This document shows positions 1-64,000 of a DNA stretch of 64,000 bases, one piece after another (positions within the stretch are counted from its first letter, which is position 1; every line of letters starts with the position of its first letter). This DNA comes from a virus (lineage: Duplodnaviria; Caudoviricetes), in the IMG/VR virus record IMGVR_UViG_3300035663_000005, positions 22,728 through 86,727 of that record. One strand, 5' to 3'. Made by a program: the position numbers and the translations under genes. Under the pieces are notes generated by a model. The model was not told the DNA's origin, ran no database searches, and saw only the letters and a program-made list of their open reading frames with translations.

Positions 1-265
1 TATGTTTTTCAAGAATATTTCCTAATTTTTGTGTTCCATTATTTCCATCCCCAACAAACGCTTGTTCAAAAGAACAAGTTCTGTTAAAAAATCTACTTTT
101 GTCTGCATCAACAACTAACCCTTTCCATCCTAGTTCTTCAAATAAAAGACTGTTACTTTCAGTTTTTAAATCTGCACATCCACCACCAACATCAACAAAA
201 TATCCTTGTTGTTGATTATTTAAAACTAAATTAACAAAATCATCTTGAGACGCTTGAGAATACAT
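1..265 (-). CDS. FkbM-family methyltransferase (3' end outside window)
   Basis: Manual translation MYSQASQDDFV..GYFVDVGGG..SNSLLFEELGWKGLVVDA is a typical FkbM N-terminus. Confidence 0.8.
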   Translation of the reverse strand, partial: MYSQASQDDFVNLVLNNQQQGYFVDVGGGCADLKTESNSLLFEELGWKGLVVDADKSRFFNRTCSFEQAFVGDGNNGTQKLGNILEKH

Positions 266-267
266 TT

Positions 268-1146
268 TTAACTCCTTATTAATTTTGATAGTGAAGAAAT
301 AACGCTTCTTTTGTACGGTTCTGGAATATTCTGAACACACGCATCGTCAATAAGGTGTATGTTGTTTACATCTCCGCCATGTTGATATGCAAAATCTTTA
401 ACTGCCCAAACTTTGTTTGAATCCATGAACATCGTAGACCCCAACCATCTTATACAATGGTCTCCCCACCTTTTGTAAAAGATGTTGTTGGTGTTTTCCA
501 AATATTTGAAATAATTTTGATAATTTTCAGAACGATAGAAATCCATATCAACAATTTCAAAATTTGTATTATAAACTTCTAAATTCCAATCAAAGTTTTT
601 ATTTGTTAGTTTTTTATAATTTTCTTCCATAAACTTTTTGGTAGTTTCCCACAATCCTTCACAAGCCCAAGGAGCATCATATCCTATATTTTCCATATGC
701 GCGTATTGATACTCATTTTCTCTCATGGTAACAAAAGGATCTTTAGTAATTTTTGTTAAAATAAAAGAATCAGAATCCAATCTCATGTACCACTTATATT
801 TTTCTAGAGAAGGATGATTGAAAATTTGACCGCCATAAAAACGGCACATATGTCTGTAACCCATTCTAAACTGATCTAGTGATGGACTGTATAAACTTGG
901 GTCTGAAGAAATTCTTTCTGGCAAAATAAATTCTAGTTTTTCAAACTTTATACTCGGCATAAATCCTAGAGACAAATTTATTTCTGTTAAAAGATTTGTT
1001 ATGTCTATTTTTGTTAAATCATCATAAAAAACTATAACAGGATAATTTGCTTCTCTGTTAAAATTTTTATATAAAAAATTTATACTGTGTTTAAAAACCC
1101 ACAGGTCATTTTTTCGTGTCATGTATACGATTGCAGCATTTTCCAT
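268..1146 (-). CDS. GT15 (Kre2/Mnt1-like) alpha-mannosyltransferase
   Basis: GYRHMCRF, YMRLDSD, NFEI, RWGD motifs of GT15. Confidence 0.85.
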   Translation of the reverse strand: MENAAIVYMTRKNDLWVFKHSINFLYKNFNREANYPVIVFYDDLTKIDITNLLTEINLSLGFMPSIKFEKLEFILPERISSDPSLYSPSLDQFRMGYRHMCRFYGGQIFNHPSLEKYKWYMRLDSDSFILTKITKDPFVTMRENEYQYAHMENIGYDAPWACEGLWETTKKFMEENYKKLTNKNFDWNLEVYNTNFEIVDMDFYRSENYQNYFKYLENTNNIFYKRWGDHCIRWLGSTMFMDSNKVWAVKDFAYQHGGDVNNIHLIDDACVQNIPEPYKRSVISSLSKLIRS

Positions 1147-1164
1147 AATATAATTCCTCGTTTA

Positions 1165-1899
1165 TTATTTCCACCAATCCAACTTATAATCAAACGCATT
1201 TAAATTATTAGGTGTGTCTATAATTGATGGATATTCAGAATAATCTATCTCATCAGTTGAAATTCCTAAAGATTTGTTTATATAACAGCATTCTACAACT
1301 GCTGGAATTTTAGTACCGCCATAATTGGGTATATCATAATTATTCCCATGAATGTGAACTAGGTGATGGGTGTTTTTAATAGAAACAAGAACATCATATA
1401 TTGAGAGTAAATTACGACTTCTATAATACTCATTGTTCAAATGATATTCGACAACCAACATATTCATTTTAGACTTATGCGAATCGCTCATATTTCGCAA
1501 AACTTCCCATTCTCCACCTTCTATATCCATTTTTAGAAAATATGATTCGGTAGGTATAATTGAATCTATATTATTTCCATCAACATTGGTACGATGATAA
1601 TTTAAATTTAAACTTAAATTTTTAGACCCGCCAATAGGAATATCTTTTAATTCTGGCAAATGATTGAAATCTGGTTCTGCATCAAAACATTCAGTTTTTT
1701 TGCCTATACTAGCCAGATGTTTTTCTACATCAATATTACCTCCCGCACCAAAGCATAAACAAAATTTTGTATTTGCTAACACCTCATTAATTATTACATA
1801 ACCACCATCATTTCCGGCTCCTATTCTTCTTTTAGTTCCGGTGCATTTATTTGGTGTTAAAACTTTATGCATCATTTGTATTGCTGAAATATTATTCAT
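1165..1899 (-). CDS. FkbM/Methyltransf_22-like methyltransferase
   Basis: RIG..NDGGY, LKMDIEGGEW, VEYH, HIHGNN motifs. Confidence 0.8.
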   Translation of the reverse strand: MNNISAIQMMHKVLTPNKCTGTKRRIGAGNDGGYVIINEVLANTKFCLCFGAGGNIDVEKHLASIGKKTECFDAEPDFNHLPELKDIPIGGSKNLSLNLNYHRTNVDGNNIDSIIPTESYFLKMDIEGGEWEVLRNMSDSHKSKMNMLVVEYHLNNEYYRSRNLLSIYDVLVSIKNTHHLVHIHGNNYDIPNYGGTKIPAVVECCYINKSLGISTDEIDYSEYPSIIDTPNNLNAFDYKLDWWK

Positions 1900-1902
1900 A
1901 AT

Positions 1903-2862
1903 TTATTCCCCCCAATTCAACCAATCGGGGCCACCTGCTCTATATCTATTCAAACCAAAAGTGATTCTTTCTAGACGACTGTAACGATGTTGAAGATTTC
2001 CATCAACCAAGTTCATAATCTTCTCGGGAATTTCCTTGTTGGGCAAAGCACTCATGTTGCGTATCCAAGCATTGTGCTGATAGGTGATATCGCTCACCGC
2101 CCAAACCTTGCTTGGGTCTAACAACATCTTTACACCTAGCCAATGGATTGGAGCATCGCCCCATCTCTTATAGAAGATGTTGCCTGTCTGATCCAACTGG
2201 TCAAAGTATGCCATATACTTTTCGCTTCTAAAGAAAGAGAACTTGGCAATTTCAAAGTTTGTGTAGAACAACCGACAACTCCACTTTCCGTCAACCATGC
2301 TGTCTTCAAGGTCTTTAGTCATCGGAATGTTGTGAGCCTTCATAAATCGCTCAGTTTCATCCCAAAGTCCTTCAGCAACGCTTGGAACTTCTCCATCTTC
2401 GGTTGCCATGAAAGCATATTCTTTATCATTCTTTGCCATGTATTCAAATGGATCGTAATTGATTGGCGAATAGATGTAAGAATCAGAATCCAATCTCCAA
2501 TAGTAATCATACTTCAGCAGGCGAGGATCGCGGTAAATACCACCTGAATGATAACGGCACATGTGGCGATATCCCATCCAAGCCTGATCCAAAGGAACAG
2601 TATACTTTGCTGGATCTTCCGAAACCCATTCGGGCATTACGAAATCCAAATGTTCAAACTTCAAATTTGGAATGAATCCCAAGTTCTTGTGAAGTTCAAC
2701 CATTAGATTGGAAATAGTTCCCTTGTCTATATCGTCGTGGAAAACAACGATTGGATATTCTTGAATATGCTTGAAATTCCATCCAAGCATACTAAGACTG
2801 CGATACAAAAGAGGAACATCCCTCATGCGTGACATATAAATTATTGCAGCATTTTCTGCCAT
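1903..2862 (-). CDS. GT15 mannosyltransferase, paralog of 268..1146
   Basis: GYRHMCRY, YYWRLDSD, TNFEI, RWGDAPI; shared ENAAI.YM N-terminus. Confidence 0.85.
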   Translation of the reverse strand: MAENAAIIYMSRMRDVPLLYRSLSMLGWNFKHIQEYPIVVFHDDIDKGTISNLMVELHKNLGFIPNLKFEHLDFVMPEWVSEDPAKYTVPLDQAWMGYRHMCRYHSGGIYRDPRLLKYDYYWRLDSDSYIYSPINYDPFEYMAKNDKEYAFMATEDGEVPSVAEGLWDETERFMKAHNIPMTKDLEDSMVDGKWSCRLFYTNFEIAKFSFFRSEKYMAYFDQLDQTGNIFYKRWGDAPIHWLGVKMLLDPSKVWAVSDITYQHNAWIRNMSALPNKEIPEKIMNLVDGNLQHRYSRLERITFGLNRYRAGGPDWLNWGE

Positions 2863-2863
2863 C

Positions 2864-3649
2864 TTATTTCCTCATGTTGAAAAGTTTTTCGTAGGTCAAT
2901 TTCACACCTGCTTCAAGACCATAAATATTTATTTCTGGTAGATTACTTTCCCCGCAGTAAAACTCCAAGTTTGTTGGATTTTGAACAATGATAGGAACAG
3001 TATGATGTCCCATAAAATTTATGAGTCTGGCTATGTTCTTCAGAGTGTGTTTTTGTTCATAGGAGCAGTTAACTTCTTTGCTTGGATTTAAGTCGTTGAT
3101 GTAGAATTCCACCAACGATATCAAATCTTTCATGTAGAAAAAATCCATGATTCTATTGGTGTGTATCTGTATTGATTCGTGATTCAAGTAACGACTTATA
3201 CTTGCTCGTATGAAACGAGTTTCAAGTTCATTTTCATCAAACACTCCAAATATTCTTATGTTGTAAAACTGCTCGGTGTCTTGTATAGACTTTGCTATTT
3301 CTGTTTTGCTTAGGCTGTATTGGGTTTGATGAAAGAATTCCGCACCAGACCCAAAGTGTATTAGTCTTCCAAACCTACCTCTGTTTGCAAGCATATTACG
3401 ATACATTTTCAGGTTTTGATCTCGGACATGATGATTATCTGATTTAAGCCTACTACCACCAGTTGCAGCCGCGTGAATAACCACATCAAAAATTTTACCT
3501 GAAAACCAGTTGTTTAGCGCATCAGTATCAGAAAGATCAAAATCTGTTCTAGAAATAGTGGTGACATTATACCACGAACAAAGTTCACGATTTAGGCTCT
3601 TAGCAATATAACCATTTCCTCCGGTTATCAAAATACTTGGTTTTTTCAT
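2864..3649 (-). CDS. NAD-dependent epimerase/dehydratase/reductase
   Basis: ITGGNGYIA Rossmann motif, YSLSK catalytic motif. Confidence 0.85.
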   Translation of the reverse strand: MKKPSILITGGNGYIAKSLNRELCSWYNVTTISRTDFDLSDTDALNNWFSGKIFDVVIHAAATGGSRLKSDNHHVRDQNLKMYRNMLANRGRFGRLIHFGSGAEFFHQTQYSLSKTEIAKSIQDTEQFYNIRIFGVFDENELETRFIRASISRYLNHESIQIHTNRIMDFFYMKDLISLVEFYINDLNPSKEVNCSYEQKHTLKNIARLINFMGHHTVPIIVQNPTNLEFYCGESNLPEINIYGLEAGVKLTYEKLFNMRK

Positions 3650-4122
3650 TTTCGGAGATTTAAATAAGTTGGTTGAGGATTCATTAAAATTTCAGCAAAT
3701 TGTTGTACCATATCTTCTACAGTTTCAGGATGCAAAACTCGCAAATTTTCTAGAGTTCTCATTATTCTTTTGTCATCTTCAGCCCAATGAGAAAATCCCA
3801 AGTATCCGTAATCTTTGCCCCTGCCACCACCAATAATATTTACAGGAATATTTTCATGGCTTAGATAATTTCGTATCATCTCAAAAGGTCTGTAGATTGC
3901 AAACGGGCTAATGGAGTATACTAACGGAATCTTTCCATCCATAGCCAGCCCTATAGCCATACCCATCATAGCCATTTCGGACGATCCAACATTATAAAAC
4001 CTGTCCTTGTAATCATCTCGGATTTTGTCCCACAACCCGTAACCCAAATCTCCTGTTATCAGGTAAATTTTTGAGTTTGCTGCCATCGCACCATGAAGAA
4101 GTTCAGCAAATTGCTTTCTCAT
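3646..4122 (-). CDS. Transketolase-like, pyrimidine-binding subunit
   Basis: TGDLG, NVGSSEMAM, RPFE, SH motifs. Confidence 0.85.
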   Translation of the reverse strand: MRKQFAELLHGAMAANSKIYLITGDLGYGLWDKIRDDYKDRFYNVGSSEMAMMGMAIGLAMDGKIPLVYSISPFAIYRPFEMIRNYLSHENIPVNIIGGGRGKDYGYLGFSHWAEDDKRIMRTLENLRVLHPETVEDMVQQFAEILMNPQPTYLNLRK

Positions 4123-4739
4123 TTTAACATCTCCAATGCTTGCTTGTAATCGGATTCTTTCATAACATGATAGTGTGCATTCAGTCCCTTCAGAAAGGGA
4201 AACTGTTCAACTGTGGTATAGTGTATCTTAACTTCTGGAAGGAATGCTTTCAACCTCTCTGTTAGGTATTGCTGATCCACCTCCATGTAAGCAGCATAAC
4301 CATTCACATTAACATGAACCTCAATATTTTTAATGTTCTGCTCACGAATTGTTTTCAAAGCCTCCCACACGCTACCCTCGGCACACTCTCCATCACTCAC
4401 AAGAACCCAAACCTTTCTCTTTGGATTGGCTACGGCTCTTCCTAATGCAATTGTGATGCCCAAGCCAAGACTTCCCGTTGAGCAGTAGATTTGATTAGCC
4501 TCGTCACGATGTGGATGTCCACCGTGCTTCAAAAACATCTCTTCGGCATTTATACCACGGTGCTTCTGTAGGCAAGCATATAAAGCAACGGCAGCATGTC
4601 CCGAAGACAAGATGAAAATGTCATCCTTGCCCATGTTGCCATACATTTGATCTATAATATCAACAGATGAGAAGTAACTACCTAAATGACCTAGTTTATG
4701 CTTAAATGCTATATCCAATATGATTTTCTTCAGATTCAT
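4119..4739 (-). CDS. Transketolase-like, TPP-binding subunit
   Basis: GHLGS, LSSGH, GHP, STGSLGLG, SDGEC.EG..WEA. Confidence 0.85.
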   Translation of the reverse strand: MNLKKIILDIAFKHKLGHLGSYFSSVDIIDQMYGNMGKDDIFILSSGHAAVALYACLQKHRGINAEEMFLKHGGHPHRDEANQIYCSTGSLGLGITIALGRAVANPKRKVWVLVSDGECAEGSVWEALKTIREQNIKNIEVHVNVNGYAAYMEVDQQYLTERLKAFLPEVKIHYTTVEQFPFLKGLNAHYHVMKESDYKQALEMLK

Positions 4740-4743
4740 ATTA

Positions 4744-5694
4744 TTACCAAATAAAATTATTACTGTAGTATTTGACTATTCTAGGAAGTTCTTCATCAAA
4801 CTTTTTGACAGGATTCCATCCTAGTTTTCTAAGTTTAGAATCATCTAGAGCGTATCGGACATCTTGTCCAGGTCTGCTATAAGAAAAGTCTATGTAATCC
4901 GAATATTGGTCTTCTCTAATACCCAAACCCTGTAAAATCTTCGCAACAGTTTCCATATTTGATTGTTCAAATCCGCCGCAAATATTGTATATTTCATTCT
5001 TGGTTTCTGATTCAATTATGGTGATGATGGCTCTAGCAGTATCTTCAGCATGTAACCAATTTCGTATTGGAGTTCCATTGTTGTGTAGAGGAATCTTTCT
5101 TCCCAAATGCAAATACTTACAAACCTTAGGTATAAGTTTTTCAACATACTGACCTATACCATAATTATTCGTAGGTCTAACTATTACATACGGAATCTTG
5201 TAAGTTCTTGCCCAAGCCAACACCAACATGTCGGCGGCCGCTTTAGTGGCTGAGTATGGATTTGATGGCTTAAGTAAATCTTGTTCAGTATGTGCACCAT
5301 CTGCAATATCTCCGTAAACTTCATCTGTGCTGAAGTGTAAAAAGGTCGGAGTTTTTCCATTCTCTTGCCGATAGTTCTTAATCAACTCAAGTATGTTGTG
5401 AACTCCATTGATGTTTGAACTTACAAAATCATCACTATTGCTTATGGAATTCCCAACATGAGTTTCTGCGGCGATGTTTATAATGTAGTCGCAGTCATAA
5501 AGAAACTTAAGATCATTAATGTCAGATTGAACGAACGAAAAATTTGGATATTCCAAAAATTCTGTTAAAAGATCATCGTTAGCAGCGTAAGTGATTTTAT
5601 CAACTCCTTTAACCCACCATCCCTTCTCTAGGCATAGTCTAGTCACATAAGAACCTATAAATCCTAAGCATCCTGTTACATAAACAACTTTCAT
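4744..5694 (-). CDS. rfbB: dTDP/NDP-glucose 4,6-dehydratase
   Basis: TGCLGFIG, AAETHV, STDEVYG, PYSATKA, NNYG..Q..EKLIP, RPGQD.RY. Confidence 0.9.
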   Translation of the reverse strand: MKVVYVTGCLGFIGSYVTRLCLEKGWWVKGVDKITYAANDDLLTEFLEYPNFSFVQSDINDLKFLYDCDYIINIAAETHVGNSISNSDDFVSSNINGVHNILELIKNYRQENGKTPTFLHFSTDEVYGDIADGAHTEQDLLKPSNPYSATKAAADMLVLAWARTYKIPYVIVRPTNNYGIGQYVEKLIPKVCKYLHLGRKIPLHNNGTPIRNWLHAEDTARAIITIIESETKNEIYNICGGFEQSNMETVAKILQGLGIREDQYSDYIDFSYSRPGQDVRYALDDSKLRKLGWNPVKKFDEELPRIVKYYSNNFIW

Positions 5695-5725
5695 ATTTGC
5701 CTCAATTCTACTTCTGTCATATGAT

Positions 5726-7063
5726 TTATTGATTAATAATAGACAAACGAACTCTTTTTTTAGTCATAAAGTCATTCAAAGTTGATTCAATGTAATCTAA
5801 TTGTTCATCTGTTATGACTGGACTGGTTCCCAAGAAGAAGGTATCGGTTGTAACCTTTCTTGCATTAGGATAATCTTTAACTACTCGCTCGGTATCCATC
5901 AGCCCTTCATACGCAGGCTGCAACATGATGTTGCCTGCAAAATACGGTCTAGTTTGAATCTTATTCTCTTCAAAGTAGTCAACAATATCCTTACGCTTGA
6001 ATGGACATCCATCTTTCAAGGTTACTGCAAATGCAAACCAAGCAGGATCAGAATTTTCGGTTGCTTTTGGAATGATGAAATGCTCTTCATACTTGGAGAA
6101 CATTTTGCACAGTCTAGCATGGTTATGCTTTCGTATTTCAATAATCTTGGGTAATCTCTTAACCTGAACAAGACCCATAGCAGCCTGTTGATCTGTAGGC
6201 TTCAGATTATAGCCTATCTCATCGTACACATATTTGTGGTCAAAAATCTCATTCGGTAGAGCAGGAAGCCAATTTGAAAATCTCTTCTTGCAACTGCCGT
6301 TCTTCAGGAAATTCGCCTGCTTTCCTACGCAATAGCAACCTCTTCCCCACTCACGGAAACTTCTAGCAACAATCTCTTGTTCCTTGGTGCGAGTTGCAAC
6401 AAACCCACCTTCTCCCATAGTAATATGATGAGCAGGATAGAATGAACATGAAGCAAACTCACCAAAACTACCTAGAGATTTTCCTCCATAGGTTGATCCT
6501 AAAGCATCACAACAGTCTTCAAGTAAAACAAGATTGTATCGGTTAACAATCTCCATCAATCTATCCATGTTTGGAGGATTACCTAGAACATGAGCAAAAG
6601 TTATGATACGACACCCCTCCTTTGCTCGTTGTTCAACCTGATTCAAATTCAGATTCAAAGTATCCAAATCTATATCAACAAACACTGGCTCAAACCCGAC
6701 TTGAAAAATTGGATTTATTGTAGTTGGGAATCCCGCGATGGGGGTTATTACTTTGGTTCCTTTTGGAAAATTGTTCAAACGCTTAGAGGTCATACACGAC
6801 ATCATTATCAAGTTTGAACTGCTTCCGCTGTTAGTTAAGATACCGTACTCTTTGCCCATCAGATTAGGGAACTGATGCTCAAAGCGAATACCGTTTGATC
6901 CTAAAACCAACCAGCCCTCAAGCAGAGTCTTTACCGATTCGGTGTATTCCTCCGTACCAAAATAAGGCCCTGCGTACTGAACCCAATCAACACCAGCCTT
7001 CCATTTCTTAGAAACTTGCTTTTCCTTAATGAAGTCTTCAACTGCTTTGAGTATGTGTTCCAT
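5726..7063 (-). CDS. rfbH: CDP-4-keto-6-deoxyglucose 3-dehydratase (E1, RfbH/DdhC)
   Basis: NSGSSSNL, EDCCDALG, SFYPAHHITMGEGG (His in place of the PLP Lys), WGRGCYC...C, DHKY. Confidence 0.9.
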   Translation of the reverse strand: MEHILKAVEDFIKEKQVSKKWKAGVDWVQYAGPYFGTEEYTESVKTLLEGWLVLGSNGIRFEHQFPNLMGKEYGILTNSGSSSNLIMMSCMTSKRLNNFPKGTKVITPIAGFPTTINPIFQVGFEPVFVDIDLDTLNLNLNQVEQRAKEGCRIITFAHVLGNPPNMDRLMEIVNRYNLVLLEDCCDALGSTYGGKSLGSFGEFASCSFYPAHHITMGEGGFVATRTKEQEIVARSFREWGRGCYCVGKQANFLKNGSCKKRFSNWLPALPNEIFDHKYVYDEIGYNLKPTDQQAAMGLVQVKRLPKIIEIRKHNHARLCKMFSKYEEHFIIPKATENSDPAWFAFAVTLKDGCPFKRKDIVDYFEENKIQTRPYFAGNIMLQPAYEGLMDTERVVKDYPNARKVTTDTFFLGTSPVITDEQLDYIESTLNDFMTKKRVRLSIINQ

Positions 7064-7069
7064 AATGTA

Positions 7070-8632
7070 TTAGTGTATTCCAAATCCCCAATCATTCAAG
7101 TTGGGAATACTATATTTTGCCACACTTTCTTTGATAAACTTATACTTATAGTTAGTAGTTAAATCTTGATCTTTGTAAATATCAGAACGAACTTTTAATG
7201 GAAAAGAGAATTCTACAGGTTGCCAAGAAAAATTGTTAACAGATTTGTCGTACTCAGTATAATCAATAACATCTGCATTGAATCTATTCTTGTTAACATA
7301 GTCTTCAATTTTCCAGTAGTATTGCTTGACGGCAACAGCCTTTTTATCAATCCATTGCAAATGAGAAATGAAGATGTTTGGAACCTGAATTGATAACTGA
7401 TTCTTTGGTACAGGAATATGCTCAGAATGCATTTGACGATTCTTAAAAACTGCTCTATTTGAATAGGAGCCTATACGATCAACCCAGTGTACTTGCCACT
7501 TTCCGTCTGTTCGTATTTGATTTTTGCCTACATATTGAATCCATTGGGTATAGAACAAAGTATCCTTATGGGCTTCAAGTATTCCTTTCAACTGCTCTTT
7601 TTTAATGTTGCCATCTATGTACTCATCTGAATCCAAGCAAATTATCTTGCTAGAGTATTTAAATGCTTCATCAAATAACATCTGTCTGGCATCAGACTCT
7701 ATTGCCAACTTATCGTTGTCCCTGTCTATTTTTAAAATACTAACAATGTTATACTTGTTTGCATTTTCTTTTAGATACTGGTAAGTTCCGTCTGTACAAC
7801 TATCCAATAAGAACACAAAAGCATCAGCATACTCCTTCCACACAGGAAGCATTTCTTTCAACAAGAACAGTTCATCTCTAGTTCTAGTAATTTGCACTAT
7901 CCAGCCATCATTAACCTTTGGTTCAATACTTTTAAAGCCATTTGCTTTTCGTGTTTCATAAATTGCTTGGTCAACACTCGCACCCACTCGCATATTATGC
8001 TGCATCAATTCGTCTTGGTTTTCTGCCCACTTATGAACTATGGGGCGACGGTTAATGTGTCGTAGAACACCCATCTGTTCAAACACTTCAGTCTGCTCGT
8101 TGTCACACCATTCAGACTTGTAATCTGGATGGTAGATGTATCCAAAGTGCTCGTACAGTTTTCTCCCAATAACAGGTAGAGTGATTAGAGTCTTAAATCC
8201 GTCTGCTCCCTTTTGCTCTAGACGAGGATCATTGTTATAATTCAAAGATCCATTGGTATCGGGAAATTCTTTAGCCATATCTTCGGCTATGATATCGTCC
8301 CAACCATTTTCAACAGGCTCCATATCATCTGCTGTAGAAATCAAAATATCCCAAGGAGTGCTTGGAATATTTCGGTTTATTGCAGATATCTTCCCATTCT
8401 TCTCCCCGTAGAAATAAAGAACCGAGCACATATCAGTCTTAGGTAAGTTGTCCAAAAAGTGCTTGATTCTAGGATTGTTTAGGAGTAGATCATCAGAATC
8501 CATGCTGATTACATAAGTGATCTTATGCTTACCTGATGCCTTTTCCATATAGGCACGAAGGTTGTTCATAAACTTACCTGGTCTCTGACGAGTTGGGTAC
8601 TTTAAAAGAAGATGCTTCTTATCGCTTTGCAT
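7070..8632 (-). CDS. Two-domain GT-A/GT2 glycosyltransferase
   Basis: N-half paralogous to 9217..9906 (PTR.RP, ADDM, WCDNE); C-half has LDSCTDGT and CLDSDE. Confidence 0.75.
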   Translation of the reverse strand: MQSDKKHLLLKYPTRQRPGKFMNNLRAYMEKASGKHKITYVISMDSDDLLLNNPRIKHFLDNLPKTDMCSVLYFYGEKNGKISAINRNIPSTPWDILISTADDMEPVENGWDDIIAEDMAKEFPDTNGSLNYNNDPRLEQKGADGFKTLITLPVIGRKLYEHFGYIYHPDYKSEWCDNEQTEVFEQMGVLRHINRRPIVHKWAENQDELMQHNMRVGASVDQAIYETRKANGFKSIEPKVNDGWIVQITRTRDELFLLKEMLPVWKEYADAFVFLLDSCTDGTYQYLKENANKYNIVSILKIDRDNDKLAIESDARQMLFDEAFKYSSKIICLDSDEYIDGNIKKEQLKGILEAHKDTLFYTQWIQYVGKNQIRTDGKWQVHWVDRIGSYSNRAVFKNRQMHSEHIPVPKNQLSIQVPNIFISHLQWIDKKAVAVKQYYWKIEDYVNKNRFNADVIDYTEYDKSVNNFSWQPVEFSFPLKVRSDIYKDQDLTTNYKYKFIKESVAKYSIPNLNDWGFGIH

Positions 8633-9233
8633 ATTGTATACTTTCCGATGTTCTGTCATCATATTGATAGTAGTGAAGCACTTTATCTAGGTGAGTTTCG
8701 CTTGTAACAAACGGATACATTCGTGAACACCAATCAATATCCTCTCCGTATGAAACTGCTCGGAACGGAATGTTTTTGGCAATCTTGCTTGCCCACACGC
8801 ACATATGATATGGAGGACGCTTAATATCTCCTAGTGTTCCATCAGGATTGTGCTTAAGTCCTTCGTGAGGATTTCCCATACGGAAATCAACCTTGAACTC
8901 CTTACCATTTACCGTGCAATGCTGTTCAAAGGTAATCACATCCGCAGGGTTATTTCTCAAGGTTTCAATTAAAGTTGAGATATAATCTTCAGATACGGCA
9001 TCATCATCATCCAAGAAAGCAACCCACTTACCTCTAGCAGATTGAATCAAAGCCTGACGCTTTTCTCCGATGCTCATGCTCTTATTGTCTACAAGAGTTA
9101 AAACCTCAACGCAGGTCTCATTTCCAATTTGTTCCAACAAACGATTGTAAGTTGGAATCAGACACTTCTCAAGACGAGAAGGAATAGAAAGAATCAGAAC
9201 ACTTAGTAAAATTTGATTAGGAGGCGTTGGCAT
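8619..9233 (-). CDS. GT2 glycosyltransferase
   Basis: SIGEKR, ARGKWVAFLDDDD, GED..W. Confidence 0.85.
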   Translation of the reverse strand: MPTPPNQILLSVLILSIPSRLEKCLIPTYNRLLEQIGNETCVEVLTLVDNKSMSIGEKRQALIQSARGKWVAFLDDDDAVSEDYISTLIETLRNNPADVITFEQHCTVNGKEFKVDFRMGNPHEGLKHNPDGTLGDIKRPPYHMCVWASKIAKNIPFRAVSYGEDIDWCSRMYPFVTSETHLDKVLHYYQYDDRTSESIQYAKR

Positions 9234-9906
9234 CTTGAGTTAAACCGAAACCGGCTTCCTTTCTTCTATTATAAACTGCGTTATCATGGGCGTACAGTTC
9301 TCGGTTCTCGTTACGCATATACAACGCATCTATTCCAATCTCTATCCAAAAGTGGCGAATGATAACGCGGTCAATATAAGTTGCTTTTCTTAGAATTCTG
9401 CTGACATCAGTAAACTCATTGTCAGGAAACACACTGATGTATTCAGGATTGTAGATATAACCAAATCTTTCAAAATACTTCTTACCAAAGATGCAAAGAG
9501 TATTTAATCTCTCGCCCTGCTTGCCGTCATTGTAATGTAGAACACCATCACCATCAGGATAGTAGGTCTGCATATCCTGCATGATAATATCATCGTATCC
9601 ATGAATCTGAGGAATCATATCGTCTGATGCAAGCAACATTACATCATAATCGCCTGCGTGTTCTAAATCAGCATTAATGGCTTCTATCTTGGTTTTTGAA
9701 TTGCCCCAAAATGCTTTAACCAAATCGCCTTGCTTGGCAATCCAGTTACGCATACCAGGATTGTTCATAGTGACATCATCAAGATCAAACGAGCATAAAA
9801 ACCTAACATCGTGCTTACCGGATGCCATATTCTTATAGAGATTAAATACCTCCATGAACTTAGCCGGACGCGATCTGCTTGGTAACTTAATCAGAAGTTT
9901 CGCCAT
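9217..9906 (-). CDS. GT2-like glycosyltransferase
   Basis: PSRSRP, KIEAIN, ASDDM, PDNE. Confidence 0.75.
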   Translation of the reverse strand: MAKLLIKLPSRSRPAKFMEVFNLYKNMASGKHDVRFLCSFDLDDVTMNNPGMRNWIAKQGDLVKAFWGNSKTKIEAINADLEHAGDYDVMLLASDDMIPQIHGYDDIIMQDMQTYYPDGDGVLHYNDGKQGERLNTLCIFGKKYFERFGYIYNPEYISVFPDNEFTDVSRILRKATYIDRVIIRHFWIEIGIDALYMRNENRELYAHDNAVYNRRKEAGFGLTQDANAS

Positions 9907-10186
9907 GTAGTTCCGCCTCTTCTTTAAACTCTTCTATAGTACAACGATTTACAAGCACAGGAGTTCCTTCTCCAAGATACCCACCAAGTGTATTCACTTC
10001 CAACCACTCGTAAGCATCAACCACATCCATACCCTGTGCCACTAAAATGTCTAGACACTTTTCGTAATCATAGACAGCCACAGGCATGGTCTGCCCAAAC
10101 TTACGCAGGTTGCCTAAGAACGCGGCTTCAAACTCAGGATAGACGATTATCTCATCATTCCGCTTCAACGGTTTCCGAGGTTTCAT
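9887..10186 (-). CDS. Conserved phage hypothetical protein
   Basis: FEAAFLG..AVYDYEK..A.EW...NT.G.Y.GE.TP pattern common in phages. Confidence 0.6.
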
Positions 10187-11219
10187 TGGTGTTTGCTCCT
10201 TCCTGGTCAGAGCCATACTTGAACTCTTTGGCTGCTGCTGTTTCCAAAGCCTTCATCACTTCTTCGGTGAAATACTTGGTTGGATTCTTCACAATCTGGC
10301 TTTCGAAGGCGGTTGTGCCGTTTGGCAATTCAATCTTGGTGGAAACCTTCTTGAACACTCCCTGCTTCAGAGCAAGGTCAACCAAACCGTAGTATCGGTC
10401 AAGTCCCTTATCAAAGGTTAGAAGAACATCAATCATCTTATTCTCTCGGGTAAGACGACCCTTGTAGAGTTTGCAATGAACAATATTGCCAACCACTTCG
10501 TCATCCACCTTGTGCTTCTTCTTGGAAAGATACACGATGGTTGAAGCCGCATACTTAAGTCCTGTGCCACCACCCATCTCCTTGGTTGGCACATACGCAC
10601 CCACTACCTCGTAGGTGTGATTGGTGACAATCATAGGAATGTTATGCAGACCCAACTTCAAGGTAAGCACACGGAACGCACCCTTGATAACCTGAGCGCG
10701 AGTCATGTCTCGCACTTCCTTGCCTTCCAAGGTATCGTTGGTTTCCTTAGAAGTGCTCAACATTCCGAGCGAGTCCAACACCACAAAGAACGGCTTACGC
10801 TTCTTCTCGTCCAACTTACCGTAGTTGTCGATGATTTGCAGCAACTGATGACGGAACTGCTCCACGGTTGCCACAGGGAATACGGCAACGCGATTCGGGT
10901 CAAGTCCGCGTGACTTAATCATATCGCTAGTTACAGCCTGTTCGGAGTCAAAGTAAAGAATCGCTCCTTCAGGATTATCGTTCAAGAACTGTGCGGCGAT
11001 ACCCAAAGCAAAATAAGTCTTGCCTGTGGCAGACTCGCCTGCGATACCTAGAATCTTGTTGTTGGCAATACCGCCAGTCAGAGAGCCTGACAGAAGAGCG
11101 TTGAAAGAATACGAGCCAGTATCCACAAAGCCCGTGATATCTCCTTCAACTCCATCTTCGGCTAGCGAAGCAAACTCATTACCTGATGCACGAATCATAC
11201 TCTTTAAAAAGTCACTCAT
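10155..11219 (-). CDS. uvsX: UvsX RecA-like recombinase
   Basis: [35 protein letters not shown]. Confidence 0.95.
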
Positions 11220-11409
11220 TGTGTATTCTCCATTGTGTTATTGTATCACACTTTTTGTTTCCAGTCAAGTCTTTTAAGAGCGTCCCTCACTCTTTTCCGT
11301 TTTTCTCGTAGTTCATGTTCATGGTATCGTTTATCTTTAATGTGTTCGGTTATTATGTGAAAAACCACTAATATTGTAAAACATAAACTAGTTATAAAAA
11401 TTATTCCAT

Positions 11410-13947
11410 TCATGTCCATGTGAACAAGCCTTCTAGACTGCTAACTTCTCGCATCTGCCACCCGATTACATTTAAGATTGCGTTCAGAGGTTCTTCGAAC
11501 GACTTCTCAAATTGAGTGTCATAGTCTATGTATTTCGCCTCTAGTCCAAACTCCTTGGGAATTCCGGCTGAAAAAGAAATAACCTTGTCACGAATCGGAT
11601 TGGGAACTCGCAGATAAACATACTTAATTTTCTCACCATCGCCAATTTTAGGATATCGCTTTCCTAAATCCTTTTCACGAAGCCAATGGTTATACAATAA
11701 GGCTCCCTTAACATGAAGCGGAGTAGACTTGCGATAGATGGTGGTGTCATCCCGATACTCTTTCAATCCGTTGCATCCACGCGGGAACGCAATTTCTTCC
11801 ACCGAACGAGCAAAGAAGTCAGTCTTAAACTCGGCAACATATTCTCGCAATTCAGATTCTTTGCCCACCATGATAATACCGATGGCTTTCTTTAAAGCAT
11901 CACGAACAATCTCAGGGGTGCTACTCTTCGCGGTTTCAAGACCCATGATTTTAGTTTCAGGCTTGCTCAAAAGAACATCATCTTCTCCCATCCAAATGCT
12001 CAACATGTAACGCTTCTTGGCTGTCCAAATGCCCTTGGAAGAAATGCCTTCTCGCTTCATTCTCATCTTTTGAGCGTAGGCGTTCTGTTGTTCTGCAAGA
12101 GCAGCGTATTGCTTATCAATGAACGGCTGCAACACCTCGTTGCAGAACTTGTTCAAGAACTTTGTAATCTTTTGTGGGTCAGTTTCGTTGGGCATCACTT
12201 GCTTTACAAGCGAGCCTAATCGCAGATATACGGAATCGGTATCTGATGCTATCACATAATCGACTCCTGTGGTCTTCAGGGTTTTATTCAAGAATCCATT
12301 CAAGCCGTTCTCAATCCAACGAATGGATACCTGTCCTGAGATGGTGATAGCCTCGGCAATCTCTTGGTCGTAATAGCGGAAGTATTGATTGCCGCAAGCA
12401 CCGAATGCCGAGTTCAATTGAATCTTACGAACCAACTGAAAGTTGTGGAACTTTGTAATGTCAAGTTTTAGTTGTGCTTCCTGTTCAGGTGTAGGATTCA
12501 CAAGTTTCTTTAAAGCGGCTTTGGCTTCCAACATCTTCTTCTTGAAAGCCTTGCGTTCCTCATACATGGTTTCCATAAGTTTCGGCAAGAATCCTTGTGT
12601 ATCCTTGCGAAACGCTACACAGTTTCCTGCTACACTAAGATTCTTGGCTCGCATGTTATCAAGATAATCTCTCGCGCCTGCGCTCGCACCCGCGCCCGCG
12701 AGGAAGTCGTTCACACTAAACTTGTTGCGAGTTCCTGCATTAGTCTTGGTTTCAGGAGACAGATTGTATTGCATGATAAGATGCGGATACAGCGAGTCCA
12801 AGTCAAAACTCACAACCCAATCGTGCGCTCCAACGATAGGGTCTTTCACATACGCACCTTCAAACTTATCTTCCTTGTCTTCCGCATTTCCCTTCATGGG
12901 AATCGCAATTCGCTTCTTGGTTAGGTGATGGTAGATGATGGCATCCCATGTGCGAACCTGCGAGAACACATCGTTCAGATTCACCTTGGCGGAATACGCA
13001 AGTGCTAGAGCAAGTTCCATCAGTTTAAGTTTGTTCTCAAGCATTCCTACAAGTAGAGTATCGTGGTGATTATACTCCATGAATCGTTGGAAATCATTCT
13101 TGTAGAATTCTGCTAGAGTCCCATCGTAGTGTTTCTTGCGCTCGCCCAACTCCACCCAAACAATATGGTCAAGTTTATAGGTTTCGCGGGTCACATAAGT
13201 GAACTTACGATACAGGTCAAAGTAGTCCAAGGTAGCAATACCTAGCAGGTCATACACCTCGTTCTTCTTGTTCATTACTTCCACTTCGCGGGAACGAATC
13301 TCTCGCCAAGGAGAAAGACGCATGGCTTCCTTCTCGTCAAACAGGCGAGTGATACGATTCACAAGATACGGAATATCAAAGAAGTTGACATTCCATCCTG
13401 TCACAATGTCTATATCCATTGCTTCCCACGCTGCAAGGAAGTCTCGCAACATGTGCTTCTCATCGTCGTATTGGAAACACTTGGCATCAGGAATGTTAAA
13501 CTCACCCAATCCAAACACCAACACCTTGTTTCCCACCTTCAGAGTGATGGCGTTCACTCGTTCGGTTGCAGTCTTGATGGACGGAAAGCCTCCCTCGCAT
13601 TCCGTCTCAATATCAATAAAAGCCACCTTTAGTTTAGACGGGTCGTATTCCACTTCATTCGGAAACGCTTCACCAATGTATTGATACAACCACTCCGTAT
13701 TTCCAAATATTTCAAAGCCTGCCACTCCCTTGTATTCGTTGATGAAATCCTTGGAATCGCGGATGGAACCAGGCTTGAAAGGCTCAACATACTTGCCGTC
13801 AAGAGTCTGCCACTCAGTCTTTTTACCCTTCGCAGGCACAAACAAAGTAGGCATGAACGGAACCTTTTCGGCTATCCGCTTGCCGTTCTCGTATCCACGA
13901 TAAAGGATATGAGAACCTCTAACAGCAACATGGGTGTAAAATTTCAC
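11410..13947 (-). CDS. gp43: Family B DNA polymerase (T4 gp43-like)
   Basis: DIET exo I, SFDLDSLYP, KIQLNSAFG, SDTDS, AKKRY; no intein or intron seen. Confidence 0.97.
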   Translation of the reverse strand: MKFYTHVAVRGSHILYRGYENGKRIAEKVPFMPTLFVPAKGKKTEWQTLDGKYVEPFKPGSIRDSKDFINEYKGVAGFEIFGNTEWLYQYIGEAFPNEVEYDPSKLKVAFIDIETECEGGFPSIKTATERVNAITLKVGNKVLVFGLGEFNIPDAKCFQYDDEKHMLRDFLAAWEAMDIDIVTGWNVNFFDIPYLVNRITRLFDEKEAMRLSPWREIRSREVEVMNKKNEVYDLLGIATLDYFDLYRKFTYVTRETYKLDHIVWVELGERKKHYDGTLAEFYKNDFQRFMEYNHHDTLLVGMLENKLKLMELALALAYSAKVNLNDVFSQVRTWDAIIYHHLTKKRIAIPMKGNAEDKEDKFEGAYVKDPIVGAHDWVVSFDLDSLYPHLIMQYNLSPETKTNAGTRNKFSVNDFLAGAGASAGARDYLDNMRAKNLSVAGNCVAFRKDTQGFLPKLMETMYEERKAFKKKMLEAKAALKKLVNPTPEQEAQLKLDITKFHNFQLVRKIQLNSAFGACGNQYFRYYDQEIAEAITISGQVSIRWIENGLNGFLNKTLKTTGVDYVIASDTDSVYLRLGSLVKQVMPNETDPQKITKFLNKFCNEVLQPFIDKQYAALAEQQNAYAQKMRMKREGISSKGIWTAKKRYMLSIWMGEDDVLLSKPETKIMGLETAKSSTPEIVRDALKKAIGIIMVGKESELREYVAEFKTDFFARSVEEIAFPRGCNGLKEYRDDTTIYRKSTPLHVKGALLYNHWLREKDLGKRYPKIGDGEKIKYVYLRVPNPIRDKVISFSAGIPKEFGLEAKYIDYDTQFEKSFEEPLNAILNVIGWQMREVSSLEGLFTWT

Positions 13948-14216
13948 TTGTCCTCTCGTTCAACCATTGAAATCCAATCCTGATGAATCAGATTGTTTCT
14001 GCCGTATCCTTGTCCACGAATCTTGGAAATATCCCACAGCACCTTGTCGCCAACCTTGACATCTTCGGTGAGTTTATCGCCAACAGAAATCACCGTGCTC
14101 CACACCAACTGCGAGTTAATCTTCTCGGTGTAGATGATACCTTCTGAGGTCTTCTTTTCACCACCACCAACAGTCTGCACTTCAATCCACTTACCAATCG
14201 GTCTCAACTTGTTCAT
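13944..14216 (-). CDS. groES: GroES-like co-chaperonin
   Basis: LRPIG, EKKTSEGII, VISVG, VKVGDKVL. Confidence 0.8.
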   Translation of the reverse strand: MNKLRPIGKWIEVQTVGGGEKKTSEGIIYTEKINSQLVWSTVISVGDKLTEDVKVGDKVLWDISKIRGQGYGRNNLIHQDWISMVEREDK

Positions 14217-15160
14217 GCTAAAAATCCTTGTAATGAGTTTGCCACTTCTTCACGAATTCGGTCTTCCGCAATCTTAACATACTCGGGGTTCAATTCGGTT
14301 CCCACATAGTTTCTACCATTGTTCAAAGCCACCACAGCGGTTGTGCCGCTGCCTGTGAACGGGTCAAATACCGTTCCACCAACAGGCGAACCTGCAAGAA
14401 CACATGGAGTAATTAGTTCCTTGGGATACACCGCAAAGTGTGCGCCCTTGTATCCCTTGGTGTTCACAGTCCACACGGAACGCTTGTTCTTCTTGCCGTC
14501 TGCGCCCCACAATCTCTCAGGCTCTAAAGCAGGGTCACGGGCTCCCTTATCTTCAGGTTGTGTGCGATTCTTGTTGCCAGGAGCATGCGGAGGACTAACA
14601 GCGGCTTCCTTGATGGCTTCATGGTCATAATAGTAGTGCGACTTCTTGGAGAGCATGAAAATGTATTCGTGAGCACGGGTGCATCGGTCGGTAACACTCT
14701 CAGGCATAGGATTAGGCTTGTGCCAAACAATATCTTGACGCAACCACCAACCATCGGCTTGCAAGGCAAACGCTACTCGCCACGGAATTCCAATCAGGTC
14801 TTTCGTCTTTAATCCCTTTTGGTCTTTACGATTGCCTGGCACAAAGTCGGTTGGCATACCACGCTGACCACCGATGGTTTGTGGTGGAGGAGCACAATTC
14901 TTTGCTGCCATGTAAGAATCGCCAAGATTCAACCAAAGTGTTCCGTCATCACGAAGAATACGACGCACCTCGCGGAACACCTCCACCATCTTCTGCACAT
15001 ACTCTTCTACAGTTTCTTCCTGACCGATTTCCTCATCTCCACCCTCGTAGGAACGCAAGCCGAAATACGGTGGGGAAGTTACGCAAGTGTGAATGCAGCC
15101 ATCGGGCAGCGTCTTCATGCCTGCTATACAATCACCAAGAATGATGCGATGTGTGTTCAT
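14213..15160 (-). CDS. Beta-class N4-cytosine/N6-adenine DNA methyltransferase
   Basis: TSPPY near N-terminus, HFAVYP, DPFTGSGTT near C-terminus; start refined to MNTHRII. Confidence 0.9.
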   Translation of the reverse strand: MNTHRIILGDCIAGMKTLPDGCIHTCVTSPPYFGLRSYEGGDEEIGQEETVEEYVQKMVEVFREVRRILRDDGTLWLNLGDSYMAAKNCAPPPQTIGGQRGMPTDFVPGNRKDQKGLKTKDLIGIPWRVAFALQADGWWLRQDIVWHKPNPMPESVTDRCTRAHEYIFMLSKKSHYYYDHEAIKEAAVSPPHAPGNKNRTQPEDKGARDPALEPERLWGADGKKNKRSVWTVNTKGYKGAHFAVYPKELITPCVLAGSPVGGTVFDPFTGSGTTAVVALNNGRNYVGTELNPEYVKIAEDRIREEVANSLQGFLA

Positions 15161-15558
15161 CCAATATCTCCATACTTGGTTCCACGCACAAAGAACTGCT
15201 CTTCGTGCCACTCAAAACCAAAGCATTCTCTAGCATAATTCAAAATGATATCCTTGTCAAACTTGTTGCAGGAATAAACATCAAGCGTAATGAATCGCTT
15301 TGGCTCCATTGAGTGAATCTGAATACCACTCTCAATGAGTGGAACCCAACCACTCACTCCTGCCTTGTCGGGATATAGTTCCGTGCCGTGATTGGTTGGA
15401 CCGTGCATTACTACAGGCTGACTCATGCGAGTCATACCAATCTTGTCTACAACTCGTTCAAGAAAGCGATAGTGCAACTCCAAGTCATCGGCTGCACCGA
15501 CGCGGCAATTATACATGTCCAAATAGTAAGAATATCCGAATGGTTTAATTTCACTCAT
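15157..15558 (-). CDS. speD: S-adenosylmethionine decarboxylase-like proenzyme
   Basis: LDMYNC, GVSG...LIESGIQIH (E-S pyruvoyl cleavage site), LDVYSC. Confidence 0.8.
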   Translation of the reverse strand: MSEIKPFGYSYYLDMYNCRVGAADDLELHYRFLERVVDKIGMTRMSQPVVMHGPTNHGTELYPDKAGVSGWVPLIESGIQIHSMEPKRFITLDVYSCNKFDKDIILNYARECFGFEWHEEQFFVRGTKYGDIG

Positions 15559-16505
15559 TATTTGCCTCGTTGCTTTGGATACGGCTTCGGAGGATTACGC
15601 TCCTCAAACTCTCGCCGCAGTTTCTTGGTTTCTGCTTTAGTTCTGCCCAACACAAACGCATACTTATGTTTGCTAGGCATTTCCACTTTGGTGGATGTCT
15701 TCTGCTTTTCCTTGGAGTGTTCTCGCAACCGCTGCTCAATCTCATCAGGGATATTTTCCCAAAGTATCTTTTGGTCGTTGTTCCAATCCTTTTCCCAAGG
15801 AATACCCAACTCTTTCGCATACTTCTTGTATGCACTACGCACACGAAAGAATCGGTCACTTACTACTTTGCCGGTATACGGATTGATATACCTAGTCGTG
15901 GTTCCTGAATCTTGACCAAGGTAGTAGAAATTACAAGCCTGATAGATGGTTCCCAATTCTTTTGCGGTTGGGTCAGAGTAAGCAGTGAACAAACGATACT
16001 GCGTGTTCTTTACCATCCAATTGATGCACCACATCAGAAACGAACTAGCCAAACACTTTGGACTCCATGATACGCAAGCACCACGGCTAACCAATCGTTC
16101 AATTTCTTTGGTATTTTCACCAAGTAGTTTAGAGAAAGCGTTCGGCAAGTTCATCAGGATAACTCCCGCCATGATATCCTTGCCTATCAATCCTTGATTC
16201 GGAGCATGATAATACGCACCAAACCAATGCGTGGTGTATTGCGAAAGATTACCAAGCCATTCGTGACGCTTGATGAATTCTGTGGCTTCTCGCTTCTCGG
16301 CTTCCGTTGTAAGCGGCTTGAAAATGAAATCGGAAACTCGCAGTTCGGCTGCTTGTTCTTGAGACAGGTCGGCTTCCGCCAAATCTTGCTGAAGATTGTT
16401 TAAGCGTATATCATACTGCCAACAATGTTCTTTGTCGTAAGATTTAGTTCGCTCAATAATGTCTACCGATTCACTTTTGCTTTTCGAGTTCACTCTTAAC
16501 CTCAA
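15558..16505 (-). CDS. Mom-family DNA modification protein
   Basis: FIKRHEWLG, AYSDP...ELGTIYQACNFYYLG, KHKY: Mom-like GNAT signature. Confidence 0.75.
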   Translation of the reverse strand: MRLRVNSKSKSESVDIIERTKSYDKEHCWQYDIRLNNLQQDLAEADLSQEQAAELRVSDFIFKPLTTEAEKREATEFIKRHEWLGNLSQYTTHWFGAYYHAPNQGLIGKDIMAGVILMNLPNAFSKLLGENTKEIERLVSRGACVSWSPKCLASSFLMWCINWMVKNTQYRLFTAYSDPTAKELGTIYQACNFYYLGQDSGTTTRYINPYTGKVVSDRFFRVRSAYKKYAKELGIPWEKDWNNDQKILWENIPDEIEQRLREHSKEKQKTSTKVEMPSKHKYAFVLGRTKAETKKLRREFEERNPPKPYPKQRGK

Positions 16506-16578
16506 TAAGTATCAATAGAATTGTTGTTACTCACAACAACCCTACATTTTTTTTACTTGACAAATAGAATCAAAAAAC

Positions 16579-17064
16579 TTATGAGTTTCTTGTGGTGTCT
16601 TTCCACGGAGAGGAAATGTAATAGGTTTGAAGAGGTCTTGCGGACTCATCTTGCTTGATTGTGTTTTTGCAGCAGCCATTGCCGTTGGTGTGAACAACAT
16701 CAGAAGGCTTAACATCAGCAATGAACAGGGGAGCAGACTGAGCAGATTGGGCTTTCTTGTCATGTAGGTAACTATACATCAAAACTGCGTAGTTGACAAT
16801 ATCAATTATGGTATCTTCGAAAGATTCATTTTCAACAGCCAATTTTCCAGATTCAACAAAAGATGAAAGACGACTCATCTTATCGGTCATGCGAACCAAG
16901 AATCCTTGTTCTGTGCTGCAAATCCCCATTGCTTCTACTCGGGTGAAATTTGCAAATGGTTCATTGCCTCCGTTTCCTGCGTAGTCTGCATTCTTTTTAC
17001 GCATAAGACTACGACCCTTATCACAAATTGTTTCATGTATTTTTAATAATTCATCGCGTGTCAT
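16579..17064 (-). CDS. Nucleotide modification associated domain 1 (DUF1599, alpha-helical NTP-PPase fold)
   Basis: KNADY..PFANF..RMTDKMSRL..ESFEDT..D..NYA. Confidence 0.8.
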   Translation of the reverse strand: MTRDELLKIHETICDKGRSLMRKKNADYAGNGGNEPFANFTRVEAMGICSTEQGFLVRMTDKMSRLSSFVESGKLAVENESFEDTIIDIVNYAVLMYSYLHDKKAQSAQSAPLFIADVKPSDVVHTNGNGCCKNTIKQDESARPLQTYYISSPWKDTTRNS

Positions 17065-17065
17065 T

Positions 17066-17602
17066 TTAAGAAACTCCAGTAGAGCCGAATCCACCTGTTC
17101 GGCTAGTCTTGGGCTGAACTCGCTCATCGGTGGACTGTAGCGAGTATTTCAAAACAGGAATCATTTCCCCCTGACAAATTCGGTCGCCGTGTGTTACTCG
17201 AATAGGAATATTTGAAAGATTAATAACAGGAATCATTAACTGATCTGTGTAATCAGAATCAATAACACCTTCAGAATTTGCTAAAATTAATCCTCCTTTT
17301 ATTGCTAGCCCACTTCTAGCATGAAGACGAACAGAATATCCTTCAGGTATATCTAAAACAATACCTGTTGGAATTAAAACTCTAACTCCATCTGGAGGAA
17401 CAAGTAAAAACGCTGGAGCATCTGCTCTCTCAAATGCTGCCAACAATTTATAATTTGCATTGTTTTTATCATAAGCATCAACAATTCTTGTTTTACTACC
17501 AAAGTATGCTTTAATATCAAAACAAGCAGATTGTTCTGTTGCAAATGAAAGGTCGAAAGAATCGGACCACAACTTATTGTATTTTAATATCAATTTATTC
17601 AT
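17066..17602 (-). CDS. dut: dUTPase
   Basis: SACFD, RSGLA, GVIDSDY, DRICQ, RTGGFGSTG. Confidence 0.93.
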   Translation of the reverse strand: MNKLILKYNKLWSDSFDLSFATEQSACFDIKAYFGSKTRIVDAYDKNNANYKLLAAFERADAPAFLLVPPDGVRVLIPTGIVLDIPEGYSVRLHARSGLAIKGGLILANSEGVIDSDYTDQLMIPVINLSNIPIRVTHGDRICQGEMIPVLKYSLQSTDERVQPKTSRTGGFGSTGVS

Positions 17603-17638
17603 AATATAATCCAAATTACTAGCAAAAATATTTATCAA

Positions 17639-18073
17639 TCATTCTTCTGAATCGGGGTCATACACTTCATAGTTTGTTCTTTTTCTTCCTATGTTATATT
17701 TGGGTATTAATTCCCAATTTTTCTTTTCGCCAAATGGTAAAATTTTTAAATAAGAAATTGGAACTGTTGGTTCTTTACTTTTAGAAGAAACTTTCAATTT
17801 TAAAAGACCCCAATCTTGCAATAAGTTACATATAGTGTTTCTTCTTGCAACATCTGTTTCTGGAAAATCTGTTGGAAGCCCATCCAACATAAAAAGTTCT
17901 TTAAAATGCACAATATAATACTTGCCTCTTTTATGAAGAATGTGGCAAGATTGATATAATTTATTTTCTGTTTTAGAAGATATACCAATTCTAGTTAAAG
18001 TTTCTTTTATTTTAAGAAAATTTTCTGGATTGGGTAATTCTACTTCTATAAATGAGTCAATCAATTTGTCCAT
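17639..18073 (-). CDS. regA: RegA translational repressor
   Basis: FLKIKETLTRIGISS..LYQSCHILHKRGKYYIVHFKELF. Confidence 0.95.
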   Translation of the reverse strand: MDKLIDSFIEVELPNPENFLKIKETLTRIGISSKTENKLYQSCHILHKRGKYYIVHFKELFMLDGLPTDFPETDVARRNTICNLLQDWGLLKLKVSSKSKEPTVPISYLKILPFGEKKNWELIPKYNIGRKRTNYEVYDPDSEE

Positions 18074-18111
18074 AACAATACTCCTTACCATTTAAGAGTA
18101 TTTAGATTTTT

Positions 18112-18495
18112 TTATTTTCTGCCACCTGTATTTGTTTTCGCAATCAATTCATCTTTGTCGTTTTCAGACATCATAGACAGATACTCTCTAGCCTTAACGC
18201 GACTAACTTTATAATAATCTGATACTAACTTTTCTATAATTTCGTCTCGTTCTGATTTCTCCCACTTTGAAAACCTTTTTTTCTTCTTGATAGTATAATA
18301 CAAATAATCATATTGCATTTTTTTGTCTAAATGATTCATGCAATTCATAATGTTTGCTGGCATAACACATTCAGCAAAATTGGAAAATGTTCGATTAACA
18401 ATAAATGGAAGATAAGCCCTTTCACATTCAGGATCTCTGTCCATAAGATTTTCGGTTTTTTCGTTTATACTTTTAACAAAATCAAAAGGATTCAC
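18112..18495 (-). CDS. gp62: Clamp loader small subunit
   Basis: NPFDFVKSIN, Y.PFIVNR, MQYDY, KRFSKW, TGG. Confidence 0.93.
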   Translation of the reverse strand: MNPFDFVKSINEKTENLMDRDPECERAYLPFIVNRTFSNFAECVMPANIMNCMNHLDKKMQYDYLYYTIKKKKRFSKWEKSERDEIIEKLVSDYYKVSRVKAREYLSMMSENDKDELIAKTNTGGRK

Positions 18496-19199
18496 TTTAC
18501 AGTCTCAATGATACTAATTAAATCGTCTTCACAATCCAATTTTACAATCAATCTAATTGGTATATAAATCCAATCTTTCTTTTTAACATCATAATATGAT
18601 CTTAAAAGGAAAGAATCATATGCATTTATACCATGATATCTGTCAATTAGTGGGGCTTCAACATATTCCTTTGTAACTGAGGAAATTTTATTTTTTATTT
18701 TCGTAACTATTTTACTTCCATTTAAATCTTCATAAGTTATATCCAAGTGTTTTGGTGATATTTTTACTAAAACTTTGTCAATAAAATCGCCAAGTACAAC
18801 ATCTGCTGCGCCACTAATATCAAAAATATTTTGCATTCCATCTTTATTTTTATGATTTCCTATGGCTTTAGTAGAAAAATAGTTTTTTCTATCTTTAAGA
18901 AACATTTCTCTCAAACTATTACATTCATCAAGATATTCATTGTAGTTGTATTTTTCTGTTATATTTTCTGTCGATGATACAATTTTTTCAATCATTTCAT
19001 CGGACAGTTTAGAAGATAAATCTACTATTTTTTGAAATGGGTTTACACTATTTGTTTCTTTTAGTTCGTTAATGACATTTAAACTAACATCACCTAGTGT
19101 TTTTTTATAAACTTCAATAAAATCTTCAATCTTATACTTCTTGTTCACTTCGTGAAGTGCGATTGTTAAATCGTTTAGGCTTTTTATTTTGTGATTCAT
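18492..19199 (-). CDS. AT-rich hypothetical protein between gp44 and gp62
   Basis: 235-aa ORF coupled to gp62. Confidence 0.6.
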   Translation of the reverse strand: MNHKIKSLNDLTIALHEVNKKYKIEDFIEVYKKTLGDVSLNVINELKETNSVNPFQKIVDLSSKLSDEMIEKIVSSTENITEKYNYNEYLDECNSLREMFLKDRKNYFSTKAIGNHKNKDGMQNIFDISGAADVVLGDFIDKVLVKISPKHLDITYEDLNGSKIVTKIKNKISSVTKEYVEAPLIDRYHGINAYDSFLLRSYYDVKKKDWIYIPIRLIVKLDCEDDLISIIETVK

Positions 19200-19205
19200 A
19201 TACCT

Positions 19206-20138
19206 TTATTTATCGAAAGAACAATCTGAAGCGAGCATCAAACAACAAGCAACCATGTTCAATTCTTGGTCTGCAACAAACGCAGCCTTGTATTGATACT
19301 CGCTCAGGATAAGAATTGCTTGCGGTATAGATCCCAAATTCATCTTGTCTTGAAGTCCGTCATAAATACGCCGGAAGATCATTGCAGGTTCGGTGTCCGA
19401 GTGTTCCGCAACCCATTTGCGAATATCAGCAAACGACTTGCTCTTCATCGCCTTCACCAAATGGTCGATATCAATATCTTTGCCAGTAGCAAGAGCACTA
19501 GAATTCACCGCTCCTGCAACAGAGTGTCTCTGAATAGTATTCAGTATTCTACGAAAGTCGGGGAAGTAACGAATGATGAGTTCAGCAATCGCTTTCTCTT
19601 CATATTCGATGCCTTCCGCTTCCATGATTCTCTTGGCTCGCTCAAGGAATTCTCCAGCGAGTTGCGGCTTCTCTTTCGCAGGAATCTTGAAGTCAACAAC
19701 CGTGCAACGAGAGTGTAGTGGCTCAATGATACGAGCCTTGTAGTTGCAAGTCATAATGAATCGACAGTTCACAGCAAACTCTTCAATAGCACCACGAAGA
19801 GCAGGCTGTGTAGACTGTGGATTCAGATAGTCGGCTTCGTCAAGTATGATGACTTTCTTGCCACCATTCAAAGAAACGGTTGAGGCGAAGTTTCGAATCT
19901 TGGTGCGTAGTGTATCAATGCCACCCTCCTCGCTCGCATTGATAAACATGTAGTCCACCCCAAGTTCCGAACACATCGCACGGGCTATGGTTGTTTTACC
20001 ACAGCCTGCGGTTCCCGACAGTATCATGTTCGGGATTTCGCCTGACTGCACTACACCTTCGAAGGTGGACTTAATCGCCTTCGGAAGAACGCAGTCTGCA
20101 ACCGTCTTCGGTCGATATTTTTCAACCAACGGCAGCAT
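19206..20138 (-). CDS. gp44: Clamp loader large subunit
   Basis: VEKYRP, GTAGCGKTT, LDEAD, QPALR, SRC, FPDFRR. Confidence 0.95.
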   Translation of the reverse strand: MLPLVEKYRPKTVADCVLPKAIKSTFEGVVQSGEIPNMILSGTAGCGKTTIARAMCSELGVDYMFINASEEGGIDTLRTKIRNFASTVSLNGGKKVIILDEADYLNPQSTQPALRGAIEEFAVNCRFIMTCNYKARIIEPLHSRCTVVDFKIPAKEKPQLAGEFLERAKRIMEAEGIEYEEKAIAELIIRYFPDFRRILNTIQRHSVAGAVNSSALATGKDIDIDHLVKAMKSKSFADIRKWVAEHSDTEPAMIFRRIYDGLQDKMNLGSIPQAILILSEYQYKAAFVADQELNMVACCLMLASDCSFDK

Positions 20139-20847
20139 TGGACTTCTTCTTGCTCTTGGTGAACTTGCTGTCAGTCTCCAAAGAAATCCAATAGGTCAAC
20201 GCCTGATTCTTGGTTTCAAACTGAGCCACCTTCTTGTCGGACACCTTAACTTCGTAAGTGCCAGGAATCATTTTTAGATTCTCCGACTTGAACATGAACT
20301 CAAAAGAATCATCACCATCATACTCGCCAACATCAATTGAATAGGTGTGTCCTGTGCTGTCCTTGCGGTCAAACACATTCAAAGTTAGACGGTCACCAGA
20401 GTTGCGAAGAGCAAGGTCAGGAGCAGCAAGAACTGCTGCGGCTTTCTGTAACTCGTTGAAATCCTTGGAATCCAAAGTGAAATCCACAACAGATTCTGGC
20501 ATGTTGAAACTCTTGCCGCTCTTGATGATTTGCAGAATCTGCGGGTCAAGCATTTCAAGGTTTGAATAGTAGTAGCGAACCTTGGCTCGACTGCCTTCCG
20601 ACTTAATTACCACATGGTTGTTTTCAAATTCGAAGTGTGGTTCCTTGAACATGCTTACGGTTGCAAGGAACTTGCTTAAATCCCAAACACCGAACTCTAT
20701 CGGGAAGTCCTCCTGAACTTCCGCCTCAACCATAATGTTCTTGGTTGGGCTGATAGTCTTCAAGATGTTGCCTGGCATCACAATTAGGTTGCTGTTGATA
20801 GTGCTGAAATTCTTCAGAACTGCCAGCGTGTCGTGCGAAATCTTCAT
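20122..20847 (-). CDS. gp45: Sliding clamp
   Basis: MKIS..TL..LKNFSTIN, NLKMIPGTY, YWISLE. Confidence 0.93.
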   Translation of the reverse strand: MKISHDTLAVLKNFSTINSNLIVMPGNILKTISPTKNIMVEAEVQEDFPIEFGVWDLSKFLATVSMFKEPHFEFENNHVVIKSEGSRAKVRYYYSNLEMLDPQILQIIKSGKSFNMPESVVDFTLDSKDFNELQKAAAVLAAPDLALRNSGDRLTLNVFDRKDSTGHTYSIDVGEYDGDDSFEFMFKSENLKMIPGTYEVKVSDKKVAQFETKNQALTYWISLETDSKFTKSKKKSNAAVG

Positions 20848-20898
20848 AGTGTAATCTCCTTCAAAGGTTGTGGTATACTACCACGAACTCAGGAGAAG

Positions 20899-21765
20899 TC
20901 AAGCACTAGGTGGAAGTAATTCTCCTTGATTGTGTCGTAGCAGTGTCTCTTTTAAAAACAAGGCTGGCACAGAATATATTTGCCAATTACGGCAGTTTAG
21001 CATAACCACTACACCAATGCAAGCCCCGGAGTCTGCACGATACAATCCGCCGCCTGAGGAGCCTGGAGCACCATCAGCATCTGTTTGATAATAATAAGGT
21101 AGATGCTCGGATAGTGAACCCCGGCTCCTGTGATTGTTTCCAATGATACCGCGAGTAATGCTCATGTAATCCGACGATGGGTTTCCCATGATGTATACAG
21201 GCACTCCCATTCGTGGAGTAGCATAATCAAACCTGCATCCTTTAACAAGAGCGGTCAATGGTTTATCGTTTGCCACCTCTAGGATGGCTAGGTCATATTC
21301 TGGATCGTTGAATACCAATTTACAAGTTTCTTTACTTATTGGAGACTCTAACTCTCCTGCAAACAGAGTAACTTCTATCTTTTTTGTTCCCCATGTTTTA
21401 TCATTAGATGATGCGTCTTCAGAAAAAGAAGGAAACATAGGAACAAAATCTATTTCCACATAATTATCAGGAAAAATACATCTTCTAGTTTTAACTTGTT
21501 CTTCATCTTCAATCACATGTGCTGCTGTGAGCACATACAACTTGCCGTTCTTGCGATATGCAATGCCAGAACCAAGAGGCACACCGTCGTAGTGGACAAC
21601 GGCATTTGCTCCCACGATACTTTCCACAACCTGTTGGTTGTAACTATTGCAATCGCAATTTGCTGATGAATGGCAGGATACTTGTCCTGCTGTAAGCACG
21701 CTTGCAAGCGTTAGTAGCACGCTCGCCATGACCAAACTCCTCGGTCTACGCATACGCGGCTCCAA
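20899..21765 (-). CDS. Trypsin-like serine protease with signal peptide
   Basis: Triad TAAHV / YDLAIL / PGSSGG; hydrophobic N-terminus; start uncertain. Confidence 0.85.
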   Translation of the reverse strand: MEPRMRRPRSLVMASVLLTLASVLTAGQVSCHSSANCDCNSYNQQVVESIVGANAVVHYDGVPLGSGIAYRKNGKLYVLTAAHVIEDEEQVKTRRCIFPDNYVEIDFVPMFPSFSEDASSNDKTWGTKKIEVTLFAGELESPISKETCKLVFNDPEYDLAILEVANDKPLTALVKGCRFDYATPRMGVPVYIMGNPSSDYMSITRGIIGNNHRSRGSLSEHLPYYYQTDADGAPGSSGGGLYRADSGACIGVVVMLNCRNWQIYSVPALFLKETLLRHNQGELLPPSA

Positions 21766-21773
21766 TCTGTCCT

Positions 21774-21839
21774 TTTAAGACGGCTAGTTTTTGGTTAATC
21801 TAGCCGTTTAAGACGGCTAGTTTTTGGTTAATCTAGCCG
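21774..21839. repeat. 2 x 33-bp perfect tandem repeat of a hairpin unit
   Basis: TTTAAGACGGCTAGTTTTTGGTTAATCTAGCCG twice; each unit has a CGGCTAG/CTAGCCG stem. Confidence 0.95.
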
Positions 21840-21867
21840 TTTGAGAAGGACAGAATTATTTATAAAA

Positions 21868-22488
21868 TTACTGCTTTTGATTTTTTAAATCGTAGTAGTA
21901 ACTATCATCATCGCAATCAATAACCCAACGGTCGCTTGTTCCCTCGCATCGGAAAATCTTATCGTCAACCTTGTAGTCAGGCTTCTCAGGGAACGGCTTA
22001 GTTACAAACGACATATGCTTCCAATAGATTCTGTTGTTTGGCTGTAGGGCAAAGCACCCGTTATCCAAACGAATCATATGCAAGCACTTGTATTGAGTTG
22101 GCTCATCGCTGTATGCGTTGTTATACCAATCAAAAGTTGTCATGTAATCTCCCCAATATGCTTTACCGTCTTTCAAGATAACCTTGCAACGAGACCCACG
22201 AAGAGGTTCGTATGTGGTGACAGTTGAGTTAATGGAGAAGCAATCCCATAACTGAAGATGATCTAAAGGAATCTCAGGTGCGTCTTCACGATGACAAAGC
22301 ATGTGAATAGGAACACGACTGCGAACCAAACCGTTATCTGTTAAAACATGAAACAGGATTGCTCGCTCAGGATTGGATTGAGCACCAAATACCATAACTT
22401 TATCAAACTCACCTCGGTGAGTCTTATGCTGATACATGTGTTCACGACGAAGCAAACAGAAAAAATTTGGTATGTTTAGGTTTAGCAT
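21868..22488 (-). CDS. Conserved phage hypothetical protein
   Basis: LQLWDCFS, LDNG.FALQPNNRI motifs recurrent in large phages. Confidence 0.65.
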   Translation of the reverse strand: MLNLNIPNFFCLLRREHMYQHKTHRGEFDKVMVFGAQSNPERAILFHVLTDNGLVRSRVPIHMLCHREDAPEIPLDHLQLWDCFSINSTVTTYEPLRGSRCKVILKDGKAYWGDYMTTFDWYNNAYSDEPTQYKCLHMIRLDNGCFALQPNNRIYWKHMSFVTKPFPEKPDYKVDDKIFRCEGTSDRWVIDCDDDSYYYDLKNQKQ

Positions 22489-22492
22489 GTAA

Positions 22493-22564
22493 AGCCATCT
22501 GTGGGATTCGAACCCACGACCTCCAGATTACAAATCAGGTGCACTACCACTGTGCTAAGATGGC
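22493..22564 (-). tRNA. tRNA-Thr(TGT)
   Basis: Cloverleaf, anticodon loop TTTGTAA, T-loop TTCGAAT. Confidence 0.92.
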
Positions 22565-22569
22565 GAAAG

Positions 22570-22642
22570 TAGTCCCTATAGGATTCGAACCTACAACTTC
22601 TTCCGTGTAAAGGAAGCACTCTAGCCGTTGAGTTAAGGGACT
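22570..22642 (-). tRNA. tRNA-Val(TAC)
   Basis: CTTCC-TTTACAC-GGAAG anticodon arm. Confidence 0.92.
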
Positions 22643-22647
22643 ATTAG

Positions 22648-22729
22648 TGTCGGTGGAGGGAGTCGAACCCACACGCCTTGCGGCAAAAGAACCTAAATCT
22701 TTCGTGTATGCCAATTTCACCACACCGAC
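22648..22729 (-). tRNA. tRNA-Leu(TAG)
   Basis: AAAGA-TTTAGGT-TCTTT, long variable arm. Confidence 0.92.
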
Positions 22730-22735
22730 TATTTC

Positions 22736-23269
22736 TTACTTCTTGACTTTGGTTTTCTTTTCCTTCTTTGCCAAAGACTTCTTAACCTTGGCAACCATTT
22801 CCTTCAGTTCAGGAGGAGAGAATGCGTTTGTCTTCAGTAGATCGTTTCTTCGCTTCTCTTCTTCCTTCTCTGCCTTCATTTCTCTGGCCTTTTCCCCACT
22901 ATCAAGTTGCTTGCAGTATTCAACGAGAGCAGCCTGACATTCTGCTTCGTTAACAAAAGGCCCGTGAAACTGTGCCCATGTTTCATCCCAAAAAATCCAA
23001 CCTGAATGCTTGGGAGAATACTCTACAGGATCGTGACGACCGATAGCAATGTATCCCTTCTCACTTGCCTTGGGCTTACTCCACTCGCACATTACCTTTT
23101 CGGTATTCTTGACCCACAGTTCAACATCAAAATCAAACGGGTAGTGCTTTAGCAAATCACGAGCCTGCTTGCGAATTGCATCCTTGCCCATCTTGGTGTT
23201 GCCCATAAGTTCCTTCAGAAATTCTGAAGTCTTAACAACTGCCCAATAAGATTCATATGGTAGCGTCAT
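22736..23269 (-). CDS. Hypothetical protein
   Basis: MTLPYE..AV....EFL..IR..AR.LLKHYP N-terminus (BPSL0761-like) plus a GW.FWDETW module. Confidence 0.6.
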   Translation of the reverse strand: MTLPYESYWAVVKTSEFLKELMGNTKMGKDAIRKQARDLLKHYPFDFDVELWVKNTEKVMCEWSKPKASEKGYIAIGRHDPVEYSPKHSGWIFWDETWAQFHGPFVNEAECQAALVEYCKQLDSGEKAREMKAEKEEEKRRNDLLKTNAFSPPELKEMVAKVKKSLAKKEKKTKVKK

Positions 23270-23450
23270 GGTATAGTTTCTCCTTCCTACGAGACTGTCG
23301 CTCGTAGGCTTTAAATAATCCTTCACTAAATCCGGCATGCTTGCCGTGACCGTATCCTTGAGAATACGCCCAAGTATATAACTTGATTTGTGAGGCTGCG
23401 AATGCGGAAATTGCCGAAACGATGAAAAAGATTGTTGCTATTGTTTCCAT
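23253..23450 (-). CDS. Small membrane protein
   Basis: METIATIFFIVSAISAF.. TM segment; the upstream ORF-track extension lies in tRNAs. Confidence 0.55.
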   Translation of the reverse strand: METIATIFFIVSAISAFAASQIKLYTWAYSQGYGHGKHAGFSEGLFKAYERQSRRKEKLYHDATI

Positions 23451-23486
23451 ATCATTAGTTATAGTATAACACAATCTGAACAAAAG

Positions 23487-23572
23487 TGCGAGAGGTGGGA
23501 TTCGAACCCACACGCCTTTAGAGGGCAGCGGATTTTGAATCCGCCGTGTATGCCAATTCCAGCCACTCTCGC
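23487..23572 (-). tRNA. tRNA-Leu(CAA)
   Basis: GCGGA-TTCAAAA-TCCGC, long variable arm. Confidence 0.92.
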
Positions 23573-23578
23573 AAACAG

Positions 23579-23651
23579 TAGGACTGATGGGATTCGAACC
23601 CATACTTTGCGGATTTTAAATCCGCTGACTCTGCCGTTGGTCTACAGTCCC
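23579..23651 (-). tRNA. tRNA-Leu(TAA), short variable loop
   Basis: GCGGA-TTTAAAA-TCCGC; 5-nt variable loop. Confidence 0.85.
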
Positions 23652-23661
23652 GTCAAGTATA

Positions 23662-23690
23662 GTATACTGTCTACTCCAACAAAGTCAAGC
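23662..23690 (-). promoter_or_regulatory. sigma70-type promoter driving tRNAs
   Basis: TTGACT..TATACT on minus strand just upstream of tRNA-Leu(TAA). Confidence 0.6.
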
Positions 23691-23707
23691 ACAAAATAAT
23701 TTTAAAA

Positions 23708-23779
23708 CTGGCTCGGCTGGATTCGAACCAGCAACCTATCCGTTAACAGCGGATCGCACTACCGTTGTGCTACGAGCCA
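23708..23779 (-). tRNA. tRNA-Asn(GTT)
   Basis: ATCCG-CTGTTAA-CGGAT. Confidence 0.92.
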
Positions 23780-23784
23780 ACTTT

Positions 23785-23949
23785 TTAAATTTGCTTTTCT
23801 CGCTTAATCCAAAGTGGAAGAATACCACGCTCTTCAAGTTTACGAAGAGTTTCCTTCTTTGCATTAAGTAGCAGTTCCTGTCGCTTCAAGCGACGAGATT
23901 CATAACGACGCTTACGACGACGACGAAGTTCTCTCATTTTGTCTATCAT
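23785..23949 (-). CDS. 54-aa Arg-rich basic protein (not in ORF track)
   Basis: MIDKMRELRRRRKRRYESRRLKRQELLLNAKKETLRKLEERGILPLWIKREKQI. Confidence 0.55.
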   Translation of the reverse strand: MIDKMRELRRRRKRRYESRRLKRQELLLNAKKETLRKLEERGILPLWIKREKQI

Positions 23950-24547
23950 TATCTAAACCTTTCTTCTTCATAAGATGCTTCACCCAAATTTCAGTTACAG
24001 TCATTGGATGATGGAATTCCTCAAACTTGAAACCACTAATTGGCTCCTTGTTCTTGGTCTTGAGTGCAGTATAGATGCCGTTGAGTCGGTTAGGCTTGAA
24101 CTCACCAACAGGTTCTTCCTTACCTAGACCAGGCCATGCTTCTGCCTTGGTTCCGATTACCAATCCTTGTGGAGATGCAGGCGACTTAAAGAATATGGCA
24201 TCCTGCTCATACTTTGCGCCCATCTTCTTGGCAAAGCCTTTGATGGCTCCGCTCTTTGTTGGAGTGGCATCATCTCCGATAATCATAAAAGACTCTTCAG
24301 TAACACGACGCTTCTTGCCGTCACCAAGGTCTTCTTCGTAAGTGCCAACAACTTTCTCAAAACCAAAACCTGCTGCACGAATATCATTCTCCAACTTCTT
24401 GTTGAGTCCACGATTCACCGACAGCGAATTGCTGCCACGAAACGCGGTAAGCAAAGCAAACGGTCGCTTCTCAACATGTGAGAACACGCGAGCAAGTGAG
24501 ATTTCTGTAATCAATTCTTTTCGATAGGTTTCAATTTGTTCAGACAC
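23912..24547 (-). CDS. DUF3293-like phage protein
   Basis: LTAFR..N..L..DI...GF....GTY.E..EESF..KYEQDAI; ELITE possible protease site. Confidence 0.65.
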   Translation of the reverse strand: MSEQIETYRKELITEISLARVFSHVEKRPFALLTAFRGSNSLSVNRGLNKKLENDIRAAGFGFEKVVGTYEEDLGDGKKRRVTEESFMIIGDDATPTKSGAIKGFAKKMGAKYEQDAIFFKSPASPQGLVIGTKAEAWPGLGKEEPVGEFKPNRLNGIYTALKTKNKEPISGFKFEEFHHPMTVTEIWVKHLMKKKGLDNDRQNERTSSSS

Positions 24548-24725
24548 TTGTGGCTCCCCTGATTTCTTCTGTAGATTGTTTTAGTGACAAGTAAACTTTT
24601 CGTATCTCTTCAAACGCTTGCGATGCGGTGAACTTGCCTTCCAATTCCCACTCAACAATACGAGCAGTTTTGCGGGCTAGTTCTCCAATGTTCGCATGTG
24701 CTGCGAAGTCTTCAATCTCCATCAT
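24540..24725 (-). CDS. Small conserved phage protein
   Basis: WELEGKFTA..AF.EI...Y..LK pattern. Confidence 0.5.
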   Translation of the reverse strand: MMEIEDFAAHANIGELARKTARIVEWELEGKFTASQAFEEIRKVYLSLKQSTEEIRGATSV

Positions 24726-24799
24726 TTTTCTCCGAATGCGACTTGCTGTAACCGCTCCAACAAGTCTGGTAAAGTTAAGGTATAGTGTTTAGTATACCG

Positions 24800-24934
24800 T
24801 CACTTTCCCTTCGGTGCAATTTTTTTATTTGCTTTCCGCTTTTTCTTAAAAATTGCGTCCCAATTCTTTGACCATAAAGCGTAATCCACCTTACGGTATC
24901 TATCTCCCTTGCCTGCTGCATGCTTGCCGCTCAT
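24800..24934 (-). CDS. Small basic phage protein
   Basis: AGKGDRYR.VD...W.KNWDAIF motif. Confidence 0.5.
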   Translation of the reverse strand: MSGKHAAGKGDRYRKVDYALWSKNWDAIFKKKRKANKKIAPKGK

Positions 24935-25039
24935 ATCGTCTCCTGGTGGCTTGAGAAGGTGATTTGGTGAACAGGTAGACCGCAGTTTCCTGCATCGCCA
25001 ATAGCATCAATTATAAAAACCTTCAGTTCGCCTAAATCT

Positions 25040-25276
25040 TTAAAATTGTGCAAGGCGGTCAAGTGCTTCGTTTGCAGTTCCCCACCGCTTACGCCATGCC
25101 TTCCAACGAGTGAATGCGTTACGAAGACTTGGCGTAGGAGGATTCTCCATTGCTTCAAACAATCGCTTCGCGTCTTCAGGAGACATGGCATTCAATCTCC
25201 ACTCCATCTCAGCAGAATTCATCTGATTGAGTGGAAGATTCAAAAATTCTTTAACACGGTCAAAAGGTTCAGTCAT
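25040..25276 (-). CDS. Hypothetical protein (DUF1778-like C-terminus)
   Basis: MSPEDAKRLFEAMENPPTPSLRNAF. Confidence 0.5.
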   Translation of the reverse strand: MTEPFDRVKEFLNLPLNQMNSAEMEWRLNAMSPEDAKRLFEAMENPPTPSLRNAFTRWKAWRKRWGTANEALDRLAQF

Positions 25277-25292
25277 TTTATATACTCCAAAG

Positions 25293-25367
25293 TCGGGGTG
25301 ATAGGATTTGAACCTACGACCTCCTGCTCCCAAAGCAGGCGCACTAGCCAAACTGTGCTACACCCCG
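25293..25367 (-). tRNA. tRNA-Pro(TGG)
   Basis: CCTGC-TTTGGGA-GCAGG. Confidence 0.93.
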
Positions 25368-25371
25368 AGAA

Positions 25372-25443
25372 AGCGGGTAGAGGGATTCGAACCCTCGGCC
25401 TTTGGTTTGGAAAACCAATACTCTACCGCTGAGTTATACCCGC
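25372..25443 (-). tRNA. tRNA-Gly(TCC)
   Basis: TTGGT-TTTCCAA-ACCAA. Confidence 0.92.
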
Positions 25444-25464
25444 AAAAAGTCCGAGCCATTATAG

Positions 25465-26523
25465 TTAGGTGAAAATGGTATTGAGTTGACGGTTAACTCG
25501 GACAAATGTTGTGCATTTTGGCAAGTCCTTCAGGCGAGCAGCACCCACATAAGTGCAAGCCGAACGAACTCCACCAAGAATTTGTTGCATCACGCCATCC
25601 ACAGGACCAACAGGCTTCACATGAACCCGCTTACCTTCTGCGGCACGATATTGTGCAACCCCTCCTGAATACTTTTCCATTGCAGTAGCGGAACTCATGC
25701 CGTAGAACTCCTTGCCGTCTTCGGTTTCCTCACCTGCGGCTTCATCAGTTCCTGCAAACATGCCACCAATCATAACAAAGTCTGCGCCTGCACCGAATGC
25801 CTTGGCTACATCACCGGGGCAGGTGCACCCACCGTCCGAAAGCACATAGCCACCTAGTCCGTGTGCGGCATCAGCACACTCCATGATGCACGACAGTTGC
25901 GGGTAGCCAACACCTGCAACCTTTCGTGTGGTGCAAACCGAGCCAGGCCCAATTCCAATCTTGACAATGTTCGCACCTGCAAGAATCAAGGCTTCAGTCA
26001 TTTCTCGTGTCACCACATTACCTGCAATCAGAATATGATTAGGAAAAGCCTCACGAATAGTTTGCACATACCGCACAAACTTTTCAGTATAGCCGTTAGC
26101 CACATCCACACAGATAAACTTGATGGACTTGTGGCGATTCAGAATTCGTTCAGCCTTTTGGATTTCTTCCATGCTGGAATTCATATCACCCATACCGATA
26201 GTATACACCACATTGGTAGACCAATTCAAATGACTACTTGCCCAATTATTCATAAACTTATCCCATTCTGCTTCCGTGTAATACTTGTGAATACCACACA
26301 GCGCAGCGTACTCGCTAAGACTATCAGCCATTTCAAATGTACCAACAGTATCCATGTTGGCTGCAACAATTGGCACACCAGTCCAAGTTTCTTCATTTTT
26401 ATTTGGAAGTTTAAATACAAATGTGCGAGACACATCAACCTTGCTACGACTATCAAGATTGCTGCGCTTTGGGCGAATCAGCACATCAGCGAAATCCAAC
26501 TTTACATCGTCTTCAATCTTCAT
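25465..26523 (-). CDS. guaC: GMP reductase
   Basis: [51 protein letters not shown]. Confidence 0.95.
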
Positions 26524-26547
26524 GTTGTAAACTCCTAAACTATTTAG

Positions 26548-26815
26548 ACGGGGATGCGGGAATCGAACCCGCCACTAATGAATTATCCGGAATATTTTCA
26601 TCAGCGATTCTACCGATGGTTGTTACTCCTTCAACCAAAGAACTCTCCCCATAAAAGAAAGGCGGTAGACCTGATGCTCTCTAGTGGCCATCTAGAAGAA
26701 ACATCCAACTACGCCTCTTTGTTTGCCACCGCACACTATTCTTCCTGCCGTTAGTGGGCAGGTAGGTGGGTGAGAGCAACCAAAGTTTTTGATGGGGTTA
26801 ACAATCCCACCAAGG
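26548..26815 (-). ncRNA. Putative structured ncRNA(s) ending in a tRNA-like domain
   Basis: T-arm GCGGG-TTCGATT-CCCGC with acceptor-like stem, extended arms, upstream hairpins and an H-type pseudoknot. Confidence 0.6.
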
Positions 26816-26822
26816 TTTTAAG

Positions 26823-26894
26823 TGACCCCAACGGGACTCGAACCCGTGTCAGAAGAGTGAAAGTCTTCGATCCTTGCCGCTAGACGATGGGGCC
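26823..26894 (-). tRNA. tRNA-Glu(TTC)
   Basis: GAAGA-CTTTCAC-TCTTC. Confidence 0.92.
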
Positions 26895-26913
26895 TAGAAC
26901 AACTATAGTATAC

Positions 26914-27972
26914 TCAAGAGTTGAACTGTGTCAAGTATTCCGAACCAACTTCTGAAGAAATTTTTTCTGAAATAGGATTTAAAATTGCTTCATAATCTTT
27001 ATCAAACATAAGTTTGGCAAGTCTTTCGATATCATACTCCGTTTTCCAACCCAAAACTCGCTTTGCTTTTTCTGGATTACCCAAAAGAAAAGGAACTTCA
27101 TTTGGTCGTAATAGCCTAGGATCAATTTCAACATATTTGTTATAGTCTCCCAAACCGGCGTATTCAAAAACAATACTTAAAAACTCTCTAACTGTGTGTG
27201 TTTGTTGGGTTGCTATAACATAATCATCTGCAACATTTTGTTGTAGCATTAACCACATAGCCTTTACATAATCTCCAGCAAATCCCCAATCTCTTAAAGC
27301 GTCAAGATTTCCTAAAAACAATTTATCTTGTAATCCTGCTTTAATTTTTGCGGCTGCTATTGTTATTTTTCTAGTAACAAAAGTTTCTCCTCTTCTAGGA
27401 CTTTCGTGATTGAAAAGTATTCCAGAAGAAGCGTGAAGACCGTAAGCATTTCTATAAATTCTTACACTATGATGAGCATACAACTTTGCGGCAGCATAAG
27501 GAGAAACTGGAGTCATTTTACTGTTTTCAGTAAATCCATTTGAACCATAATCTTTGCTGTCGCCAAACATTTCCGAAGAAGATGCTTGATAAAATTTAGT
27601 TTGGGGACTAACTAGACGAATGCCATCCATTATTCTAATTGTTCCCATAGCAATACCATCGGAAGTGTATTGTGCTAGATCGAAAGAAACACCAACATGG
27701 GATTGAGCAGCAAGATTATAGAACTCATCAGGCTGATACTCTTGCAAAAGTCTCACCACAGATGTTCCATCCATTAAATCATAGTAATGCATCTTGAAAT
27801 TTTTACTTAAATCTTTATTGTTTATGATATGATCTAGTCTAGGTGTATTGATGGTTGAGGTTCTTCTTTTAAGACCAACAACAAAATAACCCTTTTCAAG
27901 AAGTAAGTCTGCAAGATAAGAACCATCTTGACCAGAAACACCAGTTATTATGGCAACCTTTTGCTTTCTCAT
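26914..27972 (-). CDS. gmd: GDP-mannose 4,6-dehydratase
   Basis: ITGVSGQDGSYL, NLAAQSHV, QASSSE, SPYAAAK, FNHESPRRGETFVTRKI, RDWG. Confidence 0.95.
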   Translation of the reverse strand: MRKQKVAIITGVSGQDGSYLADLLLEKGYFVVGLKRRTSTINTPRLDHIINNKDLSKNFKMHYYDLMDGTSVVRLLQEYQPDEFYNLAAQSHVGVSFDLAQYTSDGIAMGTIRIMDGIRLVSPQTKFYQASSSEMFGDSKDYGSNGFTENSKMTPVSPYAAAKLYAHHSVRIYRNAYGLHASSGILFNHESPRRGETFVTRKITIAAAKIKAGLQDKLFLGNLDALRDWGFAGDYVKAMWLMLQQNVADDYVIATQQTHTVREFLSIVFEYAGLGDYNKYVEIDPRLLRPNEVPFLLGNPEKAKRVLGWKTEYDIERLAKLMFDKDYEAILNPISEKISSEVGSEYLTQFNS

Positions 27973-27997
27973 TATATTAAATCCTCACATTAAAAAG

Positions 27998-28360
27998 TTA
28001 TTGCAAACGAAGCAGATATTTTGTTTGGTTTAAAACTCCAATCATTTCGTCACGAATATTTAAAAGGTCGGTATCGTTTGTCGCATCCAACTTTTGTGGC
28101 ATTTCGTGTGAAAGATAGTAGATGGCGTTGTTAATCACGCCCAAAGAGTTTGAGTCCTTATAGTTGTTAACATTGAAACTAAAACTTGGATTGCCTAAAG
28201 TGTTGCCGTATTTGCCTGTGTGGACTTCCATAAACTGGTCAATCAATCCATCAAGCCCTTCATAAGCCTTTCCTAAAGCCTTATGCTCGGCATAAGACTT
28301 GGTTTGCCAGTGAAGCACTCGCAATTGAGATTGAAGTTGTAGGAAGAAGGTTACGCACAT
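27998..28360 (-). CDS. Ferritin/Dps-like protein (DUF5856)
   Basis: LHWQT.SYAEHKAL...YE.....D...E; LLNIRDEM......YLL. Confidence 0.8.
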   Translation of the reverse strand: MCVTFFLQLQSQLRVLHWQTKSYAEHKALGKAYEGLDGLIDQFMEVHTGKYGNTLGNPSFSFNVNNYKDSNSLGVINNAIYYLSHEMPQKLDATNDTDLLNIRDEMIGVLNQTKYLLRLQ

Positions 28361-28378
28361 AGTCTAGTATATATTAAA

Positions 28379-28453
28379 AGGTCGGAGTGAGATTTGAACT
28401 CACGAAATCACGGATTTGCAATCCGTTCCCTTAAGCCACTTGGGTATCCGACC
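28379..28453 (-). tRNA. tRNA-Cys(GCA)
   Basis: ACGGA-TTGCAAA-TCCGT, U73. Confidence 0.92.
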
Positions 28454-28457
28454 AAAG

Positions 28458-28542
28458 CGGACAGAGAAGGATTCGAACCCTCGGAGGCATTCACCTCGGC
28501 GGTTTAGTAAACCGCTGCATTAGACCACTCTGCCATCTGTCC
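28458..28542 (-). tRNA. tRNA-Ser(ACT)
   Basis: GCGGT-TTACTAA-ACCGC, long variable arm, G73. Confidence 0.88.
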
Positions 28543-28545
28543 TAG

Positions 28546-28626
28546 TGCGTCGTGTAGGACTCGAACCTACGAAGTCAAAGACAACAGATTTACAGTCTGT
28601 CCCAGTTGCCGCTTTGGTAACGACGC
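28546..28626 (-). tRNA. tRNA-Tyr(GTA)
   Basis: ACAGA-CTGTAAA-TCTGT. Confidence 0.92.
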
Positions 28627-28630
28627 TTAA

Positions 28631-28718
28631 CGGGCAGAGAGGGATTCGAACCCCCGGTAGATTGTTCACCTACTGTTGTTTTCAAGACAACCGCGTTAGA
28701 CCACTCCGCCATCTGCCC
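28631..28718 (-). tRNA. tRNA-Ser(TGA)
   Basis: GTTGT-CTTGAAA-ACAAC, long variable arm, G73. Confidence 0.92.
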
Positions 28719-28724
28719 CATATT

Positions 28725-28931
28725 TCACTCAGAAAGAAATCGCTTGCTTTCGCTGATTCCTTGCTTGGCTCGTTCAATGATATTTCGTTCCGCTTCCGCA
28801 TATCCCTGTCGATACTCAGCCCAATACGGTTGAGTTGCAGCATATGCAACAGAACGATCTGCTAGTCCTGCCATTCTATCTTGATAGCCGTCCTTATAGC
28901 CTTGTCCTGGAATGTATTCGTGTGTGTTCAT
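28725..28931 (-). CDS. Small hypothetical protein
   Basis: MNTHEYIPGQGYKDGY..EYRQGY; RBS AGGAG. Confidence 0.55.
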   Translation of the reverse strand: MNTHEYIPGQGYKDGYQDRMAGLADRSVAYAATQPYWAEYRQGYAEAERNIIERAKQGISESKRFLSE

Positions 28932-28948
28932 ACTGCGGTCTCCTGTAG

Positions 28949-29021
28949 TGGATCGAAGAGGACTCGAACCTCCAACCCATGCCTTGCAAAGGCATTGTTC
29001 TCCCAATTGAACTATCGACCC
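28949..29021 (-). tRNA. tRNA-Ala(TGC)
   Basis: ATGCC-TTTGCAA-GGCAT; G3:U70. Confidence 0.93.
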
Positions 29022-29246
29022 TTATTCATCTCTCATAAATTCTATGCCGTCAACTTTAGTGAATGATGAGGCATAATCGCCTGCTCGCTTCCACAGATCT
29101 TTATCCATCTCTTTCACATATTCGGCAAACTTCAATCCAAACAACATGATAGCCTGATGATATCGCTTCACCGTTTCTGGATCACGAATCTCATTGCCGT
29201 CATCATCTGTTGGATAGAAGTTCCACTTTTCCATATCTGTCTCCAA
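29022..29246 (-). CDS. Hypothetical protein
   Basis: ORF filling the gap between tRNAs, RBS GGAG. Confidence 0.55.
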   Translation of the reverse strand: METDMEKWNFYPTDDDGNEIRDPETVKRYHQAIMLFGLKFAEYVKEMDKDLWKRAGDYASSFTKVDGIEFMRDE

Positions 29247-29249
29247 AAA

Positions 29250-29320
29250 TTGCCCGACCTAGATTCGAACTAGGACACAGAGGACCAAAATCTCTGGTGC
29301 TACCGTTACACCATCGGGCA
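29250..29320 (-). tRNA. tRNA-Gln(TTG)
   Basis: Anticodon loop TTTTGGT; U1-A72. Confidence 0.9.
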
Positions 29321-29345
29321 AGTGCATCCTTGCACTACTCCTCTA

Positions 29346-29558
29346 TCAGCAAGCGGGAGTGTTGCCGCCAAAAAGACCCATCACCACATTGATGACAGCG
29401 ACCACGGCGTTCTTCAGCCACAAGGCTCCGTTCCAAGCGAACGGAAGCAGGGCGAGAGTAACGAGCATGCTACGATTGACCCCAACCTTGGAAAGAAGGC
29501 AGTTCAACTTGTCGCAGCCACCAGTAACAGGGCATGAGCCCGATTCAAACTTAGCCAT
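29346..29558 (-). CDS. Small membrane protein
   Basis: Hydrophobic C-half, CPVTGGC; RBS AAGGAG. Confidence 0.55.
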   Translation of the reverse strand: MAKFESGSCPVTGGCDKLNCLLSKVGVNRSMLVTLALLPFAWNGALWLKNAVVAVINVVMGLFGGNTPAC

Positions 29559-29604
29559 TTTTTTCTCCTTATGTAAAAGTTAATTGGGGATGGCAATCCC
29601 CTTA

Positions 29605-29979
29605 TCAGTTACGCTTCTTACTCTTACGAGAACTCTTGGTCTTAGCCTTGGGTTCCGTGTAATCGTCAAGATCGTAAACCTGATTTTCATAGACCTTATC
29701 AGTAAGGTCTTCAATCATACGCGAAAGTGTGTCAATGTTATCGTTGAACTCTCGTCGCACATCGTTAATCTGCGAATCAATTTCATTACGAAGACTAGAA
29801 ATTTCCAAATCAATTCTCTTGTTCGTTTCTTCGTGAACACCGTTAATAGTTCTCTGATTCTCATCGTCACGCTTCTTTGAGTTAGCAACCAAAGTGTTGA
29901 TGGCAGAGAATGCGTTAGCCGCGAGTGAGAGACCAAGCAATCCGTAAAGATAAGTATCCATAATGTATTCTCCTTTCAA
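29605..29979 (-). CDS. Membrane-anchored coiled-coil protein
   Basis: N-terminal TM then heptad-rich acidic region. Confidence 0.6.
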   Translation of the reverse strand: MKGEYIMDTYLYGLLGLSLAANAFSAINTLVANSKKRDDENQRTINGVHEETNKRIDLEISSLRNEIDSQINDVRREFNDNIDTLSRMIEDLTDKVYENQVYDLDDYTEPKAKTKSSRKSKKRN

Positions 29980-29999
29980 GAGAAGGTGAGTTTATTTAG

Positions 30000-30072
30000 T
30001 GCCCCCGACAGGACTCGAACCTGTAACCTACCGATTAAAAGTCGGCTACTCTACCAATTGAGTTACGGAGGC
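30000..30072 (-). tRNA. tRNA-Lys(TTT)
   Basis: GCCGA-CTTTTAA-TCGGT. Confidence 0.92.
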
Positions 30073-30077
30073 GGAAG

Positions 30078-30152
30078 CGTTCCTGATAGGATTCGAACCT
30101 ATGACCTGATGCTTAGAAGGCATCTGCACTATCCAGGCTGTGCTACAGGAAC
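30078..30152 (-). tRNA. tRNA-Arg(TCT)
   Basis: GATGC-CTTCTAA-GCATC. Confidence 0.92.
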
Positions 30153-30160
30153 TTAGTTTT

Positions 30161-30427
30161 TTAAGATTCCTGTTTTATTTCTTTGATTTGTTCTACTGAA
30201 AATCCTCGCCACGCATTCTTATCCAAATCCCAAACAGCGAGCGTATCAGGATTAGTTTTGCGAACCTTAACTTCTGTGGTTGGCTTTGTGGCGACAGGAG
30301 CGGGAAGTAAATCGCTCTTCAAGGTGCATCGCATCACACGCTCTGTGCCATCACGCTTGGTGAAAGTAACAACACAAATGTTATCACGAAGCAAAGTCAA
30401 GTAGTCATTACGAGTTAGTGTAGTCAT
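30161..30427 (-). CDS. DUF2693/WYL_2 Sm-like protein
   Basis: VTFTKRDGTERVMRCTL..VWDLDKNAWRGF. Confidence 0.8.
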   Translation of the reverse strand: MTTLTRNDYLTLLRDNICVVTFTKRDGTERVMRCTLKSDLLPAPVATKPTTEVKVRKTNPDTLAVWDLDKNAWRGFSVEQIKEIKQES

Positions 30428-30653
30428 TGTTGTTCTCGTTACGCTTATTATACTCGGTCTTGTTCAGTCCTGCAAGTATACCACGAAAAAAAGCGTGTGC
30501 AAATGAAAATGCTAAAGGAATCCAAAGTGGGGAAAGAGTCCATCTCCACGACCAATCAAGTTGTCCGTCAAGACGAAGAACCACAAGCGTCAGCGTGGAT
30601 GATGCTGCTGCAATTGCAGTTTTATTAAAAGTGTTGTCTTTCAATTCATTCAT
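30408..30653 (-). CDS. Small membrane protein
   Basis: LRL.G.LDWSW.W.LSPLWIP phage TM motif. Confidence 0.65.
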   Translation of the reverse strand: MNELKDNTFNKTAIAAASSTLTLVVLRLDGQLDWSWRWTLSPLWIPLAFSFAHAFFRGILAGLNKTEYNKRNENNNDYTNS

Positions 30654-30679
30654 ACAGTAATATTACCATACGAATGCGG

Positions 30680-31096
30680 TCAAGTCAAGCCCCTTCTGAT
30701 TGCATTTCCTCTAGCAAGTAAAGGAAGTTTTAAATCTGTTGAGCCTTTCTTTTTAGAAATAGATTTATAAACTTTACGAAGGGCTCGCAAAGAATTTTTA
30801 CTTTCGTGTATTTCTACCGCTTCAGTTTCGCCGTCCGTAGCAAATGCAATCCATCCACCTGCTTTTCTTTTTTTTAGAGTTCCATAAAATCTACGCATAG
30901 TCCCTGTTGGTTCTTTTAAAGCCCAATCATACGATTCTCTACCTACACGATAATCTTTATGTTTTTTAATCATTACCGTAATAACTGGTTTTTCATGTCT
31001 CATATCTGAAGGTCTGACAACTATGGAGCCCGATGGCTCAAGTGGTTCATCACTTGTTCCCGTTAACTTAGACCAAAAATCTTTAAAACTTATCAT
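30680..31096 (-). CDS. Hypothetical protein
   Basis: 138-aa ORF starting MISFKDF. Confidence 0.55.
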   Translation of the reverse strand: MISFKDFWSKLTGTSDEPLEPSGSIVVRPSDMRHEKPVITVMIKKHKDYRVGRESYDWALKEPTGTMRRFYGTLKKRKAGGWIAFATDGETEAVEIHESKNSLRALRKVYKSISKKKGSTDLKLPLLARGNAIRRGLT

Positions 31097-31294
31097 TTAT
31101 TTTTTTCTAGGATTTATTTTTTTGCCTGAGTAGGGAGAAACTTCAATTGCTATTGATGTTTTTCCATCATTTGTTGAAATTGCATCAACAACTTTGAGTA
31201 AAGGTAATCCTGGTCTGTCAATAACAGTTCCTGAAATTAAAAAACTATTGTAAATCTCATCAGTAACAGAAAGATTGATTATTTTTTTTGTCAT
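31097..31294 (-). CDS. Hypothetical protein
   Basis: RBS AAGGA; abuts next gene. Confidence 0.5.
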   Translation of the reverse strand: MTKKIINLSVTDEIYNSFLISGTVIDRPGLPLLKVVDAISTNDGKTSIAIEVSPYSGKKINPRKK

Positions 31295-31339
31295 GTAGTT
31301 TTCCTTTACAATTAAATTTAAGTGTTTAAAACATAAAAA

Positions 31340-32161
31340 CTATATCAAGGAAAATTCTTTTAATTTTTGATAAACTTTACCTTTAACTTGTGGCATATTT
31401 TTATATCCCATTATATGAACATATCCTTTATCTGTAGCATCATTATCTGTTTGAATTTTTCTTTCTCTAGTTTTATCATCCCCATTTAAATAGGATGTAA
31501 CAGAAATATTTTGTTTATGAGTTAACAACCACAGATAATGTTGCTCTGTTATTGTTGCAGGAGCCCAAGATTTGTATTTGAACATTTCTGCATAAGTTTT
31601 TTTTGTATCTTCTTCTAAAGAAAATTCTACGGCTTTTGTACCATAGTTAACAACAAAATCATAGTCTTTAAAACAACCAAAAATTCCCATATTAAATGCT
31701 TTATATGTTTCGTCTGAAGATTCAAACCCATATTTTTCTTTTAAATATGGTGTCAATGAAGAATAAAATTTTTCTAATTGATAATGTTTGTATGAACCTG
31801 TTTCTAAACTCTGCACAAGTATGTTAGACTCTTCTTCATATTTTTTATCTATAGGTTTCATTAAAAAAACATCATAATCTATATGCAAGAACGGTTCTCG
31901 TTTTTCGGCAATAAGTTTATACGCATACAATTTTCCTAAAGCCCAATTTTTACACTCGACTCCATTAAAAACATCCAATTCTGTTGTTATAGTTGAAAAT
32001 GGTGCGTCTTTAAAAAATTCTTTACTATTACTATCTGTTATTAAAGTAACATCTCCGTAATTTATTTTTGCATAGTATGCTGCTAATTTATGTAAGTCAA
32101 CAACATATTGATTAGGAATTTTTTGATAACCACCAGACCAATAAGACATGTAAATTTTCAT
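31340..32161 (-). CDS. DUF6734-like nucleotide-diphospho-sugar transferase
   Basis: LITD, WALGKLYAY, PFLHIDYDVFL, FNMGIFG, EQ, YVHIMG. Confidence 0.65.
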   Translation of the reverse strand: MKIYMSYWSGGYQKIPNQYVVDLHKLAAYYAKINYGDVTLITDSNSKEFFKDAPFSTITTELDVFNGVECKNWALGKLYAYKLIAEKREPFLHIDYDVFLMKPIDKKYEEESNILVQSLETGSYKHYQLEKFYSSLTPYLKEKYGFESSDETYKAFNMGIFGCFKDYDFVVNYGTKAVEFSLEEDTKKTYAEMFKYKSWAPATITEQHYLWLLTHKQNISVTSYLNGDDKTRERKIQTDNDATDKGYVHIMGYKNMPQVKGKVYQKLKEFSLI

Positions 32162-32206
32162 ATTTTAACTCCCTTAAAGTCTCAATCTTTTTGGTTTAAA
32201 TTTCAT

Positions 32207-32497
32207 TTATCGTTTTACTGATTGCCATGCTGGTGCTAGAGGCAAAGAGGTTTTAGCAACTGCTTGTTCGCTGCCTGCTCCTGCCGCTTGTAACCATTTT
32301 GCAACCATCCCCCTTCTACGATTTGCGTATAGTGCGTTTTCTACTTCCCAAGGAAGTTTTGTTCTTTCAAAACCATCATATTTTTCCACATCAAAATCTG
32401 TTGGAACCATGTCTGCTTGAAATCCTAAACCATAAGTGAAAACTCCGGTTCCATTCGCCGGCCCTTCTTCACGAATGTATTGTTTAAACGATTTCAT
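32207..32497 (-). CDS. Putative head-internal protein
   Basis: MKSFKQYIREE capsid-targeting-like leader. Confidence 0.55.
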   Translation of the reverse strand: MKSFKQYIREEGPANGTGVFTYGLGFQADMVPTDFDVEKYDGFERTKLPWEVENALYANRRRGMVAKWLQAAGAGSEQAVAKTSLPLAPAWQSVKR

Positions 32498-32498
32498 T

Positions 32499-32780
32499 TC
32501 ACGATTTAGAATTATCTTTTTTGGGTTCTTCTGTTGTGGTTTCTTCCTCTTTGCACTTCTGCTTTAGATAATGATTGTAAGCCCACACCACAACCAAGAA
32601 TACTACAGGCAGATACCATAGAATCCATCCCCAATTAGTTGTTAGATGGGTATTGTTTGTAATTTCCCATTGAAGTCTCTTCATAACCACATTGTCTTTG
32701 GTTGTGTCGGGAACAATAACTGGTGCTGTGCTGCAAGCCGTTAGAACGAGTGAAGTGATTAATCCTATTAGGTATTTCAT
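32499..32780 (-). CDS. Lipoprotein with C-terminal TM helix
   Basis: Lipobox LTAC, TM WGWILWYLPVVFLVVVWAY. Confidence 0.65.
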   Translation of the reverse strand: MKYLIGLITSLVLTACSTAPVIVPDTTKDNVVMKRLQWEITNNTHLTTNWGWILWYLPVVFLVVVWAYNHYLKQKCKEEETTTEEPKKDNSKS

Positions 32781-32790
32781 GTTTACTCCT

Positions 32791-33219
32791 TTACGACTTG
32801 TTTGCTGCTGCTGCTGAACCAAAGTAGAATCCTACAATGCTCAACAAGATTTGACGATTCTCTGATGTGAACAGGAACCCGTTGATTTCTACAAAGTATT
32901 TCTTGATGTTGTCCATGCCAAACAGGTTTGTTTGCGTGGCATCCACTTCAACAAAGGTTGGCACACCGAAGAACGGCAAAACAAACGGAGCCAAGAAAGT
33001 TGCAAAGAGTGTTGACAAAACGATGACTTGGCGAACTCCTCTGCCAACATCAATCCCAACTCTTTGAACTGCTGCGTTTTGATTTTTTGTGGTTCTTTCG
33101 TTCGCTTGCATCATCTGTTGAAAGAGTTCCTTTTGGTCTTGAGACTTCTGTGCTATGAAGCGGAACAGGAAGCCAACAGCAGAACCTCCAAGCATTGATA
33201 GTAGTTCAATCATAGGCAT
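32791..33219 (-). CDS. Holin-like membrane protein
   Basis: 2-3 TMs, C-terminal IVGFYFGS as in 3TM holin-like proteins. Confidence 0.55.
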   Translation of the reverse strand: MPMIELLSMLGGSAVGFLFRFIAQKSQDQKELFQQMMQANERTTKNQNAAVQRVGIDVGRGVRQVIVLSTLFATFLAPFVLPFFGVPTFVEVDATQTNLFGMDNIKKYFVEINGFLFTSENRQILLSIVGFYFGSAAAANKS

Positions 33220-33257
33220 GATAACCCCTTTCTAAAAATACTAAAGTATTTAGGAAA

Positions 33258-33290
33258 AGAAAAGGGGAGGAGTCGCCTCCTCCCCAATCT
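33258..33290. terminator. Intrinsic terminator downstream of OMP gene
   Basis: GGGGAGGAG/CTCCTCCCC stem plus U-tract on minus strand. Confidence 0.7.
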
Positions 33291-33312
33291 CTGACAGTAT
33301 TGAATTGTAAAA

Positions 33313-34068
33313 TCAGAACTTGATGCCGATACCGGCGGTGACATTCCAACTGTTCTCGTTGGCAGCGTTTACTTCCTGCCATACGGGAATACCGAAGCCT
33401 GCGTTCAGGTCAACATTGTTGGAGACCTTCCATTCAGCCTTTGGCCCAAGGAAAGCAACATTGCTGCCCTCGGTATACCACTGATTCAAGTCTAAGCCGA
33501 CAGCAAGTGAATCCCACTTATAGGCAACAAACGACTCGGCGTTCAAACCGTAGTTATTGTAGTTACCGAACACGGGGGTATAAGCATATGAGCCAACCCA
33601 CAGAACATCAAAAGTCTGTGTGTAGACAACCGAACCCCAAGTCATGTCATAGTTGAAACCGACATGTGGGTTCACATTATCTGTGCCGTATCCTGCTGAC
33701 CCTGTTGGCATCCATGCACCCGCTTCAACGCTGAAGTTGGTGACTGAACCAAGAAACTTCTCGCCTGTGAACAAAGCGTAATCTACACCAACATCAATAG
33801 CACCATAACCGGTGGAGTCCTGTGAATAAACAGGAACGGTGATGTGCCAACCGAGCAGGTCATACAACTTGCCCTTAATGGTTGAGTCCAACTCCGTAAC
33901 GGTGTCAACATTCTTCTTGCCCCAGAAGGTCAAGGTTTCGTCAACCGATACGCTGTTGAACATGGCAGGTGATGCCTTCGTAGCCGGAGCCGAAGCAGTC
34001 TGAGCGAAAGTGCTGTGTGCCAAAACTACTGCGGCTACAGCGGCGAAGTATCTAAAGAATCGTGTCAT
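33313..34068 (-). CDS. Outer-membrane beta-barrel protein
   Basis: Sec signal (AHSTFA), alternating aromatic beta strands, C-terminal GIGIKF. Confidence 0.75.
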   Translation of the reverse strand: MTRFFRYFAAVAAVVLAHSTFAQTASAPATKASPAMFNSVSVDETLTFWGKKNVDTVTELDSTIKGKLYDLLGWHITVPVYSQDSTGYGAIDVGVDYALFTGEKFLGSVTNFSVEAGAWMPTGSAGYGTDNVNPHVGFNYDMTWGSVVYTQTFDVLWVGSYAYTPVFGNYNNYGLNAESFVAYKWDSLAVGLDLNQWYTEGSNVAFLGPKAEWKVSNNVDLNAGFGIPVWQEVNAANENSWNVTAGIGIKF

Positions 34069-34471
34069 TTCATTTCTCCTTATAAGTTAGAACCCCTCAA
34101 CTCCGAGGGGTCTAGTATATTGGCCTGAAATGTCTGACAGATTAGATTTATAAAATAGTTTAAATTTTAACTTTTATCGCTCTCAAAGTCACATCGTGAC
34201 CTGGTGGATAAAGTTTCGGCAATCCTTGACGAGAAACGCCCTTTGGACGCTTGCGGGTTTTGTAGCCACCTTTTCGGAAAGCCTTTGTGCCATCTCTATT
34301 CTTTGCCATCTGATTTGCTCTTTGATTTAGTTTCTTTTTTAATTTCTTCTTGTTCGTTGTGTAAATTTTCCGCTGCTTGTTCTTCTGGTGTTGCAGAAGG
34401 AAATTTTATAGGTTCGATAGAACCCATTTTCAATTTTTCTCTGAAGTTTGGCCCAAGAAAAAAATTTTTCA

Positions 34472-35365
34472 TCAAGCGGTTCCTTTCATCACAAGATTAT
34501 GTGCTTGTGTGAATCCTTTAACTATCTCGTGCCAATCACGAAGATTGATGAATGCTCTATTTACCGTGTTTTCATCTCCAGGATCTCCGCCAGAGCAAAC
34601 ATTTGCTTTCTTGCAAAGTGCATCAGGAATGAAACTTAAATCTCCGTATATTGACCATCTTTGTCTAAAACCACCGAATGTTTTTTTAATTCCACCTTCA
34701 GAATACATTACTACTATAGTTCCAATTCCAGGAATAATTTTTTCGATTGCAGGAATACCAGGACCAGTTGGATCTTCTATAGTTGTTGCTTTCCATCCTT
34801 GTGGAGGACGATTATAAAAATCTGGAATTTTTGGTGGGGTTTTTTTGCCGCCAAAACCAAAAATCTTCTCTGTTAGAGAACGCTTTACTTCTTCGTGCAA
34901 CTTCTTTTGATAGTAGTAAGCACTTCCGCTTAGTTGTGCAGATTCAATTTTACCTAAAGCGTAACGCCTTGATAGTGCAGGAATAATTTCTGCCGCAAGT
35001 TTGGTGATTAGATCTTTCTCTTTTTGTGTGCATTCCGTCTTTAGAATGCTTAGAACCTTGTCTGGATTATTAGAGTTCTGATTGATTTTTGCTGCCAATC
35101 GGGGGAGAACGATTGAAGAGAAAGAAGTTAAAAGTAGTTGTTCGTTTGGAGTAGCCGACTTCTTGAACCATCCGAAAAATTCTGAAACAGGAATTACAAT
35201 TTGAGGATTGCGATCCGAAAGTGTTTGCAACATTTCGTCAATAGTTACTTCACGATCTTCTTTCGACAAAACTGAAACAGGGGTTGGGGCGACGGGTGTA
35301 GTTTCAGCCTTATTTGGTTGAAACTTGGCGACTTCTTCCTGCAATTTCTTTTGATAATGATACAT
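34472..35365 (-). CDS. Late protein with internally repeated leader
   Basis: MYHYQKKLQEEV at N-terminus and YYYQKKLHEEV internally; TATAAATA upstream. Confidence 0.65.
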   Translation of the reverse strand: MYHYQKKLQEEVAKFQPNKAETTPVAPTPVSVLSKEDREVTIDEMLQTLSDRNPQIVIPVSEFFGWFKKSATPNEQLLLTSFSSIVLPRLAAKINQNSNNPDKVLSILKTECTQKEKDLITKLAAEIIPALSRRYALGKIESAQLSGSAYYYQKKLHEEVKRSLTEKIFGFGGKKTPPKIPDFYNRPPQGWKATTIEDPTGPGIPAIEKIIPGIGTIVVMYSEGGIKKTFGGFRQRWSIYGDLSFIPDALCKKANVCSGGDPGDENTVNRAFINLRDWHEIVKGFTQAHNLVMKGTA

Positions 35366-35395
35366 TTTTTCTCCCTGAAAAAAGTTTTTCTAAAG

Positions 35396-35403
35396 TATTT
35401 ATA
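35396..35403 (-). promoter_or_regulatory. T4-type late promoter TATAAATA
   Basis: Plus-strand TATTTATA; NTAAATA variants also precede genes at ~18100, ~21860, ~33250, ~43540, ~50325, ~50905, ~63525. Confidence 0.6.
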
Positions 35404-35460
35404 TTTAATTGCCCTGCGGGGGGGTATAAAGTTTTCAAAACAACTTAATAAATAAATAAG

Positions 35461-35582
35461 ATCAATAAAAAGGACTCAAAATGCACTCAAACAGAATTGA
35501 ACACTTTCTGTACGCAAACACAATTCCAACCGAACTTAACTATCAAACCGATATTTTAAGATCTTTAGTGTATACTGATGGA
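35461..35582 (+). repeat. 122-bp direct repeat, copy 1
   Basis: Identical to 37156..37277; includes RBS and first ~34 codons. Confidence 0.92.
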
Positions 35583-37163
35583 GCAGAGTATCCTTATTCT
35601 TTGAATCCTGTTGATATGCCAGTGTATGTGGGTCGATTACGAGATTCTGTTACAAAAATTTTAAATAATGCAAATGGTGTAAGTCAAGAGTGTGTTGGTG
35701 CATTTACACAAGCCGTTTGTGATTACGAAAAAAAATTGGCTGATATTAATGATAAAATAAGACAAGAAACAGATAATTTTCTAAAAAACCTAATAAACAA
35801 CTACATGGATTGGTTAGAATCTTTAGGATCTTATTTACCGATATCTGAGATTTATGATAAGTTTTTAACTGCTTTAGGTCAAGAAGCAGAATCACTAGGA
35901 CTTGCTGCTTCAGGTTTTTTTGGAACTTCTGAGGTTATTGACGCATATAATACTATACAATCTCAAATGCAATCATTGCCTGAGAATATACAAAATGCTT
36001 GGAGAGGGTATAGGCATAATATTGCTCAGTCAACCAGGGTAACTGGTGAAATAAATCAATTAAATACATTAATAGAATCACTTAGAAGAACCCCTCCTTC
36101 ACTTATCCCCTCAAATGCTAGTAGAGAAAGATTACTTAATCAATATTTAAGTCAACTTAACGATAAAAAAAGAGAACTAATAGCAATTCAAAATCTTATA
36201 TCATCGTATTCGAGTGCTTTATTAGACTTTGTTAGAAATAATCCACAAGCAGCAAGTATTCAGGGATTTAGACGGGCTATAGAACAAATAATTATAGTAA
36301 AGATAAAGCCTACGCCTCCTCCGGGTGCTAGACCAGGATTTGTTAATGTTGAAAACATTAGAGATGCATTTAAATGGATTGCTGGAACTTTAAAAAGATT
36401 AAAAAATGTGCTTAAAGCAGCATTAGTAGCACTGGGAGCAGCAGCACTTGGTGCTTTAATAGGAGTGTCTGTACTGTTAACTGCAGCATTAGAAAGACTT
36501 TTGTTTGAAATATCATCGGCTTGCAATACTTGGGAAAATAAAGTTCGGGAATTAGAAAATGTTCATAGATTTAGAGCATCAAGCGAATTTTATGAAAAAA
36601 TAAATGAAATTTTAACTGATGGTTGTTGCGATAAGTCCTGTCCTCCAATTTGTAGTGGTGGTTCAGGAAGTGGTTCAGGAAGTAATACAGGTTCTGGAGG
36701 AGGTTCTGGTAGCGGTGTAGGATCATCTTGCACTGAAGGAGTCGGATTAACTCTTCTGATGGGCAGCAAATATATTCCTACCTATTATGATTCCATCAAT
36801 ATAAATTACAAGAATATGTCTCAGGTGGCAGAACCTGGAAAGTGTGGATATTTGGATGATTGCCCTCCAAGAGATGTTTTTAATTGCACTATATGTGGAA
36901 GTTTAACAGTTGATTCTAACAATATTCCTGTTTCATATCCTGATAATAACTGGAAAACATGTAGAGATACAATAAGGACTATTCCTTCAAACACTGTAAA
37001 CGAACCACCACTTATGCCAAGACACACTTGTGCTTGCGGATGGCCAGATGAACAAAATCTGACTAGTCCTTGTGATATTGCTGGTCAACTTTATGATGCT
37101 GCAACCGATTTAGTTAAAGATATACTGAGCACTATTGGCGGCGGAATTACAACAAATCAATAA
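35481..37163 (+). CDS. Coiled-coil/hydrophobic-helix protein with GS linker and Cys-rich C-terminal domain
   Basis: 560 aa; C-domain paralogous to 63536..64000. Confidence 0.7.
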   Translation: MHSNRIEHFLYANTIPTELNYQTDILRSLVYTDGAEYPYSLNPVDMPVYVGRLRDSVTKILNNANGVSQECVGAFTQAVCDYEKKLADINDKIRQETDNFLKNLINNYMDWLESLGSYLPISEIYDKFLTALGQEAESLGLAASGFFGTSEVIDAYNTIQSQMQSLPENIQNAWRGYRHNIAQSTRVTGEINQLNTLIESLRRTPPSLIPSNASRERLLNQYLSQLNDKKRELIAIQNLISSYSSALLDFVRNNPQAASIQGFRRAIEQIIIVKIKPTPPPGARPGFVNVENIRDAFKWIAGTLKRLKNVLKAALVALGAAALGALIGVSVLLTAALERLLFEISSACNTWENKVRELENVHRFRASSEFYEKINEILTDGCCDKSCPPICSGGSGSGSGSNTGSGGGSGSGVGSSCTEGVGLTLLMGSKYIPTYYDSININYKNMSQVAEPGKCGYLDDCPPRDVFNCTICGSLTVDSNNIPVSYPDNNWKTCRDTIRTIPSNTVNEPPLMPRHTCACGWPDEQNLTSPCDIAGQLYDAATDLVKDILSTIGGGITTNQ

Positions 37164-37277
37164 AAAGGACTCAAAATGCACTCAAACAGAATTGAACACT
37201 TTCTGTACGCAAACACAATTCCAACCGAACTTAACTATCAAACCGATATTTTAAGATCTTTAGTGTATACTGATGGA
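37156..37277 (+). repeat. 122-bp direct repeat, copy 2 (truncated gene start)
   Basis: Encodes MHSNRIEHF...TDGI then stop. Confidence 0.92.
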
Positions 37278-37313
37278 ATATGATATTGCCTGAATATTTA
37301 CAACAAATAACAG

Positions 37314-37883
37314 ATGAAATCGTTTCGCACATTTTTAAACGAGCAAAGCGACCCAAAATGTTTGGAGCAATCCAAATTTGTTTGGCGTGGTGCTGTTAAA
37401 GAGAGTGCTATCTGTAATTTTAAAAATGGGATTGTGTGGCAGGGAGCCATTCAATCTGTTCCGCTTTTCAATATTAAAGGTGGAATAATGTGGGAAGGAG
37501 CCTTGCAAGCCAAGGCTATCGGTAACTTTAAAGGCGGCATCCTTTGGGCAGGCATGATTCAACAAACTCCGCTATGCAACATGCGCGAAGGAGTTGTATG
37601 GCAAGGAGCGGTTCAAGCAAAGGCTGTTGCCAACTACGGCATACAGATTGGTCAAGCAAACGAGTGCGGTTCTGAAAGTCTGTTCTTGTGGAAAGATATG
37701 GTTAGAAGTGTTGCGTTCTTTAATTCTAACACTAAACTTAGCAACCACATGAAAATGGCTTTAGTGTATTGGTTCTTGATGCGAACAACCAAGTCTACAA
37801 ATAAAAAAGCAGCCTCGGCGGTTAAGCCAAAGGCTGCTGTTTCAAAGCCAAAGTCTAAATCGACTCAAGCATCCAAAGCGTAA
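37314..37883 (+). CDS. Repeat protein with capsid-targeting-like leader
   Basis: MKSFRTFLNE then ~5 x 18-aa repeats (K.GI.W.GA.Q......N). Confidence 0.7.
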   Translation: MKSFRTFLNEQSDPKCLEQSKFVWRGAVKESAICNFKNGIVWQGAIQSVPLFNIKGGIMWEGALQAKAIGNFKGGILWAGMIQQTPLCNMREGVVWQGAVQAKAVANYGIQIGQANECGSESLFLWKDMVRSVAFFNSNTKLSNHMKMALVYWFLMRTTKSTNKKAASAVKPKAAVSKPKSKSTQASKA

Positions 37884-38698
37884 TAATTCGTCGTTTTGCT
37901 TGGCGAGTTGTTGATGAAGTTTTCAATACCTTGCATGATTTCATAAAACTTCTGCTTGTCTGAAACCATCTCCTGCTCCGTCAGGTCTTCGGTAAGAATG
38001 CGAGGAGTGGTGAAATCTGGAAGTGCGGTATCTACACCTATATTCCAATTCCTGCTTCCCCATTGCAAACGAGGAGGCTGACTCTTCATGTCTTCAGGAT
38101 GAGAAACTCGCTTAACCCTGTTCCATTGGTTTTCATCCCAACTGTTGTGAGAAGTCAACTCTCCGAATGTGCGAGTAGAAACATCGGGTGAGTGCGCCCA
38201 CACGCGAGCGTAAACCTGCTCCCAAATTACACGAGCCAAGTCGGGAGTAATCAGAAGAAACTGACAACCGTTCACCGAGATGCCCTTGCCTCTGCTGTAA
38301 TCTTCTTCAAACATCTTGAACAAGCGGTTGTTCATGTTCGCTTCATGGGTAGCCATGTTCCACGAGTCGCTTGGGTCTGCATCAATCTTGTGAAGCACAC
38401 TTAAAGGAGCCAACGGCTTATGGTCGGAAAGCATGGGTGTGCCGAACACACCCTCTAATTCCCGAATTTCCATCGGATACCAACAGTTTGTCCCGTTGCT
38501 GCCAAGCCCACGCGGAGCAGCACCAAGCCACTCACGAGCAAACAGGGCAACGCAATGTGGGCGGTTGGACTTCAATCTCCAAAAGTGAAGTTCCACAATG
38601 TTGTGCTGCTGCAAACCGTTGAACAGAATGGTGTGCTTGTTCACTACAGGAACGCCGTGAATCTTGGATAGTGTCATGGTGTCGTCACGCATTTTCAT
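37865..38698 (-). CDS. Hypothetical early protein
   Basis: 277-aa ORF containing ARVIWEQV. Confidence 0.6.
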   Translation of the reverse strand: MKMRDDTMTLSKIHGVPVVNKHTILFNGLQQHNIVELHFWRLKSNRPHCVALFAREWLGAAPRGLGSNGTNCWYPMEIRELEGVFGTPMLSDHKPLAPLSVLHKIDADPSDSWNMATHEANMNNRLFKMFEEDYSRGKGISVNGCQFLLITPDLARVIWEQVYARVWAHSPDVSTRTFGELTSHNSWDENQWNRVKRVSHPEDMKSQPPRLQWGSRNWNIGVDTALPDFTTPRILTEDLTEQEMVSDKQKFYEIMQGIENFINNSPSKTTNYYALDA

Positions 38699-38921
38699 TT
38701 CCTTTTAACGCTGGATATCGGTCTTGGATTCGTCCCATTGTTTCCGATAAATCTTTTCCTTCCCGGAACGCTTGCATCATGTCCATCAGAAAAATGGTGT
38801 TGTGTTCGTTGCCTGCAATCAACACTTCATCAAACAAGAGATAGAACATCTCTCTAGTTTGTTCTGCGGTGACTGCGTATTCCTTGCCTTCATGCCGGTA
38901 AATCCAAAGTGGAGAGGTCAT
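38685..38921 (-). CDS. Hypothetical protein
   Basis: Coupled ORF in early operon. Confidence 0.55.
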   Translation of the reverse strand: MTSPLWIYRHEGKEYAVTAEQTREMFYLLFDEVLIAGNEHNTIFLMDMMQAFREGKDLSETMGRIQDRYPALKGNENA

Positions 38922-38923
38922 AA

Positions 38924-39301
38924 TTAAATTCCTAGTTCCTTTCGGATGAGTTCCTTGTTTTCATTCGTTGGATTGTAGAAGCAGTGCTGAAGGTGCGGAG
39001 GAAGAATTCTACAAATCCAACCAGTAGGGTCAGTCTGGTCGTAGTGCCGAAGCATCTGTTCCCAATCTGCACGAGCCATTGGTAAATCTTCAAACTGCTT
39101 TGTGCCGTAAGAGGTGCGACTGCCTGCCTCAAAGTCTCGCACCCATACCGAATCGCCGGGACGCAATACCTTGTATGTTGAGTCATGCAGGTCAAGCGGA
39201 ATAAGGTATTCACGCATCCACATTTGACCAGTTAAACGATTGAAGCACAGCAGACAGTAAACCGAGAACGGGGCCTTCACATCGGTGGCATTACTCGACA
39301 T
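38924..39301 (-). CDS. Hypothetical protein, AR..W..(L/M) family
   Basis: ARADWEQML...GW. Confidence 0.55.
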   Translation of the reverse strand: MSSNATDVKAPFSVYCLLCFNRLTGQMWMREYLIPLDLHDSTYKVLRPGDSVWVRDFEAGSRTSYGTKQFEDLPMARADWEQMLRHYDQTDPTGWICRILPPHLQHCFYNPTNENKELIRKELGI

Positions 39302-39542
39302 CGAGAATTGCTCCCATGTTAACGAGCCTATCCCATTGCTTGCGAGCATTTTCAACCGTCAATTCAATGGTGTTGATGCACTTGTCTTTAAAAAAGTGAC
39401 AGCACATTACATTTCGTGGGTCGGTTTTAACAAGAGTGAAACTCCAAGTTTCTTTCTCATATAGGTGATGAGTCATCACCAAACGATGAGTGATAAACTT
39501 TTCCTTGTTGGTCTGATTGGTTTCCCATTTAGCCCAATTCAT
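39291..39542 (-). CDS. DUF1651-like small protein
   Basis: TVENARKQWDRLVNMG. Confidence 0.55.
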   Translation of the reverse strand: MNWAKWETNQTNKEKFITHRLVMTHHLYEKETWSFTLVKTDPRNVMCCHFFKDKCINTIELTVENARKQWDRLVNMGAILDVE

Positions 39543-39802
39543 GCTCCACCTTCTTCCGCAAAGATTTGACCTCGTTCGTGAAGTTCAGAAAGACGCAGAA
39601 TGGGATGAGCAAGCGCGTCACGAAAACGATTGAGTGATTCGTGCAATCCTTCAATGGTATCTCCCAACACACTTGCAAAGTGCGGAGAGACCGCAGTAAG
39701 GATTCCGTTTTCATACCCTGCTTCGTGAATTGCGAAGTATTCGTTCTCGGGGTCGGTGTCGTGGTGAACCACGCGATGATTCCATGTGAATTCCATTTTC
39801 AA
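39539..39802 (-). CDS. Conserved small phage protein
   Basis: WNHRVV..YFAIHE.Y. Confidence 0.6.
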   Translation of the reverse strand: MKMEFTWNHRVVHHDTDPENEYFAIHEAGYENGILTAVSPHFASVLGDTIEGLHESLNRFRDALAHPILRLSELHERGQIFAEEGGA

Positions 39803-39808
39803 TTTTCC

Positions 39809-40105
39809 TTACTTGGTGGGAGTATACGATTGGTCGCCACGACGCTCGGTTTTCTGAATGAGATACCTACCGTTCTGCTTGGTGATATAGTGTTCCCACA
39901 GTTGACGAGCGTTTTCCACAGTGCCAGTCCAAGTGCTGAGAATCTTGCCAGGCTCACCGTTGGTGTCTGCCCGAACCAAGACTCGGCACTGATGAACATG
40001 CTTGAAAGGTTTGGTGTGAACCACAAACTGCACCCATTCCTGTCGCTTGTAGCCGCCGTAGTCATCTTCAACCAACAGCCAATAGTGAATCACTTCCCAA
40101 TTCAT
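39809..40105 (-). CDS. DUF1651-like small protein
   Basis: TVENARQLWEHY. Confidence 0.55.
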   Translation of the reverse strand: MNWEVIHYWLLVEDDYGGYKRQEWVQFVVHTKPFKHVHQCRVLVRADTNGEPGKILSTWTGTVENARQLWEHYITKQNGRYLIQKTERRGDQSYTPTK

Positions 40106-40107
40106 TT

Positions 40108-40338
40108 TCAGTCTTCTCCTCGCCAGTTTCTGGCCCAAACTTCTTCTCGGTAATCCTCAAGCCCCTTAACCTCTTCACGAAGGCTTTCAATCTCCATCGC
40201 GGCTCGGTCAAGCAGCCACTCAATACCCTTCTTCCCGCTGAACCATGCAGCGGCTTCACGCAAGTCCTTCACAATATCAGGAGTCTCCTGAACGGGAGTC
40301 TTGCGAACAGTCTTCTTCTTGGTCTTCTTGGTTTTCAT
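40108..40338 (-). CDS. Hypothetical protein
   Basis: DIVKDLR..AA.EIESLR (Ead-like DIV..L motif). Confidence 0.55.
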   Translation of the reverse strand: MKTKKTKKKTVRKTPVQETPDIVKDLREAAAWFSGKKGIEWLLDRAAMEIESLREEVKGLEDYREEVWARNWRGED

Positions 40339-40346
40339 TTTTTCTT

Positions 40347-40583
40347 TCAGTAAAGGTTCGGATAGTTTGGATTGTCTTTCAAGGTTTCGTTCATCACTTG
40401 AATCATTGCTCGCATGCGTGTGTCATCGTTTGAAAATTGGTTGGAGTAGTAAATGCCCCAAACAGTTCGCATCGCTTGACGCAACCGCAGTATTTCACTG
40501 CCCGCAGCACACGAAAGTTCATCGCTGCGACGAAACAGTTCGTCCACGATGTCTCGCTTGAATGATGCAGAGGTTGTCATCAC
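40347..40583 (-). CDS. Hypothetical protein
   Basis: DIVDEL..A..EILRLR, similar to neighbour. Confidence 0.5.
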   Translation of the reverse strand: MMTTSASFKRDIVDELFRRSDELSCAAGSEILRLRQAMRTVWGIYYSNQFSNDDTRMRAMIQVMNETLKDNPNYPNLY

Positions 40584-41143
40584 AGTCCTGCTTTCTTACG
40601 AATCTCTTCCAACGAAATCGGCGTGTAGTTGATTCGTTCCACACACACCGAAAAGTAACGAGGGTCTTCCGCCTGACATGCTCGCATCGGCTCCTCGGGG
40701 TCATCGTGCATTTCCATCACGGCTTCCGCGTGAAGATGAGCATGAATGTTCAGCCACCATCCACCAGTCCGATGCCGATACAAGGAATTCGGATGCAGCG
40801 GAATGTGCGAAAGAATCTCCTTGTCCATTCTGTGATACGCACGAATATCCTTGAAATACTTCAGGTATTCGCCTGGCTTCAGAATGTCGTGATTGCCCTT
40901 GATAAGAATCTTGGAACCGTTAAGAGAACCAAGAATTTTCAAAGCCTGATTCGTGAATGCAACATCACCCATCACATACACCTTATCAGCAGAACGCACC
41001 GTAGCGTTCCACCGTTCTGCCATCACCGCATCTCCCTCGGCGGCATTCGCAAACGGGCGAACTCGCTCACCGTTTGAACGAGTGAAGCGGTAAATGTTGT
41101 CGTGCCCGAAGTGCGGACAACCGATGAAGAAGGTGTTAGCCAT
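40580..41143 (-). CDS. Calcineurin-like metallophosphoesterase
   Basis: HFGH, GDV, GNHD, SHIP, NIHAHLH. Confidence 0.85.
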   Translation of the reverse strand: MANTFFIGCPHFGHDNIYRFTRSNGERVRPFANAAEGDAVMAERWNATVRSADKVYVMGDVAFTNQALKILGSLNGSKILIKGNHDILKPGEYLKYFKDIRAYHRMDKEILSHIPLHPNSLYRHRTGGWWLNIHAHLHAEAVMEMHDDPEEPMRACQAEDPRYFSVCVERINYTPISLEEIRKKAGL

Positions 41144-42054
41144 TATCGCTGCCCACCAATCTCCATCGTGAGGTTTGAGGGGGAAACGCGAGCATGCGGA
41201 TTCGGCGTATCACCGATGGGAGGATATCGCATCAGCAGAGCAAGCATCTGCTTGGTGCGCTCGTCGCACAGTCTGTCTGCCTGCTTGGAATCCTCAATAA
41301 GATTGTTGAGAATCTGCTGGTCGGCATCGTTCGGCACATACTCCACATTCGCGGGATTGATGAAACCCACATCCGTGAACTTGCCGTTAGCATCACGCTT
41401 GTCCGACCAAGCAAGACCGATGGCAGGGCCGAAGCGAGTCTTGCCGTCCCAAAACATCATGCCCACCTTGCCGTGCGGATACTTGCGACCCGCATTCACG
41501 CGCCACTTGGAACCCTTCACAGGCTTAGGAGACACCGTTTCCTCCCAACTCTTGCGAAGTTGAGCAAGATAGTTTTCCTTGAAGTTTTTGCCCATCGCGG
41601 CAGCAGTCTGCACCGCCCACACAGTCTTCCACCACACGAGAAATTCGGCTCGCTCCTTCACGGAAGCATCGCACTGAAACGCGGTGCTGGAAACATGATG
41701 ACCGCGAACAGGCGTGTAGCCGTAGCGTCGCTGCTCGTGGCACTGCACCATGATGGGAAGGAAACGCACCATCTCGGTGGCGTTCGGGTCGGGGTTTCGC
41801 AGCCACGCATACAGCATGCAGCACATGCTGGTGGTATCGTCCGCGTAGAGCGGAATCATGCCCCACCAATCTGTGAGACAGCACACCTTGCCCTTGTAAC
41901 GCTCAAACAGATCCTGCGTGTGCGGATTCCATCCCGACTCCAACAGCAGTTCCGCGTTGTCGGAATGGTAGAACAGCGGAGCCGTGGACACGGGCGTGAC
42001 ATCGGCGGGCAGGAGAGTGGCGAGAGAGTAGGGCGGCAATGTAGTTGTGGTCAT
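41143..42054 (-). CDS. GC-rich early hypothetical protein
   Basis: First gene after leaderless promoter; GRKYP.G..G motif. Confidence 0.7.
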   Translation of the reverse strand: MTTTTLPPYSLATLLPADVTPVSTAPLFYHSDNAELLLESGWNPHTQDLFERYKGKVCCLTDWWGMIPLYADDTTSMCCMLYAWLRNPDPNATEMVRFLPIMVQCHEQRRYGYTPVRGHHVSSTAFQCDASVKERAEFLVWWKTVWAVQTAAAMGKNFKENYLAQLRKSWEETVSPKPVKGSKWRVNAGRKYPHGKVGMMFWDGKTRFGPAIGLAWSDKRDANGKFTDVGFINPANVEYVPNDADQQILNNLIEDSKQADRLCDERTKQMLALLMRYPPIGDTPNPHARVSPSNLTMEIGGQR

Positions 42055-42060
42055 CCCTCA

Positions 42061-42089
42061 ATTTTAGCATAAAAACGGGGCCCTGTCAA
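42061..42089 (-). promoter_or_regulatory. sigma70 early promoter, likely leaderless
   Basis: TTGACA-N17-TAAAAT, 6 nt before ATG. Confidence 0.75.
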
Positions 42090-42273
42090 GCCGTAGGGCC
42101 GCCGAATCGCCATTTTTTATTATCGGACGCACACCCAAAAGGACCGGGTTTCCTGCGGGTTTTTGGGGGGTTTTGGAGCCGCTAGCCGCCTCTCTGGCGC
42201 GTTCGCAGGTCGGGCCCCACCCTACGGGCATCCCCACGGGGCCACCCCTCCACGGGGCCTAAAGTTATCGGAC

Positions 42274-43530
42274 TTACCAGGTGTAACGCATTTCGGTGGG
42301 CTGTAGGCCGAACTTATCCAAGAACGAACCTAATCCAAGTCCACGAATTGCTCGACTTAAAATTGCCGCAAAGATTGAAACTACTTTACGCAAAGCCTCA
42401 ACAAACTTTTTAAATCCTTCTTTAACATATTGATAACCTTTCATGCCTGCGTTAACCACATTTTGTTTTGCGGTTTTCAACCAATCGCCCAATCCTTCAT
42501 TGAAACATTGCATGTAGTATTCGTAGTTCTGTTCCAACATCATGCCGTCGAACGCTTCATCTAGTTCGCCTGCATCTCCTGCTTTCTGAGCGAAGTCTAA
42601 TCGGAACGCAATGCCACGAGAACCGCCACCGCTCTTGCTGCTCTTTCTTCCACGGTCACGCAAACCGAACTTGAAGCGAGGCAACATGTGGTCAATGAAT
42701 TCGTCTGCATCCATAAACTTAATGCTGCCGTCATCAAACCATTCCAAGAAGTGAGTGGCTATAAAGTCAGGTTTGTTAAATCGTTTTTCACCTGTCGCAA
42801 ACTCACGAAGTAGTTTCTTGCGATTCTCATTTTTCAACATGAACTTGGTCATTTCAATTGTTATCTTTTCACGAACTCCAATCAAATCCAAGAATTCGTT
42901 TATCTGTTCTAGTTCGCGGTCGAACGGAACTCCTGTTCCACTCTTCAAGCCAGTGACCACACTTATCAGGCGGTCAAATTCATCTTTACCATATTTGGTT
43001 TCAAACTTCTTGCGAGTCTGCTTGTAGACTGTTTCGTTACCGGTTTGAATAATAATGTTAGAAATGGTTTTAGCAATTTCTGCACCTTCTGTTTTTCCAA
43101 AGGTTGCGTTAAGCACCGCGTAGATTTCGTTGGTTTGTGCGGAAGCAATTTGTGCTGCTGCTCCGTTTTTAACCGAGGAGCAATACTTTTTGCCGCTCTG
43201 ATTTAAGAACACAATATCGGTTTTTGGTTCGCCACTCTTAATACTCTTGCCTGGCCCACCTTCCGTGTATGCAGCAGTAATTACCGAAGTGGGTGCTCGC
43301 CCTGCCATCTGCCAAGCCAAGCGAGGCTTGCCAATCTTTTTAACCAACTCTTTAACGCAAGACTTAGCCGCAACTTCCGCTGCTTTGCTTTGATACTTTA
43401 GTCCGGTAGCACGACTTTTTCCTTCGCTTGAAATTTCATTGAACGCCTTCGTCAAGTCCATTTCAAATTTGGTGGAATTGATAGACTCTGTTAGGTAGAG
43501 TTCTCCAAGTAGTCCGGTTAAAGTCTTCAT
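42274..43530 (-). CDS. PD-(D/E)xK-like protein with capsid-targeting-like leader
   Basis: FE...EPKTDI...SVK; MKTL..LL.EL.LTE. Confidence 0.6.
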   Translation of the reverse strand: MKTLTGLLGELYLTESINSTKFEMDLTKAFNEISSEGKSRATGLKYQSKAAEVAAKSCVKELVKKIGKPRLAWQMAGRAPTSVITAAYTEGGPGKSIKSGEPKTDIVFLNQSGKKYCSSVKNGAAAQIASAQTNEIYAVLNATFGKTEGAEIAKTISNIIIQTGNETVYKQTRKKFETKYGKDEFDRLISVVTGLKSGTGVPFDRELEQINEFLDLIGVREKITIEMTKFMLKNENRKKLLREFATGEKRFNKPDFIATHFLEWFDDGSIKFMDADEFIDHMLPRFKFGLRDRGRKSSKSGGGSRGIAFRLDFAQKAGDAGELDEAFDGMMLEQNYEYYMQCFNEGLGDWLKTAKQNVVNAGMKGYQYVKEGFKKFVEALRKVVSIFAAILSRAIRGLGLGSFLDKFGLQPTEMRYTW

Positions 43531-43555
43531 ATCGGTATTTATTCTTTCTGCGTGA

Positions 43556-44503
43556 TTATGCCAATATTGATACTAGTGCGTTAAATGCTTTTTCTGTGGC
43601 ATCAACGCTTGTGAAGAACTTTCGGAAGTGACGCATGAATATTGCTTTATCTTCCTTCTTCCAATCCCAAACGGTTGTGTGCTCATCCGAATTGCTCCAT
43701 TCTGGATCTTCCCCGTATCCTCCTGGCGCGTTCTGCATCATGGCAACAAATCCTCTCAAAGGCACATAAACCTTGCAACGAATCGGCTTATTACTTAAGC
43801 GAAGCACTTCCTCTTCATCATCAACGCTTCCCATTACTGCATTAAGTATATCGCTGCTTGCTTTGCCGTCAAACAGAGTTTCTTGTTTGGTTAACTGTGC
43901 TTCCATGACTGCCATAACGCGAGACTTGTTGGTGCGTTCACGAACATATTTTACCGATATTTTACCAAATGTTTCGGCAACTCTAAATGTTGTTGACCAT
44001 GATTGTCCTTCATACCTAGAACTGTAGGTCATATCTCCAATCAGGTAAGTGCTGCTGCCAGTAAATGCAACATCTTTAAACTTCACTCCCTTAAAGTCAA
44101 CCATACCTAATGTGGTTCCGCGATACGCTTCACCATCATACCAAGTCCAAGAAGCACGAGACGGACAAGCAAGCAATTTTTTCAATGCTAGTTTTACTGA
44201 ATTCATGTCACTTTGCGAACGATTTGAATCTATAGAAACTTTGAAATGCTCTCCGATATTTACTGCTGCCATCCAAATTTCTTTTGTTAGATTTGGTGCA
44301 GCAGGCGCAAACTTTTTGCGATACTCTTCGTATGCAACTCTTATTTTCAAGGTTTCAATCATCGCGTAATCGTAACGAACCGTTTCAAATCTTTCGTAAC
44401 AGAAATACACCAACTCCTTTAACGGTCTAACCATAGGTTGACGCAGCCACCAGCAGATGCCTTCGTTTGGAGCCTCTTGAAGATAGTTGGTGAAATCTTT
44501 CAT
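43556..44503 (-). CDS. Putative ADP-ribosyltransferase (R-S-ExE), paralog 1
   Basis: AYRG, QSWS...VAETF, DEEEVLR; leader MKDFTNYLQE. Confidence 0.7.
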   Translation of the reverse strand: MKDFTNYLQEAPNEGICWWLRQPMVRPLKELVYFCYERFETVRYDYAMIETLKIRVAYEEYRKKFAPAAPNLTKEIWMAAVNIGEHFKVSIDSNRSQSDMNSVKLALKKLLACPSRASWTWYDGEAYRGTTLGMVDFKGVKFKDVAFTGSSTYLIGDMTYSSRYEGQSWSTTFRVAETFGKISVKYVRERTNKSRVMAVMEAQLTKQETLFDGKASSDILNAVMGSVDDEEEVLRLSNKPIRCKVYVPLRGFVAMMQNAPGGYGEDPEWSNSDEHTTVWDWKKEDKAIFMRHFRKFFTSVDATEKAFNALVSILA

Positions 44504-45297
44504 ACGGAATATTTACTTACCTTTTTCTCAAAGTGTTTCCACAAGTTGCTTGTGCTCATTCGTTTTAACGCATCTTCTCCGGTAATTTTAGCAAGACGAG
44601 TTTTGAATGTTTTAATATCTCTTTCGTCTGCATTCCCTATACTGAAATCTACTAGACTACCCCATGCGCTCCATAGGGAAACATAAGCACGAACCTGTAT
44701 TGGTGTGTTGCTTACACGAAGAATTTCTTTCTCTTCGGTGTGAGCAGATATCTGACGAATCACATCAGGTGTTAAGAAAGTTTCTTGTCGTTTAACACGA
44801 TGCTCAATTATGATTTGGATGGCATCTTCAGTAAAAGAAGGTATTGTGTAGTTTGTAAATTGTTGTGCCACCCTAAACTCGTAACTCCACGATTGAATCG
44901 GATGCTCTGATTTATAAGTTCCCGTCGCCACAAGATATTCCACACCGTTAAATTCAACCAATTCTCCTGTAAACTTAAATTTCTCGGCAAGATAACGAGA
45001 AGTCTTATTAAGCCCACGCCAAACTGGTATGCCATCAAACGAGTAAGTCCAGTTTGCACGATTCTTACATTTACACATTTCAAGTATAGCATCGTGAACA
45101 CTAGGTTTTCTTATGCTTGAATCAAAATAATAAATCAACGCGCTTGAGTATTTTTTCAGTGAACCCATACCAGAAGAAACAGGATGTTTAGCCATATCTA
45201 CAAACGCTTCTTCTGTTGGCTGAGACAGCAATTCACAGATGGTTGGCCCCTTTGTCGTTTTGGTGGCTTCTTGAAGATAGTCTATGAAATCTTTCAT
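44500..45297 (-). CDS. Putative ADP-ribosyltransferase, paralog 2
   Basis: VWRG, QSWS...VAQQF, EEKEILR; leader MKDFIDYLQE. Confidence 0.7.
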   Translation of the reverse strand: MKDFIDYLQEATKTTKGPTICELLSQPTEEAFVDMAKHPVSSGMGSLKKYSSALIYYFDSSIRKPSVHDAILEMCKCKNRANWTYSFDGIPVWRGLNKTSRYLAEKFKFTGELVEFNGVEYLVATGTYKSEHPIQSWSYEFRVAQQFTNYTIPSFTEDAIQIIIEHRVKRQETFLTPDVIRQISAHTEEKEILRVSNTPIQVRAYVSLWSAWGSLVDFSIGNADERDIKTFKTRLAKITGEDALKRMSTSNLWKHFEKKVSKYSV

Positions 45298-46181
45298 GTT
45301 AACTTCTCGTTTGTGTTCACAGTAATCTTACCGTTATCCCATCGTGCTGTCCACTTTGCGGTTTTAACAAGCGAGTCCCAAATCTTTCTGGCTTCGCGTG
45401 TGTAGATGTTTGAGCGTTTCGGGTCTGTCCACTTTCCTGTTGAAGGCGAATACCAATACGCAATTTGATATTCGGTAATGGTATTCTTGTCATCGGTAAG
45501 ATGTCCGAAAATTCTATACGGGTATATGCCGTTCGTCGTTTTGCCTTGGTATTTTGCAGTAACTTTCTCAGGCTCTGCAATGATATGCAACACTTCAGGT
45601 ATACTGCCATAACCCTTCTTCAATGTTTCAACTATACTTTCCACATTCCACTTTGCGTTTTTAATTTCACGGTCTGTCATCTCGGTGATAGGTTTACGCA
45701 TGTGTGAAGTCAAGTCAAGCATCACCACCGTAGGATTAATGCCGTTCATAAACGCAATATCCATTCGCGTGTTGCCTGCAAGAACTCGCATATCTCCTTT
45801 AGGAAACTTCACCACGATAGGCATGTCTACCGGCTTGCCTGCCTTTATAAGTTTCTCTAAATCTTTAAGTGTATCTTCATTTCTAAACTTTGGAAACGAA
45901 CGATATCCTGAGATAAGGTCTAGTAGTTCTTCCATGTCTCGGGTGCGACTGCGATTGTGAATCTTACGGTCGGTAGCAGAATCAATCTGCATCGTGGGAG
46001 CAGACTTTACCGCTTTCAGAAACTCTGCTTCGGTTGGAAAAATGTTTCTAGGCAACTCGTGAATCAGATGCTTTAGATACTCAATCTGATATTCTTTGCG
46101 AATGCTAGCATCGCTTGGGCGAACCCAATTGCCGCGTTTCGCTTCACTCAAAACTTCTCGTAGTTGCCAGTAGTCTTTCAT
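45294..46181 (-). CDS. ParB/Srx-like domain fused to AR..W..L domain, with leader
   Basis: MPIVVK...VLAGNTRM; internal ITE; leader MKDYWQLRE. Confidence 0.6.
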   Translation of the reverse strand: MKDYWQLREVLSEAKRGNWVRPSDASIRKEYQIEYLKHLIHELPRNIFPTEAEFLKAVKSAPTMQIDSATDRKIHNRSRTRDMEELLDLISGYRSFPKFRNEDTLKDLEKLIKAGKPVDMPIVVKFPKGDMRVLAGNTRMDIAFMNGINPTVVMLDLTSHMRKPITEMTDREIKNAKWNVESIVETLKKGYGSIPEVLHIIAEPEKVTAKYQGKTTNGIYPYRIFGHLTDDKNTITEYQIAYWYSPSTGKWTDPKRSNIYTREARKIWDSLVKTAKWTARWDNGKITVNTNEKLT

Positions 46182-46182
46182 A

Positions 46183-47331
46183 TTATTTTTCTCGCAACAA
46201 AGTCTTGTAAATATACGCTACTGCTTCACTATCATTACGAACTGCTGATACGAGAGTTCCTTTGGTGAGAATAAACTTCGCTTTAATTGGAGCATTAGAT
46301 ACACGAATCACTTCCTCTTCAGAAGAACCAATTCCAGCACGAGCCGCCAATTTTCTTGAAGCCCGTTCACTAAGCATGCGCTGCTCTATAGGAACCTCTG
46401 CGGAAACTATCACAGGAGCAGAACCAGATACTTTTCCGGTTCCAGGCTTAGGCATTACTCCTCCTGAAATTCCTGAGATGTGTAACTCGGCTTCAGGAGA
46501 ACCACTACCACCAGAGCCAGCCCCTCTTGCAAAATTTTTAGCGACAGCAATACTTCTTGTCCAAGATTGTGCTCCAAGTCTGCTCTGATAGATTCCCTCG
46601 GCGTGTAAGTCGTTTCCGACTCGTTTCCACCTTAACTCTTTAAGTTTATCCCAAGACATAGTTTTGCCGCGATATAAAGTTCCCTTGAAATCTGCCTTTG
46701 TCCAATCGCCTCGTGTTGGACACGCTTGTATTGCTTTAAACACTCCTAGCACCGAGGCTTTACCGCGACCCATTAAATCGGAACCAAACCAATCATTAAA
46801 TGCTGTTTCAATTTTAACGGCTACAGATTCAAGCGTTTTCATTCCGTCTAAAATCCACGCATCTAATAACTCTTTAGTATTATCGTTCCAAAGATATGAG
46901 TCTTTAAGTCCGTCAATCACATACACCATGTCATCAAGAGATAAACTCACGAAGTCGCATATGGTGACACCTGAGAAATTGGGAAATCCTAAATTATCCT
47001 TTTTGCCTTTACTTAACTTGGTAAATATCTTTTTGTCTTCTGGGTCAAATTGGTAATCACTAGGATTGAGTTTTTTTGGTTTACTTGAGTTACCCGATTT
47101 ACTTGAGTTCTTGTCAAGTCCGTATTCTCGTATAATTGTTTCAGCCCATAATTCGCTCCATTCCGCCCCGCCTGTTATCCCGCCTGGAGTCCAGCCACCC
47201 CGAAGTTTTTTAGCCAAGGCTGCATCTCCTCCAAACTTTCTACTCCATTCTTTCCAGTATGCATCCCAAGACTCGTTTACGAGTTTGCTTGAACCCTTCA
47301 ACTCTTCTCGTAGTTGCCAGTAGTCTTTCAT
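46183..47331 (-). CDS. Putative ADP-ribosyltransferase, paralog 3
   Basis: LYRG, QSWT...VAKNFA, SEEEVIR; leader MKDYWQLRE. Confidence 0.7.
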   Translation of the reverse strand: MKDYWQLREELKGSSKLVNESWDAYWKEWSRKFGGDAALAKKLRGGWTPGGITGGAEWSELWAETIIREYGLDKNSSKSGNSSKPKKLNPSDYQFDPEDKKIFTKLSKGKKDNLGFPNFSGVTICDFVSLSLDDMVYVIDGLKDSYLWNDNTKELLDAWILDGMKTLESVAVKIETAFNDWFGSDLMGRGKASVLGVFKAIQACPTRGDWTKADFKGTLYRGKTMSWDKLKELRWKRVGNDLHAEGIYQSRLGAQSWTRSIAVAKNFARGAGSGGSGSPEAELHISGISGGVMPKPGTGKVSGSAPVIVSAEVPIEQRMLSERASRKLAARAGIGSSEEEVIRVSNAPIKAKFILTKGTLVSAVRNDSEAVAYIYKTLLREK

Positions 47332-47333
47332 GT

Positions 47334-48275
47334 TCACTTCCTCTTACCAATGATATTGAAGATGTGGTCAATCTGCTCATCGTTGTGGGTTACAGTTTCT
47401 AACATTCCTCGTGTAACCGTAAACTTTGCTCGGATAGGTTCTGTGGAAACACGAAGCACTTCCTTTTCGTTTAATCCGTGGTGTCCTAACGCTGCTTGAA
47501 TTTTATCAATCATATAAGGATTAAACATGCAATCTTTCGCTGGAATGTTGGCTTGAATAATCACAGGAAGAAATCCTGTTATATTTCTTCCGTATACCTC
47601 TTCCTCTCTTGCATCACTCCAACCTGTTGGTATTTCTAAATCCATATCACTCATAGCACCTTCATTCCCTGCGGCAAATTTTTTTGCTACCTTTGGGTCT
47701 ATGGTCCACGATTGCATTGCTAGTTTGCTTTGATAGATTGCGGTGCATTCTAGATTCTTACCTACAAGTCGCCACGGCATACTCTTGAATTTATCCCAAG
47801 AAATTCGTTTGCCGCGATACAGGATTCCGCCTGAGAATCGTGCCCAATCGCCTCGTGTGGAACACGCTTTAATATCACGGAACACTTGCACCACTGAAGA
47901 CTTGCCGCCACCCATCAAAACATCTCCGAACGCATCCTCAAACGCTTGTCGTATTCTGTCCGTCATTCCTGTGAGAGCATTCCAACCGCGAACCTTGTAA
48001 TCCGAGTAGTTTACGAAATTATCGGTTTGTTCTTTAGAACCTTCTCCGTCTGTAGCCTTAAGCATCCGACAAAAATCTTCAAGGTTTAGAGAAATCAAAT
48101 CACAGAAAGTTACGCCGGTAAAATCAGGAATGCCATTCTCATCTCGCTTGCCTTTGCTAACCTTAAGCAATATCTTTTCATCGGTGGGATGAAATCCTTT
48201 AACATCATATTCGCGCTTCAGTTTAATTTTCTGAGCGGCGGTTAGATCTTCGCGTAGATACCAGTAGTCTTTCAT
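47334..48275 (-). CDS. Putative ADP-ribosyltransferase, paralog 4
   Basis: LYRG, QSWT...VAKKFA, NEKEVLR; leader MKDYWYLRE. Confidence 0.7.
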   Translation of the reverse strand: MKDYWYLREDLTAAQKIKLKREYDVKGFHPTDEKILLKVSKGKRDENGIPDFTGVTFCDLISLNLEDFCRMLKATDGEGSKEQTDNFVNYSDYKVRGWNALTGMTDRIRQAFEDAFGDVLMGGGKSSVVQVFRDIKACSTRGDWARFSGGILYRGKRISWDKFKSMPWRLVGKNLECTAIYQSKLAMQSWTIDPKVAKKFAAGNEGAMSDMDLEIPTGWSDAREEEVYGRNITGFLPVIIQANIPAKDCMFNPYMIDKIQAALGHHGLNEKEVLRVSTEPIRAKFTVTRGMLETVTHNDEQIDHIFNIIGKRK

Positions 48276-49060
48276 GTGATGATATAATTTTCCGCTTCGG
48301 CTCTTGTTTTAAGCATCTTAAATGTTCTTGATTGACGAGCACTGTTGGGCGCATACAACTCTAGTTGAATTTTCATCTCGCCAGGTATCGTGGCAAGAAT
48401 TTCACGAACCGCCAATCTTGCGGCAAGTTTACTTGTGCCTTCTAAAGATATCCAAGAGTCGGAGTGCCGTCTTCCGTAAACTTTAAACCAGCCTTTATCG
48501 TAAACTCGTCGTTGCAGCGGAAAGCAAAGATCTATAACTTCATTTTGAATGAGTTCTTTAATATGATGAGGTTCTAGTTTTTCGCCGTCCTCAAGATCGA
48601 ATTTTGATTCAAAATACTCTGTGTCGAAATGCGATTTGTTTTTAAGGTATTCGTCTAACCCTTGCTCCATTTCACTGTTTGAGATACCGAATCGCTGCGG
48701 TTTATTTACAATCTGTGTGGTATGATATCCGTCGCTATCATGGAAGAAAGTGAACCATTGATTAGAGGCATGCCACCAGCCTGCACGATCTTTATCCCAC
48801 GGAAACGGAGTCCGAGTGGGCTTTGCTATGCCAAGTTTTTTTAATCGTTCAAGTTTTTTTAGAGCCGCTGCATCTCTACGCTGTGCGGCTGCAATCATGG
48901 CTTGACCGCGTGGACTGCGCTCAAACTTTAAACGCAACTCGCGCTCGCGTGGAGTTTCCACATGCCCGCCTCGTGGTTCAAATGCGTTCGGGTTGGTGTA
49001 GATGCCCAACAGTTCATCTAGTTGTCGTAATTCGGTTAACAGTTCAGATAAGGTTTTCAT
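48272..49060 (-). CDS. Putative head-internal protein
   Basis: Leader MKTLSELLTE..LDE. Confidence 0.6.
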   Translation of the reverse strand: MKTLSELLTELRQLDELLGIYTNPNAFEPRGGHVETPRERELRLKFERSPRGQAMIAAAQRRDAAALKKLERLKKLGIAKPTRTPFPWDKDRAGWWHASNQWFTFFHDSDGYHTTQIVNKPQRFGISNSEMEQGLDEYLKNKSHFDTEYFESKFDLEDGEKLEPHHIKELIQNEVIDLCFPLQRRVYDKGWFKVYGRRHSDSWISLEGTSKLAARLAVREILATIPGEMKIQLELYAPNSARQSRTFKMLKTRAEAENYIIT

Positions 49061-49064
49061 AAGA

Positions 49065-49568
49065 TTACTCCCACAACATATCGTCGCCGCGATCTAGCAT
49101 TACACGACGAGTCGCTTTATCTAGCACCTGCAAGCCTGTGCCTGCGGCTTTCAGTTCCACTTCTTTACCGCTCATGCTTAGGTAAGTTTCGCGTCCCATC
49201 TTCATGGCTTTCCGGATGAACATGCTTTGCGGGCTACCATCAAGTTTTTTTCCCATGATCTCAATTTTAATCCCTACCGGCTTGATGCTGAGAGTCAAGA
49301 TCATATCTTTCGCGGTATCAATTGCAGCCTTGGTCATTTGTCGGGTAGCCGACCATGCTTTCGCGTTTCGCTTAGGAATAAGATTACCCATCGCATCAGT
49401 TTTGCGAGCCTTGAGTGGCTTCTGCGAGCCTACGAATCTTTGAGGATCATCTAGATTAACTCCGTAACCGATTGTACCTAAACCTGGTCCCTTGGGGAAC
49501 TTTGGTTTCTCGGTCAGCAAACTTAAAACCATTTCCGCGTTTTCTAAAATCTCTCGGTAGTTACGCAT
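49065..49568 (-). CDS. Putative head-internal basic protein
   Basis: Leader MRNYREILE..LTE. Confidence 0.6.
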   Translation of the reverse strand: MRNYREILENAEMVLSLLTEKPKFPKGPGLGTIGYGVNLDDPQRFVGSQKPLKARKTDAMGNLIPKRNAKAWSATRQMTKAAIDTAKDMILTLSIKPVGIKIEIMGKKLDGSPQSMFIRKAMKMGRETYLSMSGKEVELKAAGTGLQVLDKATRRVMLDRGDDMLWE

Positions 49569-49590
49569 ACGCCCGATCCTCCTGATTTAA

Positions 49591-50316
49591 TTATTTAGGG
49601 TTTTTTGTGGCGTGAAACGGAACACCTTCGCCAAACCACGCTAATTTAACATTAGTCATTTCAGGTCGGGGAGACGGCATATCGTAGAGTCTTGCTTGCA
49701 GGTCTCCGCTTATTCTGCGAGCGATACCGTTATAAATCACAGTCCTAACAGGTCGAGCGTTTGTTTTGGTTCCCCAGAAGATTCCTTGCGGTTTTTTTCT
49801 AGCCGTAAACGATTTCACAATTTCAATAATTGTACCAAAGATGCGTGTGGTGTGTGCAGTATTGTCCGCACCAATATCATCGTCTGTGCCTTTATCAAAG
49901 CCTGAGCCGTCGGTATCAATATAGGTGGCAAAGCCGAGTTCCCATAAAGACTCAAACATCGGCAGAGTTATTTTAGGTTTAATTTCCGCTGAGAAATTTG
50001 CTCTGGCTAAACTACGATTGATTCTTCGCATGCCTTCATAGGCCATTGTGCCGTGATGTTGCGTGAATGTAACCACTATTCGCTGTCTGATGCCAGGATT
50101 AGATTTTCTGTAATCTTGCAGCATGCGATCTGTGGTAGCAATTGATCTTGGCACGCCAGGAGTAAACGATGGGCCAGGATCGGGTATCCAACGATCTGTT
50201 CCTGCGAGTCTTACCGCGTCAAATCTATAGTCTTCCTCATTCCCACCTGAAACGAAAAGCCGCCACGGATAAGATCGTTCAAAGATTTCTGTAATATACG
50301 AATCAAAGTATTTCAC
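49591..50316 (-). CDS. Putative head-internal protein, GNAT-like phage family
   Basis: MKYFDSYITE; RIFGTI..IVK.F.....P..I.....R...Y. Confidence 0.6.
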   Translation of the reverse strand: MKYFDSYITEIFERSYPWRLFVSGGNEEDYRFDAVRLAGTDRWIPDPGPSFTPGVPRSIATTDRMLQDYRKSNPGIRQRIVVTFTQHHGTMAYEGMRRINRSLARANFSAEIKPKITLPMFESLWELGFATYIDTDGSGFDKGTDDDIGADNTAHTTRIFGTIIEIVKSFTARKKPQGIFWGTKTNARPVRTVIYNGIARRISGDLQARLYDMPSPRPEMTNVKLAWFGEGVPFHATKNPK

Positions 50317-50373
50317 TGAGAGTATTTAGAAAAAACAAACCTCCTCGCGGAGGGGTGTTTTCAAAAGTTAAAT

Positions 50374-50862
50374 TCAGGCGAATGTAGATGTTGGTGGTAC
50401 AGTTGGGTATTGGATGCGACGAATACAGTCTCCGCGCTGACTCAGAATTATAATACATTGTTTGTCATAGTATACACTTAACTTACCCAATTCGTCAATG
50501 TGCTTATCTTTTGCTGTTTGTGTACATTCTTTATACTCCTGTTCACATTTCGCATTACGCGCAGCATCTCCCGCTGGGTCATAAAGAGGTATTGGGTTTG
50601 GGTTTATGCATGCATCGCGCTTTGAATCACACTGACTCAACCTGAAATTCAAAACCTCATCTATCGGTGCTCTTTTTTCAGCAATTTCCTTGTCTAATGC
50701 TTTTAATGCTGCTTTGTATATATCATAACACATCTGAATGTTATAGTTGGTTTCTCCACTGCCGCGTCTGTATCCTCCTGGGCGGTTGATTCCGAGGATA
50801 CCACCAGCAACAAGATAGTTGTATTTTTGATTTTCATTACTATCTTGGTTTGATAATGCCAT
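50374..50862 (-). CDS. Cys-rich helical protein
   Basis: Spaced Cys pairs; CATAAATA upstream; terminator downstream. Confidence 0.6.
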   Translation of the reverse strand: MALSNQDSNENQKYNYLVAGGILGINRPGGYRRGSGETNYNIQMCYDIYKAALKALDKEIAEKRAPIDEVLNFRLSQCDSKRDACINPNPIPLYDPAGDAARNAKCEQEYKECTQTAKDKHIDELGKLSVYYDKQCIIILSQRGDCIRRIQYPTVPPTSTFA

Positions 50863-51118
50863 TGATTTCCCCTAAGAGTTGAATACAAATTCGTTACCGA
50901 TATTTATGAAAAACTTAAATTCAACCTGTTTTCAGGGGGGTTTGGGCCCCGCGTGTTGTAGGCGATTTTTGGGAAACTGAAATGTTTTAAGTTTTGGGGG
51001 GTGGGGGCCGACTTTTCTACGCGGACGCGATAATTTTTTTTCCACTCTGCCCTTGCTTGGATGGGAACCCATGCGTTCCAAAACTAAAGTAGGGGGCCGT
51101 TTTTTCTGGCGGAAAACA

Positions 51119-51148
51119 AAAAAACCTCGCCATTGCTGACGAGGTTTC
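51119..51148 (-). terminator. Intrinsic terminator
   Basis: AAACCTCG..CGAGGTTT stem with U-tract on minus strand. Confidence 0.7.
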
Positions 51149-51168
51149 GTGGAAATCTATTCAGTTGT

Positions 51169-51654
51169 TCAGAACGGTGGCTTTAGATCGTTCACATCAT
51201 CAGGATCTTCAGGTAAATCCTTGTCGTCAATGTCATCCACCATACCCTGCTCGTACAGTTCCTTGTCCTTAGGCGACAATCCGTTGATCTGCTTGTTGAT
51301 ATCGAAAATCAATCGCTCAAGATCAGCAAGGAAATCATTCGACTTGCTCATATCCGTCTGAAACGGAAAGAAAAATACTTCATTAATGAATTGCTTCGGC
51401 TTGGATTCAACAATCTTGCCCTTGAAAATCTTGCCAGTACTCTCAGAGTAAATGGTTTCAATCTCTTCAGGAGTCTTCGCCTTCACAATACGAGCCGTGG
51501 CCTCCATCATGCACTTATCAGTGTTAGACATCGGCACATTGGCTCGCTGTAGAGCAACACTCAGATGATCATGGCTGAGACAAACCTGATACAGTTTGCT
51601 AGACAAGATTTTATTTTGCATTTCAAGACGACGCAAACGCTTTTCTAAATTCAT
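51169..51654 (-). CDS. Hypothetical protein
   Basis: Start refined to MNLEKRL; acidic tail. Confidence 0.6.
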   Translation of the reverse strand: MNLEKRLRRLEMQNKILSSKLYQVCLSHDHLSVALQRANVPMSNTDKCMMEATARIVKAKTPEEIETIYSESTGKIFKGKIVESKPKQFINEVFFFPFQTDMSKSNDFLADLERLIFDINKQINGLSPKDKELYEQGMVDDIDDKDLPEDPDDVNDLKPPF

Positions 51655-51667
51655 TTTTGGGTTCCTT

Positions 51668-52075
51668 TCAAACAGTTCCACGGGCGATACCAGCACCGGT
51701 GCTGATTTTCCATTCGCCCGAATCAATCCATCGCAAGCCTTCTGCCATAGCCGCATCCTCGGCTTCGGTTGTCCATTCCTCGTCGCGGCAGAACCATCTA
51801 ACGAGAAAGTATTTATGATCTTCCTCGTGATGACGGTCAATTGTGGTGAAGAATCGAGCCGCCTTTAACTGCTCCGATTCCGCTACCACACGCACCGTAG
51901 AGCCCTCACCATATGGCGAGTAAATCAAGATCCCGTCTGTCCACGACTGCACGGCTAGGGTTTCGTCGGGTGAGTCCACGCCAAACACCCACAGGTTCGG
52001 TTGCGGATTCCACACCTGAACCCAACGAACCGGCACAGGATTCGGCTTATCGTTTTGAATTCTCAACTTAATCAA
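51668..52075 (-). CDS. Hypothetical protein
   Basis: Coupled to the stop of the VWA gene. Confidence 0.5.
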   Translation of the reverse strand: MIKLRIQNDKPNPVPVRWVQVWNPQPNLWVFGVDSPDETLAVQSWTDGILIYSPYGEGSTVRVVAESEQLKAARFFTTIDRHHEEDHKYFLVRWFCRDEEWTTEAEDAAMAEGLRWIDSGEWKISTGAGIARGTV

Positions 52076-54438
52076 GCCGTCACCTTCGCCTTCTTGCCGT
52101 CCGCCTTGGCAATCAGATCCACGAGGCGGGTGCAGAGCAGACGATTGTTGCCCGCCTTCTCAAGACTAGCCTCGAAAGCCTTCTTCAGGTTCGCCTTGCT
52201 GGCATCACCTGCAATCAGCGAACCGAACGGGTCGCTCTCGTCCACACGAGGATTCGGCACAGCGAACCAAGCGGTGTAACCGTGAACGCCCTCAGCGCAC
52301 AGGAAGCCGTCACGACGGCTCTGCTCCAAGCACTTATCCTGCTGTTCCGCCTTCAGACCCGAGTAACGCAGCAGCGACTTGAAATCGCGCTTCGGCGTGA
52401 TGGAGATACCCACCGAGCGAAGACCCGGAACACGCACCGAGAGCAGACTCAGCAGAGCCTTCAGACCGCTGCTGCTATGACAACGAGCGCAACGAGCGGT
52501 AGCACCCGTCACAGGATCTCGCAACTCGTAGCCGCTCGCATAGTCGGAACCCTTGGCGTGAGTAACAGGCGCATCATAATGATCGTCGCCCCACGAAGTC
52601 TTCTGACCGGTCGGGCGACCTGAGGCGTGAACATAATCGCTAGCCTCGCCGTCCGTCAGGGTGACGAAGTGAACAATCTGAAGTCCGTTCTGACGCTTGA
52701 ACTGCTCAACCAGATCAAGAGCCGCAGCCGTAGCCGCCACGGTGGGAGTGCTGTTCAAAGCAAACAACCGCGTCGTCTGACGATACTGCTCGTCGCTGCC
52801 CCACTGACCATTGCTGTTGCTCATGGCGGTGTAATCGTGACGCGCACCCCACACGGCAAGCAGACCGCCCGCCGTGGTGCGCCAATCGCGGTCGCTGAGA
52901 CCCTTGGTGGAGATCAGGTGAACAAGACGCATGCCGCCATCAAGGGTGGCACGGTTGGTATCGCTGTCACGATGCACCCACGGCGAAGAGACCTGACCGT
53001 TCACACAGCCCTGCCACTTGTGACCGATGCCGTCCGAGAAACCGTAAACATCGCACGGAATGTTGCTACGACGACACCAAGCCGCAAGCATCAGCATCTG
53101 ACGAATGGTTTCCGACATGATGGCACTCATGCTGCCCGAGAAGTCCACGAACACCACAATACCGTGACTCTGACCGTTACGCACCGTGGCGTTCTGAAGG
53201 AAGATGTCATCGGAAATCTTGTAACTCCACAGACGATTCACATCAATCGTGCCGGTATCCGACACCGAGGTGCGGCTAGCAGCATCCGCCGCCATACGAC
53301 GCAGAAACTCCTGCTGCATGATGCTGACATCACGACGGCTCTTGCTCTCCCACTCAGCGAGCAGGCTAGCACCATTGCAATTGGTGAAATACTTGGTGAG
53401 CGCAGGCAGCACATGCTCGCGGAAATCAATCACGCCACGCTGCGAATCGAAACGCGGCAGAGTGAGCGGCGTGTAGTGGGTCGCCTTGGTGTCGCGGAAC
53501 TCGTTGCTCACCGACTGCATGAAGTTGTCGGTCTGAGCCGCAGTCGGATCACGCTCAGTCTTCTGAGCCTCACCTTCGCTCTTCGCAGACTCGTTACCTG
53601 AAGCCGCCGCGTTACCGCTCTGCGGCTTGTCGGACTTGCTCTGCTCGTCGCCCTTGGCATCCGAATTGTCCTGCTTGCTCTCGCCCTGCTCGCCGGTATC
53701 CACATCACGCTGTCCCTGCGGCTCGCGGGTGCTGCTGCCAGGCTGCTGCTGTTCCTGCGGCTCGCCCTGCTGACCCTCGCCGTCGCCCTGACCGGCACTC
53801 TGCTGAGGCTCCTGCTGCTCCTGCGGCTCCGAGTTCTCCTGCTCTCGCTGCATCTCCCAAATGCGACGGCTCAGGTCGATCACATCATCCCAAGTCTTGG
53901 TTCGCTCCACTTCCTGCACGAGCGGAAGTTCCTCAGCGGTGAACGGAACCTTGCACCACGCACCAAACTTGTAGTGCATGTTGACACGATCAATCAGACG
54001 CATCTTGTCCACGAACTTGAACTGTTCCACGAACAGCGGGTGATCCATCAGTTCCTTGTAGGCGTTGAAGAACGAACGACGCAGACCCGGCAGGCGAGCC
54101 TTCATCAGACGCTCAATTCGCGCATCCTCCACAATGTTGAGAAAGGTCTTCGCAGCGGTCGAGCCGTTGCGAGGATCCACCTTGCGAATCGCATCCACAA
54201 GGGGCTGAGTGCCCGCAGGAGTGAACAGAGCGTGACCCGTTTCGTGACCGGCGAGCATATCGTAAAGATCGTTGCTCATGCCCTTCCAACACGGAAACAC
54301 CAGAGTGCGGCTCGTGCTGTCGAAATACGCGGTCTGTGCGCTCGGCACATGCTCCACGGTGAGGTTTTCAGTAGCCATCATGCGAGCGAGGACGGCCTTG
54401 GAGTCGAGAACGGTGCGAGAGAGAGTAGATGTGGTCAT
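52072..54438 (-). CDS. cobT: CobT-like peptidase-motif + VWA protein
   Basis: HETGH, NIVEDARIE, Q/E-rich linker, MIDAS DFSGSM, STP, LTDGE. Confidence 0.85.
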   Translation of the reverse strand: MTTSTLSRTVLDSKAVLARMMATENLTVEHVPSAQTAYFDSTSRTLVFPCWKGMSNDLYDMLAGHETGHALFTPAGTQPLVDAIRKVDPRNGSTAAKTFLNIVEDARIERLMKARLPGLRRSFFNAYKELMDHPLFVEQFKFVDKMRLIDRVNMHYKFGAWCKVPFTAEELPLVQEVERTKTWDDVIDLSRRIWEMQREQENSEPQEQQEPQQSAGQGDGEGQQGEPQEQQQPGSSTREPQGQRDVDTGEQGESKQDNSDAKGDEQSKSDKPQSGNAAASGNESAKSEGEAQKTERDPTAAQTDNFMQSVSNEFRDTKATHYTPLTLPRFDSQRGVIDFREHVLPALTKYFTNCNGASLLAEWESKSRRDVSIMQQEFLRRMAADAASRTSVSDTGTIDVNRLWSYKISDDIFLQNATVRNGQSHGIVVFVDFSGSMSAIMSETIRQMLMLAAWCRRSNIPCDVYGFSDGIGHKWQGCVNGQVSSPWVHRDSDTNRATLDGGMRLVHLISTKGLSDRDWRTTAGGLLAVWGARHDYTAMSNSNGQWGSDEQYRQTTRLFALNSTPTVAATAAALDLVEQFKRQNGLQIVHFVTLTDGEASDYVHASGRPTGQKTSWGDDHYDAPVTHAKGSDYASGYELRDPVTGATARCARCHSSSGLKALLSLLSVRVPGLRSVGISITPKRDFKSLLRYSGLKAEQQDKCLEQSRRDGFLCAEGVHGYTAWFAVPNPRVDESDPFGSLIAGDASKANLKKAFEASLEKAGNNRLLCTRLVDLIAKADGKKAKVTA

Positions 54439-54445
54439 ATGCTTA

Positions 54446-54474
54446 ATTATAGCCTAAAACAGGGGTTATGGCAA
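54446..54474 (-). promoter_or_regulatory. sigma70 early promoter, likely leaderless
   Basis: TTGCCA-N17-TATAAT, 7 nt before ATG. Confidence 0.8.
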
Positions 54475-54860
54475 GTCTATAGGGCGAAAAACGGGGGCCA
54501 AAATGCCCATTTTTTCAAATTTTTACCTAAAGTCCGATAATTATGGCCCCGTTTTTAGCCTTTAAAAAGGGCCTTTAACGAATCACCAGGTGCTTTAATC
54601 CAAGGTTTTCTTTTCAAGATTTAACCTTGAATCTTGAATTTGCGAGCGTGAACGACAACAACATCAGCCAGCAGCAACCAGCGAACACAGAGAATTCAAG
54701 TTAACTTTCAACCTGTAAAAAGAACAACCCCTTGGATATGAAAGAGATCCAAGGGGAGTTCCAAAGGGGGAATCAGGATGTGAACTGCGAGGTGTGGTGG
54801 GCCGCCACAGGATTAATTTCAAAAATTAGCCCACCACACCCCCACAGGTTAATCACCCAC

Positions 54861-55166
54861 TCAGGCCGAGTAGGTGTAGTAGTTCGGGTAACCAGCGCGG
54901 CGCAGCGTGTTGCGACGGAACGAGGCGCGGTGAGCCGACTTCTCCTTCAGCGAGACCTTCTGGTCCCAATCGAAGGTGCGAATCTCGCCACACTCAAAGC
55001 GAACGCGCACAGTGCCCTTGCTCTCGTTGCGAGTGATGCTCTCAACGAACAGGCTCGGCTCGCCACGCAGAAGGAACTCATCGCCCTCCAGCATGTTCTG
55101 AGCAGCCACACGGATGCGGTTAGAGATGCGAATGTTACGACCGTTAGTAGTCATGGTTGCAGGCAT
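54861..55166 (-). CDS. Hypothetical basic protein
   Basis: RBS AGGAG; 101 aa. Confidence 0.6.
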   Translation of the reverse strand: MPATMTTNGRNIRISNRIRVAAQNMLEGDEFLLRGEPSLFVESITRNESKGTVRVRFECGEIRTFDWDQKVSLKEKSAHRASFRRNTLRRAGYPNYYTYSA

Positions 55167-55481
55167 AGTGAAATCTCCTAAGTAGGAATGCGCGAGTTGT
55201 TACATTAACTCGCTAGGTTTTGAAAATCCTGCACACACCGTTAAGTGGATGCAAGAGAGTGCAGCAGGAACTTACAATATAGTTCAGGTGTTTCGCATCA
55301 TGCCGCTGAGTGCTACTTTGCCTGCTAATTTAATCGTCGGTGAGCGAACTTTTAAATTAGGCAATTATAATATTAAACATGGTTCTTGACCCAAGGCTCA
55401 CGAAATCCGTCTGCATGGTTTCCCACACAGACGGGGGTGCGACTCAGTATGACCACAGGAGTCGCCACTGTCCCTCTACTC

Positions 55482-55793
55482 TCAGGCAGTCGCAGGAGCC
55501 TCGGCGGGGGTTACAGGGGACTGCGCCCCATTCGCTGCCACGAAAGCATCGAATTCCGCCCACGGGAGGGAGTAAACGGCTCGCTGCACAGTGAAGTTTG
55601 CGGAATTCGTCAGCCAAGCAGGATGACGAAGCGCGTAACCAAAAGGACCAGTCTTGCCAGTCCACTTGGTTTGAATATCAAGCAAGGCCTTGCGAGTCAC
55701 GGTCGCAGGACGACCAAACTCGGTTTCAAACGCGGCAAGCCAGTTGCACTGACGCTTGTTCAGACGAATCGTGATGTTGTTGGTGTTGCTCAT
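55482..55793 (-). CDS. Standalone paralog of the CobS-like N-terminal domain
   Basis: VTRK..PAWLTN..RAVYSLP vs VTRE..PAWLTN..RGKYRIP. Confidence 0.65.
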   Translation of the reverse strand: MSNTNNITIRLNKRQCNWLAAFETEFGRPATVTRKALLDIQTKWTGKTGPFGYALRHPAWLTNSANFTVQRAVYSLPWAEFDAFVAANGAQSPVTPAEAPATA

Positions 55794-55804
55794 GTTGCTC
55801 CTAT

Positions 55805-55832
55805 AGTATAGCGGGTTTTGGGTGAATTGCAA
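55805..55832 (-). promoter_or_regulatory. sigma70 promoter
   Basis: TTGCAA-N16-TATACT. Confidence 0.6.
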
Positions 55833-55872
55833 GTGATGAACTGAAAAAATCCGCACTTTCTTTTTTTAAATT

Positions 55873-56196
55873 TCAGTCCTCACACTCAGGATCAGCATCC
55901 GTTTCAAGAAATCGCTCTGCGCCCGCAGGAGAAATTCCTGAAATCAAGGATTCGCATTCAAGGTTTTCGAGATACGGAAAGTAGTGAGAAATCGGAAACA
56001 GGGTGTTAGCCATGCTGCGCCAACTAACCCAATCCGCCGCTTCCACCGTAACCGTGAACGGCTTGCCGGTAACAGGGCAGGTGCGAGTAATGGCGTGTGG
56101 AATCTTGAATTGATGTGCGGCAGGCAGCATCTCCTTCTTATCCTTCAACTCTCGCTGTGCAGCACTGATTCTCTCTTTAATTTCTGCTTCCGTCAC
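55873..56196 (-). CDS. Hypothetical protein
   Basis: CPVTG..FPYL....E.LISGI phage motif. Confidence 0.6.
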   Translation of the reverse strand: MTEAEIKERISAAQRELKDKKEMLPAAHQFKIPHAITRTCPVTGKPFTVTVEAADWVSWRSMANTLFPISHYFPYLENLECESLISGISPAGAERFLETDADPECED

Positions 56197-56199
56197 GCC

Positions 56200-56583
56200 T
56201 CAACCTTTCTGAGCCGCGGCCCAATTCAAGATTTCAAGCAGTTTCACCGGAGGACAGTTATCCTTCACGGTATCGCCTGATTCAAATTCCACAAGATCGT
56301 CTTGCGGATTAAAAATCGCCACTTCCACCGTGGCGAACACGGCGCGGTGCATATCACCGCCACCGTAACTTTCCTTTTCCTGTTGAAGTCCCTCGCAGTA
56401 AATGCCTGCTGGCGCGTCAAGGTGCGTGAGTCCACCAATCCAAGAAACCGACCAACCGTTCGGAAATCGAATCCGATTGCGATAAACGGTGCGAACCGCG
56501 CTCTCCGTGGCGCGGGCGGCGGTGGAGGAAAACATGCGTTCCACGCTGCATACGATATGAGGTTGTTCAGGAAGAGTTTTCAT
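56200..56583 (-). CDS. Hypothetical protein
   Basis: FPNGWSVS..EVAI phage motif. Confidence 0.6.
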   Translation of the reverse strand: MKTLPEQPHIVCSVERMFSSTAARATESAVRTVYRNRIRFPNGWSVSWIGGLTHLDAPAGIYCEGLQQEKESYGGGDMHRAVFATVEVAIFNPQDDLVEFESGDTVKDNCPPVKLLEILNWAAAQKG

Positions 56584-56662
56584 GGTGTCCTTTCAGATGG
56601 GCCCTTGGGGGGGAGCGAGCCGAAGCCCGCTCCTAGCGGCGAACCGCTTGCCCCCAATCTGA

Positions 56663-56917
56663 TTAGGCGATTTCCACAGTCACCTGAGCCGCGTCCATGC
56701 CGCTGCCCAGACGATCATTCCAACGCTTCATCACGATGGGCAGACCAGCATCCGTGGTCTTGTAGGTGTACGCCACCGAGTCGCCGATGTAGTCGATGCC
56801 AGCAGGCTTGATGTTCGTGCCGCACAGACGACGGCTGAACGCATCAAACTTGGTCTCAGTGCTGTTGTCGAACAGATCCACGGTCACGGTCACGAAATAC
56901 TTGTTGTTGTTACGCAT
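56663..56917 (-). CDS. Hypothetical protein
   Basis: RBS AAGGA; GC-rich early-type codons. Confidence 0.55.
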   Translation of the reverse strand: MRNNNKYFVTVTVDLFDNSTETKFDAFSRRLCGTNIKPAGIDYIGDSVAYTYKTTDAGLPIVMKRWNDRLGSGMDAAQVTVEIA

Positions 56918-56986
56918 AGTGAGAGTTTCCTTTCAAGAAACGAGTTGAAGTAAAAGTGAAAAGTTGGAAGCACACACTCCCAAAGA

Positions 56987-58264
56987 TCAGAACGGGCACT
57001 TGGTGCTAGGCGTGTTCGCAGCGGTGGCTTCCTGCGGAGCCCGACCGAGCGTATCGGTCTTCGGAGCGTTCGCAGGATCAATCTTCTGGAACAGAGACAG
57101 CATCGCCTCGCGGGTGATCTCGTCGTAGATGTTGATGCCGAGTTCCACCGCAAGGGTGCGCTCCCCGAGAATGCCGAGATTCTGAGCGATCTGCACCAAC
57201 CGTCGCGTGGTCATGGTTTCGTCCAGGCCGCCCTCGCGGTTCGTCTTGCGAATCATGCCCGCCCAATCCACGAGCAGCCCCGCGAATTCCGCGTCCTCCA
57301 CACCTGCTGCGATCATCGCCTTGTTCAGAATCTTCTTCTCCACGGCCGGCGACGGGTAATCCGCCACGAAGCACATGCCTGAGAGACGATCACGGAATGC
57401 CACATTCAAGGGATTCGCACCCACGAAGCGACCCGTATCATCGCCGTTGCCCTTGGTGTTCGCGGTTGCTCCCACATTGAAGCCAGCAGCAGGCTTCACC
57501 CACTGATTGATCTTCTTAAGGAACACCGGCTTGCCGTTGAGAACCTGCTGAAGGCACATCACCTTGCTCGTGGCCTGGTCGATCTCGTCGAGCACCAGGA
57601 AGCCGCCACGCATCATGGCGAGCGTGACAGGGCCGTAGATGAACTTGGTTTCCCCGTTCACCAACCGGAAGCCGCCGAGCAGATCGTCTTCGGTGGTTTC
57701 CGTGGTAATCTGCACCTCAAAGTATTCGCGCTTCAGATCCGCACAGGCCTGCTGATACGCATAGGTCTTGCCACAGCCCGAGGGACCAACCACATACGAG
57801 GGAGCCCATCGGGTCGAGCCGATGATACGCTTCACCGTATCGTAGTGGCCGTAAGCCACGAAGAGAGCATCCTTTTCAGGAATCGCGTTACCGCACTCTG
57901 CAATCGCGGCGAGCGAGAGAGTGGAGTCCACGAGAGGAGAACCCGTCGAAGCCGCCGTAGCGACCACCGGTGCGGCAGACTTGACGGGAGTGTTCAGGGT
58001 AGCCGTAGCCGCAGGACGCGACTTCGGCATCGCACTAGCGGAAGCCAGCGCAATCTTGTCGGCGGGAATGCGATACTTGCCGCGACCCGCACGGTATTCT
58101 GGATTGTTGGTGAGCCACGCCGGATTCGCCAGACCCGCCTTGCGAGCGGCATGCAGAACCTGTTCGCGGGTCACAACGGGCGAGCCGTTCGTGAGAGCGA
58201 GAGCGGCGTGAATGAAAGCGACCTGAGCGGTCGCACGATTGCCAAGGGTAGAAACGGTGGTCAT
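56987..58264 (-). CDS. cobS: CobS/MoxR-like AAA+ ATPase
   Basis: GPSGCGKT, EDDLLGG, LDEID, ATANTKG.G, AF.DR, TRRL. Confidence 0.9.
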   Translation of the reverse strand: MTTVSTLGNRATAQVAFIHAALALTNGSPVVTREQVLHAARKAGLANPAWLTNNPEYRAGRGKYRIPADKIALASASAMPKSRPAATATLNTPVKSAAPVVATAASTGSPLVDSTLSLAAIAECGNAIPEKDALFVAYGHYDTVKRIIGSTRWAPSYVVGPSGCGKTYAYQQACADLKREYFEVQITTETTEDDLLGGFRLVNGETKFIYGPVTLAMMRGGFLVLDEIDQATSKVMCLQQVLNGKPVFLKKINQWVKPAAGFNVGATANTKGNGDDTGRFVGANPLNVAFRDRLSGMCFVADYPSPAVEKKILNKAMIAAGVEDAEFAGLLVDWAGMIRKTNREGGLDETMTTRRLVQIAQNLGILGERTLAVELGINIYDEITREAMLSLFQKIDPANAPKTDTLGRAPQEATAANTPSTKCPF

Positions 58265-58271
58265 ATCCTTA

Positions 58272-58300
58272 ATTATAACCTAGAATCGGGGCCGATGCAA
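58272..58300 (-). promoter_or_regulatory. sigma70 early promoter, likely leaderless
   Basis: TTGCAT-N17-TATAAT, 7 nt before ATG. Confidence 0.8.
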
Positions 58301-58542
58301 GAGGGTTGGACGGAAATCGGGAAAGATTTTTATTATCGGACATCGGTTTTCCGCTGAAAAACGGGGGGTGCGTCCGATAATATTTGCGATGAATAAAGTT
58401 GAATAGTTATGCAAAAATATTCAGCGGTGAATTTAAAAAGACGCGATACACCGACCGCTAAGGTGAACACGAAAACACTCATTCCCCGCCGGTCCGCAAG
58501 TGGGGGGAAGTGGGGGATTGTGTAGTTATGTGTGATTAAAAT

Positions 58543-58572
58543 AAAAAATCCTCCTGATATCGCTCAGGAGGA
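58543..58572 (-). terminator. Intrinsic terminator after putative ncRNA
   Basis: TCCTCCTGA/TCAGGAGGA stem plus U-tract. Confidence 0.75.
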
Positions 58573-58575
58573 AAG

Positions 58576-58729
58576 CGGAAGCCGTTCGGGATAGGAGGCT
58601 TCAAACCCAGACCCGTTGACTCTTACACGGTGACAACGCAGATCGTTAGGGCTCCGGAACCCGGGAATACGATCACCCTTATCAGGGAAAGCGAGGATAA
58701 GGTGAACCTGTCTCGCTTGGCAACTTCCG
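58576..58729 (-). ncRNA. Putative ~155-nt structured ncRNA
   Basis: Closing stem CGGAAGTTG/CGGCTTCCG, internal pseudoknot, terminator immediately downstream. Confidence 0.5.
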
Positions 58730-58747
58730 TTGCACGAACCCTGTTAA

Positions 58748-59149
58748 TCAAGTCTCTCCCATCCAATCTCGGGCTGGCGGAAGATCAGGAGTTGGTGGCG
58801 TGGGAGATAACGGTTCCCATCCCTCGTTCACAAGATTCTCCCATACTTTTCTAGCCACCCGAATTCGCAGGGTGGTGGTGTGCCCGTATCCCAACTCCTG
58901 CTCACCCAAGGTGTCGAAAATTTTTAATTTCACACCGAGGGCAGCCCGATTTTCAAGTTCCACCCATATATGATCCTCTCCCTGAGGCTCCACAAACGAG
59001 GGAGGAGGAAAAGGAAAAGGAGGAGGCAAGGCAGGCGGCACTCGAAAGCATAGGCGAGAACCATCACCGCCGCGTTGCGGATTTCTCCATAAGGTGTATA
59101 TCTGTGAAGACTTCACGGGAACAAGTATACCACAACTTGTAGCAAACAC
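58748..59149 (-). CDS. DUF1651-like protein
   Basis: ARKVWENLVNEGW; start uncertain. Confidence 0.5.
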   Translation of the reverse strand: MFATSCGILVPVKSSQIYTLWRNPQRGGDGSRLCFRVPPALPPPFPFPPPSFVEPQGEDHIWVELENRAALGVKLKIFDTLGEQELGYGHTTTLRIRVARKVWENLVNEGWEPLSPTPPTPDLPPARDWMGET

Positions 59150-59167
59150 AAGAAAAAAATAAATCTT

Positions 59168-59782
59168 TTACTGAATTTCCGCTCCAACATTAACATCCTG
59201 CACACAATTCAACACACACTCTTGATATTGATTTCTAGCCGTGTTAAAGCAGTCATTCATATATTTAAAAATTTTATCTTTGAATTCTGTATCGCATTCG
59301 CATCCGTTAGGAGGGCAATTTCCTCCTATATCTTTAGCACACATTCCGCAAGGGCCTATGCAGGCAGCAAAATCTCGTTTCCAAGCGTCGTTACAAGCGG
59401 TAGGCTTTATTGGACTTGTTCGGTTTCTGAAATATCGCAGAAATTCATTTTCTCTGCAAATGGTATAGTTATCGGCAGCGATCTGTAAACAACCCTGAAC
59501 CTCAGAAAATCTATCCGATATGCCGGTATTAAGGCATCCACTTCTTTCTAAAAATCCTTCCCAAGCCTCATCATCGCCGCCCACAGTTTGTTGCACTCCT
59601 CTTCGATAACAAGTAGCAAAAAGTCCTTGCCATCTTTTAAAACATCCTTCTTGGCATGTATCCAGTATTGAAGGAATTAGTCCTCTAGCATTAGGTGTAA
59701 CTTTTGAAAGCAAGTATTGATATTTGTCAAACGCATACTCTGGTTCTTCGTTCGAGAATTCTTGTGAAAAATTTGAATTCAT
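59168..59782 (-). CDS. Cys-rich helical protein
   Basis: Many spaced Cys pairs. Confidence 0.65.
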   Translation of the reverse strand: MNSNFSQEFSNEEPEYAFDKYQYLLSKVTPNARGLIPSILDTCQEGCFKRWQGLFATCYRRGVQQTVGGDDEAWEGFLERSGCLNTGISDRFSEVQGCLQIAADNYTICRENEFLRYFRNRTSPIKPTACNDAWKRDFAACIGPCGMCAKDIGGNCPPNGCECDTEFKDKIFKYMNDCFNTARNQYQECVLNCVQDVNVGAEIQ

Positions 59783-59916
59783 TTGAGTTCTTTTCCTTTT
59801 AAGTTAAACGCAAATTTCCAAGCAAAATATCCAACCGTGAAAACCACAACACACACAGAAATACTAGTTAAAACATACATGTTTAATTTTTTAATTTTAA
59901 AAAGTTGGTTGAGTCA

Positions 59917-61029
59917 CTATTCGCCCGCGCCACCTGACGGGTTTGGTTGAGGTTTTGCAGGATTTCCTGGATTATTAGGTTGTGTTGGACTAACAGGTAA
60001 GGGAGGAAGTGCTTCTCCGAAAGGCGGATTTCGGAGTTTGTCTAGTAATTCTCTCAAGAAGTTGGGATTTGTTTGCAACATTCCATCAATCCATCGTTTA
60101 ATTGCTTCCGCTCCACGATGGTAGTATCCGATTCTACCAAGAGCATCAAATATTATTCTTTTTAATACATCGTTACTTTGTTCATAGAGAAGAGCAATAA
60201 AGCATCTTTTTGGTTGCGGTGAGTTCATGCAGGCTCTTACTCTAGCCTCGTTTAATCCCGACTGTATAAAAATTGATATAGGAATCAGAATTTGATCTGC
60301 TGCATCAAGACTCTTCTTCAAATCTTGAAGTATAAGTTCTAAAATTTTAGTTAAACATCCAACCCAACCTGAATCGTATGGAATAGCACTCTTTCCTGGT
60401 GGCGGTGGAGGGGGTCTATAATTGGGCCCGCAGCGATACGCATGAAGTAAACAGTCTGGACATTTTAACTCTCCGCTTTGCGGAAATGGTGGTGCTGTAG
60501 GGCTAGGAGGATTTGGCCATTTACTACCGCTTGGAGGCATTGAGCAATCAAGCATCACTTTATCGGGGTCGATGGGCCTTGACCAAACTTTTTTCATCTC
60601 TTCACATAACGATTTTAGCATCTCTTCATCAGTAAGCGGCTTCGGAACAACAAATTCTGTAATTGTATTTTTCCTTGAAGATGCTTCTGCCAAATCCAAC
60701 ATTATGTCTTTCGGAACTATTGGATCCACATAATATTGACTTCTTGTGGTAGGAATATACTTAATAATTGCTGTGCCTCTTAAAATTTCATCCTCGGTCA
60801 TAGCAATCGTTTGGCTGATGGGAGCCATACACCGCTCTAATTCTTCTTGAGTCTTTTTTGCTCTATCAAGTATATCCTTACAATTTTTATCATCTGCGGG
60901 TTTTTTTAAGCAGCACAAGCATATTTCAGGATTTGATGGCTCACAACAATTATACACATACAACAAGTTTTTAACTTGTCTGCGTAACGGCTCACAGTCG
61001 TTTTGACGAAGAGAAAAAAATGAGGGCAT
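59917..61029 (-). CDS. Cys/Pro-rich protein
   Basis: NCCE..CLCCL, CPDC, polyproline tracts; TAAATA upstream. Confidence 0.65.
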   Translation of the reverse strand: MPSFFSLRQNDCEPLRRQVKNLLYVYNCCEPSNPEICLCCLKKPADDKNCKDILDRAKKTQEELERCMAPISQTIAMTEDEILRGTAIIKYIPTTRSQYYVDPIVPKDIMLDLAEASSRKNTITEFVVPKPLTDEEMLKSLCEEMKKVWSRPIDPDKVMLDCSMPPSGSKWPNPPSPTAPPFPQSGELKCPDCLLHAYRCGPNYRPPPPPPGKSAIPYDSGWVGCLTKILELILQDLKKSLDAADQILIPISIFIQSGLNEARVRACMNSPQPKRCFIALLYEQSNDVLKRIIFDALGRIGYYHRGAEAIKRWIDGMLQTNPNFLRELLDKLRNPPFGEALPPLPVSPTQPNNPGNPAKPQPNPSGGAGE

Positions 61030-61079
61030 ATAAGAATTCCTAAAAATACATTTGTATTTAGGTATTTAATGCTTTTAAA

Positions 61080-61682
61080 CTATTCTGTTGTGTTTACAGC
61101 ATTGATGAATTGCTCTTGTAGTACAGGAGTTTGTTTAACAATATAAAATATCACTCCTGTTTCAGGTTCATCAATCGTTGTCAGTTTTTCTGTTTCATAC
61201 ACCGCATATCCGTTCTCATGTATTTCAGACTTAAATCTTTTTAAAGCAGAACGATATAAGTTTATTCTAGAAGGTTTCCCTGAATTTTTACGATAATATG
61301 CGTGAAATAAAATCACATCCGGACTAGCAATTTCTTTAAAACTTCTAAACACAACCACCATAGTTGCTAAAATTTTAGAAACCATGTGCTTTACCTGAAG
61401 TTTTGGGGGCGAAACATTTAAATCTCTATAGTGTTTTTCGTAAGATTCAAGCAGAGCAGGAGAATATGTTTCTGTTTCCGATTTAATCATTTCCCATTCT
61501 CCATCTATAAAATAAGAAATTAAATATTCGGAATATCGAAGTTCATTTTCATTTTTTACGGCAACACATCGAAATTTTCTTTTTCTGTTTGTTTCCGTTT
61601 CTAAAAATTTTGCTCTCCACTCGATTTGAGATAAATCGCTATCAGCAACAACACTCAAATTTTCAAACGGAGAATTAAACAT
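61080..61682 (-). CDS. Hypothetical protein, same family as 49591..50316
   Basis: KILATM....F.....PD.I.F...SRINLY. Confidence 0.55.
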   Translation of the reverse strand: MFNSPFENLSVVADSDLSQIEWRAKFLETETNRKRKFRCVAVKNENELRYSEYLISYFIDGEWEMIKSETETYSPALLESYEKHYRDLNVSPPKLQVKHMVSKILATMVVVFRSFKEIASPDVILFHAYYRKNSGKPSRINLYRSALKRFKSEIHENGYAVYETEKLTTIDEPETGVIFYIVKQTPVLQEQFINAVNTTE

Positions 61683-61753
61683 TTTAATTTTCTTACAATT
61701 TTTAGTTGCTAATAAGTTTGAAAAGGGTTTTCATGTTCCATGCCCACGGAACT

Positions 61754-62227
61754 TTAAATGAGTGGTTTGTTGTTTTTATTTGACTTTTCCCAAAGTTTCC
61801 AAACCATCTCCGGATTTTTTTGCACTTGAAGTTTTACATGAGTTTCCATTTGCTTTAGCCAGTCTTCACTCGGAGCATCCGAAAATTGAATTCCCTCATT
61901 TTCCATCCATTCTCCTCCTGTAGAATCCAAAGTTTTCCATCTACTTCTTTCAGGATTATTCGGATCAAGAAAACTACTAGCCCTAAGAATAGAAAACCTG
62001 GTTGCCTGATAAAGGTTCTGCACACCGTCACAAAAATCTGAGTAATCCAAAAAACTTACAAATTCAAATGAGTCTAATGGTAAAATCAAATCTGTGTAGT
62101 CTACTGGAATTTCATCAATATAATAAACTTTACAGACCTTCATCTTTTGATTTTCTAGAAAAATTTCAACATTCCAGTCATCCAAAATTATTCGACAATT
62201 GTGAGTCACTTTATTTGCATTGCTCAT
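61754..62227 (-). CDS. Hypothetical protein
   Basis: 157-aa ORF with RBS AAGGA. Confidence 0.55.
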   Translation of the reverse strand: MSNANKVTHNCRIILDDWNVEIFLENQKMKVCKVYYIDEIPVDYTDLILPLDSFEFVSFLDYSDFCDGVQNLYQATRFSILRASSFLDPNNPERSRWKTLDSTGGEWMENEGIQFSDAPSEDWLKQMETHVKLQVQKNPEMVWKLWEKSNKNNKPLI

Positions 62228-62235
62228 GTTATTCC

Positions 62236-62634
62236 TTAATTGCTAATAAGTTTAAAAAGATTTTTCATCGTCCAAGCCCACGGAACCTTGAATGTATGAT
62301 TTTGAGTTCGAGCAAACAAAGAAAGAATATCTTGTGCTCCAACAGGATTTGCAGAATGCACAACAAGAAGAGTGGAGTCTAAAACACCACCATCATCAAT
62401 TTGCTGACGAACCGCTCGGGCAAATGGCAGCGAAGTGGCATACTCACCACCAGGCCCCTCACCCAAATCGTGATCGAAGCAAATCACATCATAATGATTG
62501 TTCATTAGCAAATCAAAAGCCTCTGCACAAGTATAGGCAGAGTCTACCCGACAATCTGAATTGTTTCGAATGAATGCGGCGTGACGATCAACATCGTCAT
62601 CAAGAACCAACACAATAATAGGGTGTGTATCCAT
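62236..62634 (-). CDS. Cyclic-phosphate-processing receiver-like domain protein
   Basis: LDDD..R, FDHDLG, VHSANPVG. Confidence 0.75.
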   Translation of the reverse strand: MDTHPIIVLVLDDDVDRHAAFIRNNSDCRVDSAYTCAEAFDLLMNNHYDVICFDHDLGEGPGGEYATSLPFARAVRQQIDDGGVLDSTLLVVHSANPVGAQDILSLFARTQNHTFKVPWAWTMKNLFKLISN

Positions 62635-62720
62635 ATCAAAATTATATCACATTTCCTAAAAAAGTCAACTCATTTCACAAAAATTAAAATAAATAGTATT
62701 AGACATACAGGAGGTTTTGT

Positions 62721-62801
62721 ATGCGTAAATTTCAAAAAATATTGGTTTGTGCTTGTTCTTTTTTAATTGGCGTAGTTATAGCCAGACTTTTGGGATTTTA
62801 A
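62721..62801 (+). CDS. 26-aa hydrophobic peptide
   Basis: AGGAGG RBS; MRKFQKILVCACSFLIGVVIARLLGF. Confidence 0.45.
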   Translation: MRKFQKILVCACSFLIGVVIARLLGF

Positions 62802-62808
62802 ATTAAAA

Positions 62809-63504
62809 TTACATCGGCGTAAACCAAAGACCATCTCTTTCACTTGGTGTTCTTCCAGGATTTAAAATATCTGAGGGAGATCGTCTTATGGGAGGTGGAG
62901 GAGCAATTACTGGAGGTAAAGGAGGGGTTCCTCCATTTTGTATGCAAGCATCGTAGGCTTTCTTTCTCATATCACAGCAAGTGCATACCTTATTTGGATT
63001 ACCAGTACCACATATTGCTCCTGTAGCCCTACAGTATTCAGTATTAGCATCTTCCACTTCTTTTTCGTATTGCTTTCTACCCGTTTCTACTATGTTATGA
63101 TATAAGTCGCCACATTCTGTACAAGCAGCAACTTGCAAGGGATGCGATTGTCCTCCGCAACCTTTTGATTTGTAAATACAATTAGGCCATGTACTAGAAT
63201 CATCTGCACAAGCATCTTGCTGACACATCTGCCCGCCTGCTCCAGGAGCATAGTAAAACCCGTTTCTATCTTGAACGCATAGAGGTTTGTCTTGACATGC
63301 TAATCTAGCCTCAATTGCTTTTTGCATCACACCAGGAACTAAAACTGTACTGTTGTTTGAAGGTGGAGGAGGCGCATATTTTCCAAACATTTTTTCGTGA
63401 GCGATTCGTATTCTATCATCTCTTTTTTTCGCAGCAGCGTTAACACAATTTGTGTAAATTGAGTCTGCGTATTGGTCACATGTTAGTAAAGTTGGCGTTG
63501 CCAT
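62809..63504 (-). CDS. Cys-rich protein
   Basis: Many Cys, Pro-rich tail; CATAAATA upstream. Confidence 0.65.
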   Translation of the reverse strand: MATPTLLTCDQYADSIYTNCVNAAAKKRDDRIRIAHEKMFGKYAPPPPSNNSTVLVPGVMQKAIEARLACQDKPLCVQDRNGFYYAPGAGGQMCQQDACADDSSTWPNCIYKSKGCGGQSHPLQVAACTECGDLYHNIVETGRKQYEKEVEDANTEYCRATGAICGTGNPNKVCTCCDMRKKAYDACIQNGGTPPLPPVIAPPPPIRRSPSDILNPGRTPSERDGLWFTPM

Positions 63505-63535
63505 ATGATTGTTCCCTTTAAATATTTATGAAAAA

Positions 63536-64000
63536 TTAAACTCCAATTCCGCCGCCACTACTTATAACGCCGTCTATAACACCAGGCAAAGAACGAAGAG
63601 CAAGACCAAATACTTCTACAATATCTCCGAAATTACAAGGAGAAAGTTCGGGTTCGGGATGCCAACCACAAGCACACCTGTGAGAGTGTACATAAAGACC
63701 ATACGGAGTCATAACTTGACAGTCAGTAGAAGTAGTAGAAGTACAACTCGGGCCGCAAGTTATCCAAGTATTCACGATGTATGATGATGGGGGCTCCACA
63801 TCTCCGTTAACTAAACCACATTTTGTGCAATCAGGCCCTGGCGTACTTCCTCCAAATCCTATTCTTGGTGGACAATTAGATTTCCACCCGTTCACTCCAG
63901 GCGTTGGTTCATTATTCATATTCATGTAATTTGAATTTATATTATCGTAATAAGTTGGAATGTACTTGTTGCCCATCAATAGAGTTAAACCAACTCCTTG
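63536..64000 (-). CDS. Cys-rich domain protein (5' end outside window), paralog of 35481 C-domain
   Basis: Frame open to window edge: QGVGLTLLMGNKYIPTYYD..CPPR..H.CACGW..SPC. Confidence 0.75.
   Translation of the reverse strand, partial: QGVGLTLLMGNKYIPTYYDNINSNYMNMNNEPTPGVNGWKSNCPPRIGFGGSTPGPDCTKCGLVNGDVEPPSSYIVNTWITCGPSCTSTTSTDCQVMTPYGLYVHSHRCACGWHPEPELSPCNFGDIVEVFGLALRSLPGVIDGVISSGGGIGV

Follow-up and report, generated by a model that had tools for sequence, protein, structure and literature searches.

The window analysed here is a 64,000-nt stretch of DNA, bases 22728–86727 of an 86,727-base record that CheckV estimates to be ~39% of the full genome. The record comes from a T4-like myovirus of lake water that has not been cultured. 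No close relative was found among cultured phages, and the window DNA polymerase is only ~50% identical to that of P-SSM4 or S-PM2. The record contains no photosystem gene of the psbA/psbD family, and neither do five relatives, of which one is 86% complete. For a 9.9-kb stretch, 69–100% of the sampled words are present in 24 lake-water runs, three of which are flagged as potential sources of this record, and near-identical contigs were obtained from four runs. Because these runs and contigs agree, the AGCT- and ACGT-free state described below is not an artefact.

Four neighbouring genes are relevant to the analysis. The last two are given as context.

11410..13947, minus strand: T4-type family B DNA polymerase (gp43), the anchor for finding relatives
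14213..15211, minus strand: N6_N4_Mtase family DNA methyltransferase (PF01555, E 2.4e-53)
15157..15558, minus strand: S-adenosylmethionine decarboxylase, SpeD-like (PF02675, E 1.5e-14), its end overlapping the methyltransferase gene
15558..16505, minus strand: Mom-like DNA modification protein (PF25680, E 2.7e-11; phrog_1384, E 2.4e-17)

The methyltransferase is the sole DNA methyltransferase found in the record; it too is listed as context, and no causal role is implied. Its translation probably begins at Met 18 (window position 15160). The catalytic motif TSPPYF (residues 45–50, near the N-terminus) lies ahead of the SAM-binding motif DPFTGSGTT (near residue 285, near the C-terminus), and this order and the PF01555 match place the protein in the beta class of N4-cytosine/N6-adenine methyltransferases. 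The best solved relatives are 2zie and CcrM, and M.MboIIA, M.RsrI, and M.PvuII are also related. An SPPY motif is characteristic of N4-cytosine methyltransferases and suggests that the phage enzyme is probably of this type. Homologues in cyanophage records are annotated variously as cytosine or adenine methylases. No close homologue was found in bacterial genomes, where the best match is 59% over a segment.

Missing and depleted palindromes

AGCT is absent from both strands of the window. The expectation is 188 under a second-order Markov model, and 100 dinucleotide-preserving shuffles contain 233 on average (sd 16), none of them reaching 0. In the whole record, the count is 0 against ~265 expected (Markov). 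A sequence-only reading of this DNA had claimed an apparent genome-wide avoidance of AGCT and had suggested observed/expected counts for window and record; the resulting ratio of 0 is far from 1, and the claim was an understatement. ACGT is also absent, with ~151 expected in the window and ~193 in the record (Markov), which that reading had missed. Both words are at zero in each 2-kb bin of the window, over local GC contents of 0.29 to 0.55.

GATC, GGCC, CCGG, and TCGA had been described as common. They are actually about 2.4-fold depleted, with window counts of 115 (0.43 of expectation), 56 (0.43), 57 (0.39), and 89 (0.38), respectively. GTAC (0.29) and GCGC (0.38) are also low, and these six words are at 0.24–0.45 of expectation in the whole record. 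The lowest eight of the 256 tetramers in the window are all palindromes, for which the probability by chance is 3e-11.

Longer palindromes show the same tendency. When 6-mers (single words or word pairs) with an expected count of 10 or more are ranked, the nine lowest include seven palindromes. Four of these are missing (observed/expected: ACGCGT 0/11, CCATGG 0/14.5, TCATGA 0/20, TCGCGA 0/12) and three occur once (CTGCAG 1/25, CCGCGG 1/14, TGATCA 1/10.5). The other two are GGCACC+GGTGCC (0/23) and GACGCC+GGCGTC (0/12), which make up half of the four words covered by GGYRCC and by GRCGYC, respectively. The degenerate palindrome GGWCC is seen 21 times against 66 expected. In all, ~15 palindromes beyond AGCT and ACGT, six of 4 bases and about nine of 6 bases (degenerate ones included), are depleted or missing, and in both the tetramer and the 6-mer rankings only short, Type II-like palindromes are hit.

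Avoidance in codons and tRNA genes

Synonymous shuffles of the 108 CDS give 244 ± 13 AGCT and 178 ± 10 ACGT, and 0 and 0 are observed; AGCT is far below expectation by the Markov, dinucleotide-shuffle, and synonymous-shuffle estimates alike, and ACGT by the Markov and synonymous-shuffle ones. The codons AGC (253), GCT (579), ACG (173), and CGT (346) are in ordinary use. The six codon junctions that can spell AGCT or ACGT are all at 0, where 48, 83, 156, 33, 103, and 93 are expected. NAG-CTN is used in none of the 295 Lys/Gln/Glu-Leu pairs. Codons for Asn, His, Asp, and Tyr preceding Val end in T in 221 of 221 cases, while 34–52% of them end in C elsewhere. In the polymerase gene, 17 AGCT and 12 ACGT sites with both amino acids conserved were taken from ten tolerant relatives. 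At these sites, the window uses a range of synonymous spellings rather than a single replacement word; AGCT is most often replaced by AACT and AATT, and AGTT and ATGT, the C-to-T products, are among the common replacements.

The window contains 17 tRNAs, all above the cut-off of the Rfam tRNA model (29 bits), at 46–77 bits. The D-stem is altered in eight of them.

22493..22564, minus strand: tRNA-Thr(tgt), D-stem GCAC/GTGC, arm TAGCACA; pair 12:23 is A:U where the canonical pair is U:A; 72.5 bits
22569..22642, minus strand: tRNA-Val(tac), D-stem ACTC/GAGT, arm TAACTCA; pair 10:25 is A:U, not G:C; 66.7 bits
23707..23780, minus strand: tRNA-Asn(gtt), D-stem GCAC/GTGC; 70.9 bits
25292..25367, minus strand: tRNA-Pro(tgg), D-stem GCAC/GTGC; 68.6 bits
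25372..25443, minus strand: tRNA-Gly(tcc), D-stem ACTC/GAGT; 76.7 bits
28948..29021, minus strand: tRNA-Ala(tgc), D-stem GTTC/GAAC, arm TAGTTCA; pair 11:24 is U:A, not C:G; 66.4 bits
29999..30072, minus strand: tRNA-Lys(ttt), D-stem ACTC/GAGT; 73.3 bits
30077..30152, minus strand: tRNA-Arg(tct), D-stem GCAC/GTGC; 67.9 bits

Each change is matched on the opposite side of the stem in all eight, and these are the top eight Rfam scores among the 17. The three replacements that the sequence-only reading had listed for the D-arm, TAGCACA/GTGC (Thr, Asn, Pro, and Arg), TAACTCA/GAGT (Val, Gly, and Lys), and TAGTTCA/GAAC (Ala), are exact. In the AGCT-tolerant relative G002, a tRNA-Lys with the same acceptor stem retains TAGCTCA. 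None of the 77 tRNAs in AGCT-free records contains AGCT; in tolerant relatives, 11 of 22 do (Fisher p = 6e-9). A literature search at the level of listings found no prior description of word avoidance reaching tRNA D-stems with compensatory pairs.

The codon junctions, the synonymous replacements, and the D-stems show that the words are avoided independently of protein and codon usage, also outside genes. The avoidance acts at the DNA level, not via codon usage. Selection is on the DNA word itself, because only palindromes are hit, because both strands, coding and non-coding DNA, and tRNAs are purged, and because the losses of relatives differ.

Losses among relatives and the phage methyltransferase

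Two sets of relatives were collected, namely 80 loci around polymerase homologues from other metagenomes and a further 77 loci found with the methyltransferase (80 were returned, 3 of them already in the polymerase set). The pattern of loss varies between related phages in these 80 and 77 loci and in the whole records G005 and G009. Among the polymerase loci, the lost words are AGCT and ACGT together, AGCT only, ACGT only, GATC, CCGG/GGCC, or CGCG. The G005 record (119 kb) has AGCT 0/351 and ACGT 0/306 (observed/expected), and the G009 record (157 kb) has AGCT 0/358, ACGT 0/256, and CCGG 0/274. The present record and G005 differ by ~23% over 70 kb, and ~3.3% of random changes would create an AGCT or ACGT site. 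By a rough calculation from these two values, selection must have rejected about 500 site-creating changes. The 14 kb of the record not shared with G005 are also free of both words (AGCT 0/40, ACGT 0/23). For lineage-specific DNA to be fully purged already, either the purging must be very fast or the DNA must stem from a common gene pool that had been purged before; this counts against restriction avoidance.

The methyltransferase is associated with the loss of AGCT and ACGT together. Among 55 assessable polymerase loci, 15 carry the enzyme and lack both words, one (L005, AGCT 3/16) carries it without lacking both, 39 have neither the enzyme nor the joint loss, and no locus lacks both words without the enzyme. 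The association counts against restriction avoidance, since plain avoidance does not predict it. It can be speculated that the joint loss is not an ordinary escape from two host enzymes but is tied to the SPPY-motif methyltransferase of the phage itself, although we consider this unlikely. What is selected against would then be the mark that the enzyme sets on the two strands of A-S-S-T palindromes, or an undescribed defence that reads the words would be at work, as suspected for AGCT in pandoraviruses. For example, a mark on both strands of a palindrome might be attacked by a modification-dependent host nuclease, and the phage would remove the symmetric targets. Purine-mC on both strands is a target of the McrBC type, and C-methylated AGCT and ACGT would both read so. 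For AGCT, such a target is mentioned in PMC12707154, as far as the cited part goes. The 15 double-free carriers among 16, versus 0 of 39 non-carriers, fit the coupling, as do the interspersion of carriers with non-carriers on the polymerase tree and the dependence on similarity: both words are missing from the majority of loci whose homologue is 60% identical or more, but not from those at 57% or less. If the coupling were true, a counter-defence gene would decide what words are allowed in the genome that carries it. However, four loci with the enzyme (L100, L101, L106, and L135) retain ACGT (16/39 to 49/87), and L112–L114 retain AGCT (10/23 to 31/61) in the larger set. The contrasts that are phylogenetically independent and rest on supported branches number only three (sign test p = 0.25), either word alone is lost also in lineages without the enzyme, and the breadth of the other lost palindromes is left unaccounted for.

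Probable restriction-site avoidance and known systems

It is quite probable that selection has long acted on this lineage, and still acts, against short palindromes such as Type II enzymes cut, driven by a diverse host restriction repertoire. Restriction enzymes would be the selective agent, and the hosts would carry enzymes that cut AGCT and ACGT. A mutation creating either word would make unmodified incoming DNA cuttable in hosts with the matching enzyme, and the variant would be lost. In genes, the words could be dodged by synonymous choice of adjacent codons. The canonical D-arm contains AGCT, and tRNA genes would escape by double, pair-preserving substitutions in the D-stem. GTAC, GCGC, TCGA, CCGG, GATC, GGCC, GGWCC, and several 6-mers are purged only in part, or in other branches of the family, and this fits a varied, shifting restriction repertoire in the host population. 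The AluI-like host restriction proposed in the sequence-only reading survives as selection on a DNA word that resembles restriction-site avoidance. The single AGCT-recognising system does not, as ACGT is equally absent and the other palindromes are depleted or absent as well. AGCT loss alone does not prove restriction, because pandoraviruses have lost AGCT and no restriction system is reported for them in the cited part of 10.1101/712018. In the literature found for lake and sea microbes, as far as the cited parts go, AGCT methylation appears only in Thaumarchaeota, Ca. Poseidoniia (archaea), and one marine MAG, and the lake case is listed without a restriction partner (PMC6329791, PMC8919816), which counts against the restriction reading.

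Nucleases made by the phage might instead cut AGCT and ACGT in host or competitor DNA, with the phage protected by having no sites. Such self-protection without methylation would need total absence rather than mere depletion; one HNH endonuclease lies within the first 22.7 kb of the record, outside the window, and a large number of open reading frames are not assigned to any family. Nevertheless, PADLOC defence and restriction models match none of the 39 otherwise unassigned window proteins, no nuclease family is among the Pfam matches of the window, and the "restriction endonuclease II" of P-SSM4 has no homologue in this record, G005, or G009. Failure to find a gene carries little weight, because the record covers only ~39% of the genome. 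The ~15 further palindromes and the differing sets of relatives fit many external enzymes better, and a phage nuclease is improbable. Slightly less probable still is that an undescribed non-restriction defence, or a constraint of replication or transcription, reads AGCT and ACGT, as proposed for pandoraviruses. There is a precedent, as two pandoravirus genomes totally lack AGCT and restriction models were rejected by experiment, according to the cited part of 10.1101/712018. In this phage, however, typical Type II sites are affected across a whole spectrum, and its hosts are prokaryotes, in which such loss is ordinarily caused by restriction. Mutational decay, by deamination of methylated C in the words, agrees with AGTT and ATGT among the replacements, but it would yield depletion, not zero across 87–157 kb, and does not make paired changes in tRNA stems; the replacements are also varied, with AACT and AATT commonest for AGCT. 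An assembly or sequencing artefact is opposed by independent contigs and runs showing the same state. Decay or artefact is hardly credible.

The cultured T4-like cyanophages P-SSM4 and S-PM2 have the same replication-module gene order as this phage, and P-SSM4 has a homologous methyltransferase (~51% identity). In the 41–50 kb examined, their depletion is milder (observed/expected: AGCT 11/67 and CCGG 0/15 in P-SSM4; AGCT 69/165 and CCGG 0/27 in S-PM2), and ACGT is normal (92/89 and 104/124), unlike its absence here. In chloroviruses, which carry restriction-modification systems of their own, the relation of the genome to a short palindrome is shaped by a nuclease and methylase pair, although they retain and methylate the sites (10.1101/712018, in the part cited); in this phage no sites are left, and neither PADLOC nor the P-SSM4 homologue search turned up a nuclease.

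Clade A pandoraviruses (Poirot et al. 2019, 10.1101/712018) resemble this phage, as far as the cited part describes them, in the total absence of AGCT, its lineage-specific loss, and the varied replacement words. They differ in their eukaryotic host, in the loss of AGCT alone with ACGT and GATC plentiful, and in that digestion and methylation data led to the rejection of restriction models. In this phage, comparable palindromes are not normal, and the loss of AGCT is part of a broad spectrum.

The nearest likeness is to restriction-site avoidance in virulent phages, in which a large genome wholly lacks a 4-base palindrome, whether the DNA is coding or not, and the loss is ascribed to Type II enzymes of the hosts, as it is here. 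Staphylococcus phage K is reported to lack GATC. Enterobacterial phages of ~350 kb are entirely without GCGC (10.1101/712018), and the avoidance is stated in general form in PMC12707154, both in the parts cited. Unlike these, two words are missing together here, and three, with CCGG, in the relative G009; further palindromes are depleted, and tRNA D-stems are compensated. This phage is best read as an extreme case of classical, already known restriction-site avoidance.

Absence of AGCT and ACGT at the level of DNA words

Neither AGCT nor ACGT is seen in the window or anywhere in the whole 86,727-base record. The expected number of AGCT in the window is 233 ± 16 based on dinucleotide shuffling and 188 based on a second-order Markov model, which gives 265 for the record. 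For ACGT, about 151 and 193 copies are expected in the window and the record, respectively. The sequence-only reading had claimed avoidance of AGCT, and the observed/expected counts on both the window (0/188) and the record (0/265) confirm it; the loss of ACGT extends that reading, which named AGCT only. Both words are at zero in every 2-kb bin, across local GC contents of 0.29 to 0.55. Unlike them, partly avoided words are patchy across the bins.

The eight most depleted of the 256 tetramers are all palindromes (chance 3e-11). GATC, GGCC, CCGG and TCGA, described as common in the sequence-only reading, belong with GTAC and GCGC to six palindromes found at only 0.24–0.45 of expectation in the record. 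Of the 6-mers expected at least 10 times, ACGCGT, CCATGG, TCATGA, TCGCGA, CTGCAG, CCGCGG and TGATCA are missing or nearly so. The same is true of GGCACC/GGTGCC and GACGCC/GGCGTC, which are two of the four GGYRCC words and two of the four GRCGYC words, respectively (at least 10 expected), and GGWCC is at 0.32 of expectation. Separately, the non-palindromic pentamer pair CCCAG/CTGGG is at 0.29 of expectation in the record.

Synonymous codons were shuffled within each of 108 called genes (77,490 bases), with proteins and codon usage kept. The shuffled genes contain 244 ± 13 AGCT and 178 ± 10 ACGT, with minima of 206 and 151 over 200 shuffles, and the real genes contain 0 and 0. The codons AGC (253), GCT (579), ACG (173) and CGT (346) are ordinarily used, and both words are absent in all codon phases.

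Observed and expected counts of AGCT and ACGT at codon junctions
AGC|T: observed 0, expected 48
NAG|CT: observed 0, expected 83
NNA|GCT: observed 0, expected 156
ACG|T: observed 0, expected 33
NAC|GT: observed 0, expected 103
NNA|CGT: observed 0, expected 93

None of 295 Lys/Gln/Glu–Leu pairs is spelled NAG-CTN. All 221 Asn, His, Asp and Tyr codons before Val end in T, while elsewhere 34–52% end in C. The polymerase genes of ten tolerant relatives, whose genomes keep the words, contain 67 AGCT and 42 ACGT sites, of which 17 and 12, respectively, lie where the window has both amino acids conserved; the compared loci are related and not mutually independent. At the conserved sites, AGCT corresponds to various synonymous spellings in the window (AACT, AATT, GGCT and AGTT), and ACGT to ATGT and others. 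Undirected mutation followed by selective filtering would give such varied replacements. Selection targets the DNA word itself.

Re-pairing of tRNA D-stems

The record contains 18 tRNA genes, 17 of them inside the window. Eight tRNAs depart from the canonical D-stem, and all of the changes are compensated. The tRNAs for Thr, Asn, Pro and Arg have the D-stem GCAC/GTGC, where the pair 12:23 is A:U instead of U:A. Those for Val, Gly and Lys have ACTC/GAGT, with A:U replacing G:C at pair 10:25. tRNA-Ala has GTTC/GAAC, with U:A replacing C:G at pair 11:24. Three different conserved pairs are thus re-paired, and the earlier description of D-arm replacement with compensatory pairing is exact for all eight tRNAs. 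These eight are the top scorers of the window in the Rfam tRNA model (66–77 bits). The unpaired A9 is retained in all eight, though a change of A9 alone would remove AGCT. The pairs 10:25 and 12:23 participate in base triples of the tertiary structure, and the D-stem changes are therefore unlikely to be free.

Across the relatives, the tRNA spelling follows the AGCT state of the genome. AGCT is seen in none of 77 tRNAs in AGCT-free records versus 11 of 22 in tolerant records (Fisher p = 6e-9); the tally omits four loci (L003, L007, L008 and L038) that are duplicates or near-duplicates of counted records. The tRNA-Lys of G002, a tolerant relative, has the same acceptor stem as that of the window and keeps TAGCTCA.

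tRNAs holding AGCT in the record, the records of relatives (G) and IMG/VR loci (L)
AGCT-free: this record, 0/18
AGCT-free: G005, 0/17
AGCT-free: G009, 0/11
AGCT-free: G004, 0/5
AGCT-free: L063, 0/19
AGCT-free: L039, 0/4
AGCT-free: L025, 0/2
AGCT-free: L006, 0/1
Tolerant: G001, 3/7
Tolerant: G002, 2/5
Tolerant: G003, 3/7
Tolerant: L072, 2/2
Tolerant: L080, 1/1

A literature search at the level of article listings found nothing relevant on tRNA genes as a target of avoidance, and the extension of avoidance into tRNA structure is apparently undescribed.

Some other features of the tRNA region can be mentioned. ARAGORN assigns the anticodon ACT to a tRNA-Ser (window 28457–28542, minus strand; 54 bits in the Rfam tRNA model), also seen in G005; a wobble A is uncommon in bacteria and phages. 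A tRNA-Ile(TAT) lies outside the window, far from the main tRNA cluster (bases 15767–15841 of the record, minus strand), and tRNAs of the same kind are seen in G001, G002 and G009. An IMP dehydrogenase/GMP reductase family gene (window 25465–26523, minus strand) and a GDP-mannose 4,6-dehydratase (window 26914–27972), set apart from the glycosylation cluster described below, are located amid the tRNA genes. Contigs from lake runs show 5–25 times the depth of neighbouring genes over the tRNA genes (window 22288–29591), presumably owing to tRNA-like sequences from other organisms.

The record, its relatives and its modification genes

The record is a single virus sequence, about 39% complete (CheckV), and the window covers its bases 22728–86727. 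Its replication module is of T4 type, with a family B polymerase (gp43), a UvsX/RecA-type recombinase, the clamp gp45, the clamp loader gp44/62 and RegA. The 22.7 kb upstream of the window encodes a DnaB-type primase-helicase, tail fibres, ThyX, a lysozyme and an HNH endonuclease. Of the 121 ORFs called in the record, 102 are on the minus strand, as are its 18 tRNAs, and base skew matches the gene strand (on the plus strand, T > A and C > G). The sequence is real and recurrent: 24 lake water metagenome runs, three of them flagged as possible sources of the record, contain 69–100% of sampled words from a 9.9-kb stretch, and contigs from four lake-water runs are near-identical to the window.

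Among cultured phages, the best polymerase matches are from marine cyanomyoviruses, at no more than 50.5% identity, and megablast of 20 kb against cultured phages found nothing beyond tRNA-sized matches. No match to the photosystem reaction-centre family PF00124 was seen in the record or five relatives, which disfavours a typical cyanomyovirus, though these are fragments (one 86% complete) and cannot prove absence. A PurM-like protein has its closest match in Flavobacterium phage immuto (56% identical) and is only about 35% identical to its cyanophage and pelagiphage counterparts, weakly hinting at a host that may lie outside the cyanobacteria.

Window 21868–22488, minus strand: PurM-like protein ("ferredoxin" or "PurM" in other records)
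Window 13944–16505, minus strand: small GroES-like gene, methyltransferase, SAM decarboxylase (SpeD-like) and Mom-like gene, tightly packed beside the polymerase on the same strand

In the methyltransferase (PF01555), a TSPPYF motif precedes the SAM-binding motif, and its gene is overlapped by the end of the SAM decarboxylase gene. SAM-using and SAM-decarboxylating enzymes beside a DNA-modifying enzyme might point to modification beyond simple methylation. Neither a second DNA methyltransferase nor a restriction-type nuclease was found among the window proteins searched; the HNH endonuclease is outside the window. The SAM lyase family PF23780, to which the SAM-degrading anti-restriction enzyme of T3 belongs, has one match (E 5e-12) among 39 window proteins; the matching protein is not one of 20 ORFs whose families were searched. 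The match co-occurs with a SAM-dependent methyltransferase in the genome.

Other side observations concern a sugar-nucleotide and glycosylation cluster of low GC (0.30–0.39; window 268–9906, minus strand). It includes two Glyco_transf_15-like transferases, two family-2 glycosyltransferases, a DegT-type aminotransferase, an epimerase/dehydratase and a transketolase-like enzyme as two small ORFs. About 16 of the 48 GTAC sites of the record fall in this roughly 12% of its length, which is disproportionate. A small protein with a cyclic-phosphate processing receiver domain (cREC_REC, PF20274) is encoded at window 62236–62634 (minus strand).

Among 80 IMG/VR loci around polymerase homologues (46–100% identity), the loss is a mosaic: both words, only AGCT, only ACGT or none are missing. 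Other polymerase loci are without GATC, without CCGG and GGCC, or without CGCG. Loss of both words is seen in the clade of the window down to 69% identity and in several deeper branches. G005 (119,266 bases), about 77% identical to the record over 70 kb, has AGCT at 0/351 and ACGT at 0/306 (observed/expected). G009 (156,618 bases, 86% complete, including loci L239–L246), alignable to the record at the DNA level over only 5.6 kb, is without three tetramers (AGCT 0/358, ACGT 0/256 and CCGG 0/274) and has AATT at 0.52. One of the two words would arise from about 3.3% of the single changes possible in the window, and the record and G005 differ at about 16,000 positions; it can therefore be roughly estimated that some 500 site-creating changes were rejected. 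The 14 kb of the record without a G005 counterpart is likewise free of both words (AGCT 0/40, ACGT 0/23). In contigs of four lake-water runs over window 11000–30900, none of the 40 listed single-letter variants creates either word (1.3 expected, P = 0.27), with 486 further variants beyond the list.

Restriction as a candidate cause

The pattern fits classical counter-selection of Type II restriction sites by putatively diverse and shifting host enzymes, because only palindromes, and many of them, are hit, because the loss is symmetrical on both strands and independent of coding, and because it is compensated in RNA genes and differs between lineages. A diverse, shifting set of host restriction enzymes would purge palindromic sites from phage lineages. 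The inference drawn in the sequence-only reading, a single AluI-like host system, was right in kind and too narrow, with ACGT and many other palindromes also avoided.

A functional link between the phage methyltransferase and the joint loss of AGCT and ACGT was weighed against this. Among the 55 polymerase loci assessable for both, a methyltransferase homologue is present in all 15 loci free of both words (e.g. L006, L011, L025 and L031), and none of the 39 loci without it is free of both (e.g. L009, L017, L030 and L036). L005 is the sole carrier that is not quite clean (AGCT 3/16). Carriers and non-carriers are intermixed on the polymerase tree, and phylogenetic contrasts give three supported independent ones (p = 0.25). 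In a second sample, found by the methyltransferase, most loci with at least 60% identity are without both words, and those at 57% or less show no avoidance. Against the link stand the exceptions in this larger sample: L100, L101, L106 and L135 keep ACGT, and L112–L114 keep AGCT; L137 and L141 keep some of both. Such a link is improbable, and the simplest reading of the association is a common ecology, with a single phage group infecting a single host group. In the cultured-relative search, all 618 records that match the methyltransferase stay below 60% identity, and a search of bacterial genomes for a host or donor gave 49 loci, the best 53–59% identical and from unrelated phyla. AGCT and ACGT would be the only two palindromic tetramers to fit the Mom target of phage Mu, which might tie their loss to the Mom-like gene. 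Against this idea, the gene was seen in none but the closest relatives, and the loss is far wider.

If restriction is the agent, this is among the cleanest natural demonstrations of the strength of restriction pressure. Two 4-base words are at zero over at least 87–157 kb, across lineages more than 20% diverged in DNA, at a cost that includes one of three conserved D-stem pairs being re-paired in each of eight tRNAs. The set of palindromes that a lineage has lost would be a heritable fingerprint of the host restriction repertoire; with host methylomes in hand, it could be used to link uncultured lake phages with their hosts. The spelling of the tRNA D-arm is a compact marker of AGCT avoidance, and the association with one methyltransferase family poses a concrete question that can be tested.

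Restriction-site avoidance is stated for virulent phages in a review (PMC12707154), which attaches the enzyme name AluI to AGCT. Within two reports (PMC6329791, PMC8919816), AGCT methylation in microbes from lakes and seas is described only for archaea and one marine MAG, and no restriction partner is listed for the lake case. No literature on AGCT or ACGT in cyanophages was found. In the 41–50 kb sampled from each cultured phage, freshwater S-CRM01 and Flavobacterium phage immuto show no avoidance. P-SSM4 (AGCT 11/67, CCGG 0/15, GCGC 0/12) and S-PM2 (AGCT 69/165, CCGG 0/27) show the same kind of depletion as the window, but milder. Phages of about 350 kb without GCGC are described in another report (10.1101/712018). 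The record is an extreme new example of this known phenomenon.
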